A stretch of DNA of 64,000 nt, taken from positions 80,414,001 to 80,478,000 of the forward strand of contig OX597827.1 of assembly GCA_951406725.2 (NCBI GenBank), read 5' to 3'. This DNA is from Octopus vulgaris (lineage: Eukaryota). This document shows, one piece after another, positions 1 through 64,000 of the stretch. The position numbers were made by a program, and so were the translations under genes. Under the pieces are notes generated by a model. The model had not been told where the DNA came from. It saw only the letters and a program-made list of their open reading frames with translations, and did no database searches. Each line of letters starts with the position of its first letter. Positions within the stretch are counted from its first letter, which is position 1.

Positions 1-512
1 TTTGATTTTAATTTATATTGTATTAAGGAATTTTGAAATCCTACATCTTTGTCTATGGCATTCGGTATTGATACTTGAGAACCTTTACGATCATTTTCAC
101 CAAACTGTATATTCACATTCTTTATAGGAAACTCCGGTTCGTGGTCATTGATATCTTCTATTACAATTTTGACTTTTAATATTTTTGTGAAGCTATCCAT
201 TTTCTTAATAATAACTTTCACAGTTCTGGAACATTCTTTGTTGAATGTGCAGAGATCTTCTGCATCCAGTGTCTGAGCAGTGTACAGTTTACCTGTTTTG
301 GTGATGTTAAATAACTGTGCCACCTTTCGTTTGAATTGACTGAATGTTATCAAATGTTGGTCAGATGGTTTAACATTGTCTAAAAGTTTAGAATCGGCAG
401 CAATGTCTGCTACATATGTTCCTGGACTTCTCTCTTCTTCCACATGGTAAGTAAGGTCTATGGTCAGGACACAGTGGACCATTGATAATACAATGGACAA
501 TGACAGGAACAT
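1..512 (-). CDS. PCDH: Protocadherin P1, 5' part of large exon (signal peptide, EC1, start of EC2); runs off the window edge
   Basis: ATG at 512 in CAACATG context reads MFLSLSIVLSMVHCVLTIDLTYHVEEERSPGTYVADI...DINDHEPEFPIKNVNIQFGENDRKGSQVSIPNAIDKD, matching the six full paralogs. Splice acceptor (ctgttttag) at 569-570. Confidence 0.95.
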   Translation of the reverse strand, partial: MFLSLSIVLSMVHCVLTIDLTYHVEEERSPGTYVADIAADSKLLDNVKPSDQHLITFSQFKRKVAQLFNITKTGKLYTAQTLDAEDLCTFNKECSRTVKVIIKKMDSFTKILKVKIVIEDINDHEPEFPIKNVNIQFGENDRKGSQVSIPNAIDKDVGFQNSLIQYKLKS

Positions 513-1165
513 GTTGCTGTTGTATGTTCGTATTGGTTAAAGATGTCCAAATGTGTTGAGGAATGAACCTAAAACAGAACAACAGTTTCCTCAATTACAA
601 TTATTGCATAATACTTATAACTTAATAAAATATATGGTAACTTATTTTGTTTACAACTTTACTCAAGAAGAAAGTGCAAATAAGCTGGAGTAAGGGCTAC
701 TGGGTACAGTTAATATGGTTAGTGTTCAGTGACTGTGAGAAATTTAGTTGGAATAGAATCCTAGAAGATTCTAAAGACATGCAATAATGTGGAGTAAACT
801 TTCTATGTGTTAAACCTGTCACAAGAGAGAAAACACTTGTAACAGGTTTAACAGGAGTAATGAGAGAAAGCAGAGGTTGATAAAATGCGTAAGTTTTGCT
901 GGATGCGATAGAAGGTCAAAATACTCAGAGCAGTAGAGGTTATTGTAGAGCTGATTGAATACACATAATAAGTAAATAGTGTAATCGTAGTTATGTGTTG
1001 GTTGGTTCCAGTCTAGAATGTGTGTGTGTGGATGGAGGGAGGGAGAACAGTGTTGTCCTCTGATGTTTTAAATGTGTAACAGTGAGACAAAAATCTATCT
1101 GGTTTAGAGAAGCAAAGTTTGAGATAATCTTGATCATGTGTTGTTCATGACTAAAATAGGGTTAA

Positions 1166-1385
1166 CCCTTTTGTTACCATATTTCTGTTGAGATGCTCTG
1201 GGTTTCTTTCAATTACTTTAAATATAACAAAGAATTTAGTAAAATAAATTAGTTATCCTTAAGCTAGTGTTAGGAACATAAATTGTTACTAGGGTTTGGT
1301 GGAAGATTTCAATTTAAAACTTATGAAAACAAGACATTTGTACACAGAGCCAGAACTGGTTTCAGTCAGGTTAGTAACGAAAGGG
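1166..1385. mobile_element. piggyBac-type MITE, family A
   Basis: TTAA|CCCTTT...AAAGGG|TTAA termini. A second copy is at 54370-54582. Confidence 0.8.
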
Positions 1386-1636
1386 TTAATATGTGATCTA
1401 ACAGGTTGGTTGTGATTTAATTTAATAGCTATAGGTCAGTCTTCCAGAGGATACTGTTAGACATGCTTGATGATGTCAAAGTGCAAAGTGAACATTGTTT
1501 CCACTGGGATTCTCAAGGCATCCTTTGTGTATTACACAAGTTTTCAACAGATCTGCTTTGCTTAACTCATGTTGATATGTAGTCTTGGTCAGCTCTGATC
1601 AAACTAACCCATGGTCTACTAGGAGTGAGTCACTGA

Positions 1637-1800
1637 CATTAGCATAGCTAGTGGGAGCGGTAGAGGTGGTCTGCCCTGGGTAACACTTTTAAAGAGGCAG
1701 CACTTTTGGGTCTGCTGTAGGTAATACATGTTTTTTGTGGGTTTGGGGGCAGCGAACAGAAGGGCTGCCCTGGGCAACACACACACTAGTTATGCAAGTG
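1637..1800. mobile_element. Short degenerate TIR element (MITE)
   Basis: Ends resemble cattagcatagctag...ctagttatgcaagtg. A related copy lies in reverse orientation at ~47056-47199. Confidence 0.5.
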
Positions 1801-1974
1801 GCCAAAGACCATGTGCTTAGGGCTAGTGCTTTCCAAGGCAGGACATGAATTACTTCAGAATGGAACAAAAGGAAGCAACGAGTGAATAAGACATGCAATA
1901 AAGTTTTAATTAAAATTTCTTTTGCCTGCCTGCCTACTTGTCTATCCATCCATCTATCTATCTATAATAGGTAC

Positions 1975-2380
1975 AGCCATGGCTGGGTGGTAAGAAGTCT
2001 GCTTCCCATTCATATGGTTCTAGGTTGGACAAGTTTTTTCTATTAGAGCCCTGGGTTGATGAAAGTATTGTGAGCAGATTTGGTTGATGGAAACTGAAAG
2101 AAGGCTGTCATATACACACATATATGTATATGTATATGTGTATGAATTTGTATTTCCTTGTCTTGACATCGTGTCACAGCTGTAAATGAATGTCGCTGTT
2201 ATAAAGCAGTGTCAATCATTTCCAATATTCTGTGAAAACATGTCTGGCCATGAGGAAGTATTACTTTGCTTGGGAACAGATGAGGCTTGGTGACAGGGCA
2301 TCTAGCTCTAGAAAATCTGCTTCAATTAACCCCTTTTGACCCATGCAAGCATGGAAAAGAGGATGCTATGATGATGATGA
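1975..2380 (+). mobile_element. tRNA-derived SINE remnant with (ATG)n tail
   Basis: A-box-like ggctgggtggtaagaag. The body ggacaag...gatttggttgatggaaactgaaagaag is shared with the copy at ~29970-30090. Tail is ccatgcaagcatggaaa...atgatgatg. Confidence 0.6.
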
Positions 2381-4269
2381 TTTGCTATATACCAACTTTT
2401 TCCACTTATGGAAAACTGAAGTGGAGCATGGGAGAAAAAAACATGAGAAACATGGCTCTAGACATACTCCAACACACTTTACTGTTTGCTAATCGAGGAT
2501 CAGTGTTTTATCATGTGGCACACAGTGTGACAGCCTACACAGATAGCAATCTTCCCACTATTTTGTTTGTCTATTCCACAAGGTTAAGGTGGTGGTTGAG
2601 TGGAGTCAGTTGGACGTCCAAGTTATTTTGTTTTTACGAGTTCATCAGAATAGGATAATGGCTACTTTCATAAGGGTGAGTTTGATTCAAGTGGTGCTCA
2701 GTTTGAATAACTGAAGGTTTATGTCTGCAGTTATATGTAGACAGGCAGAACATTCTGAAAGGTTGACGTTCAGATAGGAACCATTGGGCAAAGTATGGTG
2801 AGATATGAGGGAGAATAAGAGAGAAGGGCAGGTCATGTTGATCTGGGTTCAGGGGAACAAAGGTCGTTGTAGTCGTGGTTGGAGGGACAGTACATGTGTG
2901 TGACAATGGCTTGGCAAATCTATTGAATGATTTCAGTTTGGATATGTCAGTTGTACTGCAATGAAGGTAACATCTGAGCTTGCCAGAGAACCAGCAATCA
3001 ATAAAACTGAAGTATTTTCTAGCTTTTACAAGGAAACTATACAATAGGATGATCTGGCTACTATTTCTAATAAAAACATTATCAATACAACATACTTAAG
3101 ATATGTTTGTTGTCATAAGCAGTGGTTTGGACAAAAAAAAACTACAGCTTCTGGTGTTTAAACAACATGTATAAATATGATCTCTTCATAATGTTTTTTT
3201 TTTTTATAGAGCTGATTCTATTATGAAATTCAAATTTATTCTGCTTCTGCTGTCCACTGAAAAGCAGTAAACAGTTTATACACTAAATGTATAAATTTCA
3301 GACTGGTGGATTGGATTTTGTTTCTGATGTGACACATGTGTGCAATATTGATAAGCTGCAGCTATAGCAAACATGCATCTGATGTTTTTGTGGTCAGGTC
3401 TGGTGTGATCTTGTTTATCCCAGCTCTGAAGTATATTGAATCTTTTAATATATGCCTTTAAAGTGATTTTTCCCAGACAAAAAAAGAAAAAGCTGCAGTT
3501 GCACATTTAAACAACACATGCATTTAGTATGATACATTGATAATGTTTTTTATTATAGAGGTACTCCTATTGCATAATTCAAATTTATTTCTAATAAGTT
3601 GAGTGATCAAATAGTTATATTGGTAGTGTAGATGTTTGGGTGTTTGGCAATGAATATTTATGTAGAAGTATGAACAATGAGCATCAAGAACAATCTGGAA
3701 AGTTCTACTAAGTTAATATAAAGTTAAACTATTTATTGATAACTCATGAAAATAAGTGTTTTGGAATGATATAAAAAGACTATCAAATGCTAAAAATACA
3801 TCTTTTCTATCTTACCCAATAGTATGATATTTAATATAATTTGTACATCATATTATGTAATTTTGTTAGAAAAAAAAAATAACTGTTTGCTGAAAATCAC
3901 TCAAATGATCTATAAAATATCAATATATGAAATATAATTTCTAAGATTTTAAATACATCTTTTAGACAGATCCAGTATCAATACCAAAAGGCAATCTGTA
4001 TATCCAACTCAATGTGGATAGTTTGTTAGAATGGTGAATGCTGCCTTATTTGCCTTGAGAGGGCCTCTCATGGATGCACGGTGCATAGGATCACACATTT
4101 ATATTATTGGCAGACAAGGACTGGCTGCTATGAGTGCTGGAACTGCCAGATCAAGTGATTTCGATGTATCTTGACTACTCAGTGGCAGATGCTTGCTAGC
4201 TGCATCCCAGCCAGATCCCTGATATATAGAAATTTCTGTCACTATTAATTATTTTTTAATAAGCTTCTT

Positions 4270-4737
4270 GGCCATTTACAACATCAGTGCCTGATTCTCA
4301 TCTACCAATAATATAAATATGCATGTTTTTGCGAGCTATGCGTCTAAGTGAGAGGCCCTCTCAAGGAGAGTGGTGTGGTTTCCAGTGTTTTAGCAAAAGC
4401 ATCCACATCATGTTGGATATGTACACACACACACACACAAAACATTGCACACAACCCATTGCCGTAAGCTCGCTGAAGCAGGCTCAACGTCTCTGCAGCA
4501 CACTTCCTAAGTTTAACACAAAATTTCTCATTGATTCTTCCTGTCCATGACAAAATCACAGACTACAACATACATGCGATCACAAAAACACAAATTTCAC
4601 AACTTGCAAAGTAAACACATTGGTGTCACTCAGCACACTGCCTCATGAAGGTCACTCTCACTGCACATGCAGCTGTGTGCTGCCATCTGTTGGTGTACTA
4701 CAGAACTAGTCCAGGACATTTTTGATACCATTCTTGA
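4270..4737 (-). mobile_element. Mariner DNA transposon remnant (left TIR plus N-terminal HTH of transposase)
   Basis: ORF 4344..4559 gives RINEKFCVKLRKCAAETLSLLQRAYG, resembling the mariner N-terminus (QRxxIKFCVKLGKSAxET...AYG). TIR-like tggtatcaaaaatgtcctggactag at ~4707-4731. Confidence 0.75.
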
Positions 4738-4859
4738 TTTATATATAAACTAATTTTACCATAACACATGGAAATCTAACTCATTAAATACATATACTGT
4801 CTTAGAAAATTACTATTTGTAAATCTCACGACGTGAGATATTCAGCAACAGTACTTTGG

Positions 4860-5146
4860 AGTAAAGATTGTTTGCCAACATAACATGGCAGTCCTGGTTT
4901 AGGATGAATGTTGCTGTAATTTTAGCCCCAGGAGACATCGTCTCCAGCTGACTATACGACATGATCTATGTCCTTATATTTTCGAAGAAGGGAATCTAGC
5001 ACCACCACTCAGCTCAAAACAATATCTGTGTATATGACAATATCTGTTGTATAGCCAGCTGGAGACGATATCTCCTGGGGATAAAATTACAGCAACATTT
5101 GTCCTAAACCAGGACTGCCATGTTATGTTGGCAAACAATCTTTACT
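4860..5146. mobile_element. Foldback/MITE with ~97-bp inverted arms
   Basis: agtaaagattgtttgccaacataacatggcagtcctggtttagga...ccagctgactatac is mirrored by gtatagccagctgg...tcctaaaccaggactgccatgttatgttggcaaacaatctttact. Confidence 0.8.
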
Positions 5147-6363
5147 ACTTATATTGTCATTTACAAATTTTAGTCTTCACTTTTACAAAAATTATTTTGA
5201 ATTATCTGATTAGTTTCTCATCTTTCTGATTTCTTTAATACAGCTTAAAATGATTGGACATTTGTAATGAATAATGTTTATGATATTGTTAGCAAACTGA
5301 CAAATACTCTGTATTCTTTAGCATTAGGATCTTCCAGAACTCTGATATGTAACCATTTTTTTTCATTTCATTAATGTGCAACAACGCATCTAACTTCATA
5401 TTACTTAATATACCATAGTTGGCATTGTGGAATAACTTTCACATTACCACACACATATTGAGAAAAATAAATGATTTATGTAATTTCAAAAAGAATTATT
5501 CAAAAAACATAAAATGGTATTCTTTAATCAATGAGGCCTGATATTAGGCTAAAAGAAACATAACAACATATTCTTCAATCAGTCTTCCATCAAACACTCA
5601 AATAAAACAAATAATCTTCATAGGAATAATCAATGATGTTTGTATTTTAAATATATTTTAGTGAAATCTACTTCAGTTTAATTGAAAATATATCTTTTCC
5701 AAAAATCAAATGTGTAAATTCTTGGATAAAGGCGACATATCAGACAGGCAAAAGTGACAGCCTGGAACGGTTAGTGAATTATTGAAGTGAATAGAAATAA
5801 CTAGTGACCCAGCTTATTTGTGAATGACACAACCGACAGAAAACAACGAAACATTAGAATATAGAGCTATACAATTTATAATAGAATTTGAATTTGCATT
5901 TTTATTTCTCTTTTGTAATGAAGTTGGAAATATGATGGGAACATTGGCATAGAATGTATTGCATAGGAAAAGAAAATAATTATATGAAATAAGTACATTA
6001 AATTAAAAACTAGTCAAGTAGGATTCTAAAACATATCCTGTACTGATATTTTGATAAATAATATATAACATTATTCTTCCTGAAATAATTAATCTTTGAC
6101 AGAAGAAGTATTCAATATTCTCATGATAATACATGTTATAGGAATTTTAAAATAAAATTAACAAATGGAAATAATACTGCTCAGGAAATAACAGAAAATG
6201 AGGCAGGTAAGATTTAAAATTTAGACTGAATAAAGATGAAATTTTCAAGGAAATGCTATTTGATTTAGTGCATAGTAAGAGAAAAATGACTTATTAAAAT
6301 ATAAACATATATTAGTATAATTTGTAAAGAAATACATCATGGTAAAATCATATATAAAAGGCA

Positions 6364-6893
6364 CCTCCATTCTTGACAGTTAAGAAGGGATTCTAATAAG
6401 CGTGCTGCCAGTAACTCTAAGCAAGATATAAAACACACCATTATTTCATTACTGCTAAAACTCTTCACATTACAAAAGGATTTAGACAAAATCTTCTTTC
6501 AAAAATTGAATATAAACACGTGAAGATATCTTTCACATGCCATCTGCTATTGTGGTAAGATATTAGATCTTAGTTAAATCAAAAACAAATAGACACAATA
6601 ACACTATATTGTGGAGAGTGTTGTCTCTGATTACTGATCAATATGCATAACGAATTGATACGACTAGTCTTGTTTTAATGGATACAGTCTAAATATTAAG
6701 CTCTTTAATCAACATAATCCAATTAATTTTAATTAAAACAATATGAAAAATATTAGTGAAAAATAAGACTGAATTATTCTTCAGTGTTTTTATTCCCTTA
6801 TTACTATTTAAATATATTAAAAACAATATATTACAGATTAAGTGAGATTTATAACATAAAATGAGATTATAAAAGATTTAAATAGAAACTTAC
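6364..6893. repeat. Intron-1 segment nearly identical to 19335-19864
   Basis: tccattcttgacagttaagaagggattctaat through gaaacttac matches over ~530 bp with few substitutions. Confidence 0.9.
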
Positions 6894-7066
6894 CTTTTTA
6901 ATAATTATATCATTGGTTATTCAGTGAGAAAGAGAAAGATGTATTGTTGTAGAAAGATCCATTGTAAGTGCTGCTGTAATGGTGTGACAATGGCTGTTAT
7001 GGTGATGGAGTAGTGTAGCACGTCAGGCAGAGAGTCTGCTGCTAGGAGAGGGTTGCATGTGTCACT
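6894..7066 (-). other. Predicted non-coding first exon (leader) of P1
   Basis: One of seven near-identical 173-nt blocks. Starts at an Inr-like TTCAGTG and ends at donor AAAG|GTAAGT. The 5' end is inferred. Confidence 0.8.
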
Positions 7067-7270
7067 GAAGTTGTATGTTTTGTGAGAGTACATCTGTCTG
7101 ATAATAACATTCTGCTGAGCTGTTGTCAATAACTATTTACATATATGAAGATATATACTTATAATATAGTTGCAATATTCTATAGTTAAACATAATTGTT
7201 TTGTTTAATAATACTAGTAGTGTAAATGCTTAGCTTTGTTAGTGATTACTTTCTATGTTTTAGTGAGAAT

Positions 7271-7303
7271 CTGATTGGTTGATGACTTAAACAACAGACC
7301 AAT
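7271..7303. promoter_or_regulatory. Inverted CCAAT pair upstream of the P1 leader
   Basis: CTGATTGG, then a 20-bp gap, then CCAAT. Present upstream of all six leaders whose upstream region is visible. Confidence 0.75.
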
Positions 7304-7558
7304 GATGATGTCCTTTTAATATTGATTTGCATTAAGTAGGGTACAAGGGAGGGTTGTGACATTCTATATTTGATCACAAGCCTTAGTATAACTTGATTTA
7401 GTTTTGAGTACATTTCTCCTTAAATTTTATAAAAAACATTAGCATTAATATTTTCCACTAAAATTTTTCTATCTTTATATTTCAATAAGACAAATTATTT
7501 TGAAGCTTCTATTTTGTGCCTAACTCACACAGTTTGAGTGTAACTGGAAGATACATAG

Positions 7559-7561
<3 letters not shown>

Positions 7562-7596
<35 letters not shown>
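7562..7596. repeat. (TA)n microsatellite
   Basis: Read directly. Confidence 0.95.
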
Positions 7597-7599
<3 letters not shown>

Positions 7600-7865
7600 G
7601 TCTGAAATGTTCAACATTGAATATCGCTACATAATAATTTATTATTTGTGTGTGTGTGTGTATGTATGTATATATGTATTGCATGTGATGTATACAATTC
7701 TTATCCTTAGACACTTTGTTTCTCTAAAATCTACACTGCTATATAATATACTTAACAAGGAAAGTGTGGAAGTGTCTTGTGAAGTTGTTTGTCTCTTCTA
7801 TGTTCTACATTGTATCATAGTATATTCACATAGAGGAAGTCAGTTATGGTCCTGCAATAACAGAA

Positions 7866-7942
7866 TTACACTTGTTTCACTGGTGTTTCTTCACTAGAAT
7901 CTTTTGATGCAGATGTCCCATTGTTTTTATAAATATTTTGGT
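7866..7942 (-). CDS. PCDH: Protocadherin P2 terminal coding exon (exon 4)
   Basis: Acceptor ttctaaattccag. The phase-1 join with exon 3 gives DQNIYKNNGTSASKDSSEETPVKQV-TAA. The same 77-nt block occurs in all six complete units. Confidence 0.85.
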
Positions 7943-8269
7943 CTGGAATTTAGAAACAAAATACAAAATTATGATGGTGATTCTTTTATTATCGATGAAG
8001 TAAACAATATGAAAAGCAATGTATTCACAAATTTGAGAGTTTGTTAGCACACATACGTACACACACATAAGTGTGTGTGTGTGTATGCATGACATGGAGA
8101 CTGTTTCTTTTGCTTACTTATCTGTATCACTTGGACTAGTCTCCATCTGTTCGCATGAATTTATCTCTATCACCATTTTACATAACCTCATCCTTCTCAC
8201 TGTTTCCCCATATAACCACACATAAACATGAATGTCAACAAGCTGAGACTGATTTTTGAATACCTGTGC

Positions 8270-9740
8270 TTACATTGCAATTGTATGCGTGTTTACAAAT
8301 CCTGTCATTCTTGTGTGACTTCTGTTTGCATTTGAGCTTTAGAGAGGAATATAATAGAATGAAATTAACTAGGAATTCAATCATTAATAATTGTCATAAC
8401 GACATTAGTGACAAAGACAAGACAGTCGACAGTTTTGAATTGTTATGTATGAATAATTTAGAGGAGGATGCTTTGAACTATTCTGAGAGTTTTAAATCCT
8501 TTGCGATTCAAAGCCTGATACGACAAATGCGACATATTTTTCATATGTCAATAAAGAAGTTTATTCAGTTATGAAACTCAAAGAATTTCCAAGTTCTGAC
8601 TTTTGTGGGAAATTCTTCATTTTAGAGCAAAAAACATTCCTAGTTGTGAAATATTGCAATTGATATAAAGATCTTCACTGAGCAATGAACTCACAAATTT
8701 CTGAGCCAACCAGTGTTTTATCAACACTGTGGGTCATTGAAAACAGTTCCATTAAAGAAAACTTCATGGACACGATTAAGGTTTGGATCTTGGTAACTCC
8801 TGAGTGGATATAACTGAACAAACTTAAGTTCAGAAATGTTGTTTATCACAAGTGTCAAAAACGGGTCACATTGCCAAGGCTTGTCGTTCTATATATTCAA
8901 GTAATTCAACAATAGTAATTGTCATTTATTATTATCTTTAGTGTTGCATAATTCATCATACATGCAACAATCTCACATATCATTATAGACACCAACATGT
9001 CACAGGTCACTGACTGCTTTTGATTGGTCTGTCTGTCTCTTTCTTCATTTTTAAATTAAATTCTAATTGAAAATTAGCTTTCGGAACATTTTAAGTCACT
9101 CAAAATGGATTATCAATTTTGTGTCTCAAAAATATGATAGTTTCAAACAAGTCCTTACTTCTTAGTTTTAAGGTATGCTCGTAATCAGAGCTAGTCACTG
9201 ATCTCATAGTTCCAAAAAAAAGGTAGGATGTATATTCCTAAAATATATTCCTATATAAAGGTAGGATATATTCCTAAACTTGTAGTTACAGCTGGTCAAT
9301 CTTTTGCAAAAACCAAACATTCAATCACTTAGTATAGCAAGAAATCATAACACCTATTGAATCTTTGAAATGAATGACTGCTATTGTCATGATTTTCAAA
9401 AAGGGAGCATTATTCTGGGAGTCTGTGGTGGTTTCCATACAACACTGAATTGGCACATGCTTCAAAGTAGTTGCTACTGAGAAGCTAGAGGATATTGTAC
9501 ATTGAATTAATCATAATTCCATATACATCTCAAAGAACATTCTTTCCCAAAATCCAATTCATTAAGCACTATCAACAATGCTGTCCAGATTATTTCAGTA
9601 TAATCTTCTGCATTATCTATTTCTCTGGAAATATTCAATTTAGCATTGTCTTCTTTTGTGGCAAATAACCTGGTGCAGTTGCTCACCAATACACTACAGT
9701 TATTTATGCAATTGATAAGCCAACTCATAATATTCAACCA
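8270..9740 (-). mobile_element. Possible highly decayed hAT-like transposase remnant in P2 intron 3
   Basis: Non-repetitive, protein-like broken frames with only weak hAT-like patches (e.g. ACANSVL, which recalls PCxxHSLNL). Boundaries are uncertain. Confidence 0.3.
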
Positions 9741-10439
9741 TGAAGGAGAATCTGCTAGATTTATTGAAGAGGATTAGCCGACAGAAGTACTTATTCTTCC
9801 TTGTAAATGATAATGATCTTAGCTGTGACATTATTCTGAAACTTAAAGCAACCAACATGACCGAGATACAAGAAACCAGTGATAAATCCTGTCATCTTCA
9901 TCATAGTGATCAGATAAAATTTCAAGTCAAACTAAAAACTTCAAATATTCAAAATGAAATGCTTGTTTATTGTAAATTGCACAATTTTTCAATGCAGCTT
10001 GCATCAGGAAATCTGTAAATTGTATCTAAAACTGATGAAACATTTATTACTCCAACTAACATGACTACTAGTGATTCCTGTACTTTAAATCAAGAAGAAA
10101 AACTAGATTCATTTATTCCAAGACTCTCTCAGTGATTCTTGAGTAGATGAAAGCAATTCCATAAGAATAAACAAAATAAAACAGAAAATCCAGATTATCT
10201 GCTGAGTTCAAATATTCACATCATTTAAATGAATATCCATCCGTTCCCATTACCTTATGTACCAGTGTATCATGTAATCACAGATTTCTTACTTCTTGCA
10301 TGTGTCAACTCCAATGAATTCATGCCTCTTTAGGCCCAGTCTACATTGGAATGATTGTGCTAATACTACAATTGTACATATAACAAATTCTTTTATTTGA
10401 GTGTTACAATTCTATATTTAAGAGATGAGGAATTGTGTA

Positions 10440-10754
10440 CATTATTTACATTTGACAGATATTTGTCCTCATCTTGTTTGTTGTTAACACAACATTTCAG
10501 CTGCTATACCCTTCTGCCTTCATCAGGTGTCTTGGGGAAATTTCGAACCCGGGTTCTCATTCCTAAGGTATTTTTCGATGTTATTACTATTATTATTATT
10601 CAGGTCACTGCCTGGAATTGAACTTGGAATCTTGGAGTTAGTAGCCCCATGCTCTTAACCACTATGCCATATCCTCGTGGGCTGGAGGATATATCAGCCA
10701 AAATGTGTTAACAACAAATAAGATGAGGACAAATATTTTCAAATGTAAATAATG
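10440..10754. mobile_element. Penelope-like element remnant: inverted terminal segments, hammerhead-like motif and tRNA-like module
   Basis: Inverted arms of ~52 bp or more (cattatttacatttga...tcaaatgtaaataatg). The interior matches 55185-55372, which adjoins a Penelope endonuclease tail. Confidence 0.7.
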
Positions 10755-11029
10755 GAGTGTTACAGTTCAAATGTTGTAGAAATGCATTTACTACAAATCA
10801 ATACTCATACTTAGGTCTGTCATGAAGTCTGGGACTCATAAGATTGGAGCTTAATTCAATTTTTACATTAAAAATATTCATTACAATGCAAACACACATA
10901 TTTAAATTTAAGAATAGCAGAAAACAGGCCATCAATATTTAATTGAAAGTTTAACGTCTCTCTTCTTGATATAAATATCTGTTACATCGAAGAGATATTA
11001 AAGGAAATATAGCAATTACATTTACTAAC

Positions 11030-11183
11030 CTGACACTCCTGGTATTTCTTCGTAATGTTTCAAGTCTCCTTGTCTACCACTTCTCTTGGATGACATTGTA
11101 TCTGATGTATAGTTACAAACCATAGTAGCATTATCTTCCACAGCATCATCACTTGATGTCACCACAACAGGTTGACAGTATTT
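11030..11183 (-). CDS. PCDH: Protocadherin P2 exon 3 (cytoplasmic, 154 nt)
   Basis: Acceptor tttgtcaacag|AAATAC and donor TCAG|GTTAGT. Encodes KYCQPVVV...LKHYEEIPGVS, in frame with the exon 2 donor. Confidence 0.88.
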
Positions 11184-11354
11184 CTGTTGACAAACAAACG
11201 ATAAAGAAATGTGAGAAGACACCAAACAATGGAAGTTACAATCAACATGGAGAGAGAACAATTTAATATTGGAATGTATTATGGAAGTTAAAACATATTC
11301 AAAGAGATTTCATTGTTCACTTTTACAGAGAGAAAATGTAATGTTTCCACTTAC

Positions 11355-13730
11355 TGGGGTAGGTTTTGGTAAAGTTCTCGACTGAACCGAAGATTCATAT
11401 TTGTTCTGTAGCTGACCTTCTGCATAACATTCACTCTTGGATCTCTCAGAATAGATATTCCGCTTCACCATCTCTTCTGCATTCCTCGACATAGCAACAG
11501 AAGTGTTAGTCTGGTACAACAATTGTTTCATCTCTGCTCTACCTTGGTAGGCTGTATTCTTTGTGGCAGCAGCTGTGTTATCTCTGTGTTTAATACATTT
11601 CATAATACACAGTGTTATAGAAACAACAATAGCCACTGATATTATTACTGCTGATGATACAATGATAATAACCCATGTCATATGGACCCGACCTGAAGAT
11701 TGTAAAGGTCCACTCTTCGACATTGGTGATGTCTCGTTACTAACAGCCAACACCAAAGTGACACTAGTTGTTGACGACTGAACTGGACTACCACTGTCCT
11801 TCACAACAAACACCAGCTCATAACTTCCAGCATCATTTAGATAAACTTGTCTGGAGAAGGATAAAGCACCACTGTGTGAGTTCATACTAAACAACTGTTT
11901 AGCATTTCCTTGTTTGATTGCATATCTGAGGAAAGCATTGTTTCCACTGTCCCCATCAGAGGCTCTCAAAACTGTGATGTCACTCTTACTCTGCGGATGG
12001 TACTGCACATTTAGCGTGTAAGGGTCACTACTAGGATATGTAAAATACGGAGCATTGTCATTTTGATCTAGAATCTCAACAACAACATTCGCTGTGTCAT
12101 TCAGAGATGGGCTTCCATTGTCTTTGACAAAAACCTCAAACTTATACACATCTTGTTTCTCTCTGTCCAATGACATGGTCGCTGAAATGAAGCCATAACT
12201 GGTGATGAGAAATGGGAGATTGGATTTTTCTTTACGCAGCAGAGAATATGTGAGTTGTCCAGCAGATCCAAGATCAGGGTCAGTGGCATTGACAAAACCA
12301 ATAGGGAAGTCTTTATCTTTGTTTTCGTAGGTGAGGAATTGGAATGTATCTTTGGTAAACTGTGGTTGTACATCGTTGATGTCAGTCACTTGGATAGAGA
12401 GGCTTTTAACACTTTTGAGAGGAGGTAATCCTTTATCTTGACAGGAGACAGGAATGTTATAGTGTCCTTGTGTTTCTCTGTCCACTGGTTTGTTTAGAAT
12501 GATTTTATATTCTTTAGATCCCATTGACTGTAGTTTGAATGTATCATGTTTGATATCACAGCTGACCTCTCCATTTTGTCCCACATCATTGTCAGTGACC
12601 ATCACATAAGCAAGGAAACTACCGACTTTGATGTTTTCAGAGATGGTTCCTGTGTTATAATTGAGTGCATTAACATAATCTATATCCATAGAGGGAGGAT
12701 TATTGTGTTGGTTGATAACATTTACCAGAACAGTTGCTATGGAATTGAGTGGAGGGCTGCCTCCATCCCTGGCCTCTATAAACAATTCATAGGTTTTCTT
12801 TTTTTCCAACTTGGAGTATTTACTCAAGAAAATGCTTCCACTGGTTTCATTTAAGTGAAAATAGCTTTTTGCTAGATCTGATGTTTTGGGGCTGAAATGG
12901 AAAGTAATTTTACCATTTTCACCTGAATCAGCATCCGTTACAGATAAAACAATGATGGGTTTAGACTTGTGATGTGTGCTTTGTATGGATATATTGTATA
13001 GAGGTTTAGAAAACTCTGGTGGGTTGTCATTCACATCTGTTATCGAGATATTTATATTCAAAATACCTTGTTTTGATGGCGAACCTCCATCTTTAGCTAT
13101 GACTTGTAGTAAATATGTATCTTTGACTTCTCTGTCTAATGATTCTTTTAAAACTATTTTCAGAGAAGAAATACCATCAGCTCTTTTAGAAACTGACAGA
13201 GAGAATGGTTCTCCATTCTTTGATTTCAATTTATATTGTATTAATGAGTTTTGAAATCCTACATCTTTGTCTATGGCATTTGGTAGTGATACTTTAGAAC
13301 CTTTACTATCATTTTCATCAAACTGTATATTAACTTGCTTTAAAGGAAACTCCGGTTCGTAGTCATTAATATCTTCTATTACTATTTTGACTTTTAATAT
13401 TTTTGTGAAACTATCCACTTTCTTTATAATAACTTTAACAGTTCTGGAACATTCTTTGTTGAATGTGCAGAGATCTTCTGCATCCAGTGTCTGAGCAGTG
13501 TACAGTTTACCTGTTTTGGTGATATTAAATAACTGTGCCACCTTTCGTTTGAATTGACTGAATGTTATCAAATGTTGGTCAGATGGTTTAACATTGTCTA
13601 AAAGTTTAGAATCGGCAGCAATGTCTGCTACATATGTTCCTGGACTTCTCTCTTCTTCCACATGGTAGGTAAGGTCTATGGTCAAGACACAGTGGACCAG
13701 CGACAATACAAAGGTCAATGGCAGGAACAT
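11355..13730 (-). CDS. PCDH: Protocadherin P2 large exon (SP, EC1-6, TM, proximal tail)
   Basis: Six cadherin repeats (DxNDN, DRE, DxD, AxDxG motifs), EC1 C-x5-C motif, hydrophobic TM. Donor CCA|GTAAGT at 11354; the unspliced ORF continues to 11310. Acceptor at 13786-13787. Confidence 0.97.
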
Positions 13731-14779
13731 GTTGCTGTTGAGTGTCGGAACTGGTTGAATCTGTCAGGAATGATGAAGATTGAACCTGAAATAGAAATAC
13801 AATTTCCTCAATTTCAATTTTTATATATTACACATTGATTCATGCAACAAAGAGATCAGTACATAATTTTTGTGTGTAAATTTAGCAGAGAATGAATGGA
13901 AATGTTCATTACTTTTCCCTGTCATTATTCTAAGCTGTGAGAGATCCTGTAAGAGATGGAACTTTGTGTGACATCATACCATGCCACTTCATATCCATGT
14001 GTTACTTGCCATAATTTGTCGTGGAGAGATTAAGGGTATTGATGCAGAACAGGCATAATCGATGATAAATCGAACATATCCTTTGTATGCTATTCTTATT
14101 GTTTCTTTGTAGTAGTCACATATGGTGGCTGTGAGTGTTCTTTCATTCTCATAAATGTAATTCCTCATATTTTAGTCTTTTGAGTATAGTCTGTGATGTT
14201 ATTTGGTATCACTGTTAGAAGGGAGATGGTAGTTTGGGAAAAAAGTACAATTTACCTATTTTTGTTCTAACTGGACCTATTATGTACTACTGGGTTGGCA
14301 CTGCACTTTGAAAGACTTCAAAGCAACGAGTCATAAGCTGAAAGGCAAAGTAGAAAATGCTTCTTCATGGGTATGCTAGACACATGTGAGAGAAAGACTG
14401 AGGCTGTGAGTGATGAAAATCTTCAGTAAGTGGTAAAACCAAATGGTTGCTATATGGTTAGAGTGGTTATGGCAGTTCCTAGTTTGAAGTGATGGCTGCA
14501 TGGATGACAATGGGATAAAATGTACAAAAGTGTAGACAAAAAAGAACCTGCACATAACTGGTTGTATAAGTGGTACTTAGCACCACTCGAGAGAGCAATT
14601 CTGTCAGAACATGCTGACATCATTGCAATCTTCAGTTGATAGTCAATGAAAGGAGTTCTCTGCATTGCAAGCTGTATGTAAAAACAAGTGGCTGATGTAG
14701 GGTGGCAATAGCCATGAAGCTCTGTCAGAGAAATACTTGTGTATATATTTTGTTTGGTAGGAAAAGATGGTGTACAACA

Positions 14780-15600
14780 CATCATTTAATGCCCTTCTTC
14801 CATGTGGGATGGTTCAACAGGATCCGATGTGTTGGAGGATTGTATCCTGCTCCAATGCTTCATTGGGAATGGTTTCTATGGCTGGATGCCCTTCCTAATG
14901 CTAATCGCAAAACAGAATGTACAAAGTGCCCTTTTATGGGGGTCCAGCACTGGCAAGAAATAAGGTCTTAAACAGGTCCCTATAACTCAAAGAGAGTGAT
15001 GTGTAGGCAAGATGATAAGAGAACTAGATTCCTAGTTGAGAGCAGAAGGTAACGAAAGGGGTAACAAAGTAGAAACTGCAAGGAGAGGAAGTGTGGAATG
15101 GGAAAGGGAGAACAAATAGGATTAGTGTCAGGGGTCAGTGACAAAGCGAAAGACAGAGTGGAAAGGTGATAAAGTAGGTTGTGTAGAGGGGATTCAAGAA
15201 CAATTCTACAATTAGAAGGGCAAGTATGGAAGGGACATGTGCAGGAGAGAGGATAAGAAAGGAAGAAGTAGACGAGAACGACAAGATGTCTGGAAAGAAT
15301 CACTGAAGAAGTTGTGGACGGTCGGTGTGAATGTGTGTGTGTGTGAGGGAGGAAGTGAGAGATGTGAGGATGGGAGAGCTGTGGGTGAGTGCAGTGAGAA
15401 CAAAGAGGGGGGAAAAGGAAAGCATCCCGGGTGGGGATACTGTAGAGCTAGGACAATGAGAGAAAGAGGTGGAGGAGAAGTGGTTGAGAGCACTAAGAGA
15501 AAGAAGGGCTGGGGAGTATCCGAGAGGTGTAAGCGCAGGTAGTAGGATAAAGACAGAAATAGATGTTTGGTGGCAATACAGGTGAGAATTGAAAAACTGT
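14780..15600 (-). mobile_element. Retroelement remnant (SINE/LINE 3' part followed by purine-rich low-complexity tract)
   Basis: The ggatgcccttcctaatgc motif is shared with 29330-29600 and 32640-33048. A long GA-rich tract resembles 30480-31250. Confidence 0.5.
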
Positions 15601-16319
15601 GGTTGATAGGAGAGATTCTTCCAGTAATCTGAGTGAAACATCACAGTTCCTGACAGTGGTTCTGGTTCTCCCAAACCACCTTCTATTTCGGTTCAAATTC
15701 TCTTTGGTTCTAATTGAAATCGGTCACTCCAATAACTGATACTAAACTAGAAGATTTATAATTTCCAGAAACTATTGTTTCGTTTTATTTGATTGGTAAA
15801 AAAATATTTTAATATAAAACATTAATTAATTTTAGGGATGTTTTCTTAGTAAGAGTCTATCCACCTCCACATCTCAATTGTAGGTTTTAAACTACATGAT
15901 ACTCTCTTGTGATAATTTATCTCATAAGCTACTTATTCTCCCAGACTTTGTATATCATCTTCTTAAGAGATGATCATCATAGAACTAGATTTGTTTCTCA
16001 GTTGATATGCACATGAAATATAATGAATGCATGAATGTTATAATATCCAGTTAAACTTACTTAAACTTTCTTTATGAATATAAACAATTGTCTAAAAAAC
16101 TTAACCGTGTATTCATTTATCAATCATGGCTGACGTAAGTCAACAAAAACAAAGAGCTCTACTTTTCTATGAAACCTAAATGAACAACACCACTAAAACA
16201 AATAATCTTCATAGGAATAATTAATAATGTTTTATATCAAATATATCTGAGTGAAATCTACTTCAGTTTAATTGGAAACAAACCTTTTCCAATAATAAAA
16301 TATGTAAAATAGTGTCCAA

Positions 16320-16760
16320 TGAAGGAAAGCTACACATAAGTGGGCTGGTTACACCCCTGGCATAGGCCATGAGGTTATGGTCTCACTTGCCTTGCCGGGT
16401 CTTCTCAAGCACAGCATATTTCCAAAAGTCTCGGTCACTAGTCAATGCCTCGGTGAGGCCTAATGTTCAAAGGTCATGCTTCACCACTTCATCCTAGGTC
16501 TTCCTGGATCTACCTCTTCCACAGGTTCCCTCAACCAAGGTGTGACACTTTTTCACACAGCTATCCTCATCCATTTTCACCACATGACCATACCAGCGCA
16601 GTCGTCTCTCTTGCACACTACATCTGATGCTTCTTAGGTCCAACTTTTCTCTCAAGGTACTCACACTCTGTCGAGTATGCACGCTGACATTACACATCCA
16701 TCAGATCATACTGGATTCATTCCTTGTGAGCTTATGCATGTCCTCAGCAGTCACGACCCA
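16320..16760 (-). mobile_element. RTE-clade LINE 3' fragment
   Basis: ORF 16494..16697 reads LREKL...RRLRWYGHVVKM...GRGRSRKT, the typical RTE ORF C-terminus. Confidence 0.85.
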
Positions 16761-17057
16761 TATTTTATTTTATTGACCCCAGAAGAATGAAAAGCTAAGC
16801 TGGACTTAAACCCAGGATATAAATCAACCCATCATGCTACTGACTTTGCCATGAAAGTGCATGGCCTTGTGGTTAGGGTGTTCAGCTTATAATCATTAAG
16901 GCTGTGAGATCAATTCCTGAATCAAGTAGCATGTTGTGATCTGGAGCATTTCACATTCTCCCCTCATATTACTAAAGTCACAGAAAATCATGAACACCAC
17001 CACATCAAATAGCCATATAAGATTTAAATATATCATTTTCAAATTATACCCCTTGGA

Positions 17058-17629
17058 GAAAGGATCAATCTTGGCCCATACTGATTGTGTTTTATTTTTC
17101 TTCCTCCTTTTAACATATCTCTAGAGAAAAAATAAAAATGAGATCATATCACTACCTGAGACTGAAACCTCCATCTACCCCACTGTCTTGTCTGTCACCA
17201 AACACCCCTTATCCACTAGGCCACACAGCCAGTAATACTACTTATACAAAATTTGAGATATTTAAATCTATTTTAATGATTGGTTGTTGATTACATTAGT
17301 CCGATAGGTTTAAATACATCATTTTCATACTAGTTATTGCTGTTGTCTCAATGGTCTTGTGGGTAAAGACATGGAAACAGCAATGCACAAACCTCTTTAA
17401 CAAAGGTTCAATCTTGGCCTGAGGCTCTTTGTAAAAGTTTTTTTTTTTCCCCCTTCTCCATTTACAGAAAAAATAAAACTAAATGAGATCATATCTCAAT
17501 CCCTACCTTGAGACTGAAACCTCCATCTACCCCACTGTCCTGTTTGTCACCAAACACCCTTATCCACTAGGCCACAAAATATGCGATATTTAAATCTATT
17601 TTAATGATTGGTTATTGATTACATTAGTC
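17058..17629. repeat. Imperfect direct duplication (~240-bp unit, two copies)
   Basis: aagg(a/t)tcaatcttggcc...gagactgaaacctccatctaccccactgtc...gattacattagtc occurs at ~17058-17301 and ~17402-17629. Confidence 0.85.
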
Positions 17630-18465
17630 TTAGAAATGAGAAATGTTGCAGTACCAGTAATTATATATTTCATCGTCCAATGTATCATAAAGAAAAAGTT
17701 ACTGAAAACCAACAGATTAATGTATTTCTTAATACATTATGACTGAGTGATAGATGGGCTGGTCATGGTTGGAGTGTTTTTGATCGTAGATCAACTCTAA
17801 CAAAACAAAAACATTTTTTAAAAATTGATTCTAGAGTTTTCAAGGTTTTTGTCTTTTTTTTACTTAAATTATTGAAAGAATTACCTTGATATTGTTTTGG
17901 ATGTGGATGACAGCCACATCAACAGCAATGATGACAGCTGAGAGAGAACTGCCAGTGGACAATCACCAAGTCACTACTGCAGTGTGGTTCATCAGGCAAG
18001 GAGCTGCTGAGAGGCCGATAATGCCGAATAGTTTGAACAAACTGCATATATATATCTCTAATATAGGATAAAATTTTCAAAAAATTTTATCAGTGGCCAG
18101 CATTACCTCCTTATTTATAAGTTGTTTATATATATTTATAAAAAAGAAGTTTGAAAACGCCACTATATAAGATAAATGTTAATTTTCTTAGAGATTTTAC
18201 ATGTTTCGGTTCTTCTTGAAAAAAACGAACCTTATTAAAAATATTTAAAAAATTTAAGTGTAATAAAAAAGTTCATAATTGTTTCTTACTGGTCTCAACA
18301 GAGTCTACGTGGTGGTATTTTGTGGAGGGGAGCATAACGGCTGCCTTGTGCATTGACTAGATTCATTGGCCGTAATTGTGAAAATGAGCAGCGGCCGAAA
18401 TAGTAATAGTAGCAGTGACTGTTGGTTGTAGTAGTAGTGACCGTGGTGGTGGTGGTGGTTGGAGT

Positions 18466-18467
<2 letters not shown>

Positions 18468-18508
<41 letters not shown>
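18468..18508. repeat. (TA)n microsatellite next to a SINE tail remnant
   Basis: Read directly. Confidence 0.9.
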
Positions 18509-18511
<3 letters not shown>

Positions 18512-19864
18512 CATGATTTAACATCCATCTTCCATACTGACATGGGTGGAACAGTTTGCTGGCAAGCTGAAGGTTCCAGCCTGATTGAGCTTGGTTTTTA
18601 TGGCTTGATGTGTGTGTGCTGGGTGCTTTTAATGTGACACCAGCACAAATGCTTTTATGTGAAGCTAGCTTGAGTGTTTTTATATGGCACAAACCCTTGA
18701 CTCTAGCAAACCAATCTTTTTCACCAGGGAAAGCAGCCAGCCTTAACACTTCTGCTGTGGGGGACAGGATTATTATTATTTTTTTTACTGAAGTTGGAAA
18801 TATGACAGGAACATTACCATAAAATGCAGTGCATAAAGTAAGCAAAGAGTTATGATGAAACAAATGAGTTAAAAACTAGTCCAGTAGAATTCTAAAAAAT
18901 AGTTGAGAAGAATTCTAAAACATATCCTAGATGATACACAATATATTCCTCCTGAAATAAGTAATCTTTGATGGAAGAAGTATTAAATATTCTCATGATA
19001 ATTAATAATAAATGTTAAAAGAATTTTGAAACAAAATTAACTGATGGAAATTTTATCGCTAAGGAAATAACAGAAAAAAAAAGCAGGCAAGATTTATAAT
19101 TTGGGTTCTGTTTTAATAATATTGTTTTAATGGATAAAGTTTAAATATTAAACATTTTTACCAACATAATCCAATTAACTTTAAATAAAACAATATGATT
19201 TAGATTTTTTTTGAGATGAGATTTTCAATGAACTCCTATTTGATTTATTATCATAGCAGGAGTAAGATAAAATAAGTATATTTAGAGTTTCATCAATTTA
19301 AATTAGAGCTGGACCATAACAATATATGCTACCATCTCCATTCTTGACAGTTAAGAAGGGATTCTAATATGTCTGCTGCTAGTAACTCTAAGCAAAATAT
19401 AAAACACACCATTACTTCATTACTGCTAAAACTCTTCACATTACAAAAGGATTTAGACACAATCTTCTTTCATATATTGAATACAAACATGTGAAGATAT
19501 CTTTCACATGCCATCTGCTATTGTGGTACGATATTAGATCTTAGTTAAATCAAAAACAAACAGACACAATAACACTATATTGTGGAGAGTGTTGTCTCTG
19601 ATTACTGATCAATATGCATAACGAATTGATACGACTAGTCTTGTTTTAATGGATACAGTCTAAATATTAAGCTCTTTAATCAACATAATCCAATTAATTT
19701 TAATTAAAACAATATGAAAAATATTAGTGAAAAATAAGGGTGAATTATTCTTCAGTGTCTTTGTTCCCTTATTACTATTTAAATATATTAAAAACAATAT
19801 ATTACAGATTAAGTGAGATTTATAACATAAAATGAGATTATAAAAGATTCAAATAGAAACTTAC

Positions 19865-20037
19865 CTTTTCAATAATTATATCATTGGTTATTCAGTGAGG
19901 AAGAGAAAGATGTATTGTTGTAGAAAGATCCATTGTAAGTGCTGCTGTAATGGTGTGACAATGGCTGTTATGGTGATGGAGTAGTGTAGCACGTCAGGCA
20001 GAGAGTCTGCTGCTAGGAGAGGGTTGCATGTGTCACT
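19865..20037 (-). other. Predicted non-coding first exon of P2
   Basis: Leader copy with two substitutions versus consensus. Donor AAAG|GTAAGT; Inr-like TTCAGTG. Confidence 0.8.
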
Positions 20038-20251
20038 GAAGTTGTATGTTTGTAAGAGTACATCCACCTAATAGTATTCTGTGTATGTATTTATCCTTAA
20101 AGAAGATTATTAGTGAATATTTAGATATATACAGAGTTATATTTAAATAGCAGCAATATTTTATAGTTAAACATAACTGTTTGGTTTAATAACATCAATA
20201 ATGTAAATGCTTAGCTTTCTAAGTGACTTCATTCTATGTTTTAGTGAGAAT

Positions 20252-20285
20252 CTGATTGGTTGAATGACTTCAATAAAGGACCAAT
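20252..20285. promoter_or_regulatory. Inverted CCAAT pair, P2 promoter
   Basis: CTGATTGG, 21-bp gap, CCAAT. Confidence 0.75.
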
Positions 20286-20792
20286 GAGAATTGTCTTTAG
20301 TCCTAATTTCTTTTCACTCAGCTGTATATTTTACATTTATAGTAAATGATTGTCAGTGTTTTTCAAGAACAGTGACAATATCAATATCTAGTCTTACTTT
20401 CATAAGTATTTTTTTGGAAATTATAAAGAAAATGGTGATAATAAATATTTTCATTAAAATTCCTTTTTAGATTTATAATTTAGATATCCTAGGACAATAT
20501 TCTTTGTGCAACTCCATTATATAAATTTAGACCATTACATGTCAGAGCTAAAGTAAGTTTCTTTTTATTAAGTGTTGATCATATTTCAGTTTTTTCAATT
20601 GTAGTAACTTAAAAATATTGCAGTAGGAAAACTCATCTGAAACTGGTTGAATCTGTGTCAGTAGAGAGAATTAAAGCTTTTCAGAAACTGCTATCTTTGG
20701 GGAATAACTAATGCTATATATTAGAGATACGAAGGAATGTGTAATGTTGATTGTGTGTATGGAACAAATGTAGTTATGCTACTTCAATATTA

Positions 20793-20869
20793 TCATACAT
20801 GTTTCACAGGTGTTTCTTCACTGGAATCTTTTGAAGTAGAATTATCGTTATTTTTGTAAATATTTTGAT
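20793..20869 (-). CDS. PCDH: Protocadherin P3 terminal coding exon
   Basis: aattccag| then DQNIYKNNDNSTSKDSSEETPVKHV-TGA. Confidence 0.85.
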
Positions 20870-20974
20870 CTGGAATTTAGAAACAAGATAGATTTTGATA
20901 TTAATTCAACACAAGTGGGAATAGAAAAATGTATTAGTTATACAAGCATTTATTGATGCTGAAGAACTGCAGAA

Positions 20975-21130
20975 AGTATTCTTTTCTACTCTAGGCACAA
21001 GGCCCGAAATTTTTGAGGAGGGGGTGACAGTCGATTAGATCGACCTTAGTATGCAACTGATATTTATTGAACATAAAGGATGAAAGGCAAAGTCAACCTT
21101 AGCGGAATTTGAACTTAGAACATAAAGACA
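20975..21130 (-). mobile_element. SINE fragment
   Basis: gaaaggcaaagtcaacc...gaatttgaact (reverse B-box). Similar pieces occur near 16770, 38895 and 57760. Confidence 0.5.
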
Positions 21131-22004
21131 GAAAGAGTCATGATAGGAAAAGTGGATTTTGAGTAAAACAATTTTTCTAAGTAATGGATAAATTTAAAAT
21201 ACTTCTTAGGGTCAAGAGAAGATCAAACTTTATCAAAGAAATAGTATAGAAAAATGGAGTAAGCTGGAATTTCAGTATTGATACATAAAAGTTATAATGA
21301 AATCTCTGATAATACAACAGAAATAAAATATCAATTATATTGGTATAACTAGGAATATTCACATTCTTGTACTGAAGTTCTACGGACTTAATAAATTGTC
21401 TCTCAAAATATATCATTAATTGTACAAAATGTTTGACACACACAGTACTGGATGTTACAAAAATGATAGTGTGATCAATAATTTCTGTAAAACATTTTTG
21501 AAACAATAATCTCTGATAAAGAAGAACTATACCAGATGTGTTCAATAAAAGGGAAGCTGTACAGCTATGAAAAAATGTACTAAGTTAAACATAATATATT
21601 AACCGTGCTCTTGTTAAATATAAACAAAGAGGTGATTTGGAATTATGTGACTAAAGATACAACCAAAGTAGCACTGACATGTAATATAGGCTACAGGAAA
21701 AAGTGGCATAAATTAGCTTTAAATGTCTATAATTAGATTAAGGAGGAATAAGTCAGATAAAGAAAACTACAGATCACAAAATATATAATGCAGGATGAAA
21801 GCACACAAAAATGTTTTAAAATGTTAACAAAACAAACAGCAAATCAGCATTGTAGAAGCAATGAAAGAAAAAATATTAACAGAATAATCTCCAACAAGCA
21901 TAAATACAAATGTAATCATCATTTATTGAATGGTATAAAGTTAAGATTAGTAAATGTCCACTCTTAGGATAATGAAAAAGTAACATATAGACGTAGTTAC
22001 TAAC

Positions 22005-22158
22005 CTGATACTCCTGGTATTTCTTCGTAATGTTTCAAGTCTCCTTGTCTACCACTTCTCTTGGATGACATTGTATCTGATGTATAGTTACAAACCATAG
22101 TAGCATTATCTTCCACAGCATCATCACTTGATGTCACCACAACAGGTTGACAGTATTT
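22005..22158 (-). CDS. PCDH: Protocadherin P3 exon 3
   Basis: Same 154-nt exon and splice sites as P2. Confidence 0.88.
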
Positions 22159-22329
22159 CTGTTGACAAACAAACGATAAAGAAATGAGAGAAGACACCAA
22201 ACAATGGAAGTTACAATCAACATGGAAAGAGAACAATTTAATATTGGAATGTATTATTGAAGTTAAAACATATTCAAAGAGATTTCATTGTTCACTTTTA
22301 CAGAGAGAAAATGTAATGTTTCCACTTAC

Positions 22330-24699
22330 TGGGGTAGGTTTTGGTAAAGTTCTCGACTGAACTGAAGATTCATATTTGTTCTGTAGCTGACCTTCTGCAT
22401 AACATTCACTCTTGGATCTCTCAGAATAGATATTCCGCTTCACCATCTCTTCTGCATTCCTCGACATAGCAACAGAAGTGTTAGTCTGGTACAACAATTG
22501 TTTCATCTCTGCTCTACCTTGGTAGGCTGTATTCTTTGTGGCAGCAGCTGTGTTATCTCTGTGTTTAATACATTTCATAATACACAGTGTTATAGAAACA
22601 ACAATAGCCACTGATATTATTACTGCTGATGATACAATGATAATAACCCATGTCATATGGACCCGACCTGAAGATTGTAAAGGTCCACTCTTCGACATTG
22701 GTGATGTCTCGTTACTAACAGCCAATACCAAAGTGACACTAGTTGTTGACGACTGAACTGGACTACCACTGTCCTTCACAACAAACACCAGCTCATAACT
22801 TCCAGCATCATTTAGATAAACTTGTCTGGAGAAGGATAAAGCACCACTGTGTGAGTTCATACTAAACAACTGTTTATCATTTCCTTGTATGATTGCATAT
22901 CTGAGGAAAGCATTGTTTCCACTGTCCCCATCAGAGGCTCTCAAAACTGTGATGTCACTCTTACTCTGCGGATGGTACTGCACATTTAGCGTGTAAGGGT
23001 CACTACTAGGATATGTAAAATACGGAGCATTGTCATTTTGATCTAGAATCTCAACAACAACATTCGCTGTGTCATTCAGAGATGGGCTTCCATTATCTTT
23101 GACAAAAACCTCAAACTTATACACATCTTGTTTCTCTCTGTCCAATGACATGGTCGCTGAAATGAAGCCATAACTGGTGATGAGAAATGGGAGATTGGAT
23201 TTTTCTTTACGCAGCAGAGAATATGTGAGTTGTCCAGCAGATCCAAGATCAGGGTCAGTGGCATTGACAAAACCAATAGGGAAGTCTTTATCTTTGTTTT
23301 CGTAGGTGAGGAATTGGAATGTATCTTTGGTAAACTGTGGTTGTACATCGTTGATGTCAGTCACTTGGATAGAGAGGCTTTTAACACTTTTGAGAGGAGG
23401 TAATCCTTTATCTTGACAGGAGACAGGAATGTTATAGTGTCCTTGTGTTTCTCTGTCCACTGGTTTGTTTAGAATGATTTTATATTCCTTGGATCCCATT
23501 GACTGTAGTTTGAATGTATCATGTTTGATATCACAGCTGACCTCTCCATTTTGTCCCACATCATTGTCAGTGACCATCACATAAGCAATGAAACTACCAA
23601 CTTTGATCTTTTCAGAGATGGTACCAGTGTTGTCACTGATTGCAGAAACATAATCAATATCAATAGATGGAGGATTGTTGTGTTGGTTGATAACATTTAC
23701 GAGGACTGTTGCAATAGAACTGATTGGAGGATTGCCTCCATCTCTGGCTTCTATAAATAATTCAAAAGATGTTTTTTCATTCAAACTAGAAATTCTAGAT
23801 AAAAATACTTTGCCAGCTTTTTCATCCAATTCGAAATATTTCTTTGCCAAATCAGAAGTTTTGGGGCTGAAATGGAAAGTAATTTTACTGTTGGATCCAA
23901 TATCTTTGTCTGTCACTGACAAAGTAAGAATGGGTTTTGTTTTGTCGTGTGTGGTTCTAATGGAAATATTATAAAGGGGTTTTGAAAATACAGGTGGATT
24001 ATCATTCTGATCATCAACAACAATCACAACATTTAACACACTCTGTTTAGATGGAGAACCTCCATCTTTAGCAATAACTTCTAAATTGTACTTATCTTTT
24101 AACTCTCGGTCTAATTTATCCTTTAAAACAATATTTAATGATGAAATACCATCAGCTCTTTTGGAAACTGACAAAGAAAATGAATTAGACTTTTTAAGTT
24201 TATATTCAATGAAAGAATTTTGATAACTAACATCTTTGTCTATGGCATTTGGAATTGACTTTTTCATACCTTCACGATCTCCTTCACCAAACTTTAAAAT
24301 TATTTGTTTTTCAGGAAACTCCGGTTCATGGTCATTGATGTCTTCTATTACTATTTTGACTTTTAATATTTTTGTGAAACTATCCACTTTCTTTATAATA
24401 ACTTTCATAGTTCTAGAACATTCTTTGTTGAATGTGCAGAGATCTTCTGCATCCAGTGTCTGAGCAGTGTACAGTTTACCTGTTTTGGTGATGTTAAATA
24501 ACTGTGCCACCTTTCGTTTGAATTGACTGAATGTTATCAGATGTTGGTCAGATGGTTTAACATTGTCCAAAAGTTTAGAATCGGCAGCAATGTCTGCTAC
24601 ATATGTTCCTGGACTTCTCTCTTCTTCCACATGGTAGGTAAGGTCAATGGTCAAGACACAGTGGACCATTGACAATACAATGGACAATGACAATAACAT
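22330..24699 (-). CDS. PCDH: Protocadherin P3 large exon (divergent EC2-EC3)
   Basis: 804-aa ORF with six EC repeats and TM. Donor at 22329; AAG acceptor at 24746-24747. Confidence 0.97.
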
Positions 24700-24967
24700 T
24701 GTGTTGCTACTAGGTAAAGTTGTCCAAGTATGGTGAAGATTGAACCTTAAATAGAAATGTGATTGAATTAATTAATTATTTATTTAATCAGTCATAAATT
24801 ATAAGAATATTGATATTACAATATAATCATCATGATGTCTTCAAATAAATGATATTAGTAGTGTTTCATAGAAGAAGGTCAAGTAAATAAAATCTGAATA
24901 TACTGACATGTTATGACATTAGATATATTGTTGGTTTTATTATTAAGTTCTTGACAGGACACTTTAA

Positions 24968-25186
24968 CCGTTTAGCATTTAAACCAGCCATACCTGGCTG
25001 AAATATTCTACCTGTCTTACGCTCAAATCAGCCAGATCTCATCTCTCACACTTACCCTACAATGTCATTCTAAAAATATTGAATTACATCATCGAGATCT
25101 CAAAGCTATTAATATAGCATGATTTATTCAAAACAATGTAAGTAGATAACCAATACGTTTGGAAGAACAATCTAAATGCTAAAGAG
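24968..25186. mobile_element. piggyBac-type MITE, family B
   Basis: TTAA|ccgtttagcattta...taaatgctaaagag|TTAA. Confidence 0.7.
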
Positions 25187-25688
25187 TTAATCTATATTAG
25201 CTCAGTTCACATGGCTGTCTGTAATACAAGCTGGATCATCTTCCATTTAGTCTCAGATTAGAGATCATCCATGCCTTTAGATATTAACCCTGGCTCTGAT
25301 TACAAGTTGTATATGAAAGCTAGTGTACAACTACATTAAGCACATGATGCATATAGCATCCATCATCAGGTGGATAGCTTCCTCAGCCACAAAGGAATCC
25401 CATTAGTTTTTGAGCATTTTCTTTGATGATAAAATTTGTATATTCCATAAGAAACCTGTTTTAAGAGGAGTCTATCAATTTCAGAATTGTAATCTATCTC
25501 ACATACTTAAACCTATGTACATCTTCACATCACCTGTTGCACACAAGTAGATGTGACACAGAATTAACCCAGAAACTTTGGTTTTAAATCAATGTAAGAC
25601 ATGTCCATGTACATCTTCATCACTTTTAATCAAGCTGTCAGCAAATGTTATTACATCTTTAAAACTGGTCATAGATTGGTATCATATT

Positions 25689-26117
25689 CAGCGCTGGATT
25701 AACCATTAACCAAAATAAGCACGTGCTTAGGGCATCAAGGAAAGGAAGGGGCACCACAGAAATGGTAGATGGTTTACAGCATAAAAGAAATCTCTTTAAA
25801 CTTGCTAAAATAATATTTGGGATGCTTTTATCTCTATTAAGAATAGATGCAGATGTGTTAACCTAAGATTAATTTTGAGGATCTGATCAAAGACTTTGCA
25901 ATTCAAAAGAAATAGGAGGAAACTTTTTAAATCTAAATAAAGTGGAAGGAGACAAAAATAAACGTTATTTTCCTTTCTTACTGTTTTGTTTCATTTTGAA
26001 GAATAAAAAATTATTTCATGGTTTGTTATTGTTTATATTTTGAATTACATAATCTTTTATGGGGGCACCAAAATCTTTTAAGTGCTTAGGGCCTCAATGG
26101 GTCTTAATCCAGCCCTG
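25689..26117. mobile_element. hAT-type MITE with 8-bp target-site duplication
   Basis: TSD ATCATATT at 25681-25688 and 26118-26125. TIRs cagcgctggattaa / ttaatccagccctg match at 13 of 14 positions. Confidence 0.88.
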
Positions 26118-26767
26118 ATCATATTCAAAAGCATTTTTATCTCTTCTTTCAATGTGATTAAACTTGTGACAAGCAATGATTATAATAAGCCAATGTAGTT
26201 CAAGGAGGATAAATACGAAAATGCCTCCTATGATTTGTTAGTATTAAGATTATAATTTGTCAGACTAATTAACCTTGTTTTTAAGGTGTTTGTTTACAGT
26301 TTTTATTGAGATATAAACATTTTAAATAAACATGATTAGTATGTGACAAGGCATTTTACATTTTTACATGGATACAACATGAAGTCATCTCAGATCTAAA
26401 ATCCCTGCAACCTCCAGTGTCACACTCCACCATTCTATCATTAGATTGATAACATTTTATCTGAGAGCAAACAATTTTTTTATCCAACATCTTTAGTTCA
26501 GAAGATAAGCGTTTCCATCATCTTAGGCATGTAACTTGTTATTTTGATATGAAGTTATGAATTAATTCCCTTATACACTGAGGTTATTAGCTAAGTTGTA
26601 ATAGTTTAGGCTCAGGCCGGCTCTGATCTAGTAGGTCTATAGCTGAAGATATTTCAACTGTGACCATCTCATCTTCTTTTGGATATCAGGGGTTTCACGT
26701 ATTCTTTATTTATTATGGTAAGATGTCATTTGAGGGTGATTTGGATGCTCTTTCTAAAATGTGGAGA

Positions 26768-26848
26768 ATATTTTGAAAAGTTGAAGAGATAGGAATTCAA
26801 TCTAAGCATTTTAGATTGAATTCCTATCTCTTTAACTTTTCAAAATAT
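26768..26848. repeat. Near-perfect hairpin (38-bp arms, 5-nt loop)
   Basis: atattttgaaaagttgaagagataggaattcaatctaa-gcatt-ttagattgaattcctatctctttaacttttcaaaatat, one mismatch. Confidence 0.92.
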
Positions 26849-28137
26849 AGTCAATTAAGAATTCAAATTAGCAAATAGCATGAACTGCTAGGAAACATTG
26901 TGCTTTATCATTTTAGCTGAAATGAAATAAGAATGAGGATGCATCAAGCCATGGCATGCATCCAGCACAGGAATATATGACAGGTAGCTGATAAGTAGAT
27001 TGTAGAGGCATTTGGAAAATATCACCATACCACCCTTTCCAATATTTTCATCTTCAGTATAAAAACGATGTTTTACTTCTGCTAGCTTACTTTTATAGCA
27101 ATTTCGTGAGAAATGTCTGCTAGATTAAATTTTAAGGAGTTGAAATTTTATTTGATATCAATATAATTATGATGACATTAATTAGATATTTACTGAACAC
27201 ATGTGCCATGATCATGGTTCATATTTTGAAGATCTGGTAAATAATTTTGAAAACAAAAGGCATAATGTATTATCTCATAATGGCAACTGTATTAAAAGCA
27301 AAGTTTCTAATTTAGTTCTTGTTACAAGGAGGAAAAATCAGTTATTTAGAACAGAGGACTTCAAAATAGACAAAACAAAACTCTTATACAAAATGTTTAT
27401 AGGAAATTTTACGAAAAAAATTAAAATTTTAAAAGAAATTAAAATAAATTTCATCTTTGACAATCCTCACTCACCATTTATTTATGAAATATTAAGATGT
27501 ATAGACACAAACATATTCCAAAATTTAATATATAAATATTTAACTCTGGTTTTATGTATTTAATAACGAGTAGACTTGAGCCTTCTCAATAGATTATTTA
27601 CGTATCTTATGAAACAAACTACTGTTCACTTCTCAACAGCTGTAAATCTGTCGATCTGCCATTAGTCTAAACTAAGATGTATAACACAGCACTATATAAG
27701 CCAAGAGAACAAGCTACACATGATAATGGGACTGAAGTGCATTGTAGGGTATTTCTTCATATTTCATAACAAACCTCATTAAATATCTTTCGTATTCCAT
27801 ATTCTACACACACACACACACGTGCACACACACACATAACACTACACTCTATAGATTATCTTCTATTGTTACTCATCAATATTTGTACCAGATATTACAG
27901 AGACACGTAATAATAATTTAATGGAATAAAGTCTAAATATCAAACATTTCAAATAATATTATCCAATTAATTTTGAGACAAAACAATATGAAAAACATTA
28001 TAGAAAAATATGGGTGAATTATTGTTCAATCTCTTTGTTCTCTTGTTAATACTAAATATGTTAGAACAATATTATTTCAAGTTCAGTGAGATTTATTGCA
28101 TCAAATGAGATTATAAAAAGATTAAATAGAAACTTAC

Positions 28138-28310
28138 CTTTTTAATAATTATATCATTGGTTATTCAGTGAGAAAGAGAAAGATGTATTGTTGTAGAAAG
28201 ATCCATTGTAAGTGCTGCTGTAATGGTGTGACAATGGCTGTTATGGTGATGGAGTAGTGTAGCACGTCAGGCAGAGAGTCTGCTGCTAGGAGAGGGTTGC
28301 ATGTGTCACT
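28138..28310 (-). other. Predicted non-coding first exon of P3
   Basis: Consensus leader copy with donor and Inr-like start. Confidence 0.8.
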
Positions 28311-28513
28311 GAAGTTGTATGTTTTGTGGGAGTACGTCCATCTAATGATACTTTGTGTATGTATTTATCCTTAAAGATAATGTTTCTTTATCATGGCCAA
28401 CGATCATTTAAATACATTTAGGTGTATGTTTGAATGACTGCAATTTTCTATAGTTAAACATCAGTAATGTGAATATCTTTGTGAGTGGTTTCTTTCTGGG
28501 TTTTAGTGAGGAT

Positions 28514-28546
28514 CTGATTGGTTGAATACCCAAACAGGAGACCAAT
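28514..28546. promoter_or_regulatory. Inverted CCAAT pair, P3 promoter
   Basis: CTGATTGG, 20-bp gap, CCAAT. Confidence 0.75.
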
Positions 28547-28949
28547 AAAGATGTTTCATTAATATTGATTAGTTTTGATGAAATAGGTACCTCATGTTTA
28601 TAATAGGGGACAAGTTAGATGAAGGGACATTAATGCTTTAATTACGAGCCTTACTAATATTGATAACTAGATTCAATTTCGAGTCCATTTTTGTTTACAT
28701 ATCAGAAAATGTTATTTTTAATGACAACATGGCATTAAAATATTCTAAGATTTACAAAAAATTATTTTGTGGCCTTCACTCCCTCTTCTTATTCATACAA
28801 TTTGTAATAAATATTAAACTAACTTTAATGAATATTTAAGATGTTCCAAATTGAATATATTTATATAATAATAATTTATCTCTACAATGTAATTTTTAGC
28901 AATTAAAACATTTTTTTCTGTTTATGTATGGACACCATGTCTTAGAGTA

Positions 28950-28969
28950 ATATATATGTGTGTGTGTGT

Positions 28970-29020
<51 letters not shown>
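28950..29020. repeat. Compound (TG)n(TA)n microsatellite in the predicted P4 3' UTR
   Basis: Read directly. Confidence 0.9.
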
Positions 29021-29024
<4 letters not shown>

Positions 29025-29122
29025 AATTAATAAAGAGTGTATGTTAATGTTGTATGTGTACTGAATAGTTTATAGTTTATATTCACATAGGGAAAGACAG
29101 CTATATAACTTCAGCTATATAA

Positions 29123-29199
29123 TTACACATGTTTCACTGGTGTCTCTTCACTGGAATCTTTTGATGTAGATGTACCATTGTTTTTATATATATTTTGAT
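29123..29199 (-). CDS. PCDH: Protocadherin P4 terminal coding exon
   Basis: aattccag| then DQNIYKNNGTSTSKDSSEETPVKHV-TAA. Confidence 0.85.
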
Positions 29200-29329
29200 C
29201 TGGAATTTAGAAATAAAATAGTTTTACCAAAATTATAATGTATCATTTCATTATATATTATGGGGAAAATAATATGAAAAGGTGCGAGATGTTAAAAGAA
29301 CCAAGACACCTGGTGCCTGGCCATAGTGA

Positions 29330-29602
29330 AGAAGACCCGTACCCACAGTAGAAATCTTGCTGGTGATGTGAAGCACTTGTAGCAGTGCTATGTAAAAGCA
29401 CCCGTGCAAGGCCACATAAAAGTGCCCTTGTGACGACACATAAAAGCACCCTGCACACTCTGTAAAGTGGTTGGTGTTAGGAAGGGCATTCAAGTATAGA
29501 AACCATGGCATAACAGACGAGTCTGGTGGCAGCCTCCCCAGTTTGCCAGCTCTGGCCAAACTGTCTGACCAGTATGGACAACAGATGTTAAATGATGATG
29601 AT
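29330..29602 (+). mobile_element. SINE/LINE-tail repeat with (ATG)n end
   Basis: taaaagcacc...ggttggtgttaggaagggcat...gaaaccat...gttaaatgatgatg. Same family as 32640-33048. Confidence 0.6.
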
Positions 29603-29719
29603 ATATAAATATATATTGTATCTTTATATTTATACATATAGAAATACAATGGAAATATTCACCTCCTATGTTACAAATATAACCTTTTTTATTCATATAT
29701 ATATATTCTTTTTTTCTTT

Positions 29720-30090
29720 CTTTTATTCTTTTACTTGTTTCAGTCATTTGACTGCGGCCATGCTGGAGCACCGCCTTTAATCGAGCAACTCGACCCCGGG
29801 ACTTATTCTTTTGTAAGCCCAGTACTTATTCTATCGGTCTCTTTTGCCGAACCGCTAAATGACGGGGACATAAACACACCAGCATCGGTTGTCAAGCAAT
29901 GCTAGGAGGACAAACACAGACACAAACACACACACGCATATATATATATATATATATATACATATATATGAAGGGCTTCATTCAGTTTCGGTCTACCAAA
30001 TCCACTCACAAGGCTTTGGTCGGCCCGAGGCTATAGTAGAAGACACTTGCCCAAGGTGCCACGCAGTGGAACTGAACCCGGAACCATGTA
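29720..30090 (-). mobile_element. Well-preserved tRNA-derived SINE
   Basis: Reverse B-box (actgaacccggaacc), CpG-rich body and internal microsatellite. A fragment of the same family is at ~45900-46050. Confidence 0.75.
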
Positions 30091-30213
30091 TATACACACA
30101 CACACACATATATATATAGTTTGAGTCACTCTGTTGCTTCTGTTAAATATTAATAAAAATACACATATATTCACATATTGAGTTCTATTCCCCTGTTTGC
30201 ACCAACATACCTG

Positions 30214-30244
<31 letters not shown>

Positions 30245-31803
30245 CTGAATAAAAAAGTTTGTTTATTAACATAGGAGGTAAATGTTTCCATTGTATTTAT
30301 GTATAAATATAAAGATACAAAATTATGTTTTTAAATAAAAATGCTTTCATACAAAAGTTTTACTGTAAAAATACTTTAATGTGTATTGGGTGCTTTTATC
30401 ATGACACCAGCACTAGTGAAGTTGCCGTGTGTTTTGCAAAACAAAGACCCTTTTCAACTGTATGGAGCTACAGTAGAGGGGATGGGAGGTAAAAGTATGA
30501 GAGAAGGGGCCAGAACAGAACTGTTACAGAGAAGCTACTTGGCTACTCGCTTTATATGGACAAGAGGATGAAGGAGTAACTCTGAGGTGAAACTGGAAAG
30601 AGATAACAAACGTGATGATGCGCAGTCAGGGTGGACCCTCAAGGTATAAAGTGAGTAAAAATGAGTGAGGACAGAAGCACAAAGAGTGGGGGTGTATGGA
30701 AAGGTGTACGGGGAAAGTGAGAGATGGTTTAGAGATGATGCACGGGTGAGGGGTGAATACAATGAATGATGAACAAGTACTGAGGAATGGTAAGTATATA
30801 GGAAGGTACGAAGGAACAGGTGCTGACTGCAGAGATTGAATGGGGTTGAGAGGTGGATAAGTGGTGGGGTGGGGGTGAACAGTGATACATGAGTTGGGGA
30901 GAATAGGAGGTGACTGAGTGCAAAGAGGGTTGAAGAGCAGCAGAATAGTAGTAAAGATACTGAAGACAGGGGAAGCATAAGAGAAGGTTAGAGAGAGAGA
31001 GAGAGAGAAATGACATGTGATTGAGTAGGTTGCAAGAGTGTAGGGGACAGAGAGTAATGTGAAGTGCATGGGGAGAATGAGAGATGTATGGTGATGGAGA
31101 AGGGGAGATAATTTGGTGGAACAAAAGGGTAATCAATGTGAAATGTGGGTGGAGTGGACAGTATTAACAGTGAAGGATGGATATTAAGGGAAATGGTTTT
31201 GGGTAGTGAGAAAGATAAACAGTATCAGGGAAGAGCTGGTGAGGTATGCATTCTGCTCACATGTAATTACAGTAGCAAGAAATTTAGTAATCAGTACTTG
31301 AGTGAGAATATACTGTTTTGAATTTGGGGCCTTCTTTCCTAACTAACTTGAGCGGCAACAAAATAAACTCTACACTCTCAAAGATATTGATCAGCTTCTT
31401 CAATACAGCATATTAATATTTATAAAATTATAGAAGTAATTATTTCTTCATAAAAACTGTAATATGAACAGAAAATTAAATATTCAGTTCTTATATTTCT
31501 AATAATCTAAAATATAAACATATTTAGGTGAAGTTTTACTTGCAGACAATTTTATATATTTCTTAGAAATAGTTGATAATCTCTTCTAAGGAGGTCTGCA
31601 AGATTATCACACGCAAATATCTGGCTTTGATGCTTTTAACATTCTCTCCATGGACATAGTATTCTGTTTGTCAGTGCAAATATCCCTTTCTCTCTACACA
31701 CTCTGTTTCACTCTCTCTCTCTTTCTGTGTGTGAAGGAGAGAGAGGTAGAGAGATACATAGATAGAGATGGGGAGAGATAGAGAGAGAGAGAGGGGGAGA
31801 AAT

Positions 31804-31838
<35 letters not shown>

Positions 31839-32440
31839 ATTTGCTGAGTCAATAGAAAGTTGGTAAATATTGTTTAATTATTCCAGCAGTCTGCCTCTAG
31901 GTTCAAACCCCACCACCTTCACTTTTCCTCCATTCAGGGCTGATAAAGTACCAGCTGATACTTTCCATTTCACACTTCCTTGCTCTGCAACAAAGTGGTT
32001 GTGGTGAGCCCTGAAGAGGGAAGGGCTCAAGCAGCAGATTGAAATACCTAAGATGTGATGTATTCATGAAGAGGATACAGTTTTCTTGGCTACATCTTCC
32101 TTGGCTTAGGAGGAGCATTAGCCTGTACCTGCTTGCATAAAACACATCCTTAATTTACAAGAATATTTTGAAGAAAAATCAAATTAACTGTTTCGTCATC
32201 CACTTATTGAAAGATATTTTAAAGTGATTTTGTAGGGGAAAATATATGATTCCTGTACATATTGGGCAAGTGTCTTCTACTATCGATGCTTTTTAAGTGA
32301 ATTTGGTAGACAGAAATTGTATGGTAGCTTGCTATATATATATATATATATAGTGAATCCAAACAAGAAAGCACAAAAAAACAACAACGCGAGGACGTGG
32401 AACAAATATAGTATTATTGGATGCTCAGGAAAGAAGAAGG

Positions 32441-32475
32441 GTTTAACGTTTCGAGCAGAGCTCTTCGTTGGAAAC
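32441..32475 (-). ncRNA. Degenerate minimal hammerhead-like motif in a repeat remnant
   Basis: GTTT-CCAACGA-A-GAGC(TCT)GCTC-GAAA-CG-TT-AAAC. Stems I and II pair, but the core differs from CUGANGA at two positions. Confidence 0.4.
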
Positions 32476-32639
32476 ATAGGAGAAGGAAAGATCCAGAGAA
32501 GGGAAGACAGAGGAAAAAAAATCGCCAACGGTACACACGAGGTTAAACTGAAACAAGAGAAAGATAAATGATAAAAGATGTGAATATGATGTTTTGATAG
32601 TATATTTGAGCAAAGTATGGAACCATAAATTTATTGTAA

Positions 32640-33048
32640 ATAGTCGTGGCCGATGCTGGTGTCACGTAACTGGCCCCTATGCCAGTGGCATGTAAAAAGC
32701 ACCTTTCGAGCATTGGGCCTTATGGAGGTAAAGTGGCTGATGCTGGTGGCATGTGGAAAGCTCCTTTCGAGTGTTGGGCTTCATGGAGGCAACGATGAAT
32801 GATTGAGACCTTTGGCATTATGTCATACTTGAACAGTTAAATCACTGTTGTGGCAGCTGTGCTGGTGGCACGTAAAAGCATCCATTACACTCTCACAGTG
32901 GATGGCATTAGGAAGGGCATCCAACTGTAGAAACCATGCCAAACCAGAATGGAGTCTGGTGCGGCCTTCCAGTTTGCCAACCCTGCTAAAACTGTCCAAC
33001 CCATGCCAGCATAGACAACAGGCATTCAATGATGATGATGATGATGAT
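32640..33048 (+). mobile_element. SINE/LINE-tail repeat with (GAT)n end
   Basis: Internal repeats, then ttaggaagggcatccaactgtagaaaccat...ccaacccatgccagcat...gatgatgatgat. Confidence 0.65.
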
Positions 33049-33246
33049 ATGAAGTTGTTTAAAGAGTATACATAGCTAAAAAGTGTTATGTACTTTATTT
33101 CCATTAAAAGTAACTTTTATGCCTTTTGGTTTTGAACATAAAACTATAGCTGCAGGGAACAGAATGATATTTACTCCATTCCTAAAACAACAGGTCATGT
33201 ATTTCTAAATTATTACATTTAAGATGTTCTCAATGTAGTTGCTAAC

Positions 33247-33400
33247 CTGATACTCCTGGTATTTCTTCATAATGTTTCAAGTCTCCTTGTCTACCACTTC
33301 TCTTGGATGACATTGTATCTGATGTATAGTTACAAACCATAGTAGCATTATCTTCCACAGCATCATCACTTGATGTCACCACAACAGGTTGACAGTATTT
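33247..33400 (-). CDS. PCDH: Protocadherin P4 exon 3
   Basis: 154-nt exon; donor G|GTTAGC. Confidence 0.88.
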
Positions 33401-33571
33401 CTGTTGACAAACAAACGATAAAGAAATGTGAGAAGACACCAAACAATGGAAGTTACAATCAACATGGATAGAGAACAATTTAATATTGGAATGTATTATT
33501 GAAGTTAAAACATATTCAAAGAGATTTCATTGTTCACTTTTACAGAGAGAAAATGTAATGTTTCCACTTAC

Positions 33572-35947
33572 TGGGGTAGGTTTTGGTAAAGTTCTCGACT
33601 GAACTGAAGATTCATATTTGTTCTGTAGCTGACCTTCTGCATAACATTCACTCTTGGATCTCTCAGAATAGATATTCCGCTTCACCATCTCTTCTGCATT
33701 CCTCGACATAGCAACAGAAGTGTTAGTCTGGTACAACAATTGTTTCATCTCTGCTCTACCTTGGTAGGCTGTATTCTTTGTGGCAGCAGCTGTGTTATCT
33801 CTGTGTTTAATACATTTCATAATACACAGCGTTATAGAAACAACAATAGCCACTGATATTATTACTGCTGATGATACAATGATAATAACCCATGTCATAT
33901 GGACCCGACCTGAAGATTGTAAAGGTCCACTCTTCGACATTGGTGATGTCTCGTTACTAACAGCCAATACCAAAGTGACACTAGTTGTTGACGACTGAAC
34001 TGGACTACCACTGTCCTTCACAACAAACACCAGCTCATAACTTCCAGCATCATTTAGATAAACTTGTCTGGAGAAGGATAAAGCACCACTGTGTGAGTTC
34101 ATACTAAACAACTGTTTAGCATTTCCTTGTATGATTGCATATCTGAGGAAAGCATTGTTTCCACTGTCCCCATCAGAGGCTCTCAAAACTGTGATGTCAC
34201 TCTTACTCTGCGGATGGTACTGCACATTTAGCGTGTAAGGGTCACTACTAGGATATGTAAAATACGGAGCATTGTCATTTTGATCTAGAATCTCAACAAC
34301 AACATTCGCTGTGTCATTCAGAGATGGGCTTCCATTATCTTTGACAAAAACCTCAAACTTATACACATCTTGTTTCTCTCTGTCCAATGACATGGTCGCT
34401 GAAATGAAGCCATAACTGGTGATGAGAAATGGGAGATTGGATTTTTCTTTACGCAGCAGAGAATATGTGAGTTGTCCAGCAGATCCAAGATCAGGGTCAG
34501 TGGCATTGACAAAACCAATAGGGAAGTCTTTATCTTTGTTTTCGTAGGTGAGGAATTGGAATGTATCTTTGGTAAACTGTGGTTGTACATCGTTGATGTC
34601 AGTCACTTGGATAGAGAGGCTTTTAACACTTTTGAGAGGAGGTAATCCTTTATCTTGACAGGAGACAGGAATGTTATAGTGTCCTTGTGTTTCTCTGTCC
34701 ACTGGTTTGTTTAGAATGATTTTATATTCTTTAGATCCCATTGACTGTAGTTTGAATGTATCATGTTTGATATCACAGCTGACCTCTCCATTTTGTCCCA
34801 CATCATTGTCAGTGACCATCACATAAGCAATGAAACTACCGACTTTGATGTTTTCAGAGATGGTACCTGTGTTATAATTGAGTGCAGAGACATAATCTAT
34901 ATTCATAGATGGAGGATTATTGTGTTGGTTGATAACATTCACTAGAACTGTTGCTATAGAACTAAAGGGTGGGGTGCCCCCATCTCTGGCTTCAATAAAC
35001 AATTCATAAGTTTTCTTTTTACCTAGACTCGAATATTTACTTAAGAAAATATTTCCACTGGTTTCATTTAACAGGAAATAGCTTTTTGCTAGATCTGATG
35101 TCTTTGGACTGAAGTGGAAAGTAATTTTACCATTTTCACCAGAATCAGCATCAGTCACAGACAAAACAATGATGGGCTTAGCTTTGTGATGTGCACTTTG
35201 TATGGATATATTATATAGAGGTTTAGAAAACTCTGGTGGGTTGTCATTCAAATCTGTTATGGAAATATTTATATTTAGAATACCTTGTTTTGCTGGTGAC
35301 CCTCCATCTTTAGCTATGACCTGTAATAAATACGTATCTTTCATTTCTCTGTCTAATGATTCTTTTAAAACTATATTAAGAGAAGAAATACCATCAGCTC
35401 TTTTAGACACTGACAGAGAGAATGGTTCTCCATTCTTTGATTTTAATTTATATTGTATTAATGAGTTTTGAAATCCTACATCTTTGTCTATGGCATTCGG
35501 TAGTGATCTTTTTGAACTGATGCGGGCATCTTCTCCAAACTCTATGTTGACATTCTTTATAGGAAATTCTGGTTCATGGTCATTAATATCTTCTATTACA
35601 ATTTTGACTTTTAATATTTTTGTGAAACTATCCATTTTCTTTATAATAACTTTCACAGTTCTAGAACATTCTTTGTTGAATGTGCAGAGATCTTCTGCAT
35701 CCAGTGTCTGAGCAGTGTACAGTTTACCTGTTTTGGTGATATTAAATAACTGTGCCACCTTTCGTTTGAATTGACTGAATGTTATCAAATGTTGGTCAGA
35801 TGGTTTAACATTGTCTAAAAGTTTAGAATCGGCAGCAATGTCTGCTACATACGTTCCTGGACTTCTCTCTTCTTCCACATGGTAGGTAAGGTCTATGGTC
35901 AAAACACAGTGGACCAGTGACAATACAATAGACAACGATAGGAACAT
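33572..35947 (-). CDS. PCDH: Protocadherin P4 large exon
   Basis: 806-aa ORF with six EC repeats and TM. Donor at 33571; acceptor at 36005-36006. Confidence 0.97.
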
Positions 35948-36698
35948 ATTGTTGTATAATAATGGTTATTGGTGAAGATTGTTCAGATATGATGAGGACT
36001 AAACCTAAAACAGAAAAATAAGTTTGTAGATAATCAAATGAAAAGTTATTATAAGACTGAGACATTAGGAATCAAATAGATTTAGAAATATCAAAAAAAG
36101 GTATTATTGTTGAGACATAATTTCTAATACAATATTATAGAATGTACTATGGATTGTAAGAAGGCTTTCAATTTATAAAAAGTAGCTTCCTAGTGAAGCC
36201 TCCACACAACCTAGTTACATTTTCCTTACAAAATACAAATTTTTTCAGCTTTGTATCTCAAACTCTAGTTGTTACTAAAAGAGTGAACTCTACAATTGTT
36301 GACCTTCTTTTCCCTACTTGATTTCTTTTAATAGGATATGAATATGAAAAATTGTTAGGCAATGTTTGTTGAAAGCTTTGCTTCAAGCCCAAATCCTTTC
36401 AAACTCTCTTCAGATAATATGAAGATGTCTGATAATCTTTTGAGCAATATCAAGGATGTCTACTCCATTATTATGTTATCTACAACCCTTATTTTCAGTA
36501 GTTCTATTTCTAAAATAACTTTTGGTTCTTCTCATTTCAGAAATGCAAATTTAGTTGATGACAAATTTGAAGTTGTATCATTAATAACAAACTAAACTAG
36601 AGTTGATAATTAAAGCAAACTTTGTACAGCATCACTCATATTCACTCTTTTACTGTCATCACAAACCACATTTAATCCTTTGCTGCTACCACAAATCA

Positions 36699-36750
36699 CA
36701 TGTGTCACTGAAGTTGTATGTTTTGTGGAAGTACGTCCATCTAATGATAC
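36699..36750 (-). promoter_or_regulatory. Ectopic 52-bp copy of the P4 core-promoter/Inr segment inside P4 intron 1
   Basis: catgtgtcactgaagttgtatgttttgtggaagtacgtccatctaatgatac is identical to 40164-40215. Confidence 0.6.
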
Positions 36751-37439
36751 ATGTATGATGACTGTCACAAATATATTCCTCTTTCTTTTACATACAATTT
36801 TAACAATCTTTAGTAACATTTTTTGAGCTTCTATCCTTCGCATAGCCAACACAAGAGAATGCAAAGACCTGCAGCAGTAAAACAACATAATGAACTTAGA
36901 CCACTAATGAGCAATAGTGTACTACTAGAGCTTTCATTGTTTGACAGGAGTTCCAATTACGACCATCTCTTCTCTTTTTTTCAGGTATATTATCTATATC
37001 CAGAACTTGGCTGATTATCCAGGATATTCAGCCATATTTAAGATGTTGATGAAGCTGTTACTTTTAGCAGGTGAAGCAGAAGTCTATATTGTCATTGTCC
37101 AAAGGCATACAAAGAGTAACAGAACAAACTGTTGTATTGCATCATTTAGAATTAGTTACTGCATGTCAGAATATTCAGTGTAGTCTTCAGCTTTGAGAAG
37201 GTATGGTACTTTTGGAGTAAAATATCTATGGAATGCACCTGGTCAATGAAGTGAAATCAAGACCAGGACAGATAAAGCAACTTCAGTATTCCAATGGCTT
37301 TGTGCAATATAGAGATTAAAGACCATCAATAAGAAGATAAAGCTGCAGCTATATTCATATATTGTTACGTTAGAAGTATCTAAGTCTGTGAAACCGGGAA
37401 GGAGACAGCAAAGATCTCTCAAGTGCCGGACATGTTTCA

Positions 37440-37760
37440 TTGATGTTACCTACATTCAATCCTGTGCATGTGTTACAGGGACAGAGTGAGAAACCAAGAG
37501 ACGATGAGAAGAACTGGCACGGGAAGTTTGCAGCAAATGGTGACTGAGTAGCAGATATGGTTTACTGGCCATGTGCTTCAGTTATTACAGAAGTAACAGA
37601 CTACCATGCCAGAAGGAGGAAGAAGACTGAGTGGACGATCAAAGAAGACATGGTCCCAGGACAACATGATAGCAATGGGAGTCAGCCTGAGTAGGGTTAA
37701 GAGGAAAGTAAGCAATCGGGTTTTGTTTGGAGAGGGCTCAATGCTCATTGTGCTGACAGC
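37440..37760 (+). mobile_element. Decayed RTE-like LINE 3' fragment
   Basis: Broken frame WFTGHVLQL...PEGGRRLSGRSKKTW. Confidence 0.55.
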
Positions 37761-40001
37761 ATTGGAAAATCTAAGAGCTAAGAGAGAATTATGTAACATG
37801 AAGAAACAACCTAATAACCCACATACCGTTTGCAGGTTGCCTAATGTGCTTGTAGATTTTAGATGGAATCTGAAGTTTTTGGCTTAAAAAGATTGACAAA
37901 ATAAATGCAATAAACTGGAATAAAGTTCTAAAAAAATCATATGATACATGTTGAACTGTTAATTCCCCATGCACCCTTGATAGCCATATTCTATTTTGTA
38001 ACAGATAATTGGGGTGACATAAGAACAAAATTATACATTGGGTCCCTACAATTTTGTCCAGACGTCCGGCAATCTACAACATAACTGAACGCTAGCAGCA
38101 ATCTTGGAGATTATCAAACTGTTTTCTCCTGCTGTCACCCGACACTACAACTACAAACCATCTACACAGACACACTATAAAAGGTGCTTTAGTGCAATGT
38201 CTGGGCAAGCATTCTAGAATCTACAATGAATCTAAAAAAAATTGCAGCTAACCATCACTAACTAAATATTTTACATCTGCCTCTATATTGGTTATTGTTC
38301 AGCCTGCCATCCATAGTATGGATACAAACTACCCTGACAGGCACATGGCATTACCATAAATTCACATGTAAGATGACAGAATGTGCTCGGTTTTACATCA
38401 GATTGAAAAATGATGTGAAGTGAACAGCTACCTATATGCAATGGATCTTATCAAATTGACTGTAATTATCCAATTACAAAATATTCTATTCTATTAAAAA
38501 AACAAACAAACAACCTATTTACATTTTAATATTTATTAAATTATGCAAGAAGCAGTTGCACATCTTTAAACATTTAATGATGAATACACACGGTTTTCAC
38601 TAACTTCAGGTAAAGTTTCTCTACATAACCTGTACTAAAATAGAGATACTTATTCTACATTAAGAAACATTATTTCAAGGCTTTTTATTTATTTATTTAA
38701 TTTCTTTATTTCCATTCTGTACAGTACTGTGCATCTGGAAGGTTCCAGCTTCATATTAATTTTTCTATGAGAAGAGGATGCTAGCTTACTCAATCCATCT
38801 CCATTTCTGAGGAAAGAGACTCTGAATGGTTTCCTACAGATCTTCTCACAGCACAGCACAACTGTTTCTGAGAGGACTTGGCTGATTGATCAACCCCAGA
38901 AGGATGTAAGGGAAAGTTGACCACAGTGAGATTTGAACCTAGAACTGGAGCAAAACCCATAAGGAATTATGTCTGATACTCGGACTCAGCCAATTTGTCA
39001 CTTTATTTTAAGGTAGAAACAATTTGGAAATCATTCGTTGATTTTATGCTTGTGGCATATATTATAAGACTAAAAGACATATGCATACACAAATACGTAA
39101 AACCATAGACATCACTCTGCTCCATATAAAAGAATGAAGGGGTTTCATATATTTCACAATTATCTTCTAATAACTCGCATTATTCATTCACAATATATTA
39201 CTGTTCAATGAATGCTATTATATACAATAGTAATCTAGGAAGAAAATTTCATACGATTTTCGATGCTGCATCAACAATAACAATATGATTCATTTCAGAT
39301 ACACAATTAAATCTACCTGAAAACCGTTTCATATATGTTCTAAAGTAAAGAAATATTTTTCATTCTGATGGAGGATCAAAATATTTTCTAGATATTTCAT
39401 CAACTTGAAAATAGCAAGTATATAACTGTATAGGAATAAATAATTCTTATATACAACATATTATCATTTGTATTCACTTCCTCACATCTGCAAATACTAA
39501 TATGTCTGCTACTATTCTTAGTTCCAGCCTAAACCAGACTACTGTCCCATCTTCGCTAACAATTTTACCTCTCATAATCAAATTTAAAGGCATTGTAGTA
39601 GAATTCTGTATATTTTGCATACAATATCTAACATAACCTTTCATACACAATCTGCTCTGAAAATACAATATTACATCTTAGTCACAAAAAAAGAAAACCA
39701 AACACACACTAAAACATTGCATAGGCTATTTCCTATTGTTACTTATTGATATATGTAACAAATATCATACAGACACAGATAATATTGTTATAACTGAATA
39801 AAGTTTAAATATTAAATATATGCAACACCATCCAATTAATTTTAAATAGATATGGACTACATTATTGAAAAATGTGGGAGATTATTGTTCAATCTCTTTG
39901 TTCTTTTGTTAATATTAAATGTATCAAAACATTATCTTACAGATTTGGTAAGTGATAATAAATTAAAATGAGATTATAAAGGAGATTAAATAGAAACTTA
40001 C

Positions 40002-40174
40002 CTTTTTAATAATTATATCATTGGTTATTCAGTGAGAAAGAGAAAGATGTATTGTTGTAGAAAGATCCATTGTAAGTGCTGCTGTAATGGTGTGACAATG
40101 GCTGTTATGGTGATGGAGTAGTGTAGCACGTCAGGCAGAGAGTCTGCTGCTAGGAGAGGGTTGCATGTGTCACT
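40002..40174 (-). other. Predicted non-coding first exon of P4
   Basis: Consensus leader copy. Confidence 0.8.
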
Positions 40175-40373
40175 GAAGTTGTATGTTTTGTGGAAGTACG
40201 TCCATCTAATGATACTTTGTGTATATATATACTTTTAGAGATGATTACTAATTACATATATAGAGATATGTATTTATATATCTACAATACTGTATACTTA
40301 GCATAATTGTTTGGTTTAATAACATCGATAGTGTGAGTAAATTTCATTGTTAGTGAATTCCTTCTACGGGAAT

Positions 40374-40407
40374 CTGATTGGCTGCATGACCTAAACAGAA
40401 GACCAAT
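40374..40407. promoter_or_regulatory. Inverted CCAAT pair, P4 promoter
   Basis: CTGATTGG, 21-bp gap, CCAAT. Confidence 0.75.
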
Positions 40408-40677
40408 GATAATTTTTTTTCTTTAATATTGATTTCTTTAGACTAATTAGAAGTTAGCATATTTATTGCAGATAAAAAGAAGTTGAGGGATATTCATGCC
40501 TTTCTCACAGAAACAAAATATTGGTAATTATTTACTTTTATGAAAATTTTCCTTAGAAATAAAATATTCGAGTAAAAATTTCAGTAAAATTTATATTTGT
40601 TCATTTTTCAATAAGGATATATCTCCATTACTCTAAGATCAAACACCTTTTGTTATTTCATTAGTATTGCTGCTTTT

Positions 40678-40749
40678 ATACACACACACATACACATATA
40701 CATATATATACACACAAATATATGTATACATAAATACATACATACACAC

Positions 40750-40792
<43 letters not shown>

Positions 40793-40822
40793 TATATATA
40801 TATATACATACACATATATATA
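40678..40822. repeat. Compound (CA)/(TACA)/(TA) microsatellite in the predicted P5 3' UTR
   Basis: Read directly. Confidence 0.9.
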
Positions 40823-40981
40823 TTGCAGCTATACAGTATACATAGCAAAGGCATTTTATATATGAATGTGTGCATGTGTGTGTCTTTGTGTATGTTATAA
40901 TGTTGGTTATGTACTAAACACTCTCTGCCACTTATGTTCATATAGAGAAGAGTAGTTATGTCACTTCACTAATATAATTAA

Positions 40982-41058
40982 TTACACGTGTTTCACAGGT
41001 GTTTCTTCACTACAGTCTTTTGATGTTGATGAATCGTTATTTTTATATATATTTTGAT
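40982..41058 (-). CDS. PCDH: Protocadherin P5 terminal coding exon
   Basis: aattccag| then DQNIYKNNDSSTSKDCSEETPVKHV-TAA. Confidence 0.85.
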
Positions 41059-41685
41059 CTGGAATTTAGATACAAAATATAAAGATTTACAAAAGATTTT
41101 CGTATCATAATTTTGTAAATACACAAACAAAATATATAAAAAAATATATAAAATCTTAGAACAAACAAAATTGAAAACTTAAAATATTCTCAAGCTTTGA
41201 GAAGAAAAGAAAAATGAATAAAATAGTAAATATATTACATTTATATGTTTTTTTAGCAAGATTCTTGATGTGAACACATGTGTTGAAAAGGATATTGTTA
41301 TACTTGGGGACGGTCACTTTTCTTTGCCAACTAAACACACACACTGTCTATTCAATCTTCACTAGTTTTTATTCATTTTATTTTGAATTTATACATCAAT
41401 CAAAATTCCATCAGTGACAATCTCTCTCCTGTGTCTCCTATTGTCCTGCTTATTTCAAAGAACTTTGACAGACATAGAAACTAAAAGTAACACAAATAAA
41501 AACATTAGTGAAGATCGGATAAGTAGCGCAGGTGTTTAATTGGCAGAAAAATAAAAATAAAATAAGCATCTCCTAGTTTAATAATCATAAATATGTTACT
41601 CAAAATAAACTACAAATTTGTTAAAATGGAAAAGTTCACATTTAAGAAGGGATCAAAGTGAAATATTGTCAATGTAGTTACTAAC

Positions 41686-41839
41686 CCGATACTCCTGGTA
41701 TTTCTTCATAATGTTTCAAGTCTCCATGTCTACCACTTCTCTTGGATGACATTGTATCTGATGTATAGTTACAAACCATAGTAGCATTATCTTCCACAGC
41801 ATCATCACTTGATGTCACCACAACAGGTTGACAGTATTT
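41686..41839 (-). CDS. PCDH: Protocadherin P5 exon 3
   Basis: 154-nt exon; donor G|GTTAGT. Confidence 0.88.
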
Positions 41840-42010
41840 CTGTTGACAAACAAACAATAAAGAAATGTGAGAAGACACCAAACAATGGAAGTTACAATCA
41901 ACATGGAAAGAGAACAATTTAATATTGGAATGTATTATTGAAGTTAAAACATATTCAAAGAGATTTCATTGTTCACTTTTACAGAGAGAAAATGTAATGT
42001 TTCCACTTAC

Positions 42011-44386
42011 TGGGGTAGGTTTTGGTAAAGTTCTTGACTGAACTGAAGATTCATATTTGTTCTGTAGCTGACCTTCTGCATAACATTCACTCTTGGATCT
42101 CTCAGAATAGATATTCCGCTTCACCATCTCTTCTGCATTCCTTGACATAGCAACAGAAGTGTTAGTCTGGTACAACAATTGTTTCATCTCTGCTCTACCT
42201 TGGTAGGCTGTATTCTTTGTGGCAGCAGCTGTGTTATCTCTGTGTTTAATACATTTCATAATACACAGCGTTATAGAAACAACAATAGCCACTGATATTA
42301 TTACTGCTGATGATACAATGATAATAACCCATGTCATATGGACCCGACCTGAAGATTGTAAAGGTCCACTCTTCGACATTGGTGATGTCTCATTACTAAC
42401 AGCCAATACCAAAGTGACACTAGTTGTTGACGACTGAACTGGACTACCACTGTCCTTCACAACAAACACCAGCTCATAACTTCCAGCATCATTTAGATAA
42501 ACTTGTCTGGAGAAGGATAAAGCACCACTGTGTGAGTTCATACTAAACAACTGTTTATCATTTCCTTGTATGATTGCATATCTGAGGAAAGCATTGTTTC
42601 CACTGTCCCCATCAGAGGCTCTCAAAACTGTGATGTCACTCTTACTCTGCGGATGGTACTGCACATTTAGCGTGTAAGGGTCACTACTAGGATATGTAAA
42701 ATACGGAGCATTGTCATTTTGATCTAGAATCTCAACAACAACATTTGCCGTGTCATTCAGAGATGGGCTTCCATTATCTTTGACAAAAACCTCAAACTTA
42801 TACACATCTTGTTTCTCTCTGTCCAATGACATGGTTGCTGAAATGAAGCCATAACTGGTGATGAGAAATGGGAGATTGGATTTTTCTTTACGCAGCAGAG
42901 AATATGTGAGTTGTCCAGCAGATCCAAGATCAGGGTCAGTGGCATTGACAAAACCAATAGGGAAGTCTTTATCTTTGTTTTCGTAGGTGAGGAATTGGAA
43001 TGTGTCTTTGGTAAACTGTGGTTGTACATCGTTGATGTCAGTCACTTGGATAGAGAGGCTTTTAACACTTTTGAGAGGAGGTAATCCTTTATCTTGACAG
43101 GAGACAGGAATGTTATAGTGTCCTTGTGTTTCTCTGTCCACTGGTTTGTTTAGAATGATTTTATATTCTTTGGATCCCATTGACTGTAGTTTGAATGTAT
43201 CATGTTTGATATCACAGCTGACCTCTCCATTTTGTCCCACATCATTGTCAGTGACCATCACATAAGCAATGAAACTACCAACTCTGGTATTTTCAGAGAT
43301 GGTACCTGTGTTATAATTGAGTGCATTAACATAATCAATATCAATAGATGGAGGATTGTTGTGTTGGTTGATAACATTTACGAGGACTGTTGCTATGGAA
43401 CTGAGAGGAGGGTTGCCTCCATCTCTAGCCTCTATGAATAATTCGTAAGTTTTCTTTTTCCCTAAGTTTGAATATTCCTTTAACAAAATATTTCCACTGG
43501 TTTCATTTAAGTGAAAATAGCTTTCTGCTAGATCTGATGTTTTTGGACTGAAGTGGAAAGTAATTTTACTATTTTTACCAGAATCAGCATCTGTTACAGA
43601 CAAAACAATGATGGGTTTAGATTTGTGATGTGTACTTTGTATGGATATATTATATAGAGGTTTAGAAAACTCTGGTGGGTTATCATTAACATCTATTACA
43701 GAAATATTTATATTCAAAATCCCTTGTTTTGCTGGTGACCCTCCATCTTTAGCTATGACCTGTAATAAATATGTATCTTTGATTTCTCTGTCCAATGTTT
43801 CTTTTAAAACTATTTTAAGAGAAGAAATACCGTCAGCTCTTTTAGACACTGACAGAGAGAATGGTTCTCCATTCTTTGATTTTAATTTATATTGTATTAA
43901 TGAGTTCTGAAATCCAACATCTTTGTCTATGGCATTCGGTATTGATCTTTTTGCATTTTTGCGATCATCTTCACTAAACTGTATGTTCACATTATTCTTA
44001 AGAAACTCTGGTTCGTGGTCATTGATATCTTCTATTACAATTTTGACTTTTAATATTTTTGTGAAGCTATCCATTTTCTTTATAATAACTTTCACAGTTC
44101 TGGAACATTCTTTGTTGAATGTGCAGAGATCTTCTGCATCCAGTGTCTGAGCAGTGTACAGTTTACCTGTTTTGGTGATGTTAAATAACTGTGCCACCTT
44201 TCGTTTGAATTGACTGAATGTTATCAAATGTTGGTCAGATGGTTTAACATTGTCTAAAAGTTTAGAATCGGCAGCAATGTCTGCTACATATGTTCCTGGA
44301 CTTCTCTCTTCTTCCACATGGTAGGTAAGGTCTATGGTCAGGACACACTGGACCAGTGAGAATACAAAGGTCAATGGCAGTAACAT
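42011..44386 (-). CDS. PCDH: Protocadherin P5 large exon
   Basis: 806-aa ORF with six EC repeats and TM. Donor at 42010; acceptor at 44443-44444. Confidence 0.97.
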
Positions 44387-45329
44387 GTTGCTGCTGGATG
44401 TTGGTATTTCTAAAAGATTTTCAGATATGCTCAGGAATGAACCTAAAACAGAAGGATATATGATCTTTTTAAAAACTTTGTCATTATGAGGAATAGTTTT
44501 GATAACATTTTCTGGTCAATTTATTTTGGAAGTAAATGCATGGGAAGAAATTAAATATACTTACAGCACAGTTTTAAGATCTGGAAAGAAAATTCTAATA
44601 AACCCTTGGTTATGAGCTACTTTTGTTCCTCTAGAGGTGGCATACAACAGAACAGTGAGAGGAGAGGTTTGATGAAATAACTATGAATTACAGGAAAAGA
44701 TACACTTAAAAGATGGAGAGCCTTGTTGAGGATTGGAGAGAAAAAAAGGGAGCAGCTGTAGTGTATTTGTGAATGGATTATTGTCAGTCGTTGGGTGAGC
44801 AATTTTAGATGAGGGTCTTCAGTGTTTGTGTAGTAAGAGATAAACATTTTTAAGGAGTTTGTAAATGGAGAGTGCATATCTTGCATGAAGTGTGCATATT
44901 GCTTAAGCCTGAACCCTCTTTGTCGAAGGTTAAGCAATGTGCACTGCTAAATTGGAAGCTATACGTGCAGGGTAGTTTGAAGAAAGGATTACAGCAGCAT
45001 TCTTCAATCTTTTTATGCTTAACAACACCATTTCTAAATTTTGGGAGGATAAAATTTACATGTAGCCCACTAATATTTAAACTGAAGAAAAAAAACAAAA
45101 ACTGAAACATACTTAGCCTGTATTAAACAATAAAATTGATTGAAATTAACTGGTATTTAAGGATTTCCTAGAGCCTAATGCTAAGAAACTAAATTTTAAG
45201 AGGGCTTGGTTTGAATTTTGTAAGAAACAAACAAATGCCTGTTCTTTCAACAATTTTCAGACAACTTTTGGTGACAATATAATCTACAGCCCTGAAGCCT
45301 AAATCAACTAGATATGGGGGTGGGCAAAA

Positions 45330-45592
45330 TAAATAAATAAATGAATGTTCCTTCTCAAGCCATGCCAGGCTTATAAGGGCCGGTTTCCCGGTTTCAGTGG
45401 CGGAGAAATTCCCCACCTGGATGGGACGCCAGTCCGTCGCAGAATTACTCATTTTTGCCAGCTGAGTGGACTGGAGCAATGTGAAAATGAAGTGTTTTGC
45501 TCAAGAACACAATGCATCACCTGGTCCAGGAATTGAAACCACAACCTTATGATCATGAGTTCAACACCCTAACCACTAAGCCACGTGCCTCC
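45330..45592 (-). mobile_element. tRNA-derived SINE
   Basis: Reverse strand reads ggcacgtggcttagtggttagggtgtt...tggtttcaattcctgg (A and B boxes). Confidence 0.7.
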
Positions 45593-46389
45593 AGGGGCGT
45601 GGGCAAAGGTAGTCGTTATTAAACACTTCTTTTCACAATTTTAGTATAATGTAGTCATTTTTTTTAGCATCTTAATAGTGTTTTGGTAGCAATCAAAACT
45701 TAAAATTCAATGAATTATTACTTTCTTGTCTGTAAATTATGAAACACATTCAATTCTTCCAAAGTTTGTTTACAAAATGTTGTTGTATTCCAAAAGCTAT
45801 GATATTTAGTGTTTAATTTGACGGACATTGTTGTCAGTGGGCCGTTTAAACTTAATAGTTAGAGCACTCAGCTGGTGACAGAGGGGTACAGGTTCTAGTC
45901 CTGCTTGACAGATGGTTCAGCAAAAAGAGACAGAATAAGTACCAGATTTAAAAACATAAGGACTGAGGTCAATTCATTCGACTAAAAATTCAAGGCTGTG
46001 CTCCAGCATGGCCACAGTCTAACGGCTGAAACAAGTAAAAGGTAAGAGATATCTTGATTTAACATATCTTAGTTTTAATGCTTCTTCTTGTCACACCAGC
46101 CTCAGCAGAATTTCCAGAAGAAGCATTCACCATAAAGTCATGGTTTCAAAATACCACCAAATCATTTTTCTATATTCATTTTAAGTTCACTGGGGTCACA
46201 ACCGAATGCTTCAATTTCTCCTGTCATTGCAAACATCTTCATTTGATGAGAGTTCTTAAAACTAATGAAATTCTTCCTTTAATAGGATTATGATGGAAAC
46301 GATCAAGTTTTCAAGAAAAAAAATGTAACAAGATTTTTGCAGTTGTTAAGAGTTAAATTATTAACCATCTTACAAACAATAACTCTGAG

Positions 46390-46745
46390 CACCTTTTCAA
46401 ACTCCACCTGTCTAACACCCGTGGACATGTTTACAAAGTCAGAAAACAGCATAGCTCCCATGACTTTCGGAAACATTTTTTCACACTAAGAGTTGCTGAA
46501 GCATGGAACAAACTGCTGGCATCAGTTCTTAGTTGTCGGAGCACTGCATCCTTCAAAACTTCCTGAGATTTGCCAACACTACACCTGATTTTCTCCTTCC
46601 ATATACATGGCAAGCATGTATCTGACTCATACACTGTTCACTTCCCAGACATTTGTACATTACTGCATATGCTTTATATGCACTTTTGACAAGTTGTGGT
46701 ACATCTGAGCACTGTATACAATAATTTCATTATTATTATTATTAT
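46390..46745 (+). mobile_element. CR1-type LINE 3' end with (ATT)n tail
   Basis: Translates TRGHVYKVRKQHSSHDFRKHFFTLRVAEAWNKL...SFK, the characteristic CR1 ORF2 C-terminus. Followed by a short UTR and ATT repeats. Confidence 0.85.
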
Positions 46746-48877
46746 AAATTAACTCCCTGAAGCTGCAAATTAATTGCATTTCTCAAAAATGTAGAATGTT
46801 TTATTTGTCTAACTTTTGGCAGAGATCAATCATATTTCTAGTCTCAAGAAACAATATGATACTCTCATATAAATTCAACAAAATTCTCTGTATAACAATA
46901 ACTTATTATTTTGGTACAATTTAAAAAATATTCTATCATTAACTTGATTGTCTGCCTTTGTATCAATTCCTTTTAATCCAAAACAGTGTGAAAAGGAAGC
47001 AAATATAGAAACAAAATTGGACCCAATGTGGTGGTGCTTTAGAAGGGTCTTACTCACAAGCATAGCTAGAGTGTGTGCCATGCGGGACAGCCCTTCCATT
47101 TGCTGCCTCCCCGGACCCCACAAAAAACACACTGCCTAAAGCAGACCCAAAAGTGCCACCTGGTGCGGATCACCCCCATCCCCACCAGCTATGCTAGTGG
47201 TCTTATTGATCTTAAAAAGTACCATATAAATTGAATTTGTATTGAATAATGTTACAGTCGAACACATAGGCTTTCGTGAGCCTTTATTGCTGTATCTCTT
47301 ATGGATTTGAAGTTTTTTTTGTGTTTTTCATGGAGCCTACAATTATTCTATTGTCCATTTAAAAGCTTAGTGTACTAACTTCGGCAGTACATATTCTAAA
47401 ATTGGAACATTTAAAAGCTTAGTAGGGACAATGATAGGAACATTAAGAATATTACAGAAAGATAAATGTAAATAGAATTTGAAGCTATTAAAGTAACATT
47501 CAGGGTAGCATGGTGGATTGGCAGATTCATTGGTGTGTGCCATGTGGTATTTGTTGTGGCTCTTTACATTGAGTTCAAAGCCAACTGTACCTTCCATCCT
47601 TTTGGGGTCGATAAAATAAAATACCAGTCAAGTACTGAGGTCAATATAATAGAATACTAGTTCGAGATGTAATAGTACAGTAAGAGTCCAAATCCAAACT
47701 CAATTGTGGGGCTCTAACAATAGATGAACATTGGTTGGAAGTACATTTGCTATTACGTCAATGTTTTGTCTATGAGTAACACCTTATATTACTGTTCAAC
47801 ACAACACACAAACACACACACACATCCTATCATTTACTGACACATACACAGATTATCTTCCTGTAAAGAGTAGAACCCATTAAAAAAAATTATGCAAAAA
47901 GGGAAAATGAAAATGTAATTCTGAAATAAATTATATTTCTAGATTTCAATGATATGCAACATCTTTCACTTACAATACAATAGCCTATGATAGAAATAAT
48001 ATTCGTTATCTCAAAACATGGATCATGGTGAAGAAGACGATGGTGATGATGACAACGATGACAATGAATGCAGTTTTAGAGTAGGTATACACAGTATTCC
48101 AATGAAACGAAAATAATGTTCTTGTAATATTAAATCTTTTAATATTTCATAAAACTGAATAATGATAATAATAAAGATAAATATTTTGTTGGAGTATCTT
48201 GAATATTAAATTTACCTTTAAATTTTGCTTACTTTTATTGTCCTTATAAATAAATTAAAATGCTTGAGCATGGGAGAAAATGCATAAAATACATATATAT
48301 TTCAATGCTATCCTATATATTTCACCAATTTCTAAAACTGCTGAACTTTAGCAATACACGACACCATTTTTGTTCCTTCCTAGTGGTTCTATGTCCAGCC
48401 TAATGTCTAACATACCACTGACTCATTTCTACTACAATCTATATACTGTTAGCAGATATATTTAAGAACTGTAGCATGTTTTTGCATGCTTTGTATTAAA
48501 TCCTTTAATACATAGCCCTCATATACCATCAAGATTACATCTTTCTTACAGTAAAACAAACACATCTATAACACTTTATTAAGTAAACTGTTCTCTATTG
48601 TTAGTTATCAATATATGTACCAGATATTATAGAGAAACATAATAATGCTTCAATGGAATTAAGTCATAATTTTAAACATCTTAAATAATATCATTCAATT
48701 AATTTTGTGATAAAACAATTTAGATAACATTACTGAGGAATATGTAGGAAATATTGTTCATGTTGTTCAATCTCTTTGTTCTCAGGTTAATATCAAATAT
48801 GTTAAAACAATATTATTTCAAGTTCAGTGAGATTTATTACATGAAATGAGATTATAAAAGATTAAATAGAAACTTAC

Positions 48878-49050
48878 CTTTTTAATAATTATATCATTGG
48901 TTATTCAGTGAGAAAGAGAAAGATGTATTGTTGTAGAAAGATCCATTGTAAGTGCTGCTGTAATGGTGTGACAATGGCTGTTATGGTGATGGAGTAGTGT
49001 AGCACGTCAGGCAGAGAGTCTGCTGCTAGGAGAGGGTTGCATGTGTCACT
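48878..49050 (-). other. Predicted non-coding first exon of P5
   Basis: Consensus leader copy. Confidence 0.8.
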
Positions 49051-49253
49051 GAAGTTGTACGTTCAATATTATTAGTAAATCCATCTAATAATATTTTGCA
49101 TGAATTTATCCTTCAAAATGATGTTTTCATAAACATTTACATATTCAAATAGCTACAATAACCTATAGTTAATCATAATTGTTTGATTTAAAAACATCAG
49201 TAATGTGAAGGCTTATCTTTGTCAGTGATTTCTTTTTATGTTTTGAAGAGAAT

Positions 49254-49287
49254 CTGATTGGTTGAATGGACTAGACAGAACACCAAT
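49254..49287. promoter_or_regulatory. Inverted CCAAT pair, P5 promoter
   Basis: CTGATTGG, 21-bp gap, CCAAT. Confidence 0.75.
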
Positions 49288-49863
49288 GGCAATATTTGTT
49301 TTAATGTTGATTTTTAAAAAAAAATTAGTAAGCAGGAGGCTTTAATATAGGGGAACATAGGATGTATAACATTCGTAACTTTCTTGAGGACATAAATAAT
49401 ATTGATAACTAGATATAATTTTTAGTTCATTTTTTGTAAACTATTTAACTATTTTGAAGTCATTGTCTACAATACCAAATTTGGAAATGAGAGGACAATA
49501 TTTCTTCAGTTTGTATCTTCATTATAGTTAATAGATGTTAATAAATTTCTATGTTACATTTTACAGAGAAAAATAAAATTATGTGGAGATGATATTTCAG
49601 TTTTTAAATCTATATTAAAATCTATATTAAATCTATATTAGCTTAATATTATTACACTGAAATATCTCATTAAGAATCAGAATGAACTCTATTTATTGAG
49701 AGAAATTCATGTTTATCTGAGAAATGGTGAGGATTTATGTAACCTTCAGTCTTTGGGAATGAACAGAAGAGATAAGAGAGATGTCTATATTGATATGTGT
49801 ACTGAATGATCTCTATCCTATATTTATACAGGAATCAGAAATTATGTCTCATCAATAATATAT

Positions 49864-49940
49864 TTATACATGTTTCACTGGTGTTTCTTCACTGGAATCT
49901 TTTGATGTGGAATTATCATTGTTTTTATAAATATTTTGAT
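49864..49940 (-). CDS. PCDH: Protocadherin P6 terminal coding exon
   Basis: aattccag| then DQNIYKNNDNSTSKDSSEETPVKHV-TAA. Confidence 0.85.
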
Positions 49941-50374
49941 CTGGAATTTAGAAACAAAATAGGACTATACAGTATTAAAAACACGACCTGTTTGTATATA
50001 TTTGCAAACAGAGGGAAAAAAAGGCATTCAGATAAATATATTTAGAAGTATGTTAACAGAAAGAAAATCAACATTTCTTGAAAATTATTGTAAAATATAT
50101 CAATATTAATTCCCAAATTTCTTTCAAACAGCCTATTTCAGCATATAATATTTACTATGAATAATTGCTATTAAATGTCTATATTTGAAATGATATAATA
50201 ACAAAAATATTACTGATTTACTTACTAAACTGATATTTCTGGTATTTTTTCATAATGTTTCATGTTTCCCCAAGTATAAAAATAGTAAGTATATTACTCA
50301 AACTAAATTGCAAATTTGTTAACATTTACATTTGAGACGAGATCAAAGTGAAATATAATCAATATAGTATTAAC

Positions 50375-50528
50375 CTGAAACTCCAGGTATTTCTTCGTAA
50401 TGTTTCAAGTCTCCTTGTCTACCACTTCTCTTGGATGACATTGTATCTGATGTATAGTTACAAACCATAGTAGCATTATCTTCCACAGCATCATCACTTG
50501 ATGTCACCACAACAGGTTGACAGTATTT
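50375..50528 (-). CDS. PCDH: Protocadherin P6 exon 3
   Basis: 154-nt exon; donor G|GTTAAT. Confidence 0.88.
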
Positions 50529-50699
50529 CTGTTGACAAACAAACGATAAAGAAATGTGAGAAGACACCAAACAATGGAAGTTACAATCAACATGGAAAGA
50601 GAACAATTTAATATTGGAATGTATTATTGAAGTTAAAATATATTCAAAGAGATTTCATTGTTCACTTTTACTGAGAGAAAATGTAATGTTTCCACTTAC

Positions 50700-53075
50700 T
50701 GGGGTAGGTTTTGGTAAAGTTCTCGACTGAACCGAAGATTCATATTTGTTCTGTAGCTGACCTTCTGCATAACATTCACTCTTGGATCTCTCAGAATAGA
50801 TATTCCGCTTCACCATCTCTTCTGCATTCCTCGACATAGCAACAGAAGTGTTAGTCTGGTACAACAATTGTTTCATCTCTGCTCTACCTTGGTAGGCTGT
50901 ATTCTTTGTGGCAGCAGCTGTGTTATCTCTGTGTTTAATACATTTCATAATACACAGCGTTATAGAAACAACAATAGCCACTGATATTATTACTGCTGAT
51001 GATACAATGATAATAACCCATGTCATATGGACCCGACCTGAAGATTGTAAAGGTCCACTCTTCGACATTGGTGACGTCTCGTTACTAACAGCTAATACCA
51101 AAGTGAGACTAGTTGTTGACGACTGAACTGGACTACCACTGTCCTTCACAACAAACACCAGCCCATAACTTCCAGCATCATTTAGATAAACTTGTCTGGA
51201 GAAGGATAAAGCACCACTGTGTGAGTTCATACTAAACAACTGTTTATCATTTCCTTGTTTGATTGCATATCTGAGGAAAGCATTGTTTCCACTGTCCCCA
51301 TCAGAGGCTCTCAAAACTGTGATGTCACTCTTACTCTGTGGATGGTACTGCACATTTAGCGTGTAAGGGTCACTACTAGGATATGTAAAATACGGAGCAT
51401 TGTCATTTTGATCTAGAATCTCAACAACAACATTCGCTGTGTCATTCAGAGATGGGCTTCCATTATCTTTGACAAAAACCTCAAACTTATACACATCTTG
51501 TTTCTCTCTGTCCAATGACATGGTCGCTGAAATGAAGCCATAACTGGTGATGAGAAATGGGAGATTGGATTTTTCTTTACGCAGCAGAGAATATGTGAGT
51601 TGTCCAGCAGATCCAAGATCAGGGTCAGTGGCATTGACAAAACCAATAGGGAAGTCTTTATCTTTGTTTTCGTAGGTGAGGAATTGGAATGTATCTTTGG
51701 TAAACTGTGGTTGTACATCGTTGATGTCAGTCACTTGGATAGAGAGGCTTTTAACACTTTTAAGAGGAGGTAATCCTTTATCTTGACAGGAGACAGGAAT
51801 GTTATAGTGTCCTTGTGTTTCTCTGTCCACTGGTTTGTTTAGAATGATTTTATATTCTTTAGATCCCATTGACTGTAGTTTGAATGTATCATGTTTGATA
51901 TCACAGCTGACCTCTCCATTTTGTCCCACATCATTGTCAGTGACCATCACATAAGCAAGGAAACTACCAACTTTGATGTTTTCAGAGATGGTACCTGTGT
52001 TATAATTGATTGCAGAAACATAATCAATATCAATAGATGGAGGATTGTTGTGTTGGTTGATGACATTTACTAGAACAGTTGCAATGGAACTAAAAGGTGG
52101 ACTGCCCCCATCCCTGGCTTCTATAAATAGTTCATATGTTTTCTTTTTTCCCAAATTTGAATATTTCTTTAACAGAATATTTCCACTGGTTTCATTTAAC
52201 TGAAAATAGCTTTTTGCTAGATCTGATGTCTTTGGACTGAAATGGAAAGAAATTTTACCATTTTCACCAGCATCAGCATCAGTCACAGATAAAACAATGA
52301 TGGGTTTAGACTTGTGATGTGCACTTTGTATGGATACATTATACAGAGGTTTTGAAAACTCTGGTGGGTTATCATTAACATCTATTACAGAAATATTTAT
52401 ATTTAAAACACCTTGTTTTGCTGGTGAACCTCCATCTTTAGCTATGACCTGTAATAAATACGTATCTTTGATTTCTCTGTCCAATGATTCTTTTAAAACT
52501 ATATTAAGCGAAGAAATACCGTCAGCTCTTTTAGACACTGACAGAGAGAATGGTTCACCATTCTTTGATTTTAATTTATATTGTATTAAGGAATTTTGAA
52601 ATCCTATATCCTTGTCCATTGCGTTTGGTAGTGATACTTTGGCTTCATCACGATCATCTTCATCAAACTGTATATTAACTTGCTTTAAAGGAAACTCCGG
52701 TTCATGGTCATTAATATCTTCTATTACTATTTTGACTTTTAATATTTTTGTGAATGATTCCATTTTCTTAATAATAACTTTAAGAGTTCTGGAACATTCT
52801 TTGTTGAATGTGCAGAGATCTTCTGCATCCAATGTCTGAGCAGTGTACAGTTTACCTGTTTTGGTGATGTTAAATAACTGTGCCACCTTTCGTTTGAATT
52901 GACTGAATGTTATCAAATGTTGGTCAGATGGTTTAACATTGTCTAAAAGTTTAGAATCGGCAGCAATGTCTGCTACATATGTTCCTGGACTTCTCTCTTC
53001 TTCCACATGGTAGGTAAGGTCTATGGTCAAGACACAGTGGACCATTGACAATACAATAGAAAATGACAGGAGCAT
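50700..53075 (-). CDS. PCDH: Protocadherin P6 large exon
   Basis: Likely start is MLLSFSIV at 53075, which aligns with the paralogs. Acceptor ttttttcag at 53127-53128; donor at 50699. Confidence 0.96.
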
Positions 53076-54259
53076 GTTGAATTGTTGGTCCAATGTGAAG
53101 ATTTCCAGATATGCAGATGATTGAGTCTGAAAAAAGAAATACAACTTTAATATTTTCATTATTTGAGCTGATATGATTCAGAATTGCACAATAATAATAG
53201 ATTTGAATGGAGAAAAAGAAAAACAATGGCTAAAATTCTGAATTTAGTAACCGAAAGCAGAAATGCGATCATATATTCAAAAGAAATACATGCTACACTA
53301 CTAAAGAAACTGAGTAATTACATATGAGGATATGTATTTAATCTGGTTATTGTAAAATATACTAAGTTACTGGCTGAAAAAAATAGTTCTGTATCAAATT
53401 CATCAGTTTATATAGCGTCAAGATTGTACAACATGTAATCAGATTGTATATGATCCACGAGGATGACAGCTCACATAGGATCTAACTGCATATTATTTGA
53501 TTCTGATGACACAGAAGCATGTCTTTCAGCTATGACTTCTATTATCTTTTTTTGCCTTAACATAATTTACGAATAACAAATTAAAAAATTTTTTTAAATG
53601 TCAACTTAAATATTGATCTGAACAGATTACCTTTCATGACAGGATGGGTCAAAATGATGATGGCAATTAGTAGAAATAATCGTTGATAATTTACATCTTC
53701 TTGTTCATAAATCAATTTATTTCCATACATGCAACTTTAATGTCTAGTTCTTTTTCACTGTCTTCCATTCAGAGTCACAATGCACAACCAACATGGAATT
53801 TACTTCTTTCTCACCAACTCAGGTCATCAACATTTATTACCCAACACTCATAATCATACAGCATTACACATATTTTGTACAATCTCTTTGTTGTCAATCT
53901 GTAGTGAGACATGTCAGCACTATTTTGTTGTGGTGACATAACACAGTCGTGCTACACTCAAAACATTCAATCACTGCTGGCCGTGGAAGGATACACGTGA
54001 CTAAGTGGTGAAGTGTGAGTTTCGAAAGGCAAAACCCAGTTCCTGAGAAGACATAGAGATCTAAACACATCAGTTGTTTGTTCTGACAACAAAACATTGC
54101 TGAATTAATGCTGATCAGAAAACAGCATTCATACAACTATAGGATCTATACCCTTACCTCACAACCACTAGAGAAACTCATTGGAAATTTAGATTTGCAG
54201 CCAAATACCAGTTCTAACTATCTTGATGTTTATTAAGAAATTAACTCATGTCTCACTAC

Positions 54260-55160
54260 ATGAGACCCAAGAAGACATGGGATGAAGTGGTGAGGACCGA
54301 TCTCAGGATGTTGGGCCCTACGAAGGAGATGACAATGGACTGAGATGTCTGGTGATAGGAGGTTCTTAACCCTTTTGTTCCCATATTTCCATTGAGATGC
54401 TCTGTGTTTCTTTCAATTACTTTCAAATATAACAAACAATTTAGTAAAATAATTTAGTTATCATTAAGCTAGTGTTAAGAACATAAATTGTGACTAAGGT
54501 TTGGTGGAAGATTTTTATTCAAAACCTATGAAAACAAGATATTTGTACAACAGAGCCAGAGCTGGTTTTGGTAATCAAAGGGTTAAGAAAACTTACCCAC
54601 ATCAGCAAAACTGCGTTCTAGAAGCACAATATGTTCCAACCACATGTAATAAAACTTTCCACACACCCTACCCCTTCATACACTAGGCTTATCTCTCACT
54701 CTCCAATCCTGTCCTCATGGCTCTGCTCCCTGTATCATTGCTATCCCACTGTCCCCTACCCCATCTATATACCCAGGTTTTCACCAGTCACTGCACCACG
54801 CTTGGCCCTTATGCTTCTTTGGTAATACCCTGCTACTTATATTATGACCTCCATACCTTGAGGGTACTTGCCACCACCTGCCTCTCTCTTCCTTTACCCA
54901 TTTATATTCTGATCCCTGTTTCCTTGTGAGTATGTGCCAGCACTTCACCACCGTCTCTCTCTCTTGTGCTCTTGCTGTCTCCCGTACTCTCTCTCTCCCT
55001 TTTTGTCTTGCTCTTCCCTCAGGCTGGATAGCCAGGTACCTCCTCCACAGCAGCACACCTGTTTCTTTCCTCATTCCTGATCACTCTCTCTCTCTCTCTG
55101 GCTGGGTAACCATGTACCTCCTCTACAACAAGACACTTTTGTTTCTGACTCTTTGACTCT
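54260..55160 (+). mobile_element. RTE-like LINE 3' end and pyrimidine-rich tail, interrupted by a piggyBac MITE
   Basis: RPKKTWDEVVRTDLRMLG at ~54262-54318. A CT-rich tract resumes after the MITE. Confidence 0.55.
54370..54582. mobile_element. piggyBac-type MITE, family A, second copy
   Basis: TTAA|CCCTTT...AAAGGG|TTAA; homologous to 1166-1385. Confidence 0.8.
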
Positions 55161-55184
55161 CCATCACACTGGAACCTTTCATCA

Positions 55185-55570
55185 ACAATGTTTCGGCTGA
55201 TATACCCTCCAGCCTTCATCAGGTATCTTGGGGGAAATTTCAAACCTGGTTTCTCATTACTAAGGTACTTTTCGATGTTATTATTATTATTATTCAGGTC
55301 ACTGCCTGGAATTGAACTCAGAATCTTGGGGTTAGTAGCCCGCGCTCTTAACCACTACACCATATGCCCGTGGGCAATTATGGAGTGAATTTTAGGGCTT
55401 ACTTATCTAATATTTTTCTATCCTTCCTTAATACCGGTTCCCATATGCTATTCATATCTGCACTTGGTCTGCTTAGGAGGTTGCTGTGTCCTAGCATATG
55501 TGCTGCTTCTTTTAGTTTTCGTATTTCCCACTGGTGTTCTCTGTCTATTCCTTTAACTTCATCCCACAGG
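55185..55570 (-). mobile_element. Penelope-like retroelement 3' end (endonuclease tail, tRNA-like module, hammerhead motif)
   Basis: Minus strand encodes LWDEVKGIDREHQWEIRKLKEAAHMLGHSNLLSRPSADMNSIWEPVLRK, resembling the PLE GIY-YIG C-terminus. Downstream lies CTGATGA-A-GGCTG...CAGCC-GAAA. Confidence 0.8.
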
Positions 55571-57190
55571 GAATTTGTTCATAAAAATAGTCACACAACA
55601 ATTTCTTTCAGATATTAGCAGTTATAATTGCTAGCAGGACAAATTTACAGAAAATGTATGTTATAAAGAAAGTTCATATTAACCTGTTTTTATTTTATTG
55701 ACTTTTATGGGATTTGTAAAGAAATGTAATTAAATGTAACAACACATCGTATTTGGCCTTTCCCCATTTCTGATGTCTATCACTTAATAATGATTAATAA
55801 GATATATATCACCAACAAACCACCTGCAAGTCATAGGTAACTGGTCAATGCTTTATATATGATTCAGGAAAATTGCAGTACTGCTGGGGTTAACCTAATT
55901 TTTGGCTTACTTAGGGTAGATGAAATAAATGATGTTTTAATACGTACATAAAAAGAAACTAATTCATACGGATTTGTTGAAAATCTTAATCCCCATATCC
56001 AAAATAGTATACAATGAAATCAAAATGTTTCGGATAGAAACATGAGATGATGTAAGTACAAATCAACGAAACATCTCTGACAATCTGGAAACGTCTGGAT
56101 ACATGAACATTAGAAATCTTTTTCACAACTGACCGATAGAACAACAACACATCCAAACACTCATAGACACACCAAGAACAGTTTATTCGGTTTTGTACTG
56201 AACTTATATAACTTGTCCAGAAAATATGGGAAAAATTATGTTTGCAATAAATAAAAATTTAAAACAAAACAAACACCAGGTGGCCCCAAAATATTAGTCA
56301 ATATTGAATAGAACATTAAAAAAAGAAAAGACTGCTTGATATAATCTAATCACAATACATTTATATTTTGATGAAATATGCATTTTAAGGTATTAGTTAG
56401 GCAAGGTATAATGTCATATCATAAAATCTTGACATATTTATAAACACATGCATGGATAAGTGAAAATATGTGTCATATGTAAAGGATGAAGATCAGGATA
56501 AATTTCCTTTCAAAACGTACTTCACAGATGTTGTGAAATTATCAGATACTTTTAACAAAAGTTAAAAAATTTCATTTCTAATTGAGTATGAAAATATTTT
56601 TTAATTATTACAACTCAAAACAGAGCTGGTACTTAACAGAAGGATATGAAATTCTTTTCCCACATTCTGTTATTTCTATTCACTTTCTGATAGCTATGAA
56701 ACATCAGCCATTATCCTTAGCCCAAGATTGTAACAAACCTTTGCCTCATAATTGCTTACAATCTACCATGCTATAAACAGGTTTAAAGATATTGTAGCAT
56801 CATTCTGCACATTTTGTATCATACAAGTTAAGATACCTTCTGTATAGCATCGACTATATACTTACAATATTATATCTTCCTTACAACAAAAGCAGCCCAA
56901 CATTATAATATTACATTATAGACTTTTTGTTACTGATCAATATATAAATCAAATATTACAAAGACATGAATAATGCTGTTTCTATGGAATAAATGCAAAA
57001 TATTAAAAATTTTAACCAATAATATTCAATTAATTTTTTTAAAAAAGCCATATGAACACTATTGAAAAATTATAAATGAATTATTGTTCAATCTCTTTGT
57101 TCTATTCTTTGTATTCAATGTCCAAATAGATTTAATATTAAGGAGTAATTATATCAAATGAGATTATAAAAAGATTAAATAGAAACTTAC

Positions 57191-57363
57191 CTTTTTAATA
57201 ATTATATCATTGGTTATTCAGTGAGAAAGAGAAAGATGTATTGTTGTAGAAAGATCCATTGTAAGTGCTGCTGTAATGGTGTGACAATGGCTGTTATGGT
57301 GATGGAGTAGTGTAGCACGTCAGGCAGAGAGTCTGCTGCTAGGAGAGGGTTGCATGTGTCACT
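57191..57363 (-). other. Predicted non-coding first exon of P6
   Basis: Consensus leader copy. Confidence 0.8.
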
Positions 57364-57595
57364 GAAGTTGTACGTTTTGTAACAGTACGTCCACCTAATA
57401 ATAGTCTGCATGTATTTACCCTTAAAGATGGTGTCTGTTTGCTATTGTCAATGACTATTTACATACACGTACAGATATAGATACATTTTTATATAACTGC
57501 AATAGTCAATTGCTCAACATAATTATTTGGTTTAATAACATTAATAATGGGACTGCTTCTCTTTTTTAGTAATTTCTTTCTGTGCTAATGAGAAT

Positions 57596-57629
57596 CTGAT
57601 TGGCTGCATGAGCTAAACAGAAGACCAAT
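57596..57629. promoter_or_regulatory. Inverted CCAAT pair, P6 promoter
   Basis: CTGATTGG, 21-bp gap, CCAAT. Confidence 0.75.
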
Positions 57630-58266
57630 GAAGATGTTCTGTATAATATTGATTTCTTAAGAATGCACAAGCCTCAGATTTTGTGGTGAGGAGGGGCACA
57701 GTTGATTATAGCAAACCCTGTATATTACTGGTATTTTATTTTTTTTAACTCTGTAAAGACTGAATGGCAAAGTTGACATTGACAGAACTCAATGCAAAAT
57801 GTAGAGAAATGTAACTAAATACAGAAGAACATTTCATTTTGTTGGTTGACTACTTTTAAAATTGATATCTTTATTAGTAGCCTGAATGCTTCATATTATA
57901 GTAAAAGTGAAAAAAAAAATAATGTGTGGCATTTGTAGAGTTCCAGAAAGCATTAGTAACATTTAGAATTAGATATATATTTGGAGCTATCTCTCAAAAA
58001 TCAGAATATGGTAGCAGAAATATTTTCTCTAATGTGTCTGTGTGTGTGTGTGCATTTTTCAATATAAATTCATTTTCCAATAAGGGAATAATATTTTTGT
58101 AGTTTTAAATGAAAACAAGTCCTTTTGCTAATCTTGTAACACTCAGTCTTCCTATGTATACACAATACGGTGTAGCAAAAATAATGTTGAGATGTTGGTT
58201 GTGTACTAAGCACTATGTTTTCCAGTCACAAAGGGGAAAATAGTTGCTGTTTTGCTAATATTATTA

Positions 58267-58343
58267 TTATACATGTTTCACTGGTGTTTCTTCACTGGAA
58301 TCTTTTGATGTAGAATTATCATTGTTTTTATAAATATTTTGAT
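58267..58343 (-). CDS. PCDH: Protocadherin P7 terminal coding exon
   Basis: Acceptor ttctgtttctcag| (different intron context, same position), then DQNIYKNNDNSTSKDSSEETPVKHV-TAA. Confidence 0.85.
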
Positions 58344-58727
58344 CTGAGAAACAGAAAATAAATAAATAAAATTTACAAAATCATGGAAGTGAACATCAAT
58401 TTCTACGATATTAACCCCACCCTTGCCATCAGAACAGTATATATCAAAAGGTCCATCTCTGGAAAGAGGCATTTTGTCAGATATATGGAATCAGAGAGAT
58501 AACATTTTGTCAAATTCTTTTGGATTGTATAAAAGGGAAGATACGAACATGTTGCTAGAACAAATAACTATAAAGAGTTCTTGAAATAACAAGAGGATAC
58601 ATTTTTGTATATACGAAAACTAATAACCAAATATTGGATAGTATTATAGACTTTTAAATATAGTTGTCAATAAATGTTTAAATTTTAGACAATTTCAGGG
58701 CAAAATATAGCAATTGCATTTACTAAC

Positions 58728-58881
58728 CTGACACTCCTGGTATTTCTTCATAATGTTTCAAGTCTCCGTGTCTACCACTTCTCTTGGATGACATTGTATC
58801 TGATGTATAGTTACAAACCATAGTAGCATTATCTTCCACAGCATCATCACTTGATGTCACCACAACAGGTTGACAGTATTT
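58728..58881 (-). CDS. PCDH: Protocadherin P7 exon 3
   Basis: 154-nt exon; donor G|GTTAGT. Confidence 0.88.
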
Positions 58882-59052
58882 CTGTTGACAAACAAACGAG
58901 AAAGAAATGTGAGAAGACACCAAACAATGGAAGTTACAATCAACATGGAAAGAGAACAATTTAATATTGGAATGTATTATTGAAGTTAAAACATATTCAA
59001 ATAGATTTCATTGTTCACTTTTACAGAGAGAAAATGAAATATTTTCACTTAC

Positions 59053-61428
59053 TGGGGTAGGTTTTGGTAAAGTTCTCGACTGAACCGAAGATTCATATTT
59101 GTTCTGTAGCTGACCTTCTGCATAACATTCACTCTTGGATCTCTCAGAATAGATATTCCGCTTCACCATCTCTTCTGCATTCCTCGACATAGCAACAGAA
59201 GTGTTAGTCTGGTACAACAATTGTTTCATCTCTGCTCTACCTTGGTAGGCTGTATTCTTTGTGGCAGCAGCTGTGTTATCTCTGTGTTTAATACATTTCA
59301 TAATACACAGCGTTATAGAAACAACAATAGCCACTGATATTATTACTGCTGATGATACAATGATAATAACCCATGTCATATGGACCCGACCTGAAGATTG
59401 TAAAGGTCCACTCTTCGACATTGGTGATGTCTCGTTACTAACAGCCAATACCAAAGTGACACTAGTTGTTGACGACTGAACTGGACTACCACTGTCCTTC
59501 ACAACAAACACCAGCTCATAACTTCCAGCATCATTTAGATAAACTTGTCTGGAGAAGGATAAAGCACCACTGTGTGAGTTCATACTAAACAACTGTTTAT
59601 CATTTCCTTGTATGATTGCATATCTGAGGAAAGCATTGTTTCCACTGTCCCCATCAGAGGCTCTCAAAACTGTGATGTCACTCTTACTCTGCGGATGGTA
59701 CTGCACATTTAGCGTGTAAGGGTCACTACTAGGATATGTAAAATACGGAGCATTGTCATTTTGATCTAGAATCTCAACAATAACATTCGCTGTGTCATTC
59801 AGAGATGGGCTTCCATTATCTTTGACAAAAACCTCAAACTTATACACATCTTGTTTCTCTCTGTCCAATGACATGGTCGCTGAAATGAAGCCATAACTGG
59901 TGATGAGAAATGGGAGATTGGATTTTTCTTTACGCAGCAGAGAATATGTGAGTTGTCCAGCAGATCCAAGATCAGGGTCAGTGGCATTGACAAAACCAAT
60001 AGGGAAGTCTTTGTCTTTGTTTTCGTAGGTGAGGAATTGGAATGTATCTTTGGTAAACTGTGGTTGTACATCGTTGATGTCAGTCACTTGGATAGAGAGG
60101 CTTTTAACACTTTTAAGAGGAGGTAATCCTTTATCTTGACAGGAAACAGGAATGTTATAGTGTCCTTGTGTTTCTCTGTCCACTGGTTTGTTTAGAATGA
60201 TTTTATATTCTTTAGATCCCATTGACTGTAGTTTGAATGTATCATGTTTGATATCACAGCTGACCTCTCCATTTTGTCCCACATCATTGTCAGTGACCAT
60301 CACATAAGCAATGAAACTACCGACTTTGATGTTTTCAGAAATGGTAGCTGTGTTGTGATTCTGTGTAGAAACATAATCTATATCAATAGATGGAGGATTG
60401 TTGTGTTGGTTGATGACATTTATCAGAACAGTTGCTATGGAACTGAGAGGAGGGCTGCCTTCATCCCTGGCCTCTACAAATAATTCATAGGTTTTCTTTT
60501 TCCCTAAGTTTGAATATTCCCTTAAGAAAATGCTTCCACTGGTTTCATTTAACTGAAAATAGCTTTTTGCCAAATCTGATGTCTTTGGACTGAAATGGAA
60601 AGTAATTTTACCATTTTCACCAGAATCAGCATCTGTTACAGATAAAACAATGATGGGTTTAGATTTGTGATGTGTACTTTGTATAGACATATTGTATAGA
60701 GGTTTAGAAAATACAGGTGGGTTGTCATTAACATCTATTATGGAAATATTTATGTTTAAAATACCTTGTTTTGCTGGCGAACCTCCATCTTTAGCTATGA
60801 CCTGTAATAAATATGTATCTTTGATTTCTCTGTCTAATGATTCTTTCAAAACTATTTTAAGAGAAGAAATTCCATCAGCTCTTTTAGCCACTGACAGAGA
60901 GAATGGTTCTCCATTCTTTGATTTTAATTTATATTGTATTAATGAGTTTTGAAATCCTACATCCTTGTCTATGGCATTTGGTAACGATTTTTTTGAACCT
61001 TTTGAAATATCCTCTGCAAGCTGCATATTGATTTTAATCTTAGGAAATTTTGGTTCATGGTCATTGATGTCTTCTATTACTATTTTGATTTTTAATATCT
61101 TTGAAACACTGGTTCCTTTATTGACAACAACCTTCATAGTTCTGGAACATTCTTTGTTGAATGTGCAGAGATCTTCTGCATCCAGTGTCTGAGCAGTGTA
61201 CAGTTTACCTGTTTTGGTGATGTTAAATAACTGTGCCACCTTTCGTTTGAATTGACTGAATGTTATCAAATGTTGGTCAGATGGTTTAACATTGTCTAAA
61301 AGTTTAGAATCGGCAGCAATGTCTGCTACATAGGTTCCTGGACTTCTCTCTTCTTCCACATGGTAGGTAAGGTCTATGGTCAGCACACAGTGGACCACTA
61401 ATAATACTACAGAAAATGGCAGTAACAT
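59053..61428 (-). CDS. PCDH: Protocadherin P7 large exon
   Basis: 806-aa ORF with six EC repeats and TM. Donor at 59052; acceptor at 61480-61481. Confidence 0.97.
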
Positions 61429-63680
61429 GTTGTTGTGTTGGAACCAGATAAAGGTGTCCAGGACTGTTGAAGAATAAACCTAAAACAGAAATATACTTTC
61501 TTAAATTGTTATTATCAGACAAGTAAATATATTTATAGATTTGGGAACAAAAACTGCACCAGGCCAGCAGTCTAAAATATAATAATATCTGAATTACTAA
61601 GTTGGTATTAGGTAACTTTATTGAAGAATTAGTAATACTCATGCCATTCCCATAATATGAAAAAAATCTCTTACTCAGAAAAACTACAAGAATGTTGTTC
61701 AATATAATGTCTAGCTAATATTGAAATTTGATATGTGAAACACAATTACTTTTCTTGTACACTCCCTAAATTTATATACTGAAACACCAAACAATAGTTA
61801 AAAAAATCCCTCAGGTTTGGTCAAGAAAAAATATAGCTAATGAAATCTCTCTGACTCAGTCAAAAGTTTTCCCCTAAAATGAAATATACAATGAACTTGA
61901 CAAACTTATATTTCTTTCTATATTCATTAATCTGATATATGTATTCTCTAGAGACACGTCTACTGGAATCATTCTGCTTTCCATCACATATCAGGGGTCA
62001 TCTTCTTTGAAAATTTCTGTGTTAGCAAAGTAGTGACTCTTGACAGAGGCAAGAGACTTAGGCATGGGAACTCATTGGAAAAAGAGGCCATGCAAGGACT
62101 GCACTCATTTATGACAACTTGCATTGGAGGATGTGAACCTCAGGGTAAGGTTTTCTCTTTGTAAGAAAGAAAGAATCTTATGTTTTCTCCTATGCATATA
62201 TATAAAAAGAACTGCTGTATGTATAACACTCTCAATGTTCTGGTACATTAAAATAACTCCCTATAATTACGAGTGTGAAGTTTTGTTCTGAAACTAATTG
62301 TGTTATTGGTGATTATATTTAAAAGATAAAGAAGTAATTAACGTATAATTAAAACCAGGTCTAAATAGAAGTAATAATCATGAAAATAAAATCACAATAA
62401 AAGCCCATATCTAAAGAAATGAATTCAGAAATAAACTATAAAATTTAATATAGTTTCATGTAATTAAAAGTATGCTTGCAATAGCTTTCTTAAACATAAG
62501 TATTTATCCTTGTTTCTCAGAAATAGGATTGCCAACTAATAAAGATTAGAAAATGACATGTATTGACTAATATTGAAGATTAAAGATCTTATGACAAATA
62601 AAAGACTAATGTGTTATAGATTAAGTAAATTTTGATGACTACAGATTATAAAAAGTTGCAGTTTATGCAAATTATATAAAAACATGTTTATACATAGAAC
62701 ATTATGATCTAAATAGAAACGTTACAATGGGTCATAGAATACAATAATAAAAAAAAAGCACCAAGTCCTTCCGTAATAACTAAGCAAAATTAGAAATTTC
62801 CAACTCGTCAGATTGCCTTATAATGATGAAAATCCTCCTAAAGACAGATTGCTTTCAATATGATCTATTAAATTGGTATTGAAAATACACTTGATGTTTA
62901 ACTTCTGTAAAATATTGGCTTTAAATGTTCACATAATCTAACAGAATTTCACTATTGGAAATATTTGACAAAAAATATATATAACTGAAATTTTAGACAG
63001 AAATTACACAAATAATTAAATCACACACATACAAAAAAATTAAGTTTAAAAACATTAAAAATTACTATGATTTACACATAAATATATTTTAAGGAAACAT
63101 ATACAAAGATATTGCTAGCATTCTGCCTTTTCTACACAAAACTAGTCCTTGTCTTTTCTACAAGCCACCATTTCTATTCACTAATTTCCTTTGCTATTGA
63201 TCATTATTCCACATTAAAAATCTGTAACACAATGTTACTGCATCAATGCTATGAATCCACAAATTATAAAACAGATTTAAAAAGACTATAGTATATTTCT
63301 TCATATACTATATCAAACAACTTTTTGTAACTTTCCATAAATACAGACACAAAATTTCATCTTCTGAACAAAAACACTGCTACACTACGTTATACAGACA
63401 GCTGCCTACTGTTATTAGTCTGTTCATGCATCAAATATTATACAGCCATGGACGTTAGTGTTTCAACTGAATAAAGTTGAAATATGAAATACTTTTATCA
63501 ACGTCATCCAATTAATTATGGCATAAAAAAATATGAACAACACTACCATAAAATATGAGTGTATTATATTAATTCTTTTATTCTCTTGTCAACATCAAAT
63601 ATGTTAGAACAATATTGTTTCAAGTTCAGTGAGATTTATTGCATCAAATGAGGTTATAAAAAAATTAACTAGAAACTTAC

Positions 63681-63853
63681 CTTTTTGATAATTATATCAT
63701 TGGTTATTCAGTGAGAAAGAGAAAGATGTATTGTTGTAGAAAGATCCATTGTAAGTGCTGCTGTAATGGTGTGACAATGGCTGTTATGGTGATGGAGTAG
63801 TGTAGCACGTCAGGCAGAGAGTCTGCTGCTAGGAGAGGGTTGCATGTGTCACT
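63681..63853 (-). other. Predicted non-coding first exon of P7
   Basis: Leader copy with one substitution; donor AAAG|GTAAGT. Its CCAAT pair would fall just beyond the window end. Confidence 0.8.
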
Positions 63854-64000
63854 GAAGTTGTATGTTTTGTGGGAGTACGTCCATCTAATAATATTCTGTG
63901 CATGTATTTATCCTCAAAGATGATGTTTGTTTACTGTTATTCACACACACACACACATCTATATTCAAAGAGCTTCAATATTCAATAGTTAAACATAACT

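Follow-up and report, generated by a model that had tools for sequence, protein, structure and literature searches.

The window, a stretch of 64,000 nucleotides of the Octopus vulgaris genome, contains six complete protocadherin genes (P2 to P7) and the 5′ part of a seventh (P1), all on the minus strand (Table 1). These seven belong to an array of 27 tandem core genes, which are complete, share one orientation on one chromosome and have their closest relatives in octopods; the 141 EC2-3 matches in the genome all lie on contig C14. The exon 2 frame is open in all six complete genes (P2-P7), and 6 of the 27 core genes carry frameshifts in the assembly used. Full-length exon 3 and exon 4 matches of their own were found for 26 of the 27, the last gene (g27) being altered. 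The P2 model is based on splice motifs, an open spliced frame and a tail identical to that of the database protein P0001, and introns 2 and 3 are spliced out in RNA-like runs mapped onto P7. The array thus lacks the arrangement of variable first exons joined to shared constant exons; RNA-like contigs showed splicing within the gene unit, although they would also be compatible with trans-gene splicing. The protein comprises a Cadherin_2-type EC1 (Pfam PF08266, residues 20-103) and five PF00028 stretches, giving six EC repeats, and a hydrophobic stretch near 686-710 that we read from the sequence as the single transmembrane helix.

Table 1. Genes, blocks and residues of interest in the window (positions in window coordinates)
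Feature	Position	Strand	Details
P1 (g26)	1..7073	-	exon 1 7073-6894; exon 2 from 568, off window edge
P2 (g25)	7866..20044	-	exon 1 20044-19865 (non-coding), exon 2 13785-11355, ATG 13730, exon 3 11183-11030, exon 4 coding part 7942-7866; 868 aa
P3 (g24)	20793..28317	-	exon 1 28317-28138, exon 2 24745-22330, exon 3 22158-22005, exon 4 from 20869
P4 (g23)	29123..40181	-	exon 1 40181-40002, exon 2 36004-33572, exon 3 33400-33247, exon 4 29199-29123
P5 (g22)	40982..49057	-	exon 1 49057-48878, exon 2 44442-42011, exon 3 41839-41686, exon 4 41058-40982
P6 (g21)	49864..57370	-	exon 1 57370-57191, exon 2 53126-50700, exon 3 50528-50375, exon 4 49940-49864
P7 (g20)	58267..63860	-	exon 1 63860-63681, exon 2 61479-59053, exon 3 58881-58728, exon 4 58343-58267
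Promoter region, P2	20252..20285	-	one promoter per gene, ~72% alike
Homogenised non-coding exon 1, P2	19865..20044	-	mean pairwise difference 0.006
Homogenised EC1 block, codons 18-97, P2	13440..13679	-	strands A-E; pS 0.05, pN 0.001 over 27 genes
Variable tract, codons 98-373, P2	12612..13439	-	EC1 F-G hairpin, EC2, EC3, EC4 A/A' strands
Homogenised block, P2	11030..12611	-	EC4 strand B to EC6, transmembrane helix, exon-2 cytoplasmic part, intron 2, exon 3
EC1 F-G hairpin, codons 101-114	13389..13430	-	two types, both in Octopus and Argonauta
Codon 191	13158..13160	-	EC2 strand E, K or N; coupled to codon 328
Codon 328	12747..12749	-	EC3 F-G loop, L or F/I; coupled to codon 191
EC3-EC4 linker, P2	12699..12713	-	NQHNN instead of calcium motif DxNDN
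EC4 codons 358-368	12627..12659	-	coupled to EC1 F-G type (G/A361, Y/D358, D366)

The 27 copies are 98-99% identical in exon 1, in most of EC1 and from EC4 to exon 3, and 75-92% identical in the 830 bases of the tract. In P2 coordinates, the mean pairwise DNA difference among the genes of the window is 0.006-0.016 at 13643-13464, 0.08-0.36 at 13463-12624 and 0-0.028 from 12623 to 11064. Over the 27 core genes, the silent-site difference (pS) amounts to 0.05 (codons 18-97), 0.38 (98-125), 0.38 (EC2), 0.45 (EC3), 0.15 (345-373) and 0.02-0.05 (374-792), and the bootstrap intervals of EC2 and EC3 do not overlap with those of the constant domains. A preliminary description of the locus had called EC1 from IDLTY to NKECSRT essentially identical and placed the variable segment of P2 at 12615-13440. 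The former is borne out by codons 18-97, which show no amino-acid difference among the six complete genes, and the latter is correct to within a few bases. Identity “even at silent sites” from EC4 through exon 3 holds as approximately 95-98% and not as 100%, and few amino-acid columns differ in codons 374-792. Variability was said to be confined to EC2-EC3; both do vary, but so do the EC1 F-G hairpin and the EC4 A strand, as that text itself had stated (the strands of the tract were assigned from an AlphaFold model). The shared signalling tail extends through exon 3 but not into exon 4, which has 0.14 differences per site.

The 3′ constant block measures 1.58 kb, takes in the 171-nt intron 2 and stops at the splice donor of exon 3. 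Like the tract, exon 4, the signal peptide, intron 1 and the promoter escape homogenisation, and introns 1 and 3 and the promoters have diverged. Exon 1, which is covered by RNA-like contigs, is homogenised (Table 1), compared with differences of 0.28 in the promoter and 0.30 in intron 1; in P2 it carries a 17-nt motif (19950-19966) that is common to the neighbouring array, 51 of its 52 genome matches lying in the two arrays. The promoter region of P2 listed in Table 1 holds a putative CCAAT box.

In codons 98-373 every pair of the 27 genes differs by at least 10 residues (median 43), and P3 carries a divergent class II EC2-3. The value of dN/dS is 0.14-0.47 in the tract and below 0.5 in every domain; no domain exceeded 1 in the per-domain analysis of the 27 genes, which thus gave no sign of region-wide positive selection. 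The tract is under purifying selection (dN/dS 0.14-0.24) and therefore holds diversity that is old and has escaped conversion, rather than being a module with accelerated evolution. Third-position GC is 0.32-0.37 in the blocks versus 0.20-0.27 in the tract. In agreement with the preliminary description, divergence along the gene is not uniform, with pS of 0.02-0.05 in the blocks versus 0.38-0.45 in EC2 and EC3 and the adjoining end of EC1.

Could the identical blocks have been produced by assembly or polishing? In separate short-read runs the same blocks are collapsed into unitigs, at approximately 22-25 times single-copy depth in run X5, in which the EC1 block (mapped on P7) is one unitig with a depth of 1101 versus approximately 50 for single-copy sequence. 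The constant blocks carry 1% private differences, and the pattern is also present in proteins of O. sinensis and of Argonauta, the latter with its own sequence. The block pattern is therefore real and not an assembly artefact.

The Argonauta array has the same profile and its own constant sequence. EC5, EC6 and the cytoplasmic part are 0.99-1.00 identical within the octopus genome and 0.99 within 20 Argonauta proteins, while amino-acid identity between Octopus and Argonauta is 0.92 for EC5, 0.87 for EC6 and 0.81 for the cytoplasmic part. For EC2 and EC3, identity is 0.71-0.84 within a genus versus 0.73-0.75 between the two. In a quick tree of EC5 to the cytoplasm the 21 Argonauta rows all fall on a single branch (SH-aLRT 100), and the EC2-3 tree splits with 100/100 support into two classes, each with both genera, so that the classes predate the Octopus-Argonauta split. 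The same domain profile occurs in arrays B (24 genes), C (8), D (6) and E (6) of the chromosome and is absent in four singletons. An edge pseudogene with 10 stops (g29) matches P2 at 96-99% identity from EC4b onwards and at 61-70% over EC1-EC4a. Homogenisation by gene conversion outside the central tract, as put forward earlier, is thus supported by domain pS, by Argonauta, by the other arrays and by the trees, and the block pattern likely reflects domain-restricted gene conversion, which would keep the identical blocks uniform. Conversion does enter the tract, since its interior is shuffled (rho -0.08 to 0.26 between EC2/EC3 segments in class I genes). Constant-block similarity shows no distance decay along the array (rho 0.00). 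RNA-templated conversion, which the ending of blocks at exon edges might suggest, is disfavoured because intron 2 is homogenised but signal peptide and exon 4 are not. Duplication occurs too, as ten Argonauta genes form one EC2-3 clade, with weak support (94/64).

Distant residues of the tract change in matched pairs, and each copy therefore likely keeps its own predicted binding surface. Either K191-L328 or N191-F/I328 occurs in every one of the 27 octopus genes and of the 20 Argonauta proteins, across the shuffled middle, in which no site of codons 192-324 reaches an r2 of 0.35 with 191/328. Both positions changed 15 times on the tree, and independent pairs agree in 8 of 8 cases (p 0.008). 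Exceptions to the rule are the single O. bimaculoides protein and two of the 12 distinct O. sinensis rows. A further coupling joins the EC1 F-G type to codon 361, whose r2 of 0.86 is the highest among 352 tested sites, hairpin sites excluded. Among the 27 octopus genes the K-type goes with G361 in 11/12 and the N-type with A361 in 15/15, and R106 is paired with D366 in 4/4 genes here and 4/4 in Argonauta. The K-type/G361 pairing is found in only 3/7 in Argonauta, the EC1:EC4 couplings are not significant by independent pairs (p 0.06 and 0.125), and shared history may contribute to the coupling, since EC4a similarity follows gene order (rho 0.32). According to a permutation of the maximum r2 in class I genes, only EC1:EC4 and EC2:EC3 are significant (p 0.0015 and 0.002), the other four domain pairs giving p 0.07-0.88. 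Such coupling points to the pattern of an antiparallel dimer; in vertebrates, the EC1 F-G loop is contacted by the EC4 loop after strand A (PMC5001838).

The tract includes 75 of the 92 positions of published interface motifs. Enrichment of diversity in these motifs is inconsistent, with p 0.19 (all 27), 0.006 (class I), 0.89 (Argonauta), 0.014 (array B2), 0.13 (B1) and 0.06 (D), i.e. significant in two of six array sets and not in the set of all 27. The vertebrate equivalent of 191/328, mapped via the gammaB4 alignment, is gammaB3 163/297; it adjoins the listed trans pairs 159-162/302 and 123/300 and is itself not among the top-listed vertebrate trans pairs in the accessible portion of that source. 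In the AlphaFold model residue 191 lies mid-strand E, 7 residues ahead of the LDRE motif, so that an intrachain contact with EC3 seems unlikely. A complex prediction for the EC1-4 homodimer (score 0.01, mark 0.32) gave no answer and is evidence for neither side, and matches of a representative-protein search with EC3-4 were dominated by giant multi-repeat cadherins, with nothing usable.

The EC3-EC4 DxND motif is present in 0 of 127 aligned octopod-set proteins and 0 of 75 further homologues; the EC2-EC3 motif is present in 127/127 and 75/75, respectively. Seven of eight vertebrate rows are canonical at EC3-EC4, and the eighth reads DVSDN. Because this calcium motif is absent, EC1-4 need not form the straight, rigid rod that it forms in vertebrates. 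LI-cadherin EC2-3 and PCDH15 likewise lack acidic linker residues and have a flexible hinge there, and in LI-cadherin the calcium-free linker goes with a different dimer (PMC8427231). The octopus loss differs in being at EC3-EC4 and family-wide, and any hinge here would be a prediction from sequence.

The array belongs to the coleoid protocadherin expansion (Albertin 2022, PMC9068888; Styfhals 2019, PMC6339937; Jiang 2022, PMC9795677), likewise made up of complete multi-exon genes lying head to tail on one chromosome; according to the literature, this expansion is independent of vertebrate Pcdha/b/g and not orthologous to them. Homogenisation by gene conversion was suggested earlier from whole-gene trees, and the accessible portions of these papers contain no domain-level analysis, residue coupling, homogenised exon 1 or EC3-EC4 calcium motif; the 2019 paper, in its accessible portion, regards nothing as known on the adhesion specificity of cephalopod protocadherins. 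Vertebrate clustered protocadherins alpha, beta and gamma (PMC4978886, PMC5106212, PMC5001838, PMC8901172) likewise have six EC repeats and tandem genes with a promoter each, their conversion likewise acts most on EC1 and EC5-6 and least on EC2-3, and the coupled octopus residues fall in their EC1:EC4 and EC2:EC3 domain pairs. The vertebrate clusters are further characterised by strictly homophilic trans binding, promiscuous cis binding and a stochastic choice of promoter through a conserved element bound by CTCF. Mouse alpha-protocadherins show the same domain profile as the array, with identities of 96 (EC1), 69 (EC2), 59 (EC3) and 98% (EC5) (PMC4978886). Unlike the vertebrate clusters, octopus has no shared constant exons, each gene having its own exons 3-4 that are alike through conversion. 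Its homogenisation is more extreme (99% over 1.6 kb, intron included), and its EC3-EC4 linker lacks DxNDN, xE and LDxE. Compared with alpha7/gammaB4, the octopus proteins have 3 extra residues in the EC1 F-G hairpin and 3-6 in the EC4 A-A' loop.

The best 15 fold matches of the model are all protocadherin EC1-4 or EC1-6 structures (TM 0.59-0.72, approximately 30% identity), the best being delta2-protocadherins, which also rank first by sequence among solved structures (6vg1, E 3e-87, and 6vg4). Delta2-protocadherins are few and scattered, are not known to be homogenised, and cross-bind within the family. They (Pcdh8, 10, 17, 18 and 19; PMC5115871) are complete genes, as in octopus, and form an antiparallel EC1-4 dimer; unlike the octopus array, they have a canonical EC3-EC4 linker. 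Convergence with the vertebrate design, as first proposed for this locus, therefore concerns the expansion and the conversion pattern but not the fold, since the antiparallel binding mode has been proposed to be ancestral to protocadherins (PMC5001838).

We propose that conversion keeps the blocks uniform, while the tract, predicted to serve as the antiparallel EC1-EC4 binding surface specific to each protein, is probably protected by selection for that reason. DNA-level conversion would transfer sequence between paralogues in any highly homologous stretch, carrying along the short intron and even a dead edge gene. Conversions entering the tract would survive mainly when they leave residue pairs matching (191/328; EC1 F-G with EC4 358-368), and isoform differences would thereby persist. 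With EC5-EC6 and the tail being identical, isoforms would have cis partners and signalling in common, and the 99% identity of EC5-EC6 across isoforms would fit promiscuous cis binding. More tentatively, and with the balance somewhat against it, cephalopods may have rebuilt the vertebrate neuronal barcode from separate genes. Conversion would then replace shared constant exons, with identical cis and signalling parts and 5′ exon, selection-kept EC1:EC4 and EC2:EC3 pairs would give a self-only antiparallel dimer with a calcium-free EC3-EC4 hinge, and random subsets in neurons would serve self/non-self recognition.

The tract could also be a selected surface for graded or class-level affinity in circuit wiring or cell-type sorting, or the coupled residues could act intrachain or in cis around a flexible EC3-EC4 hinge, with no strict barcode; we consider this rather unlikely. 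Only two classes of EC2-3 and two types of EC1 F-G have been retained across genera, delta-protocadherins cross-bind heterophilically through the same EC1-4 interface (PMC8901172), some octopus protocadherins mark cell types (PMC9712504), and the LI-cadherin linker offers a parallel for the hinge. However, all 27 tracts differ from one another by 10 or more residues, vertebrate beta6 and beta8 being told apart in binding at 92% identity, and the modelled position of residue 191 would disfavour the intrachain variant. The first half of this explanation overlaps with the one we prefer.

Distinctly less probable is that EC2-3 drifted early under weaker constraint and fell below the near-identity threshold of conversion, with no recognition code and an array serving dosage or expression pattern. 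Such a mechanical escape is consistent with that of promoter, intron 1, signal peptide and exon 4, which are not binding surfaces, with a tract dN/dS below 1, with the correlation between site diversity and family-wide variability (rho 0.52) and with the failure of interface enrichment in four of six array sets. Yet conversion enters the tract, and drift leaves unexplained both the point-like 191/328 coupling over 137 codons in two genera and the fact that the strongest long-range links are EC1:EC4 and EC2:EC3; moreover, the same tract is spared in several arrays that were homogenised separately. A very recent duplication of whole genes, with EC2-3 then diverging fast and adaptively, would accord with a burst at 8-14 Ma inferred from whole-gene distances (PMC9795677) and with the ten-gene Argonauta clade, but it is very improbable: silent sites of the tract are approximately 10 times more diverged than the blocks, introns 1 and 3 and promoters have diverged too, and the age of the EC2-3 classes and the two domain trees contradict it as the main cause. 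Overwriting of paralogues by one consensus, at which the frameshifts might hint as local errors, is practically ruled out by the collapsed unitigs, the private differences and the pattern in O. sinensis and Argonauta.

Under our preferred reading, uniform blocks kept by conversion and a tract protected by selection, whole-gene distances misdate arrays of this kind, the Jukes-Cantor distances of the tract (0.183) and of the constant block (0.010) lying on either side of the 0.069 obtained for exon 2 overall. Conversion may partly account for the burst dated to 8-14 Ma in the literature (PMC9795677). Since short reads from the constant blocks are unassignable to a single gene, expression counts need the tract or exon 4. 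Does the cephalopod expansion work like the vertebrate one? This has been a question since the first octopus genome. What appears to be new here is evidence, from sequence, for an EC1-4 interface of the antiparallel kind in an invertebrate, which remains putative; with the EC3-EC4 calcium motif missing throughout the family, the structure is predicted to differ from that of vertebrates. With candidate swap residues now named (191/328; 101-114 with 358-368), the question becomes directly testable.

Seven protocadherin genes (P1-P7) lie on the minus strand of the window, in a 2.8-Gb genome; all but P1 are complete, and among named proteins those of Octopus and Argonauta are nearest to them. On the 5' side of each gene lie a promoter with CCAAT-like boxes and a non-coding exon 1, followed by a 2.43-kb exon 2 that encodes the signal peptide, domains EC1-EC6, the transmembrane helix and 82 cytoplasmic residues, and then by intron 2 (171 nt), exon 3 (154 nt) and a short exon 4. 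For P7, intron 2 is skipped in two RNA-like runs (the RNA label is presumptive) and the exon 3-exon 4 junction occurs in one; the splice junctions are absent from two DNA runs examined alongside. The array to which these genes belong comprises 27 core genes at 80.40-80.68 Mb, two edge genes (g28 and g29) and three fragments. In this assembly six core genes carry frameshifts and one a cytoplasmic deletion.

Coordinates of individual features (w, position in the window; G000:C14 is OX597827.1)
Feature	Position	Remark
Exon-1/intron-1, P1 and P2	w 6234-7305 and 19214-20287	~88% alike over 1.1 kb, above most pairs; suggests a conversion over a longer tract, or a duplication, in the recent past of this neighbouring pair
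Continuation of exon-2 frame into intron 2	w 11313-11354, same place in P3-P7	14 codons, then stop; intron-2-retained short tail possible, RNA-like contigs had the spliced form
Purine-skewed low-complexity intron stretches	w 14983-15692 and 30538-31163	open frames of 130-168 aa; probably repeat-derived
Non-coding exon 1	w 19865-20044	six paralogous copies
Copy of exon-1 start	w 36693-36716	24 nt, within P4 intron 1
Pseudogene g29 (L003)	G000:C14:80368956-80371257	
Array fragments	G000:C14:80682043-80682731, 80387531-80388313, ~80694858-80695112	internally deleted genes at both array ends; 99-100% identity to constant block
Exon-1 motif match	G000:C10:63177176-63177192	sole match outside C14

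Silent difference (pS) among the 27 genes is 0.05 in EC1 codons 18-97 (P2 numbering), 0.38 in codons 98-125, 0.38 in EC2 and 0.45 in EC3, and it falls through 0.15 in codons 345-373 to 0.02-0.05 in codons 374-792. This non-uniform profile, which is unchanged when limited to the 19 intact genes, bears out the preliminary description of near-identical EC1 and EC4-to-exon 3 blocks around a divergent segment. The heading of that description confined variability to EC2-EC3; on an AlphaFold model (mean pLDDT 87) the variable tract extends from EC1 strand F to past EC4 strand A'. Intron 2 is 95-99% identical to the P2 copy, and the per-site difference is 0.006 in exon 1, compared with 0.12 for the signal peptide, 0.14 for exon 4, 0.28 for the promoter and 0.30 for intron 1. 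Third-position GC is modestly raised in the converted blocks. With dN/dS at 0.24 for EC2 and 0.14 for EC3, the variable tract is old, not fast.

The identical blocks are not artefacts of assembly or polishing. In DNA run X5 the contig depth of single-copy flanks is 49-58, against 1287 for the constant-block unitig (453 nt, no other letters) and 1101, 1160 and 1214 for the single unitigs of EC1, intron 2 and exon 1, respectively; run X13 gives the same contrast, and the comparison covers four of the 24 listed runs. Moreover, the block pattern recurs in proteins of Argonauta hians (20 rows from 22 ids, one without the split motif being dropped, a fused record counted as one gene and the edge gene set apart) and of O. 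sinensis, for which 10 ids gave 15 rows, one cluster of 24 being represented by 15 listed members.

For EC5, amino-acid identity is 0.998 among the genes of this genome, 0.994 among those of Argonauta and 0.920 between the two sets; in the same order it is 0.986, 0.991 and 0.871 for EC6, and 0.996, 0.990 and 0.813 for the cytoplasmic part. The corresponding values are 0.80, 0.71 and 0.73 for EC2, and 0.84, 0.73 and 0.75 for EC3. Per-domain trees of 64 rows, a check proposed earlier, place EC5-cytoplasm sequences by genus and divide EC2-3 into two classes (I and II) with both genera in each, which argues for conversion outside the tract. An edge-gene orthologue is present in all three species (support 97/79). 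From EC4 strand B onward, edge gene g28 matches P2 at 99-100% identity, and upstream at 72-83%; in pseudogene g29, with 10 stops, the same part through the cytoplasmic region is 96-99% identical, and the upstream part 61-70%. Since both are homogenised from this point, copying works on DNA whatever the recipient's protein. The array evolves in concert, almost certainly by gene conversion.

Among 141 scored EC2-3 matches, 52 outside this array were retrieved, 51 with frames of at least 700 aa. Array B (24 genes) combines a pS of 0.00 for EC5 with one of 0.58 for EC2. The profile points the same way in arrays D and E and, less markedly, in C, and four singleton protocadherin genes have no homogenised blocks. 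The contrast between a constant part and divergent heads is sharpest at the array B loci L035-L038 and L052, with a pS of 0.61-0.74 in EC1-EC3, yet 0.00 in EC5. Two loci 77 kb apart, L072 and L073 (G000:C14, 81.22 and 81.30 Mb), are 99% identical in EC4 only (EC5, 73%), and this EC4 is a single-domain conversion tract. Seven further homologous proteins, 58% like P2, share identities of 0.70 in EC2 and 0.99-1.00 in EC5-6. Two arrays (G000:C14, 79.91-80.68 Mb) have each homogenised their non-coding exon 1; when the two are compared, a 46-nt core of this exon is 87% alike, their EC1 only 64%. A 17-nt motif of this exon, a candidate shared regulatory element, has 52 genome matches, 51 of them in the two arrays, and its reversed control has 0.

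In class I, distances in one EC2/EC3 segment are hardly correlated with those in the adjacent one (rho -0.08 to 0.26), and therefore short pieces of the tract have been shuffled. Distances of the EC1 F-G segment correlate at 0.45 with EC4 before strand B and at 0.05-0.14 with EC2/EC3; in the same class they show no correlation with promoter, intron 1 or exon 4 distances. The EC1 hairpin type (K or N) has an r2 of 0.86 with codon 361, 0.62 with codon 325 and at most 0.36 over 135 EC2 sites. R106 is always accompanied by D366 (4/4 here, 4/4 in Argonauta), while D366 occurs without R106 twice here and once in Argonauta. In the seven further homologues, scored by eye, a basic F-G loop is paired with EDIE (3/3) and the other loops with EGIK (4/4).

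The strongest coupling, between codons 191 and 328, was discovered in this genome (KL 17, NF 6, NI 4) and confirmed in Argonauta (KL 8, NI 9, NF 3). It is kept in both EC2-3 classes and under several codons, and is broken in two of 12 O. sinensis rows and in the sole O. bimaculoides protein. Independent pairs follow it in 8/8 cases (p 0.008) and give p 0.06 and 0.125 for the two EC1:EC4 links, all values being approximate because FastTree was applied to recombining sequences. For the 14 class I rows of Argonauta, permutation shows no significance for the EC2:EC3 maximum (p 0.63), and four domain pairs have an elevated mean r2, which indicates clade structure.

The structural literature describes vertebrate protocadherin dimers with EC1 against EC4 and EC2 against EC3 (PMC5001838, PMC5115871), the EC4 loop past strand A contacting the EC1 F-G loop (PMC5001838). 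By our mapping, octopus 106 corresponds to gammaB3 84, which belongs to the published pairs 84/338 and 84/320, and 191/328 to gammaB3 163/297, adjoining the published pairs 159-162/302 and 123/300. As supporting evidence by analogy, the couplings would fit the vertebrate antiparallel contacts. EC3 lacks the acidic calcium-binding residues for the EC3-EC4 junction, an NQHNN-like linker replacing DxNDN in 127 of 127 aligned proteins, all of which retain the motifs at EC2-EC3 and EC4-EC5; 75 of 75 further homologues, five named cuttlefish proteins among them, agree in this respect. Vertebrate clustered protocadherins, in contrast, have calcium at every junction, with three ions each in the structures (PMC5106212). 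The calcium-free linker of LI-cadherin is described as flexible (PMC8427231). The missing motif would thus give the octopus dimer a hinge, or a different angle, within its predicted recognition unit.

The expansion of cephalopod protocadherins and a suggested role of conversion are already published (PMC9068888, PMC6339937). Our search of the cephalopod literature found nothing on domain-restricted conversion, residue coupling or the EC3-EC4 motif; Albertin 2015 (with supplement), Wang and Ragsdale 2017 and the main supplement of Albertin 2022 may touch on domain patterns or motifs. We hypothesize that gene conversion by unequal pairing would homogenise whatever sequence remains alike, and that selection would discard conversions that separate matched residues of the interface or level the differences between isoforms. 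That the array acts as a strict neuronal self/non-self barcode seems less likely than not. According to PMC9712504, each octopus neuron expresses ~21 protocadherins, some of them specific to a cell type. Judged from its sequence, the variable tract is probably a selected trans-binding surface, and the identical EC5-EC6 domains and tail would support common cis assembly and signalling.

Follow-up and report, generated by a model that had tools for sequence, protein, structure and literature searches.

A near-invariant non-coding first exon in octopus protocadherin arrays: probable gene conversion around an older motif core

The window analysed here, a stretch of 64,000 nucleotides from Octopus vulgaris, raises the question of why a non-coding exon should be nearly the same in every gene of a protocadherin (Pcdh) array whose EC2-3 parts differ strongly. 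Coleoid Pcdh sub-arrays are described as head-to-tail whole-gene duplicates on one chromosome with no shared constant exons, and gene conversion has been suggested for them (PMC9068888; PMC9795677; PMC6339937; here and below, citations refer to the parts of each paper covered). For O. bimaculoides a subcluster of 27 genes has been reported, which equals the number of full units (27) in the array of the window. The covered text of the coleoid papers contains no conversion-tract map, non-coding first exon or shared motif. Searches of the open literature gave no publication describing a leader exon in cephalopod Pcdhs; prior mention in supplements, subscription papers (e.g. Wang and Ragsdale 2017) or database UTR annotation is possible.

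The leader is a 173-nt non-coding first exon, one per Pcdh gene, and all Pcdh genes and leaders in the window lie on the minus strand (Table 1). The seven positions given in an earlier note on this DNA were all exact, and its figure of 0-2 nt differences holds relative to the first copy (0, 2, 0, 0, 0, 0 and 1 nt) but not between pairs, where the maximum is 3 nt. The ending AAAG/GTAAGT was found, as reported, in all seven, and a GT donor in 27/27 array copies; recomputation likewise returned an intron 1 of about 2.2-6.3 kb and an exon 2 acceptor 46-57 nt ahead of the ATG. Array-wide, 27 full leader copies stand in 1:1 alternation with Pcdh coding exons, which excludes chance and bears out the description of a 5' exon present once per gene. 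The abrupt loss of identity described just upstream was not recovered: near-invariance begins about 9 nt upstream of the boundary set earlier, diversity over positions -60 to -1 relative to the leader is 0.11-0.15, i.e. the decay is gradual, and a second conserved island at about -260 to -200 carries an ATTGG/CCAAT pair, which we take to be CCAAT-box-like. Each unit has its own exon 3, exon 4 and stop (26/26 of those for which exon 4 was matched, 16 of them with a translated tail), whereas the vertebrate variable/constant Pcdh cluster has shared constant exons; to call the leader the reverse of those exons is apt as an analogy only, with 27 separate copies rather than one shared exon. In the intervals from stop to next leader, the polyadenylation hexamer has no conserved position.

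Table 1. Positions of gene parts and sequence elements within the window.
Feature	Position	Strand	Remarks
Leader exon 1, gene with ATG 512	6894..7066	-	intron 1, 6325 nt
Leader exon 1, gene with ATG 13730	19865..20037	-	
Leader exon 1, gene with ATG 24699	28138..28310	-	three upstream frames, short and closed, beginning at 9, 105 and 154 of the leader
Leader exon 1, gene with ATG 35947	40002..40174	-	
Leader exon 1, gene with ATG 44386	48878..49050	-	splice to acceptor 44442 in contigs, runs X4 and X5
Leader exon 1, gene with ATG 53075	57191..57363	-	
Leader exon 1, gene with ATG 61428	63681..63853	-	
Motif core (example copy)	28213..28269	-	common to leaders of other arrays; TGAC motif at leader positions 42-48, then CATTGT/TGTCACAC...CAGCAGCA block
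ATTGG/CCAATCA pair	7272..7303	-	about 210-240 nt upstream of leader
Further ATTGG/CCAATCA pairs	20253-20285, 28515-28546, 40375-40407, 49255-49287, 57597-57629	-	
Exon 2 (example gene)	42011..44442	-	divergent 5' UTR part, signal peptide, EC1-6, transmembrane, proximal tail
Other exon 2 copies	11355-13785, 22330-24745, 33572-36004, 50700-53126, 59053-61479, 1-568 (cut)	-	
Intron 2 (example gene)	41840..42010	-	171 nt, non-coding yet homogenised, diversity 0.019
Exon 3 (example gene)	41686..41839	-	154 nt, homogenised
Other exon 3 copies	11030-11183, 22005-22158, 33247-33400, 50375-50528, 58728-58881	-	
Terminal exon 4, coding part with stop (example gene)	40982..41058	-	
Other exon 4 coding parts	7866-7942, 20793-20869, 29123-29199, 49864-49940, 58267-58343	-	

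The splice of the leader to Pcdh exon 2, which the earlier note had proposed as a check, is seen in contigs of two of four probable RNA runs (their RNA nature is a guess): a GT-AG joint skipping 4435 nt occurs in X4 and X5. A looser leader-to-exon-2 joint is present in contigs of X1 and X5, and no joint is listed among those of run X13; intron 2 is removed in 4/4 runs. The leader contigs extend to 49058-49063, and summed contig depth is 55-1636 across the leader bin but 0-17 past 49136; as the data are contigs, neither value maps a transcription start.

The leader is one of three homogenised tracts per gene. Over 26 units (the most divergent, u27, is omitted from the coding profile and from these diversity, variant and distance statistics), its diversity is 0.007, against 0.37 in the upstream flank and 0.31 on the intron side, and EC1a (0.012), EC4b-cytoplasmic (0.009) and intron 2 plus exon 3 (0.018) are about equally homogeneous, so that the earlier statement that the leader is better conserved than the signal peptide and EC2-3 is true but selective. 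Within exon 2, EC1a and the part from EC4b to the end are homogenised and EC2-3 is divergent, as is the exon's portion of the 5' UTR (0.40); at 4-fold sites, diversity is 0.035 in EC4b-cytoplasmic versus 0.354 in EC1b-EC3. Among 79 pairs of identical leaders, 76 differ by more than 20% on both flanks, and distances in the promoter, in intron 1 and in EC2-3 do not correlate with one another (Mantel rho -0.09 to 0.08). Intron 2, being non-coding and homogenised, provides an internal control for conversion. The near-identity of the leader is thus best read as the likely result of gene conversion, a known process, among neighbouring genes.

Regional gene conversion is known in vertebrate clustered Pcdhs (Noonan et al. 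2004, as reviewed in PMC3966226), and the same pattern has been published for fugu (PMC1852091). As in vertebrates, the 3' ectodomain and cytoplasmic parts are near-100% identical within subclusters and divergent between them, with the boundary in EC4 and EC2-3 spared; unlike in vertebrates, a separate non-coding exon kilobases away forms an additional conversion island in octopus. The GC3 rise is larger in fugu, whereas octopus 4-fold G+C is only slightly higher in the converted tracts (0.29-0.32 vs 0.24). A comparison with Argonauta, made at the protein level for the coding tract and leaving out 6/27 units with frameshifts or stops, shows that the 3' tract has evolved in concert: for EC4b-cytoplasmic, proteins of one species are 0.2-1.1% apart versus 6-17% between the octopus genome and Argonauta, with 41/417 columns near-fixed between them, and for EC2-3 the corresponding values are 18-28% and 26%, with 0/250 columns near-fixed. 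A quick EC2-3 tree gave two lineages with both genera in each (SH-aLRT 100); by contrast, the distance dating of the coleoid papers, in their covered text, treats the arrays as young. Uniformity within and difference between lineages is seen in the coding tract between species and in the leader between arrays.

Homologous leaders, new here, were located ahead of Pcdh genes in five arrays (106 in all), near-identical within arrays A, C, D and E but not in B, where they differ by 0.33. Between arrays they are 55-69% alike, with flanks at or near chance. The last 130 nt of the window array's leader align with those of A, B and C at 60-69% (z 5.2-7.7), versus z -1.1 to 1.9 for upstream and intron controls and 49-53% likeness at 4-fold sites. 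With the array E leader, likeness is a weak 55% (z 2.5, against z 2.1 for the upstream control); a profile derived from the remaining arrays gave exactly one weak match (E about 0.07) upstream of 10/12 array E genes, on the right strand and ending at a donor, and reversed sequence gave none at E<1. In arrays C and E uniformity continues beyond the donor and reaches into the intron that follows. Members of the leader family were recovered by DNA and pattern searches solely within C14:79.19-81.46 Mb, the one exception being an orphan fragment of an array A unit on contig C10; a single short pattern match on C21 was rejected, the leader being absent. No leader was found in the 20 kb upstream of nine dispersed Pcdh genes, which longer introns or divergence could explain.

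Two motifs recur in these leaders: TGA[CG]TCA is retained in 12/20 leader lineages, where shuffles average 1.0 matches, and 29 instances of ACAAWG/CWTTGT fall in 19/20, where shuffles average 6.3; these counts are non-independent, the lineages being related by descent, with 14 from the array B region, and the alignment comprising leaders with a located donor. We take the two motifs as candidate AP-1-like and Sox-like sites. The window array's leader has TGACGTG instead of TGACTCA in 27/27 copies, and across the genome the pattern TGACTCAC...TGTCAMAC matches 84 times, no more often than the control (94). Vertebrate Pcdhs have a conserved sequence element (CSE, CGCT box, CTCF site) in nearly all cluster members (PMC7811963), and the motif-keeping leader is a candidate for its counterpart in octopus: like the CSE, it is a per-gene cis element near each start and common to nearly all members, and unlike the CSE, the candidate element lies inside a spliced non-coding exon and has no CGCT box or CTCF-type pattern.

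We consider it probable that conversion still going on between neighbouring genes keeps the leader near-identical, over an old motif core that is predicted to serve these genes as a common control element shortly after the transcription start. In line with selection on the core, the leader has fewer shared variants (4/173) than the 4-fold sites of the other tracts (17/178; Fisher p 0.006). Against intron 2, however, such a deficit is absent (p 1.0 for shared variants, p 0.0005 for all variants), and in array A the diversity of the leader (0.012) does not lie below that of 4-fold sites (0.002-0.020). Purifying selection would first have kept the ancestral leader alignable as its flanks decayed; this island of similarity may then have turned into a self-sustaining conversion tract, one version spreading through each array, and crossovers or tract ends inside it would reshuffle upstream promoters against the EC2-3 recognition modules. 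The retained AP-1-like and Sox-like motifs might act as DNA binding sites that give the genes a common neural input; this is the weakest of the proposed steps, and a role at the RNA level would be about equally plausible.

The earlier note saw in the leader a shared cis module, which is reasonable given the long-lived core, and further took its near-identity as selected for, equal leaders giving equivalent promoters among which a neuron would choose its isoforms randomly. We regard this second claim as unlikely. In its favour, leader diversity is lower than at the 4-fold sites of the other tracts in arrays D, C and E; four of the five arrays have each homogenised their own leader, array A despite a divergent EC1 (0.213); and upstream promoters are reassorted against EC2-3 modules, as interchangeable promoters would permit. 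Against it, the same identity is found in intron 2 and at synonymous sites, the promoter DNA upstream of the exon differs by 0.37 between genes, and array B, working at least as open frames, keeps the motifs with dissimilar leaders. A CTCF-type pattern turns up about as often as chance predicts (4 times, 2.67 expected) and never at promoters, and CGCT/AGCG occurs in 1/27 upstream regions. Published single-cell data give about 19-21 Pcdhs per cell, some of them cell-type enriched, and random choice lies outside those data (PMC9712504).

Somewhat less likely still is that the conserved element acts in the mRNA, where upstream frames or a site for an RNA-binding protein would give all isoforms the same translation or localisation. 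The leader exon is present in spliced contigs, three upstream ATGs occur in 27/27 leaders and all close ahead of the main start (inside the leader in 7/7 window genes, none opening into the main protein), and 12/20 lineages show an ATG 6 nt ahead of the donor. Against this, the number of leader ATGs is near that of shuffles (71 vs mean 60, max 76), frame positions are not kept between arrays, one aligned site alternating between ACAATG and ACAAAG, and the exon 2 share of the 5' UTR varies strongly between genes. The leader RNA has no stable fold (z 0.32), consensus structure or Rfam match at gathering level, negatives that speak against a structured RNA family.

Templating by reverse-transcribed mRNA would account for tract edges at exon borders, and diversity does jump at the exon 1 and exon 3 donors; this explanation is largely refuted, and very improbable, because intron 2 is homogenised though spliced out, and it also sits poorly with the unhomogenised UTR part of exon 2, exon 4 copies only about 83-95% alike, and the passage of the uniform tract beyond the donor in arrays C and E. 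Recent gene duplication, or assembly polishing that merged the copies, has an equally slight probability: one octopus Pcdh burst has been dated to 8-14 Ma (PMC9795677), and six of the 27 units carry frameshifts or stops in this assembly, but the mosaic pattern refutes it, with both leader flanks differing by 31-37% and EC2-3 lineages shared with Argonauta, and contigs of independent runs differ from the leader by 0, 0 and 2 nt over 156, 173 and 188 nt. A transposon or other dispersed repeat is a negligible prospect, for although the orphan on C10 adjoins a common repeat, the genome-wide search that the earlier note called for returned, in this genome, 28 leader matches, every one inside the array, one per gene on one strand of a single 281-kb stretch, and 39/39 donor-end pattern matches fall inside the C14 interval.

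Gene conversion around an older core stays our preferred account. Group-specific conserved 5' regions with restricted expression are found in the upstream groups of Plasmodium var genes and in the non-coding first exons of olfactory receptors; their sequences are unrelated to the octopus leader, and it is in those families that choice has been shown to be restricted or random. A bolder, speculative extension, to which we give a rather low probability, is that the core is an independently evolved octopus counterpart of the vertebrate Pcdh promoter element, a downstream module shared by about 100 arrayed Pcdhs, that conversion would leave the genes of an array with exchangeable copies of it and at the same time reshuffle promoters relative to EC2-3, and that neurons might compose their isoform sets mostly by chance, with neither CTCF boxes nor constant exons. 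Within-array identity is a mosaic of conversion tracts, so that whole-gene distances likely understate array age, and short reads are assignable to single genes only in EC2-3, the exon 2 UTR, exon 4 and the 3' UTR. The leader offers a concrete, small and testable element before about 100 arrayed Pcdhs, with a natural series of uniform arrays (A, C, D, E) against the diverged array B, through which the wider question of how cephalopods control their independently expanded Pcdhs may be addressed.

The window, at G000:C14:80414001-80478000, lies within a minus-strand row of tandem protocadherin (Pcdh) genes, array D (27 units), whose nearest named proteins are Pcdhs of Octopus vulgaris and O. sinensis (best 95%) and of Argonauta hians (79-86%). 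A unit opens with the leader exon. Intron 1 follows, 2-10 kb long depending on the unit, and then exon 2, which carries about 50 nt of UTR, the signal peptide, ectodomain repeats EC1-6, the transmembrane segment and the proximal tail. Downstream lie intron 2 (171 nt), exon 3 (154 nt), intron 3 and the stop-bearing exon 4; 470-3089 nt (median 812; 26/26 units with an exon 4 match) separate exon 4 from the next leader. Every array D gene is complete in itself, in agreement with the absence of shared final exons from cephalopods stated in PMC9068888. If intron 2 stays unspliced, the frame runs 14 codons to a conserved stop, a possible short-tailed isoform. Exon 2 carries frameshifts or stops in six of the 27 units, which are pseudogenes or assembly errors; their leaders are all intact. 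'Ghost' units at array edges are leaders that lack an intact coding exon, or remnants of coding sequence, and one intron 1 holds an inverted repeat (102-nt arms, 94% complementary).

Locations of the arrays and of individual features (G000:C14 is the contig of the window)
Feature	Location	Strand
Array A	80.0-80.27 Mb	
Array B	79.47-79.62 Mb	
Array C	79.19-79.40 Mb	
Array E	81.36-81.47 Mb	plus
Array D leader matches	C14:80.396-80.677 Mb	minus
Leader of u09	G000:C14:80595328-80595493	
Leader of u19	G000:C14:80489380-80489547	
Units with exon 2 lesions (u05-u07, u11-u13)	G000:C14:80.55-80.63 Mb	
'Ghost' units	G000:C14:80.005-80.007, 80.385-80.396, 80.682 Mb	
Inverted repeat	window 4860-5146	
Intron 2 read-on frame	window 11310-11355 and equivalents	
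Truncated start region	window 36699-36749	minus
X1 promoter contig	window 49034-49400	
Orphan array A piece (L170)	G000:C10:63.177 Mb	

The shared leader exon is a real feature. Its seven copies, their donors and their distances were as the earlier note described them, except that the pairwise difference reaches 3 nt, not 2. A genome-wide search gave at least 28 matches, all in one minus-strand interval; 27 of them are full-length and one is a diverged fragment. Four sequencing runs, probably of RNA and drawn from three studies (X1, X4, X5, X13), supplied contigs that were mapped to one array D unit, and the proposed splice to exon 2 was found as a GT-AG joint in those of X4 and X5. Contigs of all four runs skip intron 2, the exon 3-exon 4 joint occurs in X1 and X5, and the contigs differ from the leader at 0, 0 and 2 positions. 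Leader contigs extend 8-13 nt beyond the proposed 5' boundary; depth, in these assembled contigs, is 0-17 at >85 nt upstream. One X1 contig (depth 17 vs 4-7 in intron contigs) spans the promoter and enters the leader, and may be read-through from the 3' end of the upstream gene, or DNA. A 9-nt deletion shared by units u09 and u19 spans the leader's Inr-like boundary and offers a natural test of this motif, and a truncated copy of one gene's -40..+11 start region lies in its own intron 1, ~0.7 kb upstream of exon 2.

Array D units are mosaics of uniform and divergent tracts. Mean pairwise difference over 26 units (u27 omitted) falls from 0.37 upstream to 0.13 at -60..-1 and 0.007 in the leader, and is 0.31 in intron 1 and 0.40 in the exon 2 UTR; EC1a (0.012) and EC4b-cytoplasmic (0.009) flank a divergent EC1b-EC3 (0.17), and intron 2 with exon 3 is again uniform (0.018; intron 2 alone 0.019). 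Since this uniformity includes intron 2 and 4-fold sites (0.035-0.043 in uniform tracts vs 0.354 in EC1b-EC3), selection on protein cannot produce it. Leaders are identical in 79 of 325 pairs, of which 76 differ by >20% in both flanks, and the distances of unit segments are uncorrelated with each other. Comparing proteins of 21 intact array D units with 21 from Argonauta and nine from O. sinensis, we found that EC4b-cytoplasmic differs by 0.2-1.1% within species. Between this genome and Argonauta it differs by 6-17%, and near-fixed columns make up 41/417 positions there and 0/250 in EC2-3; a quick tree divides EC2-3 into two lineages, each containing both genera. Near-invariance of the leader is best explained by concerted evolution through regional gene conversion, the leader being the third conversion tract of array D units, and we infer that its turnover between species obeys the same rule as the coding tract. 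PMC1852091 describes the same process in fugu Pcdhs, and PMC9068888 suggests conversion in coleoid Pcdhs. The array D leader shows some sign of additional constraint, in that shared variants are rarer in it than at 4-fold sites (p 0.006); none was detected against intron 2 in array D, or in array A.

A protein search revealed further Pcdh arrays on the same contig. With a profile of the array D leader, homologous exons were recovered ahead of genes in A, B and C; a broader profile, built without E, gave one weak match ahead of 10 of the 12 E genes, in each case ending at a donor (reversed-sequence control: 0 matches over 1.46 Mb). The 106 leaders with a located donor form 20 lineages at <85% identity. 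Over the last 130 nt, diversity is 0.012 in A, 0.013 in C, 0.008 in D, 0.000 in E and 0.326 in B, where flanks reach 0.47-0.51. Array D leaders share 60-69% alignment identity with those of A, B or C (z 5.2-7.7), with flanks near chance and 4-fold sites 49-53% alike; similarity to E is weak (55%, z 2.5). Identity between arrays above that of the flanks, together with uniformity within arrays, indicates that the exon is old, that its core is probably constrained, and that every converting array has fixed its own version. Array B shows the state of a leader escaped from conversion, although its 3' coding tract retains some uniformity (4-fold 0.065-0.091). All 39 genome-wide occurrences of the donor-end pattern lie inside the Pcdh arrays and their edges, and no leader was found in the 20 kb upstream of nine dispersed Pcdh genes. 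An orphan array A fragment of ~650 bp, made up of the leader and the start of intron 1, adjoins a common repeat; the ~5 kb around it hold no match to Pcdh coding sequence.

Four motifs are retained above dinucleotide shuffles: TGACTCA in 12, ACAAWG/CWTTGT in 19, CAGCAG in 14 and GGAT[TA] near the donor in 14 of the 20 leader lineages, which share descent and of which 14 come from the B region. The retained motifs resemble AP-1 and Sox/HMG sites. The array D leader has TGACGTG in place of TGACTCA, and upstream of it stands an ATTGG/CCAAT pair (25/27 and 27/27 units) not seen in the profiles of A or B. The core might instead work in the mRNA, and three upstream ATGs, with frames all ending within the leader, do occur in 27/27 array D leaders; however, upstream ATGs shift position between arrays and no conserved RNA fold was found in the leader, so that action at the DNA level is favoured. 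In array C (e.g. leader L096) an ATG lies 6 nt before the donor, and by eye the stop of its short frame would overlap the main ATG in several genes.

The earlier proposal that identical leaders make promoters equivalent for random choice seems unlikely: upstream DNA differs between genes and neither a CTCF-type pattern nor a CGCT box gave a signal; the reassortment of upstream promoters against EC2-3 in array D is the sole observation fitting interchangeable promoters. Single cells express ~19-21 Pcdhs with some cell-type bias, according to PMC9712504, which also mentions read-through fusions. Selection probably preserved a motif-bearing first exon, leaving an island whose neighbouring copies remained sufficiently alike to convert one another.

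Coleoid Pcdhs were already known to form tandem arrays, and conversion was known from the coding regions of Pcdh genes; in the open-access literature searched, no description was found of the leader, of its homogenisation array by array or of the motif core. One octopus Pcdh burst is dated to 8-14 Ma from distances in PMC9795677; as array D and Argonauta have two deep EC2-3 types in common, distance-based dates of Pcdh arrays may be too young, owing to conversion. As a candidate control element of about a hundred Pcdh genes, the leader lends itself to experimental test.

What the first reader, a model, noticed from the sequence alone, without database searches (positions are those of the whole stretch)
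7271..57629. Conserved promoter element: inverted CCAAT pair with fixed 20-21 bp spacing ~200 bp upstream of each leader
Seen: CTGATTGG(T/C)T followed 20-21 bp later by ACCAAT at 7271, 20252, 28514, 40374, 49254 and 57596. The ATTGG lies 203-236 bp from the predicted start. Spacer and flanks have diverged while both motifs and their spacing (about two helical turns) are kept, which points to selection rather than conversion. Established: CTGATTGG/CCAAT is the NF-Y consensus, and vertebrate Pcdh promoters share a CTCF-bound conserved element. Inference: an NF-Y-based analogue of that element. The leader also holds a third CCAAT (AACCAATG) and a CRE-like TGACGTG.
Basis: partly seen in the sequence, partly recalled or inferred. 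Interest (0 to 1): 0.72.

Follow-up and report, generated by a model that had tools for sequence, protein, structure and literature searches.

The report
Twin CCAAT boxes, octopus protocadherin promoters
Six neighbouring octopus protocadherin genes each carry the same back-to-back pair of CCAAT boxes upstream of a shared non-coding first exon, most likely a docking site for the common activator NF-Y and not a copy of the CTCF switch that vertebrates use for these genes.

Summary
The element is real. All six pairs lie at the stated coordinates, upstream of a near-identical 173-nt non-coding leader of minus-strand octopus-type protocadherins (top hit O. vulgaris, 94%).

The copies are paralogous, so recurrence alone proves little, but the boxes stand out. 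They are the two longest invariant runs in a promoter block that is only about 73% alike (permutation p=0.0015). They fit the NF-Y consensus RRCCAATSR (proximal 6 of 6, distal 4 of 6). The 270-bp block ends about 30 bp beyond them, whereas similarity beside coding exons fades within 30-90 bp.

It is not a CSE: no CGCT, no CpG in the pairs, no CTCF-like core, and each gene is complete. Best reading: an NF-Y proximal promoter module shared across this subfamily. The start site is inferred and no binding or RNA data were obtained. Ten literature searches showed no description of it.

The parts
7271..7303 (.). Inverted CCAAT pair (proximal box reads CCAAT on -, distal on +), 25 bp centre to centre
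20252..20285 (.). Inverted CCAAT pair, 26 bp
28514..28546 (.). Inverted CCAAT pair, 25 bp; distal box departs from RRCCAATSR at the S position
40374..40407 (.). Inverted CCAAT pair, 26 bp
49254..49287 (.). Inverted CCAAT pair, 26 bp; distal box departs from RRCCAATSR at the first R
57596..57629 (.). Inverted CCAAT pair, 26 bp
49051..49320 (-). Example of the conserved proximal promoter block, about 270 bp (about 73% pairwise), with the pair at its upstream edge; each of the six units has one
6894..7066 (-). Inferred non-coding leader exon, 173 nt: Inr-like start, TGACGTG at +42, third CCAAT at +151, splice donor
19865..20037 (-). Leader exon (2 differences from the common form)
28138..28310 (-). 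Leader exon
40002..40174 (-). Leader exon
48878..49050 (-). Leader exon
57191..57363 (-). Leader exon
63681..63853 (-). Seventh leader exon; its CCAAT pair would lie beyond the window end
7320..7327 (-). AATCAATA (ONECUT/CUX-like, motif recalled) just upstream of the distal box; also 28563-28570, 40427-40434, 57647-57654; one change at 49305-49312; lost at 20301-20308
58267..61428 (-). Complete protocadherin coding region, three coding exons, 868 aa
49864..53075 (-). Complete protocadherin coding region, 868 aa
40982..44386 (-). Complete protocadherin coding region, 868 aa
29123..35947 (-). Complete protocadherin coding region, 868 aa
20793..24699 (-). Complete protocadherin coding region, 866 aa
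7866..13730 (-). Complete protocadherin coding region, 868 aa
1..568 (-). 5' part of a seventh protocadherin large exon, cut by the window start

Best explanation
Each protocadherin of this tandem array is a full gene with its own promoter. The back-to-back CCAAT pair is a double NF-Y site that forms the upstream edge of a promoter of about 270 bp kept by purifying selection. SHOWN: the motifs, their invariance, the block boundaries and the gene structure. INFERRED: two NF-Y trimers bind together, keep the short stretch between the upstream paralogue's 3' end (its stop codon is only 507-637 bp away) and the start site free of nucleosomes, and fix initiation at the Inr of the leader. All members therefore share one basal, broadly competent promoter. 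Differences between members would come from the diverged parts of the promoter, intron 1 or distal enhancers, not from the pair.
For: (1) The two pentamers lie in the two longest invariant runs (10 and 6 columns) between the upstream stop and the leader, in 3 of 3 alignment modes; permutation p=0.007 for the longest and 0.0015 for both; 1.4e-5 for all ten box columns at background rates. (2) RRCCAATSR (consensus from PMC11802806, passage) occurs 21 times in the window: 10 in 1.8 kb of promoter, 7 in leaders, 4 in 40.8 kb of other DNA, 0 in 17.6 kb coding; two by chance in one promoter p=5e-5 to 3e-4. (3) The only varying base from -3 to +5 of the proximal box toggles A/G at an R position; an intronic pentamer in a poor context survives in only 4 of 6. 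(4) Similarity extends 270 bp upstream of the Inr and stops about 30 bp past the distal box, while at four coding-exon edges it is 0.52 or less beyond 30 bp and 0.40 or less beyond 90 bp. (5) Two units are 98% alike in intron 1 but 76% in the promoter, and no significant tract covers the boxes. (6) 25-26 bp falls in the 24-28 bp class of double CCAAT in human NF-Y peaks and above the 19-bp minimum (PMC4889920, section 14 and passages). (7) NF-Y maintains nucleosome-depleted regions and start-site fidelity in mouse cells (PMC6624317, abstract).
Against: No binding, accessibility or RNA evidence was obtained. The boxes lie 207-266 bp from the inferred start, against -60 to -100 for mammalian NF-Y, so either the start is further upstream or the architecture differs. 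The distal box misses the full consensus in 2 of 6. Spacing constancy is not significant and helical phase to the Inr is not conserved (p about 0.13-0.18). Only six related copies from one genome were compared. The invariance tests assume independent columns and the boxes were picked after the fact. Intron 1 holds an equally long invariant run (10-11 columns, AT-rich). One conversion-like tract does lie in the promoter (-159 to -113, p=0.006). Octopus NF-Y subunits were not looked up. The human spacing data do not state orientation (0 occurrences of the word).
Confidence: 0.68

Rival explanations
1. Functional analogue of the vertebrate CSE: the pair is the element through which near-identical promoters compete for a shared enhancer or a limiting factor, giving stochastic protocadherin choice without CTCF. 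This can coexist with NF-Y binding.
For: Same relative position in every member, as for the CSE. Paralogues differ mainly in about aa 100-350 (78-88% identity) and are about 99% alike in the 3' half, the pattern expected of a recognition code (EC2-EC3 role recalled). Regulation of cephalopod clusters is called enigmatic (PMC10658181, passage).
Against: No CGCT in 5.6 kb of promoter, leader and intron-1 block, no CpG in 6 of 6 pairs, no CTCF-like core above shuffles. An inverted pair has no direction to form an oriented array. Genes are complete duplicates (PMC9068888, passage). Octopus promoters are reported to carry scant methylation (PMC9476566, passage). O. vulgaris neurons express about 21 PCDH each, some ubiquitous and some cell-type enriched (PMC9712504, passages).
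Confidence: 0.12
2. The boxes are selected but bound by another factor, such as a CUT-class protein (ONECUT or Cux/CDP), a TALE homeodomain complex or a Y-box protein.
For: AATCAATA lies just upstream of the distal box in 4 of 6 units, with one change in a fifth. Invariance of the proximal box runs about two bases past the NF-Y consensus. 83% of octopus brain cells are onecut-positive (PMC9712504, passage).
Against: Both boxes keep the NF-Y flanks, and their distance is an NF-Y class. The CUT-like word is AT-rich, lost in one unit, and occurs 8 more times elsewhere in the window. These motifs are recalled, not scored with matrices.
Confidence: 0.1
3. No function: the pair is a relic of duplication, refreshed by gene conversion spreading from the homogenised leader.
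For: Flanks are homologous (72-73%). Conversion is evident in leaders, coding exons and intron 1. The box blocks of two units are 88% alike. A chance ATTGG-N20-CCAAT pair exists in 4 of 6 large coding exons.
Against: Equally homogenised coding exons leave no such halo. The boxes are more invariant than the sequence lying between them and the leader. Conversion does not explain the fit to a 9-bp consensus twice.
Confidence: 0.06
4. The element belongs to the upstream paralogue's 3' end, as a 3'UTR or termination signal, or acts mainly as a barrier to read-through.
For: The distal box lies only 507-637 bp past the previous stop codon. No poly(A) signal is conserved in position. Read-through fusions of PCDH genes were noted during annotation (PMC9712504, passage).
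Against: Homology is continuous from the boxes to the leader and absent between the stop and the boxes. The distance to the Inr varies by 33 bp and to the stop by 130 bp. An inverted pair suits a double-stranded DNA site.
Confidence: 0.04

Closest known systems
Double-CCAAT NF-Y promoter module, 24-28 bp class (PMC4889920)
   Same: Two boxes fitting RRCCAATSR, 25-26 bp apart centre to centre, above the 19-bp minimum for double binding, upstream of a start site.
   Different: Inverted orientation (not addressed in the text read); AT-rich spacer with no evident E-box or Sp1 site (by eye); 207-266 bp from the inferred start instead of 60-100; repeated across a tandem gene family; binding not shown.
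Vertebrate clustered protocadherin CSE (CTCF site with CGCT box; PMC7811963)
   Same: A short conserved element at a similar distance upstream of each member of a protocadherin array.
   Different: No CGCT, no CpG, no CTCF-like core, no matching exonic second site, no directionality; full-gene duplicates with their own 3' exons and a non-coding first exon instead of variable exons spliced to constant exons.
Coleoid protocadherin sub-arrays (PMC9068888)
   Same: Head-to-tail multi-exon genes, full-gene duplication, homogenisation by conversion; top protein hits are Octopus and Argonauta protocadherins.
   Different: The main text has no occurrence of 'promoter'; the leader exon and the CCAAT pair do not appear in the passages read.
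MHC class II Y box (recalled)
   Same: The proximal box has the same CTGATTGGY reading on the + strand.
   Different: No X-box/RFX partner was looked for or seen; the partner here is a second CCAAT.

Membership tests
NF-Y CCAAT box / double-CCAAT module | Intact CCAAT pentamer | tested here: met
   12 of 12 boxes
NF-Y CCAAT box / double-CCAAT module | Flanks RRCCAATSR (PMC11802806) | tested here: met
   Proximal 6 of 6; distal 4 of 6, the other two miss one flank base each
NF-Y CCAAT box / double-CCAAT module | Distance of at least 19 bp, commonly 24-28 or 35-37 bp between middle As | tested here: met
   25-26 bp in 6 of 6
NF-Y CCAAT box / double-CCAAT module | Position 60-100 bp upstream of the start site | tested here: inconclusive
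   207-266 bp from the inferred Inr; start not measured; TATTAAAC lies 60-68 bp after the proximal box in 4 of 6
NF-Y CCAAT box / double-CCAAT module | Binding by the NF-YA/B/C trimer | not testable with these tools
   Needs EMSA or CUT&RUN
NF-Y CCAAT box / double-CCAAT module | NF-Y subunits encoded by the organism | not tested
   No genome held; planarian subunits are described in PMC11802806
Vertebrate Pcdh CSE (CTCF site) | Conserved element at a similar distance upstream of each member | tested here: met
   6 of 6 promoters inside the window
Vertebrate Pcdh CSE (CTCF site) | CGCT box | tested here: not met
   0 in 5,618 bp of promoter, leader and intron-1 block; 54 elsewhere in the window
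Vertebrate Pcdh CSE (CTCF site) | CTCF-type core motif | tested here: not met
   Best match 3-4 mismatches of 14 in each block, no better than shuffles; consensus recalled
Vertebrate Pcdh CSE (CTCF site) | CpG whose methylation blocks binding | tested here: not met
   No CpG in 6 of 6 pairs; one CpG per leader, in TGACGTG
Vertebrate Pcdh CSE (CTCF site) | Second oriented CTCF site in the exon (eCBS) | tested here: not met
   The 4 matches with at most 2 mismatches are intronic and unit-specific
Vertebrate Pcdh CSE (CTCF site) | Variable first exons spliced to shared constant exons | tested here: not met
   6 of 6 complete genes carry their own 3' exons; model matches the O. vulgaris protein
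Vertebrate Pcdh CSE (CTCF site) | Stochastic promoter choice through enhancer loops | not testable with these tools
   Needs single-cell isoform data and chromatin contacts
ONECUT/CUX site | AATCAATA-type word conserved above background | tested here: inconclusive
   4 of 6 exact, 1 variant, 1 lost; motif recalled

The most novel reading that the evidence does not exclude
Octopus reached stochastic protocadherin barcoding by a route that needs neither CTCF nor CpG methylation. Interchangeable promoters, each with a symmetric NF-Y pair and an identical leader, compete for a shared enhancer or a limiting factor. The pair also walls each start site off from the upstream paralogue's transcript ending 500-640 bp away, so read-through or antisense firing could make neighbouring genes mutually exclusive in a neuron.
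Probability: 0.12. Interest if true: 0.82.

Novelty: new variant of a known kind. Interest (0 to 1): 0.45.

Why it matters
How cephalopod protocadherin clusters are regulated is described as an open question (PMC10658181), and CTCF/cohesin mechanisms have been expected by analogy with mouse. This gives a concrete promoter anatomy for one octopus subfamily and argues against a CSE-type CTCF site at these promoters. It names 33-bp targets that can be checked in ATAC data or reporters. It also warns that 5'-end or leader reads cannot be assigned to individual paralogues. CCAAT boxes in a promoter are common, so the surprise is moderate.

Tried and rejected
No whole genome was held, so only 6 promoters could be compared. 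The run search listed 24 runs, all kept as contigs, with no RNA holder listed; this is no evidence either way. No read-level data were obtained, so the start site, the leader splice and the upstream 3' ends remain inferred, and no cross-species promoter sequence was seen. A metagenome scan with part of the leader gave 0 matches. An exact look-up of six intron-reading ORFs found 0 of 6. Three look-ups of earlier findings returned nothing.

Rejected ideas: (1) The conserved block 500-640 bp further upstream as a second regulatory element: it is the last coding exon of the previous gene. (2) The leader as a coding exon: acceptor-to-ATG distances are 46-57 nt in all three phases. (3) RNA structure as the reason for leader identity: z=0.32, 122 of 200 shuffles fold as well. 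(4) Helical phasing between pair and Inr: not significant. (5) An ERSE (consensus recalled): no CCACG nine bases after the proximal box, by eye. (6) The exonic ATTGG-N20-CCAAT pair as an eCBS-like site: neither box fits RRCCAATSR (0 coding matches).

PMC3160964 was irrelevant. Albertin 2015 was not held, Wang and Ragsdale 2017 was not seen, and only one small supplement of PMC9068888 was searchable; these sources may already mention the leader or promoter.
Full report
CONTEXT. The window holds six complete and one partial protocadherin gene, all on the minus strand. Pfam finds cadherin repeats. The best of 520 homologues is an O. vulgaris protocadherin (94%, 868 aa), followed by Argonauta hians and other Octopus proteins (120 listed, only 7,999 candidates scored). 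Splicing three coding exons per gene gives 866-868 aa without internal stops in 6 of 6, and the C-terminus matches the O. vulgaris protein. So each unit is a whole gene, as reported for coleoids (PMC9068888, passages). The order along the transcribed strand is: last exon of the previous gene, 507-637 bp, CCAAT pair, about 210-240 bp, 173-nt leader, intron 1, large exon.

THE LEADER. Seven copies differ by 0-3 of 173 bases and end in a strong splice donor. An Inr-like site (consensus recalled) at their 5' edge is the only one shared by all six promoters. Acceptor-to-ATG distances fall in all three phases, so the leader is non-coding for the main frame. It shows no unusual folding. The start and the splice are inferred from sequence only.

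OBSERVATION. The 203-236 bp distances, the third CCAAT and TGACGTG are confirmed. But the copies are paralogues, and the spacer (72%) and the downstream promoter (73%) remain clearly homologous. Measured as in the NF-Y literature, middle A to middle A, the distance is 25-26 bp. A length range of 1 bp or less is seen in 23 of 131 promoter and 39 of 200 intron control windows, so spacing alone is not evidence.

SELECTION OR CONVERSION. In the alignable block, 38-40% of gap-free columns are invariant, and 20% of G/C columns. The boxes lie in the two longest invariant runs between the upstream stop and the leader in 3 of 3 alignments; column permutation gives p=0.007 for the longest and 0.0015 for both. 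An independent test is the motif itself. RRCCAATSR (PMC11802806, passage) occurs 10 times in 1.8 kb of promoter, 7 in leaders, 4 in 40.8 kb of other DNA and never in 17.6 kb of coding DNA; RRCCAATCAG occurs only at the six proximal boxes. Two such sites in one shuffled promoter have p=5e-5 to 3e-4. An intronic pentamer with poor flanks survives in 4 of 6.

Similarity reaches 270 bp upstream of the Inr and at least 270 bp into intron 1. At four coding-exon edges it is 0.52 or less beyond 30 bp and 0.40 or less beyond 90 bp, although three of those edges border near-identical exons. Conversion is real: two units are 98% alike in intron 1 but 76% in the promoter, and one tract at -159 to -113 is significant (p=0.006). 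The run that spans the proximal box is not (p=0.39). Against this reading: an AT-rich invariant run of 10-11 columns also exists in intron 1, two box blocks are 88% alike, the tests assume independent columns, and n is six related copies.

MECHANISM. Most likely two NF-Y trimers occupy the pair. In human cells almost half of NF-Y regions hold two boxes, with peaks at 24-27 and 36 bp and none under 19 bp (PMC4889920, section 14 read whole plus passages). With the CC ends facing inward, the histone-fold contacts, which lie mostly 3' of CCAAT (recalled from the NF-Y/DNA structure), would point outward and not clash. NF-Y keeps the region upstream of start sites nucleosome-depleted and guards start-site fidelity in mouse cells (PMC6624317, abstract only). 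That role suits a promoter placed 756-904 bp after the previous stop codon. NF-Y has neuronal roles in C. elegans and an acoel and is present in planarians (PMC11802806, passages). Binding, accessibility and activity here are inferred. The distance from the inferred start exceeds the mammalian -60 to -100; a TATA-like word 60-68 bp after the proximal box in 4 of 6 leaves an upstream start possible.

COMPARISON WITH THE CSE. The vertebrate CSE is a CTCF site with a CGCT box, paired with an exonic site, oriented, and gated by CpG methylation (PMC7811963, passages). Here CGCT is absent from 5,618 bp of promoter, leader and intron-1 block, a recalled CTCF core scores no better than shuffles, and the pairs hold no CpG. 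CTCF is reported in squid (PMC9023564, passages), so its absence here is not for lack of the protein in cephalopods. Octopus promoter methylation is reported as scant (PMC9476566, passages). O. vulgaris neurons express about 21 PCDH, some ubiquitous and some cell-type enriched (PMC9712504, passages); a similar split is reported in Euprymna berryi (PMC12240821, passages). The element is therefore not a CSE. It resembles one in position, and whether it works like one in promoter choice is open (0.12).

NOVELTY. Ten searches (listings and abstract starts) and passages of PMC6339937, PMC9068888, PMC10658181 and PMC13218726 showed no description of an octopus protocadherin promoter element. Only open-licence papers were searchable. 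Albertin 2015 was not held, and the main supplement of PMC9068888 was not seen. A double-CCAAT module is a known kind; its inverted, far-upstream form repeated across an octopus protocadherin array appears undescribed.

VERDICT. Real and probably functional; NF-Y proximal promoter module 0.68; interest 0.45; new variant of a known kind.

Noticed in passing
window 36699-36750 (-): A 52-bp exact copy of the -41 to +11 core promoter of the unit at 40174 sits inside that gene's own intron 1, without a CCAAT pair; it looks like a short ectopic copying event.
   Followed up: partly
leaders, e.g. window 48878-49050 (-): The 173-nt non-coding leader is more uniform (0-3 differences among 7) than the last coding exon (82-89%). 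It carries three short upstream ORFs (11, 13 and 2 codons), the second in a strong Kozak-like context (recalled), which may damp translation.
   Followed up: partly
leaders +42, e.g. window 49003-49009 (-): TGACGTG holds the only CpG of each leader; it also resembles XBP1/ATF6 and HIF words (recalled). It cannot be judged apart from the homogenised leader.
   Followed up: partly
intron 1, about +345 from the Inr (e.g. window 48695-48706): An invariant run of 10-11 columns containing a homeodomain-like TAATTA-type core (recalled); intron 1 stays about 70% alike for 270-400 bp and may hold enhancer sites.
   Followed up: no
large exons, e.g. window 42010-44386 (-): Paralogues are 93-98% alike in the first 300 nt, 78-88% over about aa 100-350 and about 99% from aa 400 on, the same variable middle ectodomain pattern recalled for vertebrate clustered protocadherins.
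   Followed up: partly
window 19324-19825 and 6526-6854 region (intron 1 of two adjacent units): Two units share 98% identity in intron 1 but 76% in their promoters, marking a recent conversion or recombination tract that ends in the leader.
   Followed up: yes
window 4680-4693 (-) and 47153-47166 (-): Two single-mismatch matches to a recalled CTCF core in intron 1 of two genes, at non-homologous places; 3 of 60 shuffles gave two or more.
   Followed up: partly
e.g. window 41840-42010 (-): The 171-bp intron after the large exon is almost identical among paralogues and, if retained, gives an in-frame stop and a shorter cytoplasmic tail.
   Followed up: no
window 22697, 33939, 42378, 59420: A coding ATTGG-N20-CCAAT pair in 4 of 6 large exons; flanks do not fit NF-Y, so probably chance.
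   Followed up: yes

Follow-up and report, generated by a model that had tools for sequence, protein, structure and literature searches.

Seven protocadherin open reading frames (P1-P7) lie head-to-tail on the minus strand of the window, the whole 64-kb stretch of Octopus vulgaris DNA analysed here; six are complete and P1 is truncated by the window edge. A preliminary description had singled out a hypervariable, charge-shuffling patch at the start of EC2 and proposed that its residues determine binding specificity, possibly under positive selection. Residues are numbered throughout from the first EC1 residue.

The array and its homogenised flanks

Octopus clustered protocadherins were reportedly described by Albertin in 2015 and by Wang and Ragsdale in 2017, and the window is one such array of tandem, same-strand, multi-exon full-gene duplicates, each with one large ectodomain exon. 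The proteins nearest to the window ORFs come from Octopus vulgaris, O. sinensis and Argonauta hians, and P2 is identical to O. vulgaris CAI9733506.1 across all 773 aligned positions. Protocadherin hallmarks are present, with Pfam PF08266 on EC1, five PF00028 stretches, and a transmembrane segment and cytoplasmic tail in the sequence, and the modelled fold matches Pcdh EC1-4. Cys-X5-Cys in EC1 is a protocadherin feature, and both of its cysteines (C71 and C77) are invariant in 148/148 octopod sequences.

In all six complete units, a large exon of the unit's own is followed, after a short intron, by a second coding exon and then by a far-off last exon. Because each complete unit carries its own downstream coding exons, the window units are full-gene duplicates, as the available text of PMC9068888 describes for coleoid protocadherins. 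A GT-AG intron (11183/11355) was joined in contigs of 4/4 public runs and a second intron (7942/11030) in contigs of 3/4, where the RNA status of the runs is a guess and the joints, lying within homogenised sequence, are not assignable to P2 alone. In the four runs the large intron had no contig coverage apart from one repeat and one short contig. The P2-type patch was spanned in three runs, with 3/204, 4/142 and 12/190 letters differing. A conserved non-coding block is present between units.

The seven paralogues share an identical protein sequence over EC1 residues 1-80 (dS 0.06), and residues 357-789 are nearly identical between them (dN 0.003, dS 0.03). The cytoplasmic exon and intron sequence is likewise homogenised between copies. 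Between the flanks lies a divergent island that runs from the EC1 F strand into EC4 A/B (residues 81-356), with dS of 0.2-0.8 overall and 0.5-0.8 in EC2-3. As a pattern, the flanks have been homogenised by gene conversion between copies. The available part of PMC4978886 describes the same arrangement in vertebrate clustered protocadherins, in which EC1, EC5 and EC6 are homogenised and EC2-3 spared (mouse alpha: EC1 96%, EC2 69%, EC3 59%, EC5 98%); here too EC2-EC3 is spared, and EC1, EC5 and EC6 are homogenised.

Table 1. Positions within the window of the features discussed in the text
Feature	Positions	Strand	Remarks
P1 EC2 patch	66..128	-	gene truncated by window edge
P2 last coding exon, P2's own	7869..7942	-	exon search and contig joints
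P2 second coding exon, P2's own	11031..11183	-	exon search and contig joints
P2 homogenised EC4 rest, EC5, EC6, TM and proximal cytoplasmic part	11355..12611	-	ends at large-exon splice donor
P2 EC4 A strand and loop (331-349), mildly variable	12633..12689	-	domain profile
EC3-EC4 linker (323-327), without canonical DxNDN calcium motif	12699..12713	-	
Codon 311, EC3 F-G loop/G start; L with K174, I or F with N174	12747..12749	-	
P2 EC3 D-E and E-F variable stretch (275-296), including degenerate DRE position	12792..12857	-	
Codon 174, EC2 strand E, K or N	13158..13160	-	coupled to codon 311
P2 EC2 patch, residues 112-132	13284..13346	-	A strand 13320-13346; A-B loop and B strand (121-132) 13284-13319
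P2 EC1 F strand, F-G loop and G start (81-97)	13389..13439	-	two main types in family
P2 EC1 residues 1-80, protein-identical in seven paralogues	13440..13679	-	dS 0.06
P3 EC2 patch	24253..24315	-	class II, divergent across EC2-EC3
P4 EC2 patch	35501..35563	-	loop differs at 6/12 residues from O. sinensis positional orthologue; matches Argonauta paralogues
P5 EC2 patch	43940..44002	-	
P6 EC2 patch	52629..52691	-	equals P2 at all 23 polymorphic sites in codons 109-122
P7 EC2 patch	60982..61044	-	

Variability and selection in the EC2 patch

The segment first noticed (13285-13360, minus strand) codes for EPEF and the P2 patch, and the seven peptides quoted for P1-P7 all match the seven ORFs. Across the six complete paralogues, the most variable 22-codon window of the island (81-356) was 111-132, with a pairwise amino-acid diversity of 0.51 compared with an island mean of 0.18. 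This value was never matched in 20,000 permutations (p = 5e-5) and the window stayed on top without P3, confirming a hypervariable patch at the start of EC2. In an AlphaFold2 monomer model (pLDDT 87.6), used for secondary structure alone, the patch comprises strand A (115-121), the A-B loop (122-128) and strand B (129-132). As described, its calcium-binding glutamate (E122) is constant and its core positions (116, 118, 120 and 132) are always hydrophobic; F111, K129 (6/7), S131 and P133 are also unchanging.

Other parts of the preliminary description needed qualification. Charge shuffling holds for changes of charge class, which are enriched in the patch (89/168 pairwise differences vs 173/581 in the rest of the island), but not for true reversals between positive and negative, which occur at the same rate in both (9/168 and 27/581). 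The smaller variable patches at EC1 F-G and EC4 A do differ from the homogenised flanks, but within the island they are unexceptional (scan-corrected p = 0.99 and 0.999). The variable spot in EC3 (271-296) reached a scan-corrected p of 0.016, which became 0.66 once P3 was removed.

Pairwise dN/dS fell from 0.55 in the patch to 0.16 in the remainder of EC2 and 0.12 in EC3. With our own codon-model script and region-specific trees of 6-7 sequences, omega was 0.38 for the patch vs 0.09 for the rest of EC2-3 (2dL 18.5, p = 2e-5), and synonymous depth was equal (2.1 per codon vs 2.0-2.1 elsewhere). The original proposal had been made dependent on a raised local dN/dS, and raised it is. The suggested positive selection, on the other hand, was not borne out: omega stays below 1, a value of 1 for the whole patch was rejected in favour of a lower one (2dL 6.8), and M2a gave no site class with omega above 1 compared with M1a (2dL about 0, at the low power of 6-7 sequences). 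Half of the patch codons (11/22) fell into a class with omega about 1. In vertebrate clustered protocadherins, sites with omega above 1 are said to have been found in EC2-EC3 by Wu in 2005. The patch variants in octopus look old and preserved rather than fast-evolving.

Old loop motifs, interface-equivalent positions and a coupled pair

The age of the motifs was assessed by aligning 32 Octopus rows (7 from the window, 11 O. vulgaris, 13 O. sinensis and 1 O. bimaculoides) with 20 from Argonauta. Duplicates (two O. sinensis rows), sequences with a start anchor mismatch (three proteins and one fused unit) and one 164-residue fragment were left out; 9/24 members of the main cluster stand outside the alignment, and one further O. 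bimaculoides member from a shorter-relative search stands outside the analyses. The O. vulgaris twin of P2 was kept for differentiation and loop distances and removed for covariation and motif counts. Differentiation between the 32 Octopus and 20 Argonauta rows was 0.84 from the EC4 rest to EC6 and 0.96 in the TM-cytoplasm part, compared with 0.03 in the patch and 0.00 in the loop. The flanks thus group by genus and the patch does not.

Consistent with this, the seven window loops (121-132) had a mean distance to the nearest Argonauta loop of 0.167, compared with 0.314 after shuffling of the Argonauta columns (0/2000, p = 0.0005). The equally variable A-strand half showed no cross-genus sharing (0.365 vs 0.338, p = 0.85) and therefore serves as an internal control, since the time span evidently does scramble variable sites; sharing in the EC3 D-E/E-F stretch was mild (p = 0.0125). 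Exact occurrence in both genera was found for 7/20 distinct six-residue loop motifs, including 4/7 window motifs (P1, P3, P4 and P5). As judged from proteins, the loop motifs predate the Octopus-Argonauta split and have been kept, although convergence onto a small residue alphabet might still have produced shared motifs, Argonauta having been compared as protein. Variation between paralogues combined with conservation within lineages is the signature that defines vertebrate specificity residues in the available text of PMC5106212, and loop motifs that vary between paralogues and are kept across genera carry the same signature. Loosely constrained surface is the more likely explanation for the A-strand half (113-117) and the EC3 D-E/E-F stretch. 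One loop motif can occur in several paralogues and in another subfamily, so the loop alone is no unique code; the same motif also occurs with both EC1 F-G types.

Motifs appear to have moved between copies. Downstream exons were too similar for orthologues to be assigned. In a fused O. sinensis model, however, UTR and intron pieces identify units 2 and 3 as the counterparts of P3 and P2, and units 1 and 4 were matched to P4 and P1 by order. Compared with these positional orthologues, the loop differs at 0/12 residues in P3, 2/12 in P2, 6/12 in P4 and 7/12 in P1. In P4 and P1 (2/4 orthologues), the O. sinensis loop is replaced by a motif that exists elsewhere in the family, and in P4 this occurred despite nearly unchanged EC3-EC4A surroundings. 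A further seven pairs show no more than one loop difference, but they were chosen by similarity and the comparison is therefore partly circular. The five class I paralogues share 43 informative sites in codons 134-356, whereas 100 single-tree simulations averaged 23.5 and never exceeded 35; with P3 added, 62 sites equal the simulated maximum of 62. A PHI-like recombination test gave no significant signal (p = 0.59). Codons 109-122 match between P2 and P6, whereas the sequence flanking them has diverged by ∼10% (p = 0.013, uncorrected for the 15 pairs compared), which marks a candidate short conversion tract. The O. sinensis models show assembly damage (residues 460-538 are garbled in unit 1), and because of such errors the loop swaps are indicated, not proven. 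Together, these observations indicate movement of loop motifs between copies by short-tract conversion in a few cases.

We then asked where the variable sites fall on vertebrate dimers. A P2 EC1-4 homodimer prediction without an alignment scored 0.01 in both runs; since it was uninformative, interface mapping rests on phmmer alignment to vertebrate structures and on the residues that published work names (numbering may be wrong by one for beta6, gammaB7 and Pcdh19). In the part of Cooper 2016 (PMC5115871) available, the shared interface comprises the EC1 F-G loop; the EC2 A-B loop, strand B, D-E loop and E start; the EC2-3 linker; EC3 C-D, F, G and F-G loop; and the EC4 A-strand loop, B and D-E. 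Using the accessible text of the respective papers, octopus 119 aligns with gammaB 111, whose partner gammaB 294 corresponds to octopus 308 (PMC5106212); 121 aligns with Pcdh19 S116; and 123 and 131 align with beta6 S117 and L125, which belong to a set of five residues sufficient to switch beta6 to beta8 (PMC8901172). Likewise, 128-131 align with Pcdh10 122-125, the facing EC3 G-strand residues being octopus 309-316, with 308 at the symmetric centre (PMC7082078).

Of 148 octopod sequences, 135 retain I94, 147 retain F355 and 145 retain Y358, the residues equivalent to the EC1:EC4 hydrophobic core. The variable sites 216, 308, 311 and 312, together with the coupled sites 174 and 311 (below), lie where the canonical EC2:EC3 contact predicts. 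As a set, however, the 25 mapped interface positions did not significantly exceed the remaining 256 island positions in variability (p = 0.11, 0.45 and 0.15 for three sets). The EC2 D-E loop, which in vertebrates contributes to both interface and specificity, shows no variation in the octopus paralogues, and EC3 F-G is merely 9-15% variable. Homology thus supports the claim that variable sites lie at the dimer interface for the EC2 A-B loop with its B strand, for the F-G loop of EC1 and for the A loop of EC4, all interface elements in vertebrate dimers, but not for EC3 E-F. For the claim that these are specificity residues, the patch sites align with vertebrate specificity sites and their motifs are kept across genera, but the EC3 spot is outside the interface list. 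From homology and this evolutionary signature, we consider it probable that the patch has a specificity role in partner choice.

Codons 174 and 311 lie 137 codons apart, in separate domains, and covary. N174 occurs with isoleucine or phenylalanine at 311 and K174 with leucine in 15/15 window and O. vulgaris rows (p = 3e-4), in 20/20 Argonauta rows (p = 8e-6) and in 11/13 O. sinensis rows (p = 0.11), i.e. in 46/48 paralogues overall, with the single O. bimaculoides row discordant. Codon 311 is the best partner of 174 by five orders of magnitude, and the coupling is also seen within class I alone. Between P3 and its O. sinensis orthologue, both codons changed (2 of 4 differences). The coupling was not seen in the other octopod subfamilies compared. 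Codons 174 and 311 may encode a contact between two molecules. Among vertebrate couplings in the accessible part of Nicoludis 2016 (PMC5001838), gammaB3 162-302, 159-302 and 205-297 correspond to octopus 173-316, 170-316 and 216-311, and the direct vertebrate equivalent, 163/297, does not appear in the first part of the coupling table of that paper.

Patch sites had no clear covarying partner in EC3 or EC4, and 216 in the adjacent linker recurred weakly. A loop without a distant partner leaves a gap in a model of complementary surfaces, yet is expected of a loop that pairs with itself near a two-fold axis. Mutual information over all 148 octopod sequences was uninformative, being dominated by subfamily ancestry. 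An association between EC1 type and G344 (7/8 vs 0/8 in window and O. vulgaris rows, 6/6 vs 0/7 in O. sinensis, 3/7 vs 0/13 in Argonauta) is not counted as support, since it may reflect common ancestry of neighbouring genes.

Calcium motifs are largely retained at the EC1-2, EC2-3 and EC4-5 linkers. At EC3-EC4, the A-strand Glu, the DRE-like motif and DxNDN were each found in 0/148 octopod sequences. Without these motifs, the dimer geometry may differ from the vertebrate template. The EC3 E-F spot includes the lost DRE site, so that release from calcium binding would account for its variability at least in part.

Competing explanations and known systems

The reading that we favour, and judge somewhat better than even, is a preserved and reshuffled specificity repertoire, convergent with that of vertebrate clustered protocadherins, rather than ongoing positive selection. 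Under this proposal, an octopod protocadherin subfamily expanded as full-gene duplicates, and conversion would keep EC1 and everything from mid-EC4 onward near-identical, leaving different between copies the stretch equivalent to the vertebrate antiparallel EC1-EC4 trans contact. The EC2 A-B loop and B strand would hold a limited set of old motifs, shifted between copies by short conversion tracts. Together with partner sites near the EC2-EC3 junction (216, 308, 311 and 312) and the 174/311 pair, the motif would most probably set which copy is bound on the opposing cell, much as in vertebrate clustered protocadherins, and selection would keep copies different and each motif intact rather than driving rapid change with omega above 1. 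A more specific version is possible, albeit on balance unlikely: the A-B loop may be a self-contained specificity cassette that pairs mainly with itself and the adjacent linker, ancient cassettes being shuffled by short-tract conversion against two-state modules (EC1 F-G type and 174/311) in a protein with a calcium-poor EC3-EC4 hinge. A loop that self-pairs near the two-fold axis could be copied between genes without a matching change elsewhere.

Relaxed constraint, by which an exposed strand and loop, less often converted, drift near-neutrally within a small alphabet and play no part in partner choice, is unlikely, less so than the remaining rivals. It would account for the half of the patch codons with omega about 1 and none above, for the absence of enriched variation at interface-equivalent sites, for the almost equal variability of EC3 D-E/E-F outside the known interface, and for the more variable windows elsewhere in two other subfamilies. 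It does not predict that loop motifs are common to both genera beyond column composition when the adjacent A-strand half is not, and it leaves unexplained why the unconverted island is the trans-binding region while cytoplasmic exon and intron are homogenised, and why codons as distant as 174 and 311 are coupled in two genera. We regard non-canonical binding as distinctly improbable, whether heterophilic between paralogues, to another ligand, or through a dimer reshaped by a calcium-poor and possibly bent EC3-EC4 linker that includes the EC3 D-E face. The lack of canonical EC3-EC4 calcium motifs in all 148 octopod sequences examined, the variable and mildly shared EC3 D-E/E-F stretch and the missing EC3 F-G partner for the loop would all suit such binding; the conserved EC1:EC4 core residues, and the fit of 174/311 and of variable 216, 308, 311 and 312 to the canonical EC2:EC3 contact, argue against it.

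Ongoing positive selection, with omega above 1 driving fast new change in the patch, is very unlikely: omega is fourfold above background, and both the small number of sequences and conversion would blur site tests, but fixing omega at 1 fits worse, M2a equals M1a and the motifs are old. Finally, collapsed or polished repeats in the assembly could give identical flanks and scrambled patches, and near-identical tandem copies are error-prone, as the damaged O. sinensis gene models illustrate. This is hardly credible here, given the same architecture in annotated O. vulgaris, O. sinensis and A. hians proteins, with genus-specific flanks, and independent runs with single contigs across the homogenised parts and the P2-type patch.

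Vertebrate clustered protocadherins form strictly homophilic, antiparallel EC1-4 trans dimers as well as EC5-6 cis dimers, and their promoters are chosen stochastically through CSE/CTCF. The likeness of the octopus array to them lies in homogenisation that spares EC2-3 and in a variable EC2 A-B loop and B strand, whose residues vary between paralogues and are conserved between orthologues in the available text of PMC5106212. In octopus, the same holds for the A-B loop; it is not significant over the 25 mapped sites, and the loop is replaced at 2/4 orthologues. The octopus expansion is independent and differs in several respects. Vertebrate alpha and gamma variable exons join shared constant exons, whereas each octopus gene has its own two downstream coding exons; octopus variation is concentrated in some 20 residues, and the EC2 D-E loop does not vary; canonical calcium motifs occur at every vertebrate linker and are missing from octopus EC3-EC4; and octopus motifs, in a system known so far from its sequence, appear to move between loci. 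The best solved-structure matches were delta-2 protocadherins (Pcdh8, 10, 17, 18 and 19; 6vg1, E 4e-87; 6vfr, Foldseek E 7e-47), which share the EC1:EC4 hydrophobic core with the octopus proteins. These are single-copy genes rather than an array, and they conserve the base of the EC2:EC3 contact (Pcdh10 122-125 against 318-326), whereas the octopus equivalent is the variable part. Segmental gene conversion also shuffles other multigene families, for example MHC binding-groove motifs, which are alike in their old shared motifs, short-tract recombination and homogenised background. Unlike MHC, the octopus units are neural adhesion paralogues, with no sign of allelic balancing selection or pathogen pressure.

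If the favoured reading is right, octopus and vertebrate protocadherins would have converged down to the residue positions used for specificity, and octopus would add a shuffling mechanism and a calcium-poor hinge, neither found in the vertebrate system. Recognition diversity otherwise arises by Dscam splicing or by vertebrate protocadherin promoter choice, and the cassette version would make a third route. Because near-isogenic paralogues differ in a few mapped spots, the question of a self/non-self code could be tested with a handful of swaps, at residues 121-132 and of K174/L311 for N174/F311. Clusters and conversion among them are known in outline (available parts of PMC6339937, PMC9068888 and PMC10084454), conversion in octopus arrays having been suggested in general terms (Styfhals 2019, PMC6339937; Albertin 2022, PMC9068888). 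The same parts of these last two papers give no domain-level conversion map and do not mention an EC2 patch, motifs common to several genera, coupled sites or the EC3-EC4 linker, and those of PMC9068888 and PMC10084454 make no functional claim for cephalopod protocadherins. Full-text searches, among whose hits were PMC13218726 and 10.1101/2025.05.16.652989, likewise turned up no paper on an octopus EC2 patch, cross-genus motif, coupled site or EC3-EC4 linker; any earlier mention would most likely be in Albertin 2015 or in Wang and Ragsdale 2017, or in the supplements to these papers.

The subfamily in the window was compared with three others from octopods, represented by 32, 15 and 13 cluster representatives. 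The patch was significantly the most variable window in one of the three. The EC4 rest is homogenised in these subfamilies too, and some of the loop motifs recur in the 32-member subfamily.

Coupled sites and the EC3–EC4 linker

Numbering from the first EC1 residue, we found that residue 174 in EC2 and residue 311 in EC3 are coupled near-perfectly, in two genera, and we consider this pair a candidate intermolecular contact. The EC1 F–G region occurs as two types, and Gly344 in the EC4 A strand was found with one of these types only, an association that is tight in Octopus and loose in Argonauta.

The canonical calcium motifs were absent from the EC3–EC4 linker in all octopod protocadherins examined (148/148). 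This linker is possibly a calcium-poor flexible hinge that is typical of the octopod expansion; our literature search found no paper describing an octopod EC3–EC4 linker without these motifs.

Coordinates of features in the window
Feature	Window position
Codon 174 (EC2)	13158-13160
Codon 311 (EC3)	12747-12749
EC1 F–G type region	13389-13439
Codon 344 (EC4 A strand)	
EC3–EC4 linker sites without calcium motifs	12699-12713 and 12792-12857, with counterparts in all units
P3	22285-24771
Homogenised intron and next exon (P2)	10982-11355, equivalents in other units
Non-coding block copies	6560-7328, 19533-20287, 27917-28570, 39668-40435, 48534-49313, 56930-57655, 63459-63893
P2-intron repeat	10391-10800
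Second copy of this repeat	near 55185-55375

P3 and the extent of homogenisation

The paralogue P3 is a member of a second class, with ∼28% DNA divergence across EC2–EC3, and both classes are present in Argonauta. Despite this divergence, P3 is homogenised (near-identical to the other copies) in EC1 and again from mid-EC4 on. An N-x-T sequon at residue 277 is present in the class I copies of the window and missing from P3. In P2, and at the equivalent positions of other units, homogenisation continues across the 171-base intron and the following exon and ends after that; last exons and signal peptides diverge more.

Two proteins, P0129 (O. vulgaris) and P0132 (O. sinensis), share the same type of EC2 A–B loop but have opposite EC1 F–G types, with many private changes in the normally homogenised tail. 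This may be an end-of-array copy, recently converted or decaying. Loop motifs of the window's subfamily also occurred in P0021, P0026 and P0027, from a subfamily only ∼58% identical overall. These shared motifs could be of great age, or result from conversion across subfamilies or from convergence.

Non-coding sequence between and within units

Every pair of units is separated by a non-coding block of ∼700 bases (copies 77–88% alike), which lies soon after the last exon of one gene and 2–6 kb ahead of the large exon of the following one. Candidate identities for the block are a 3′ UTR, a promoter or a non-coding first exon. A P2 intron carries a SINE-like, high-copy repeat that contigs from each of the four public runs cover very deeply, and a second copy lies elsewhere in the window.
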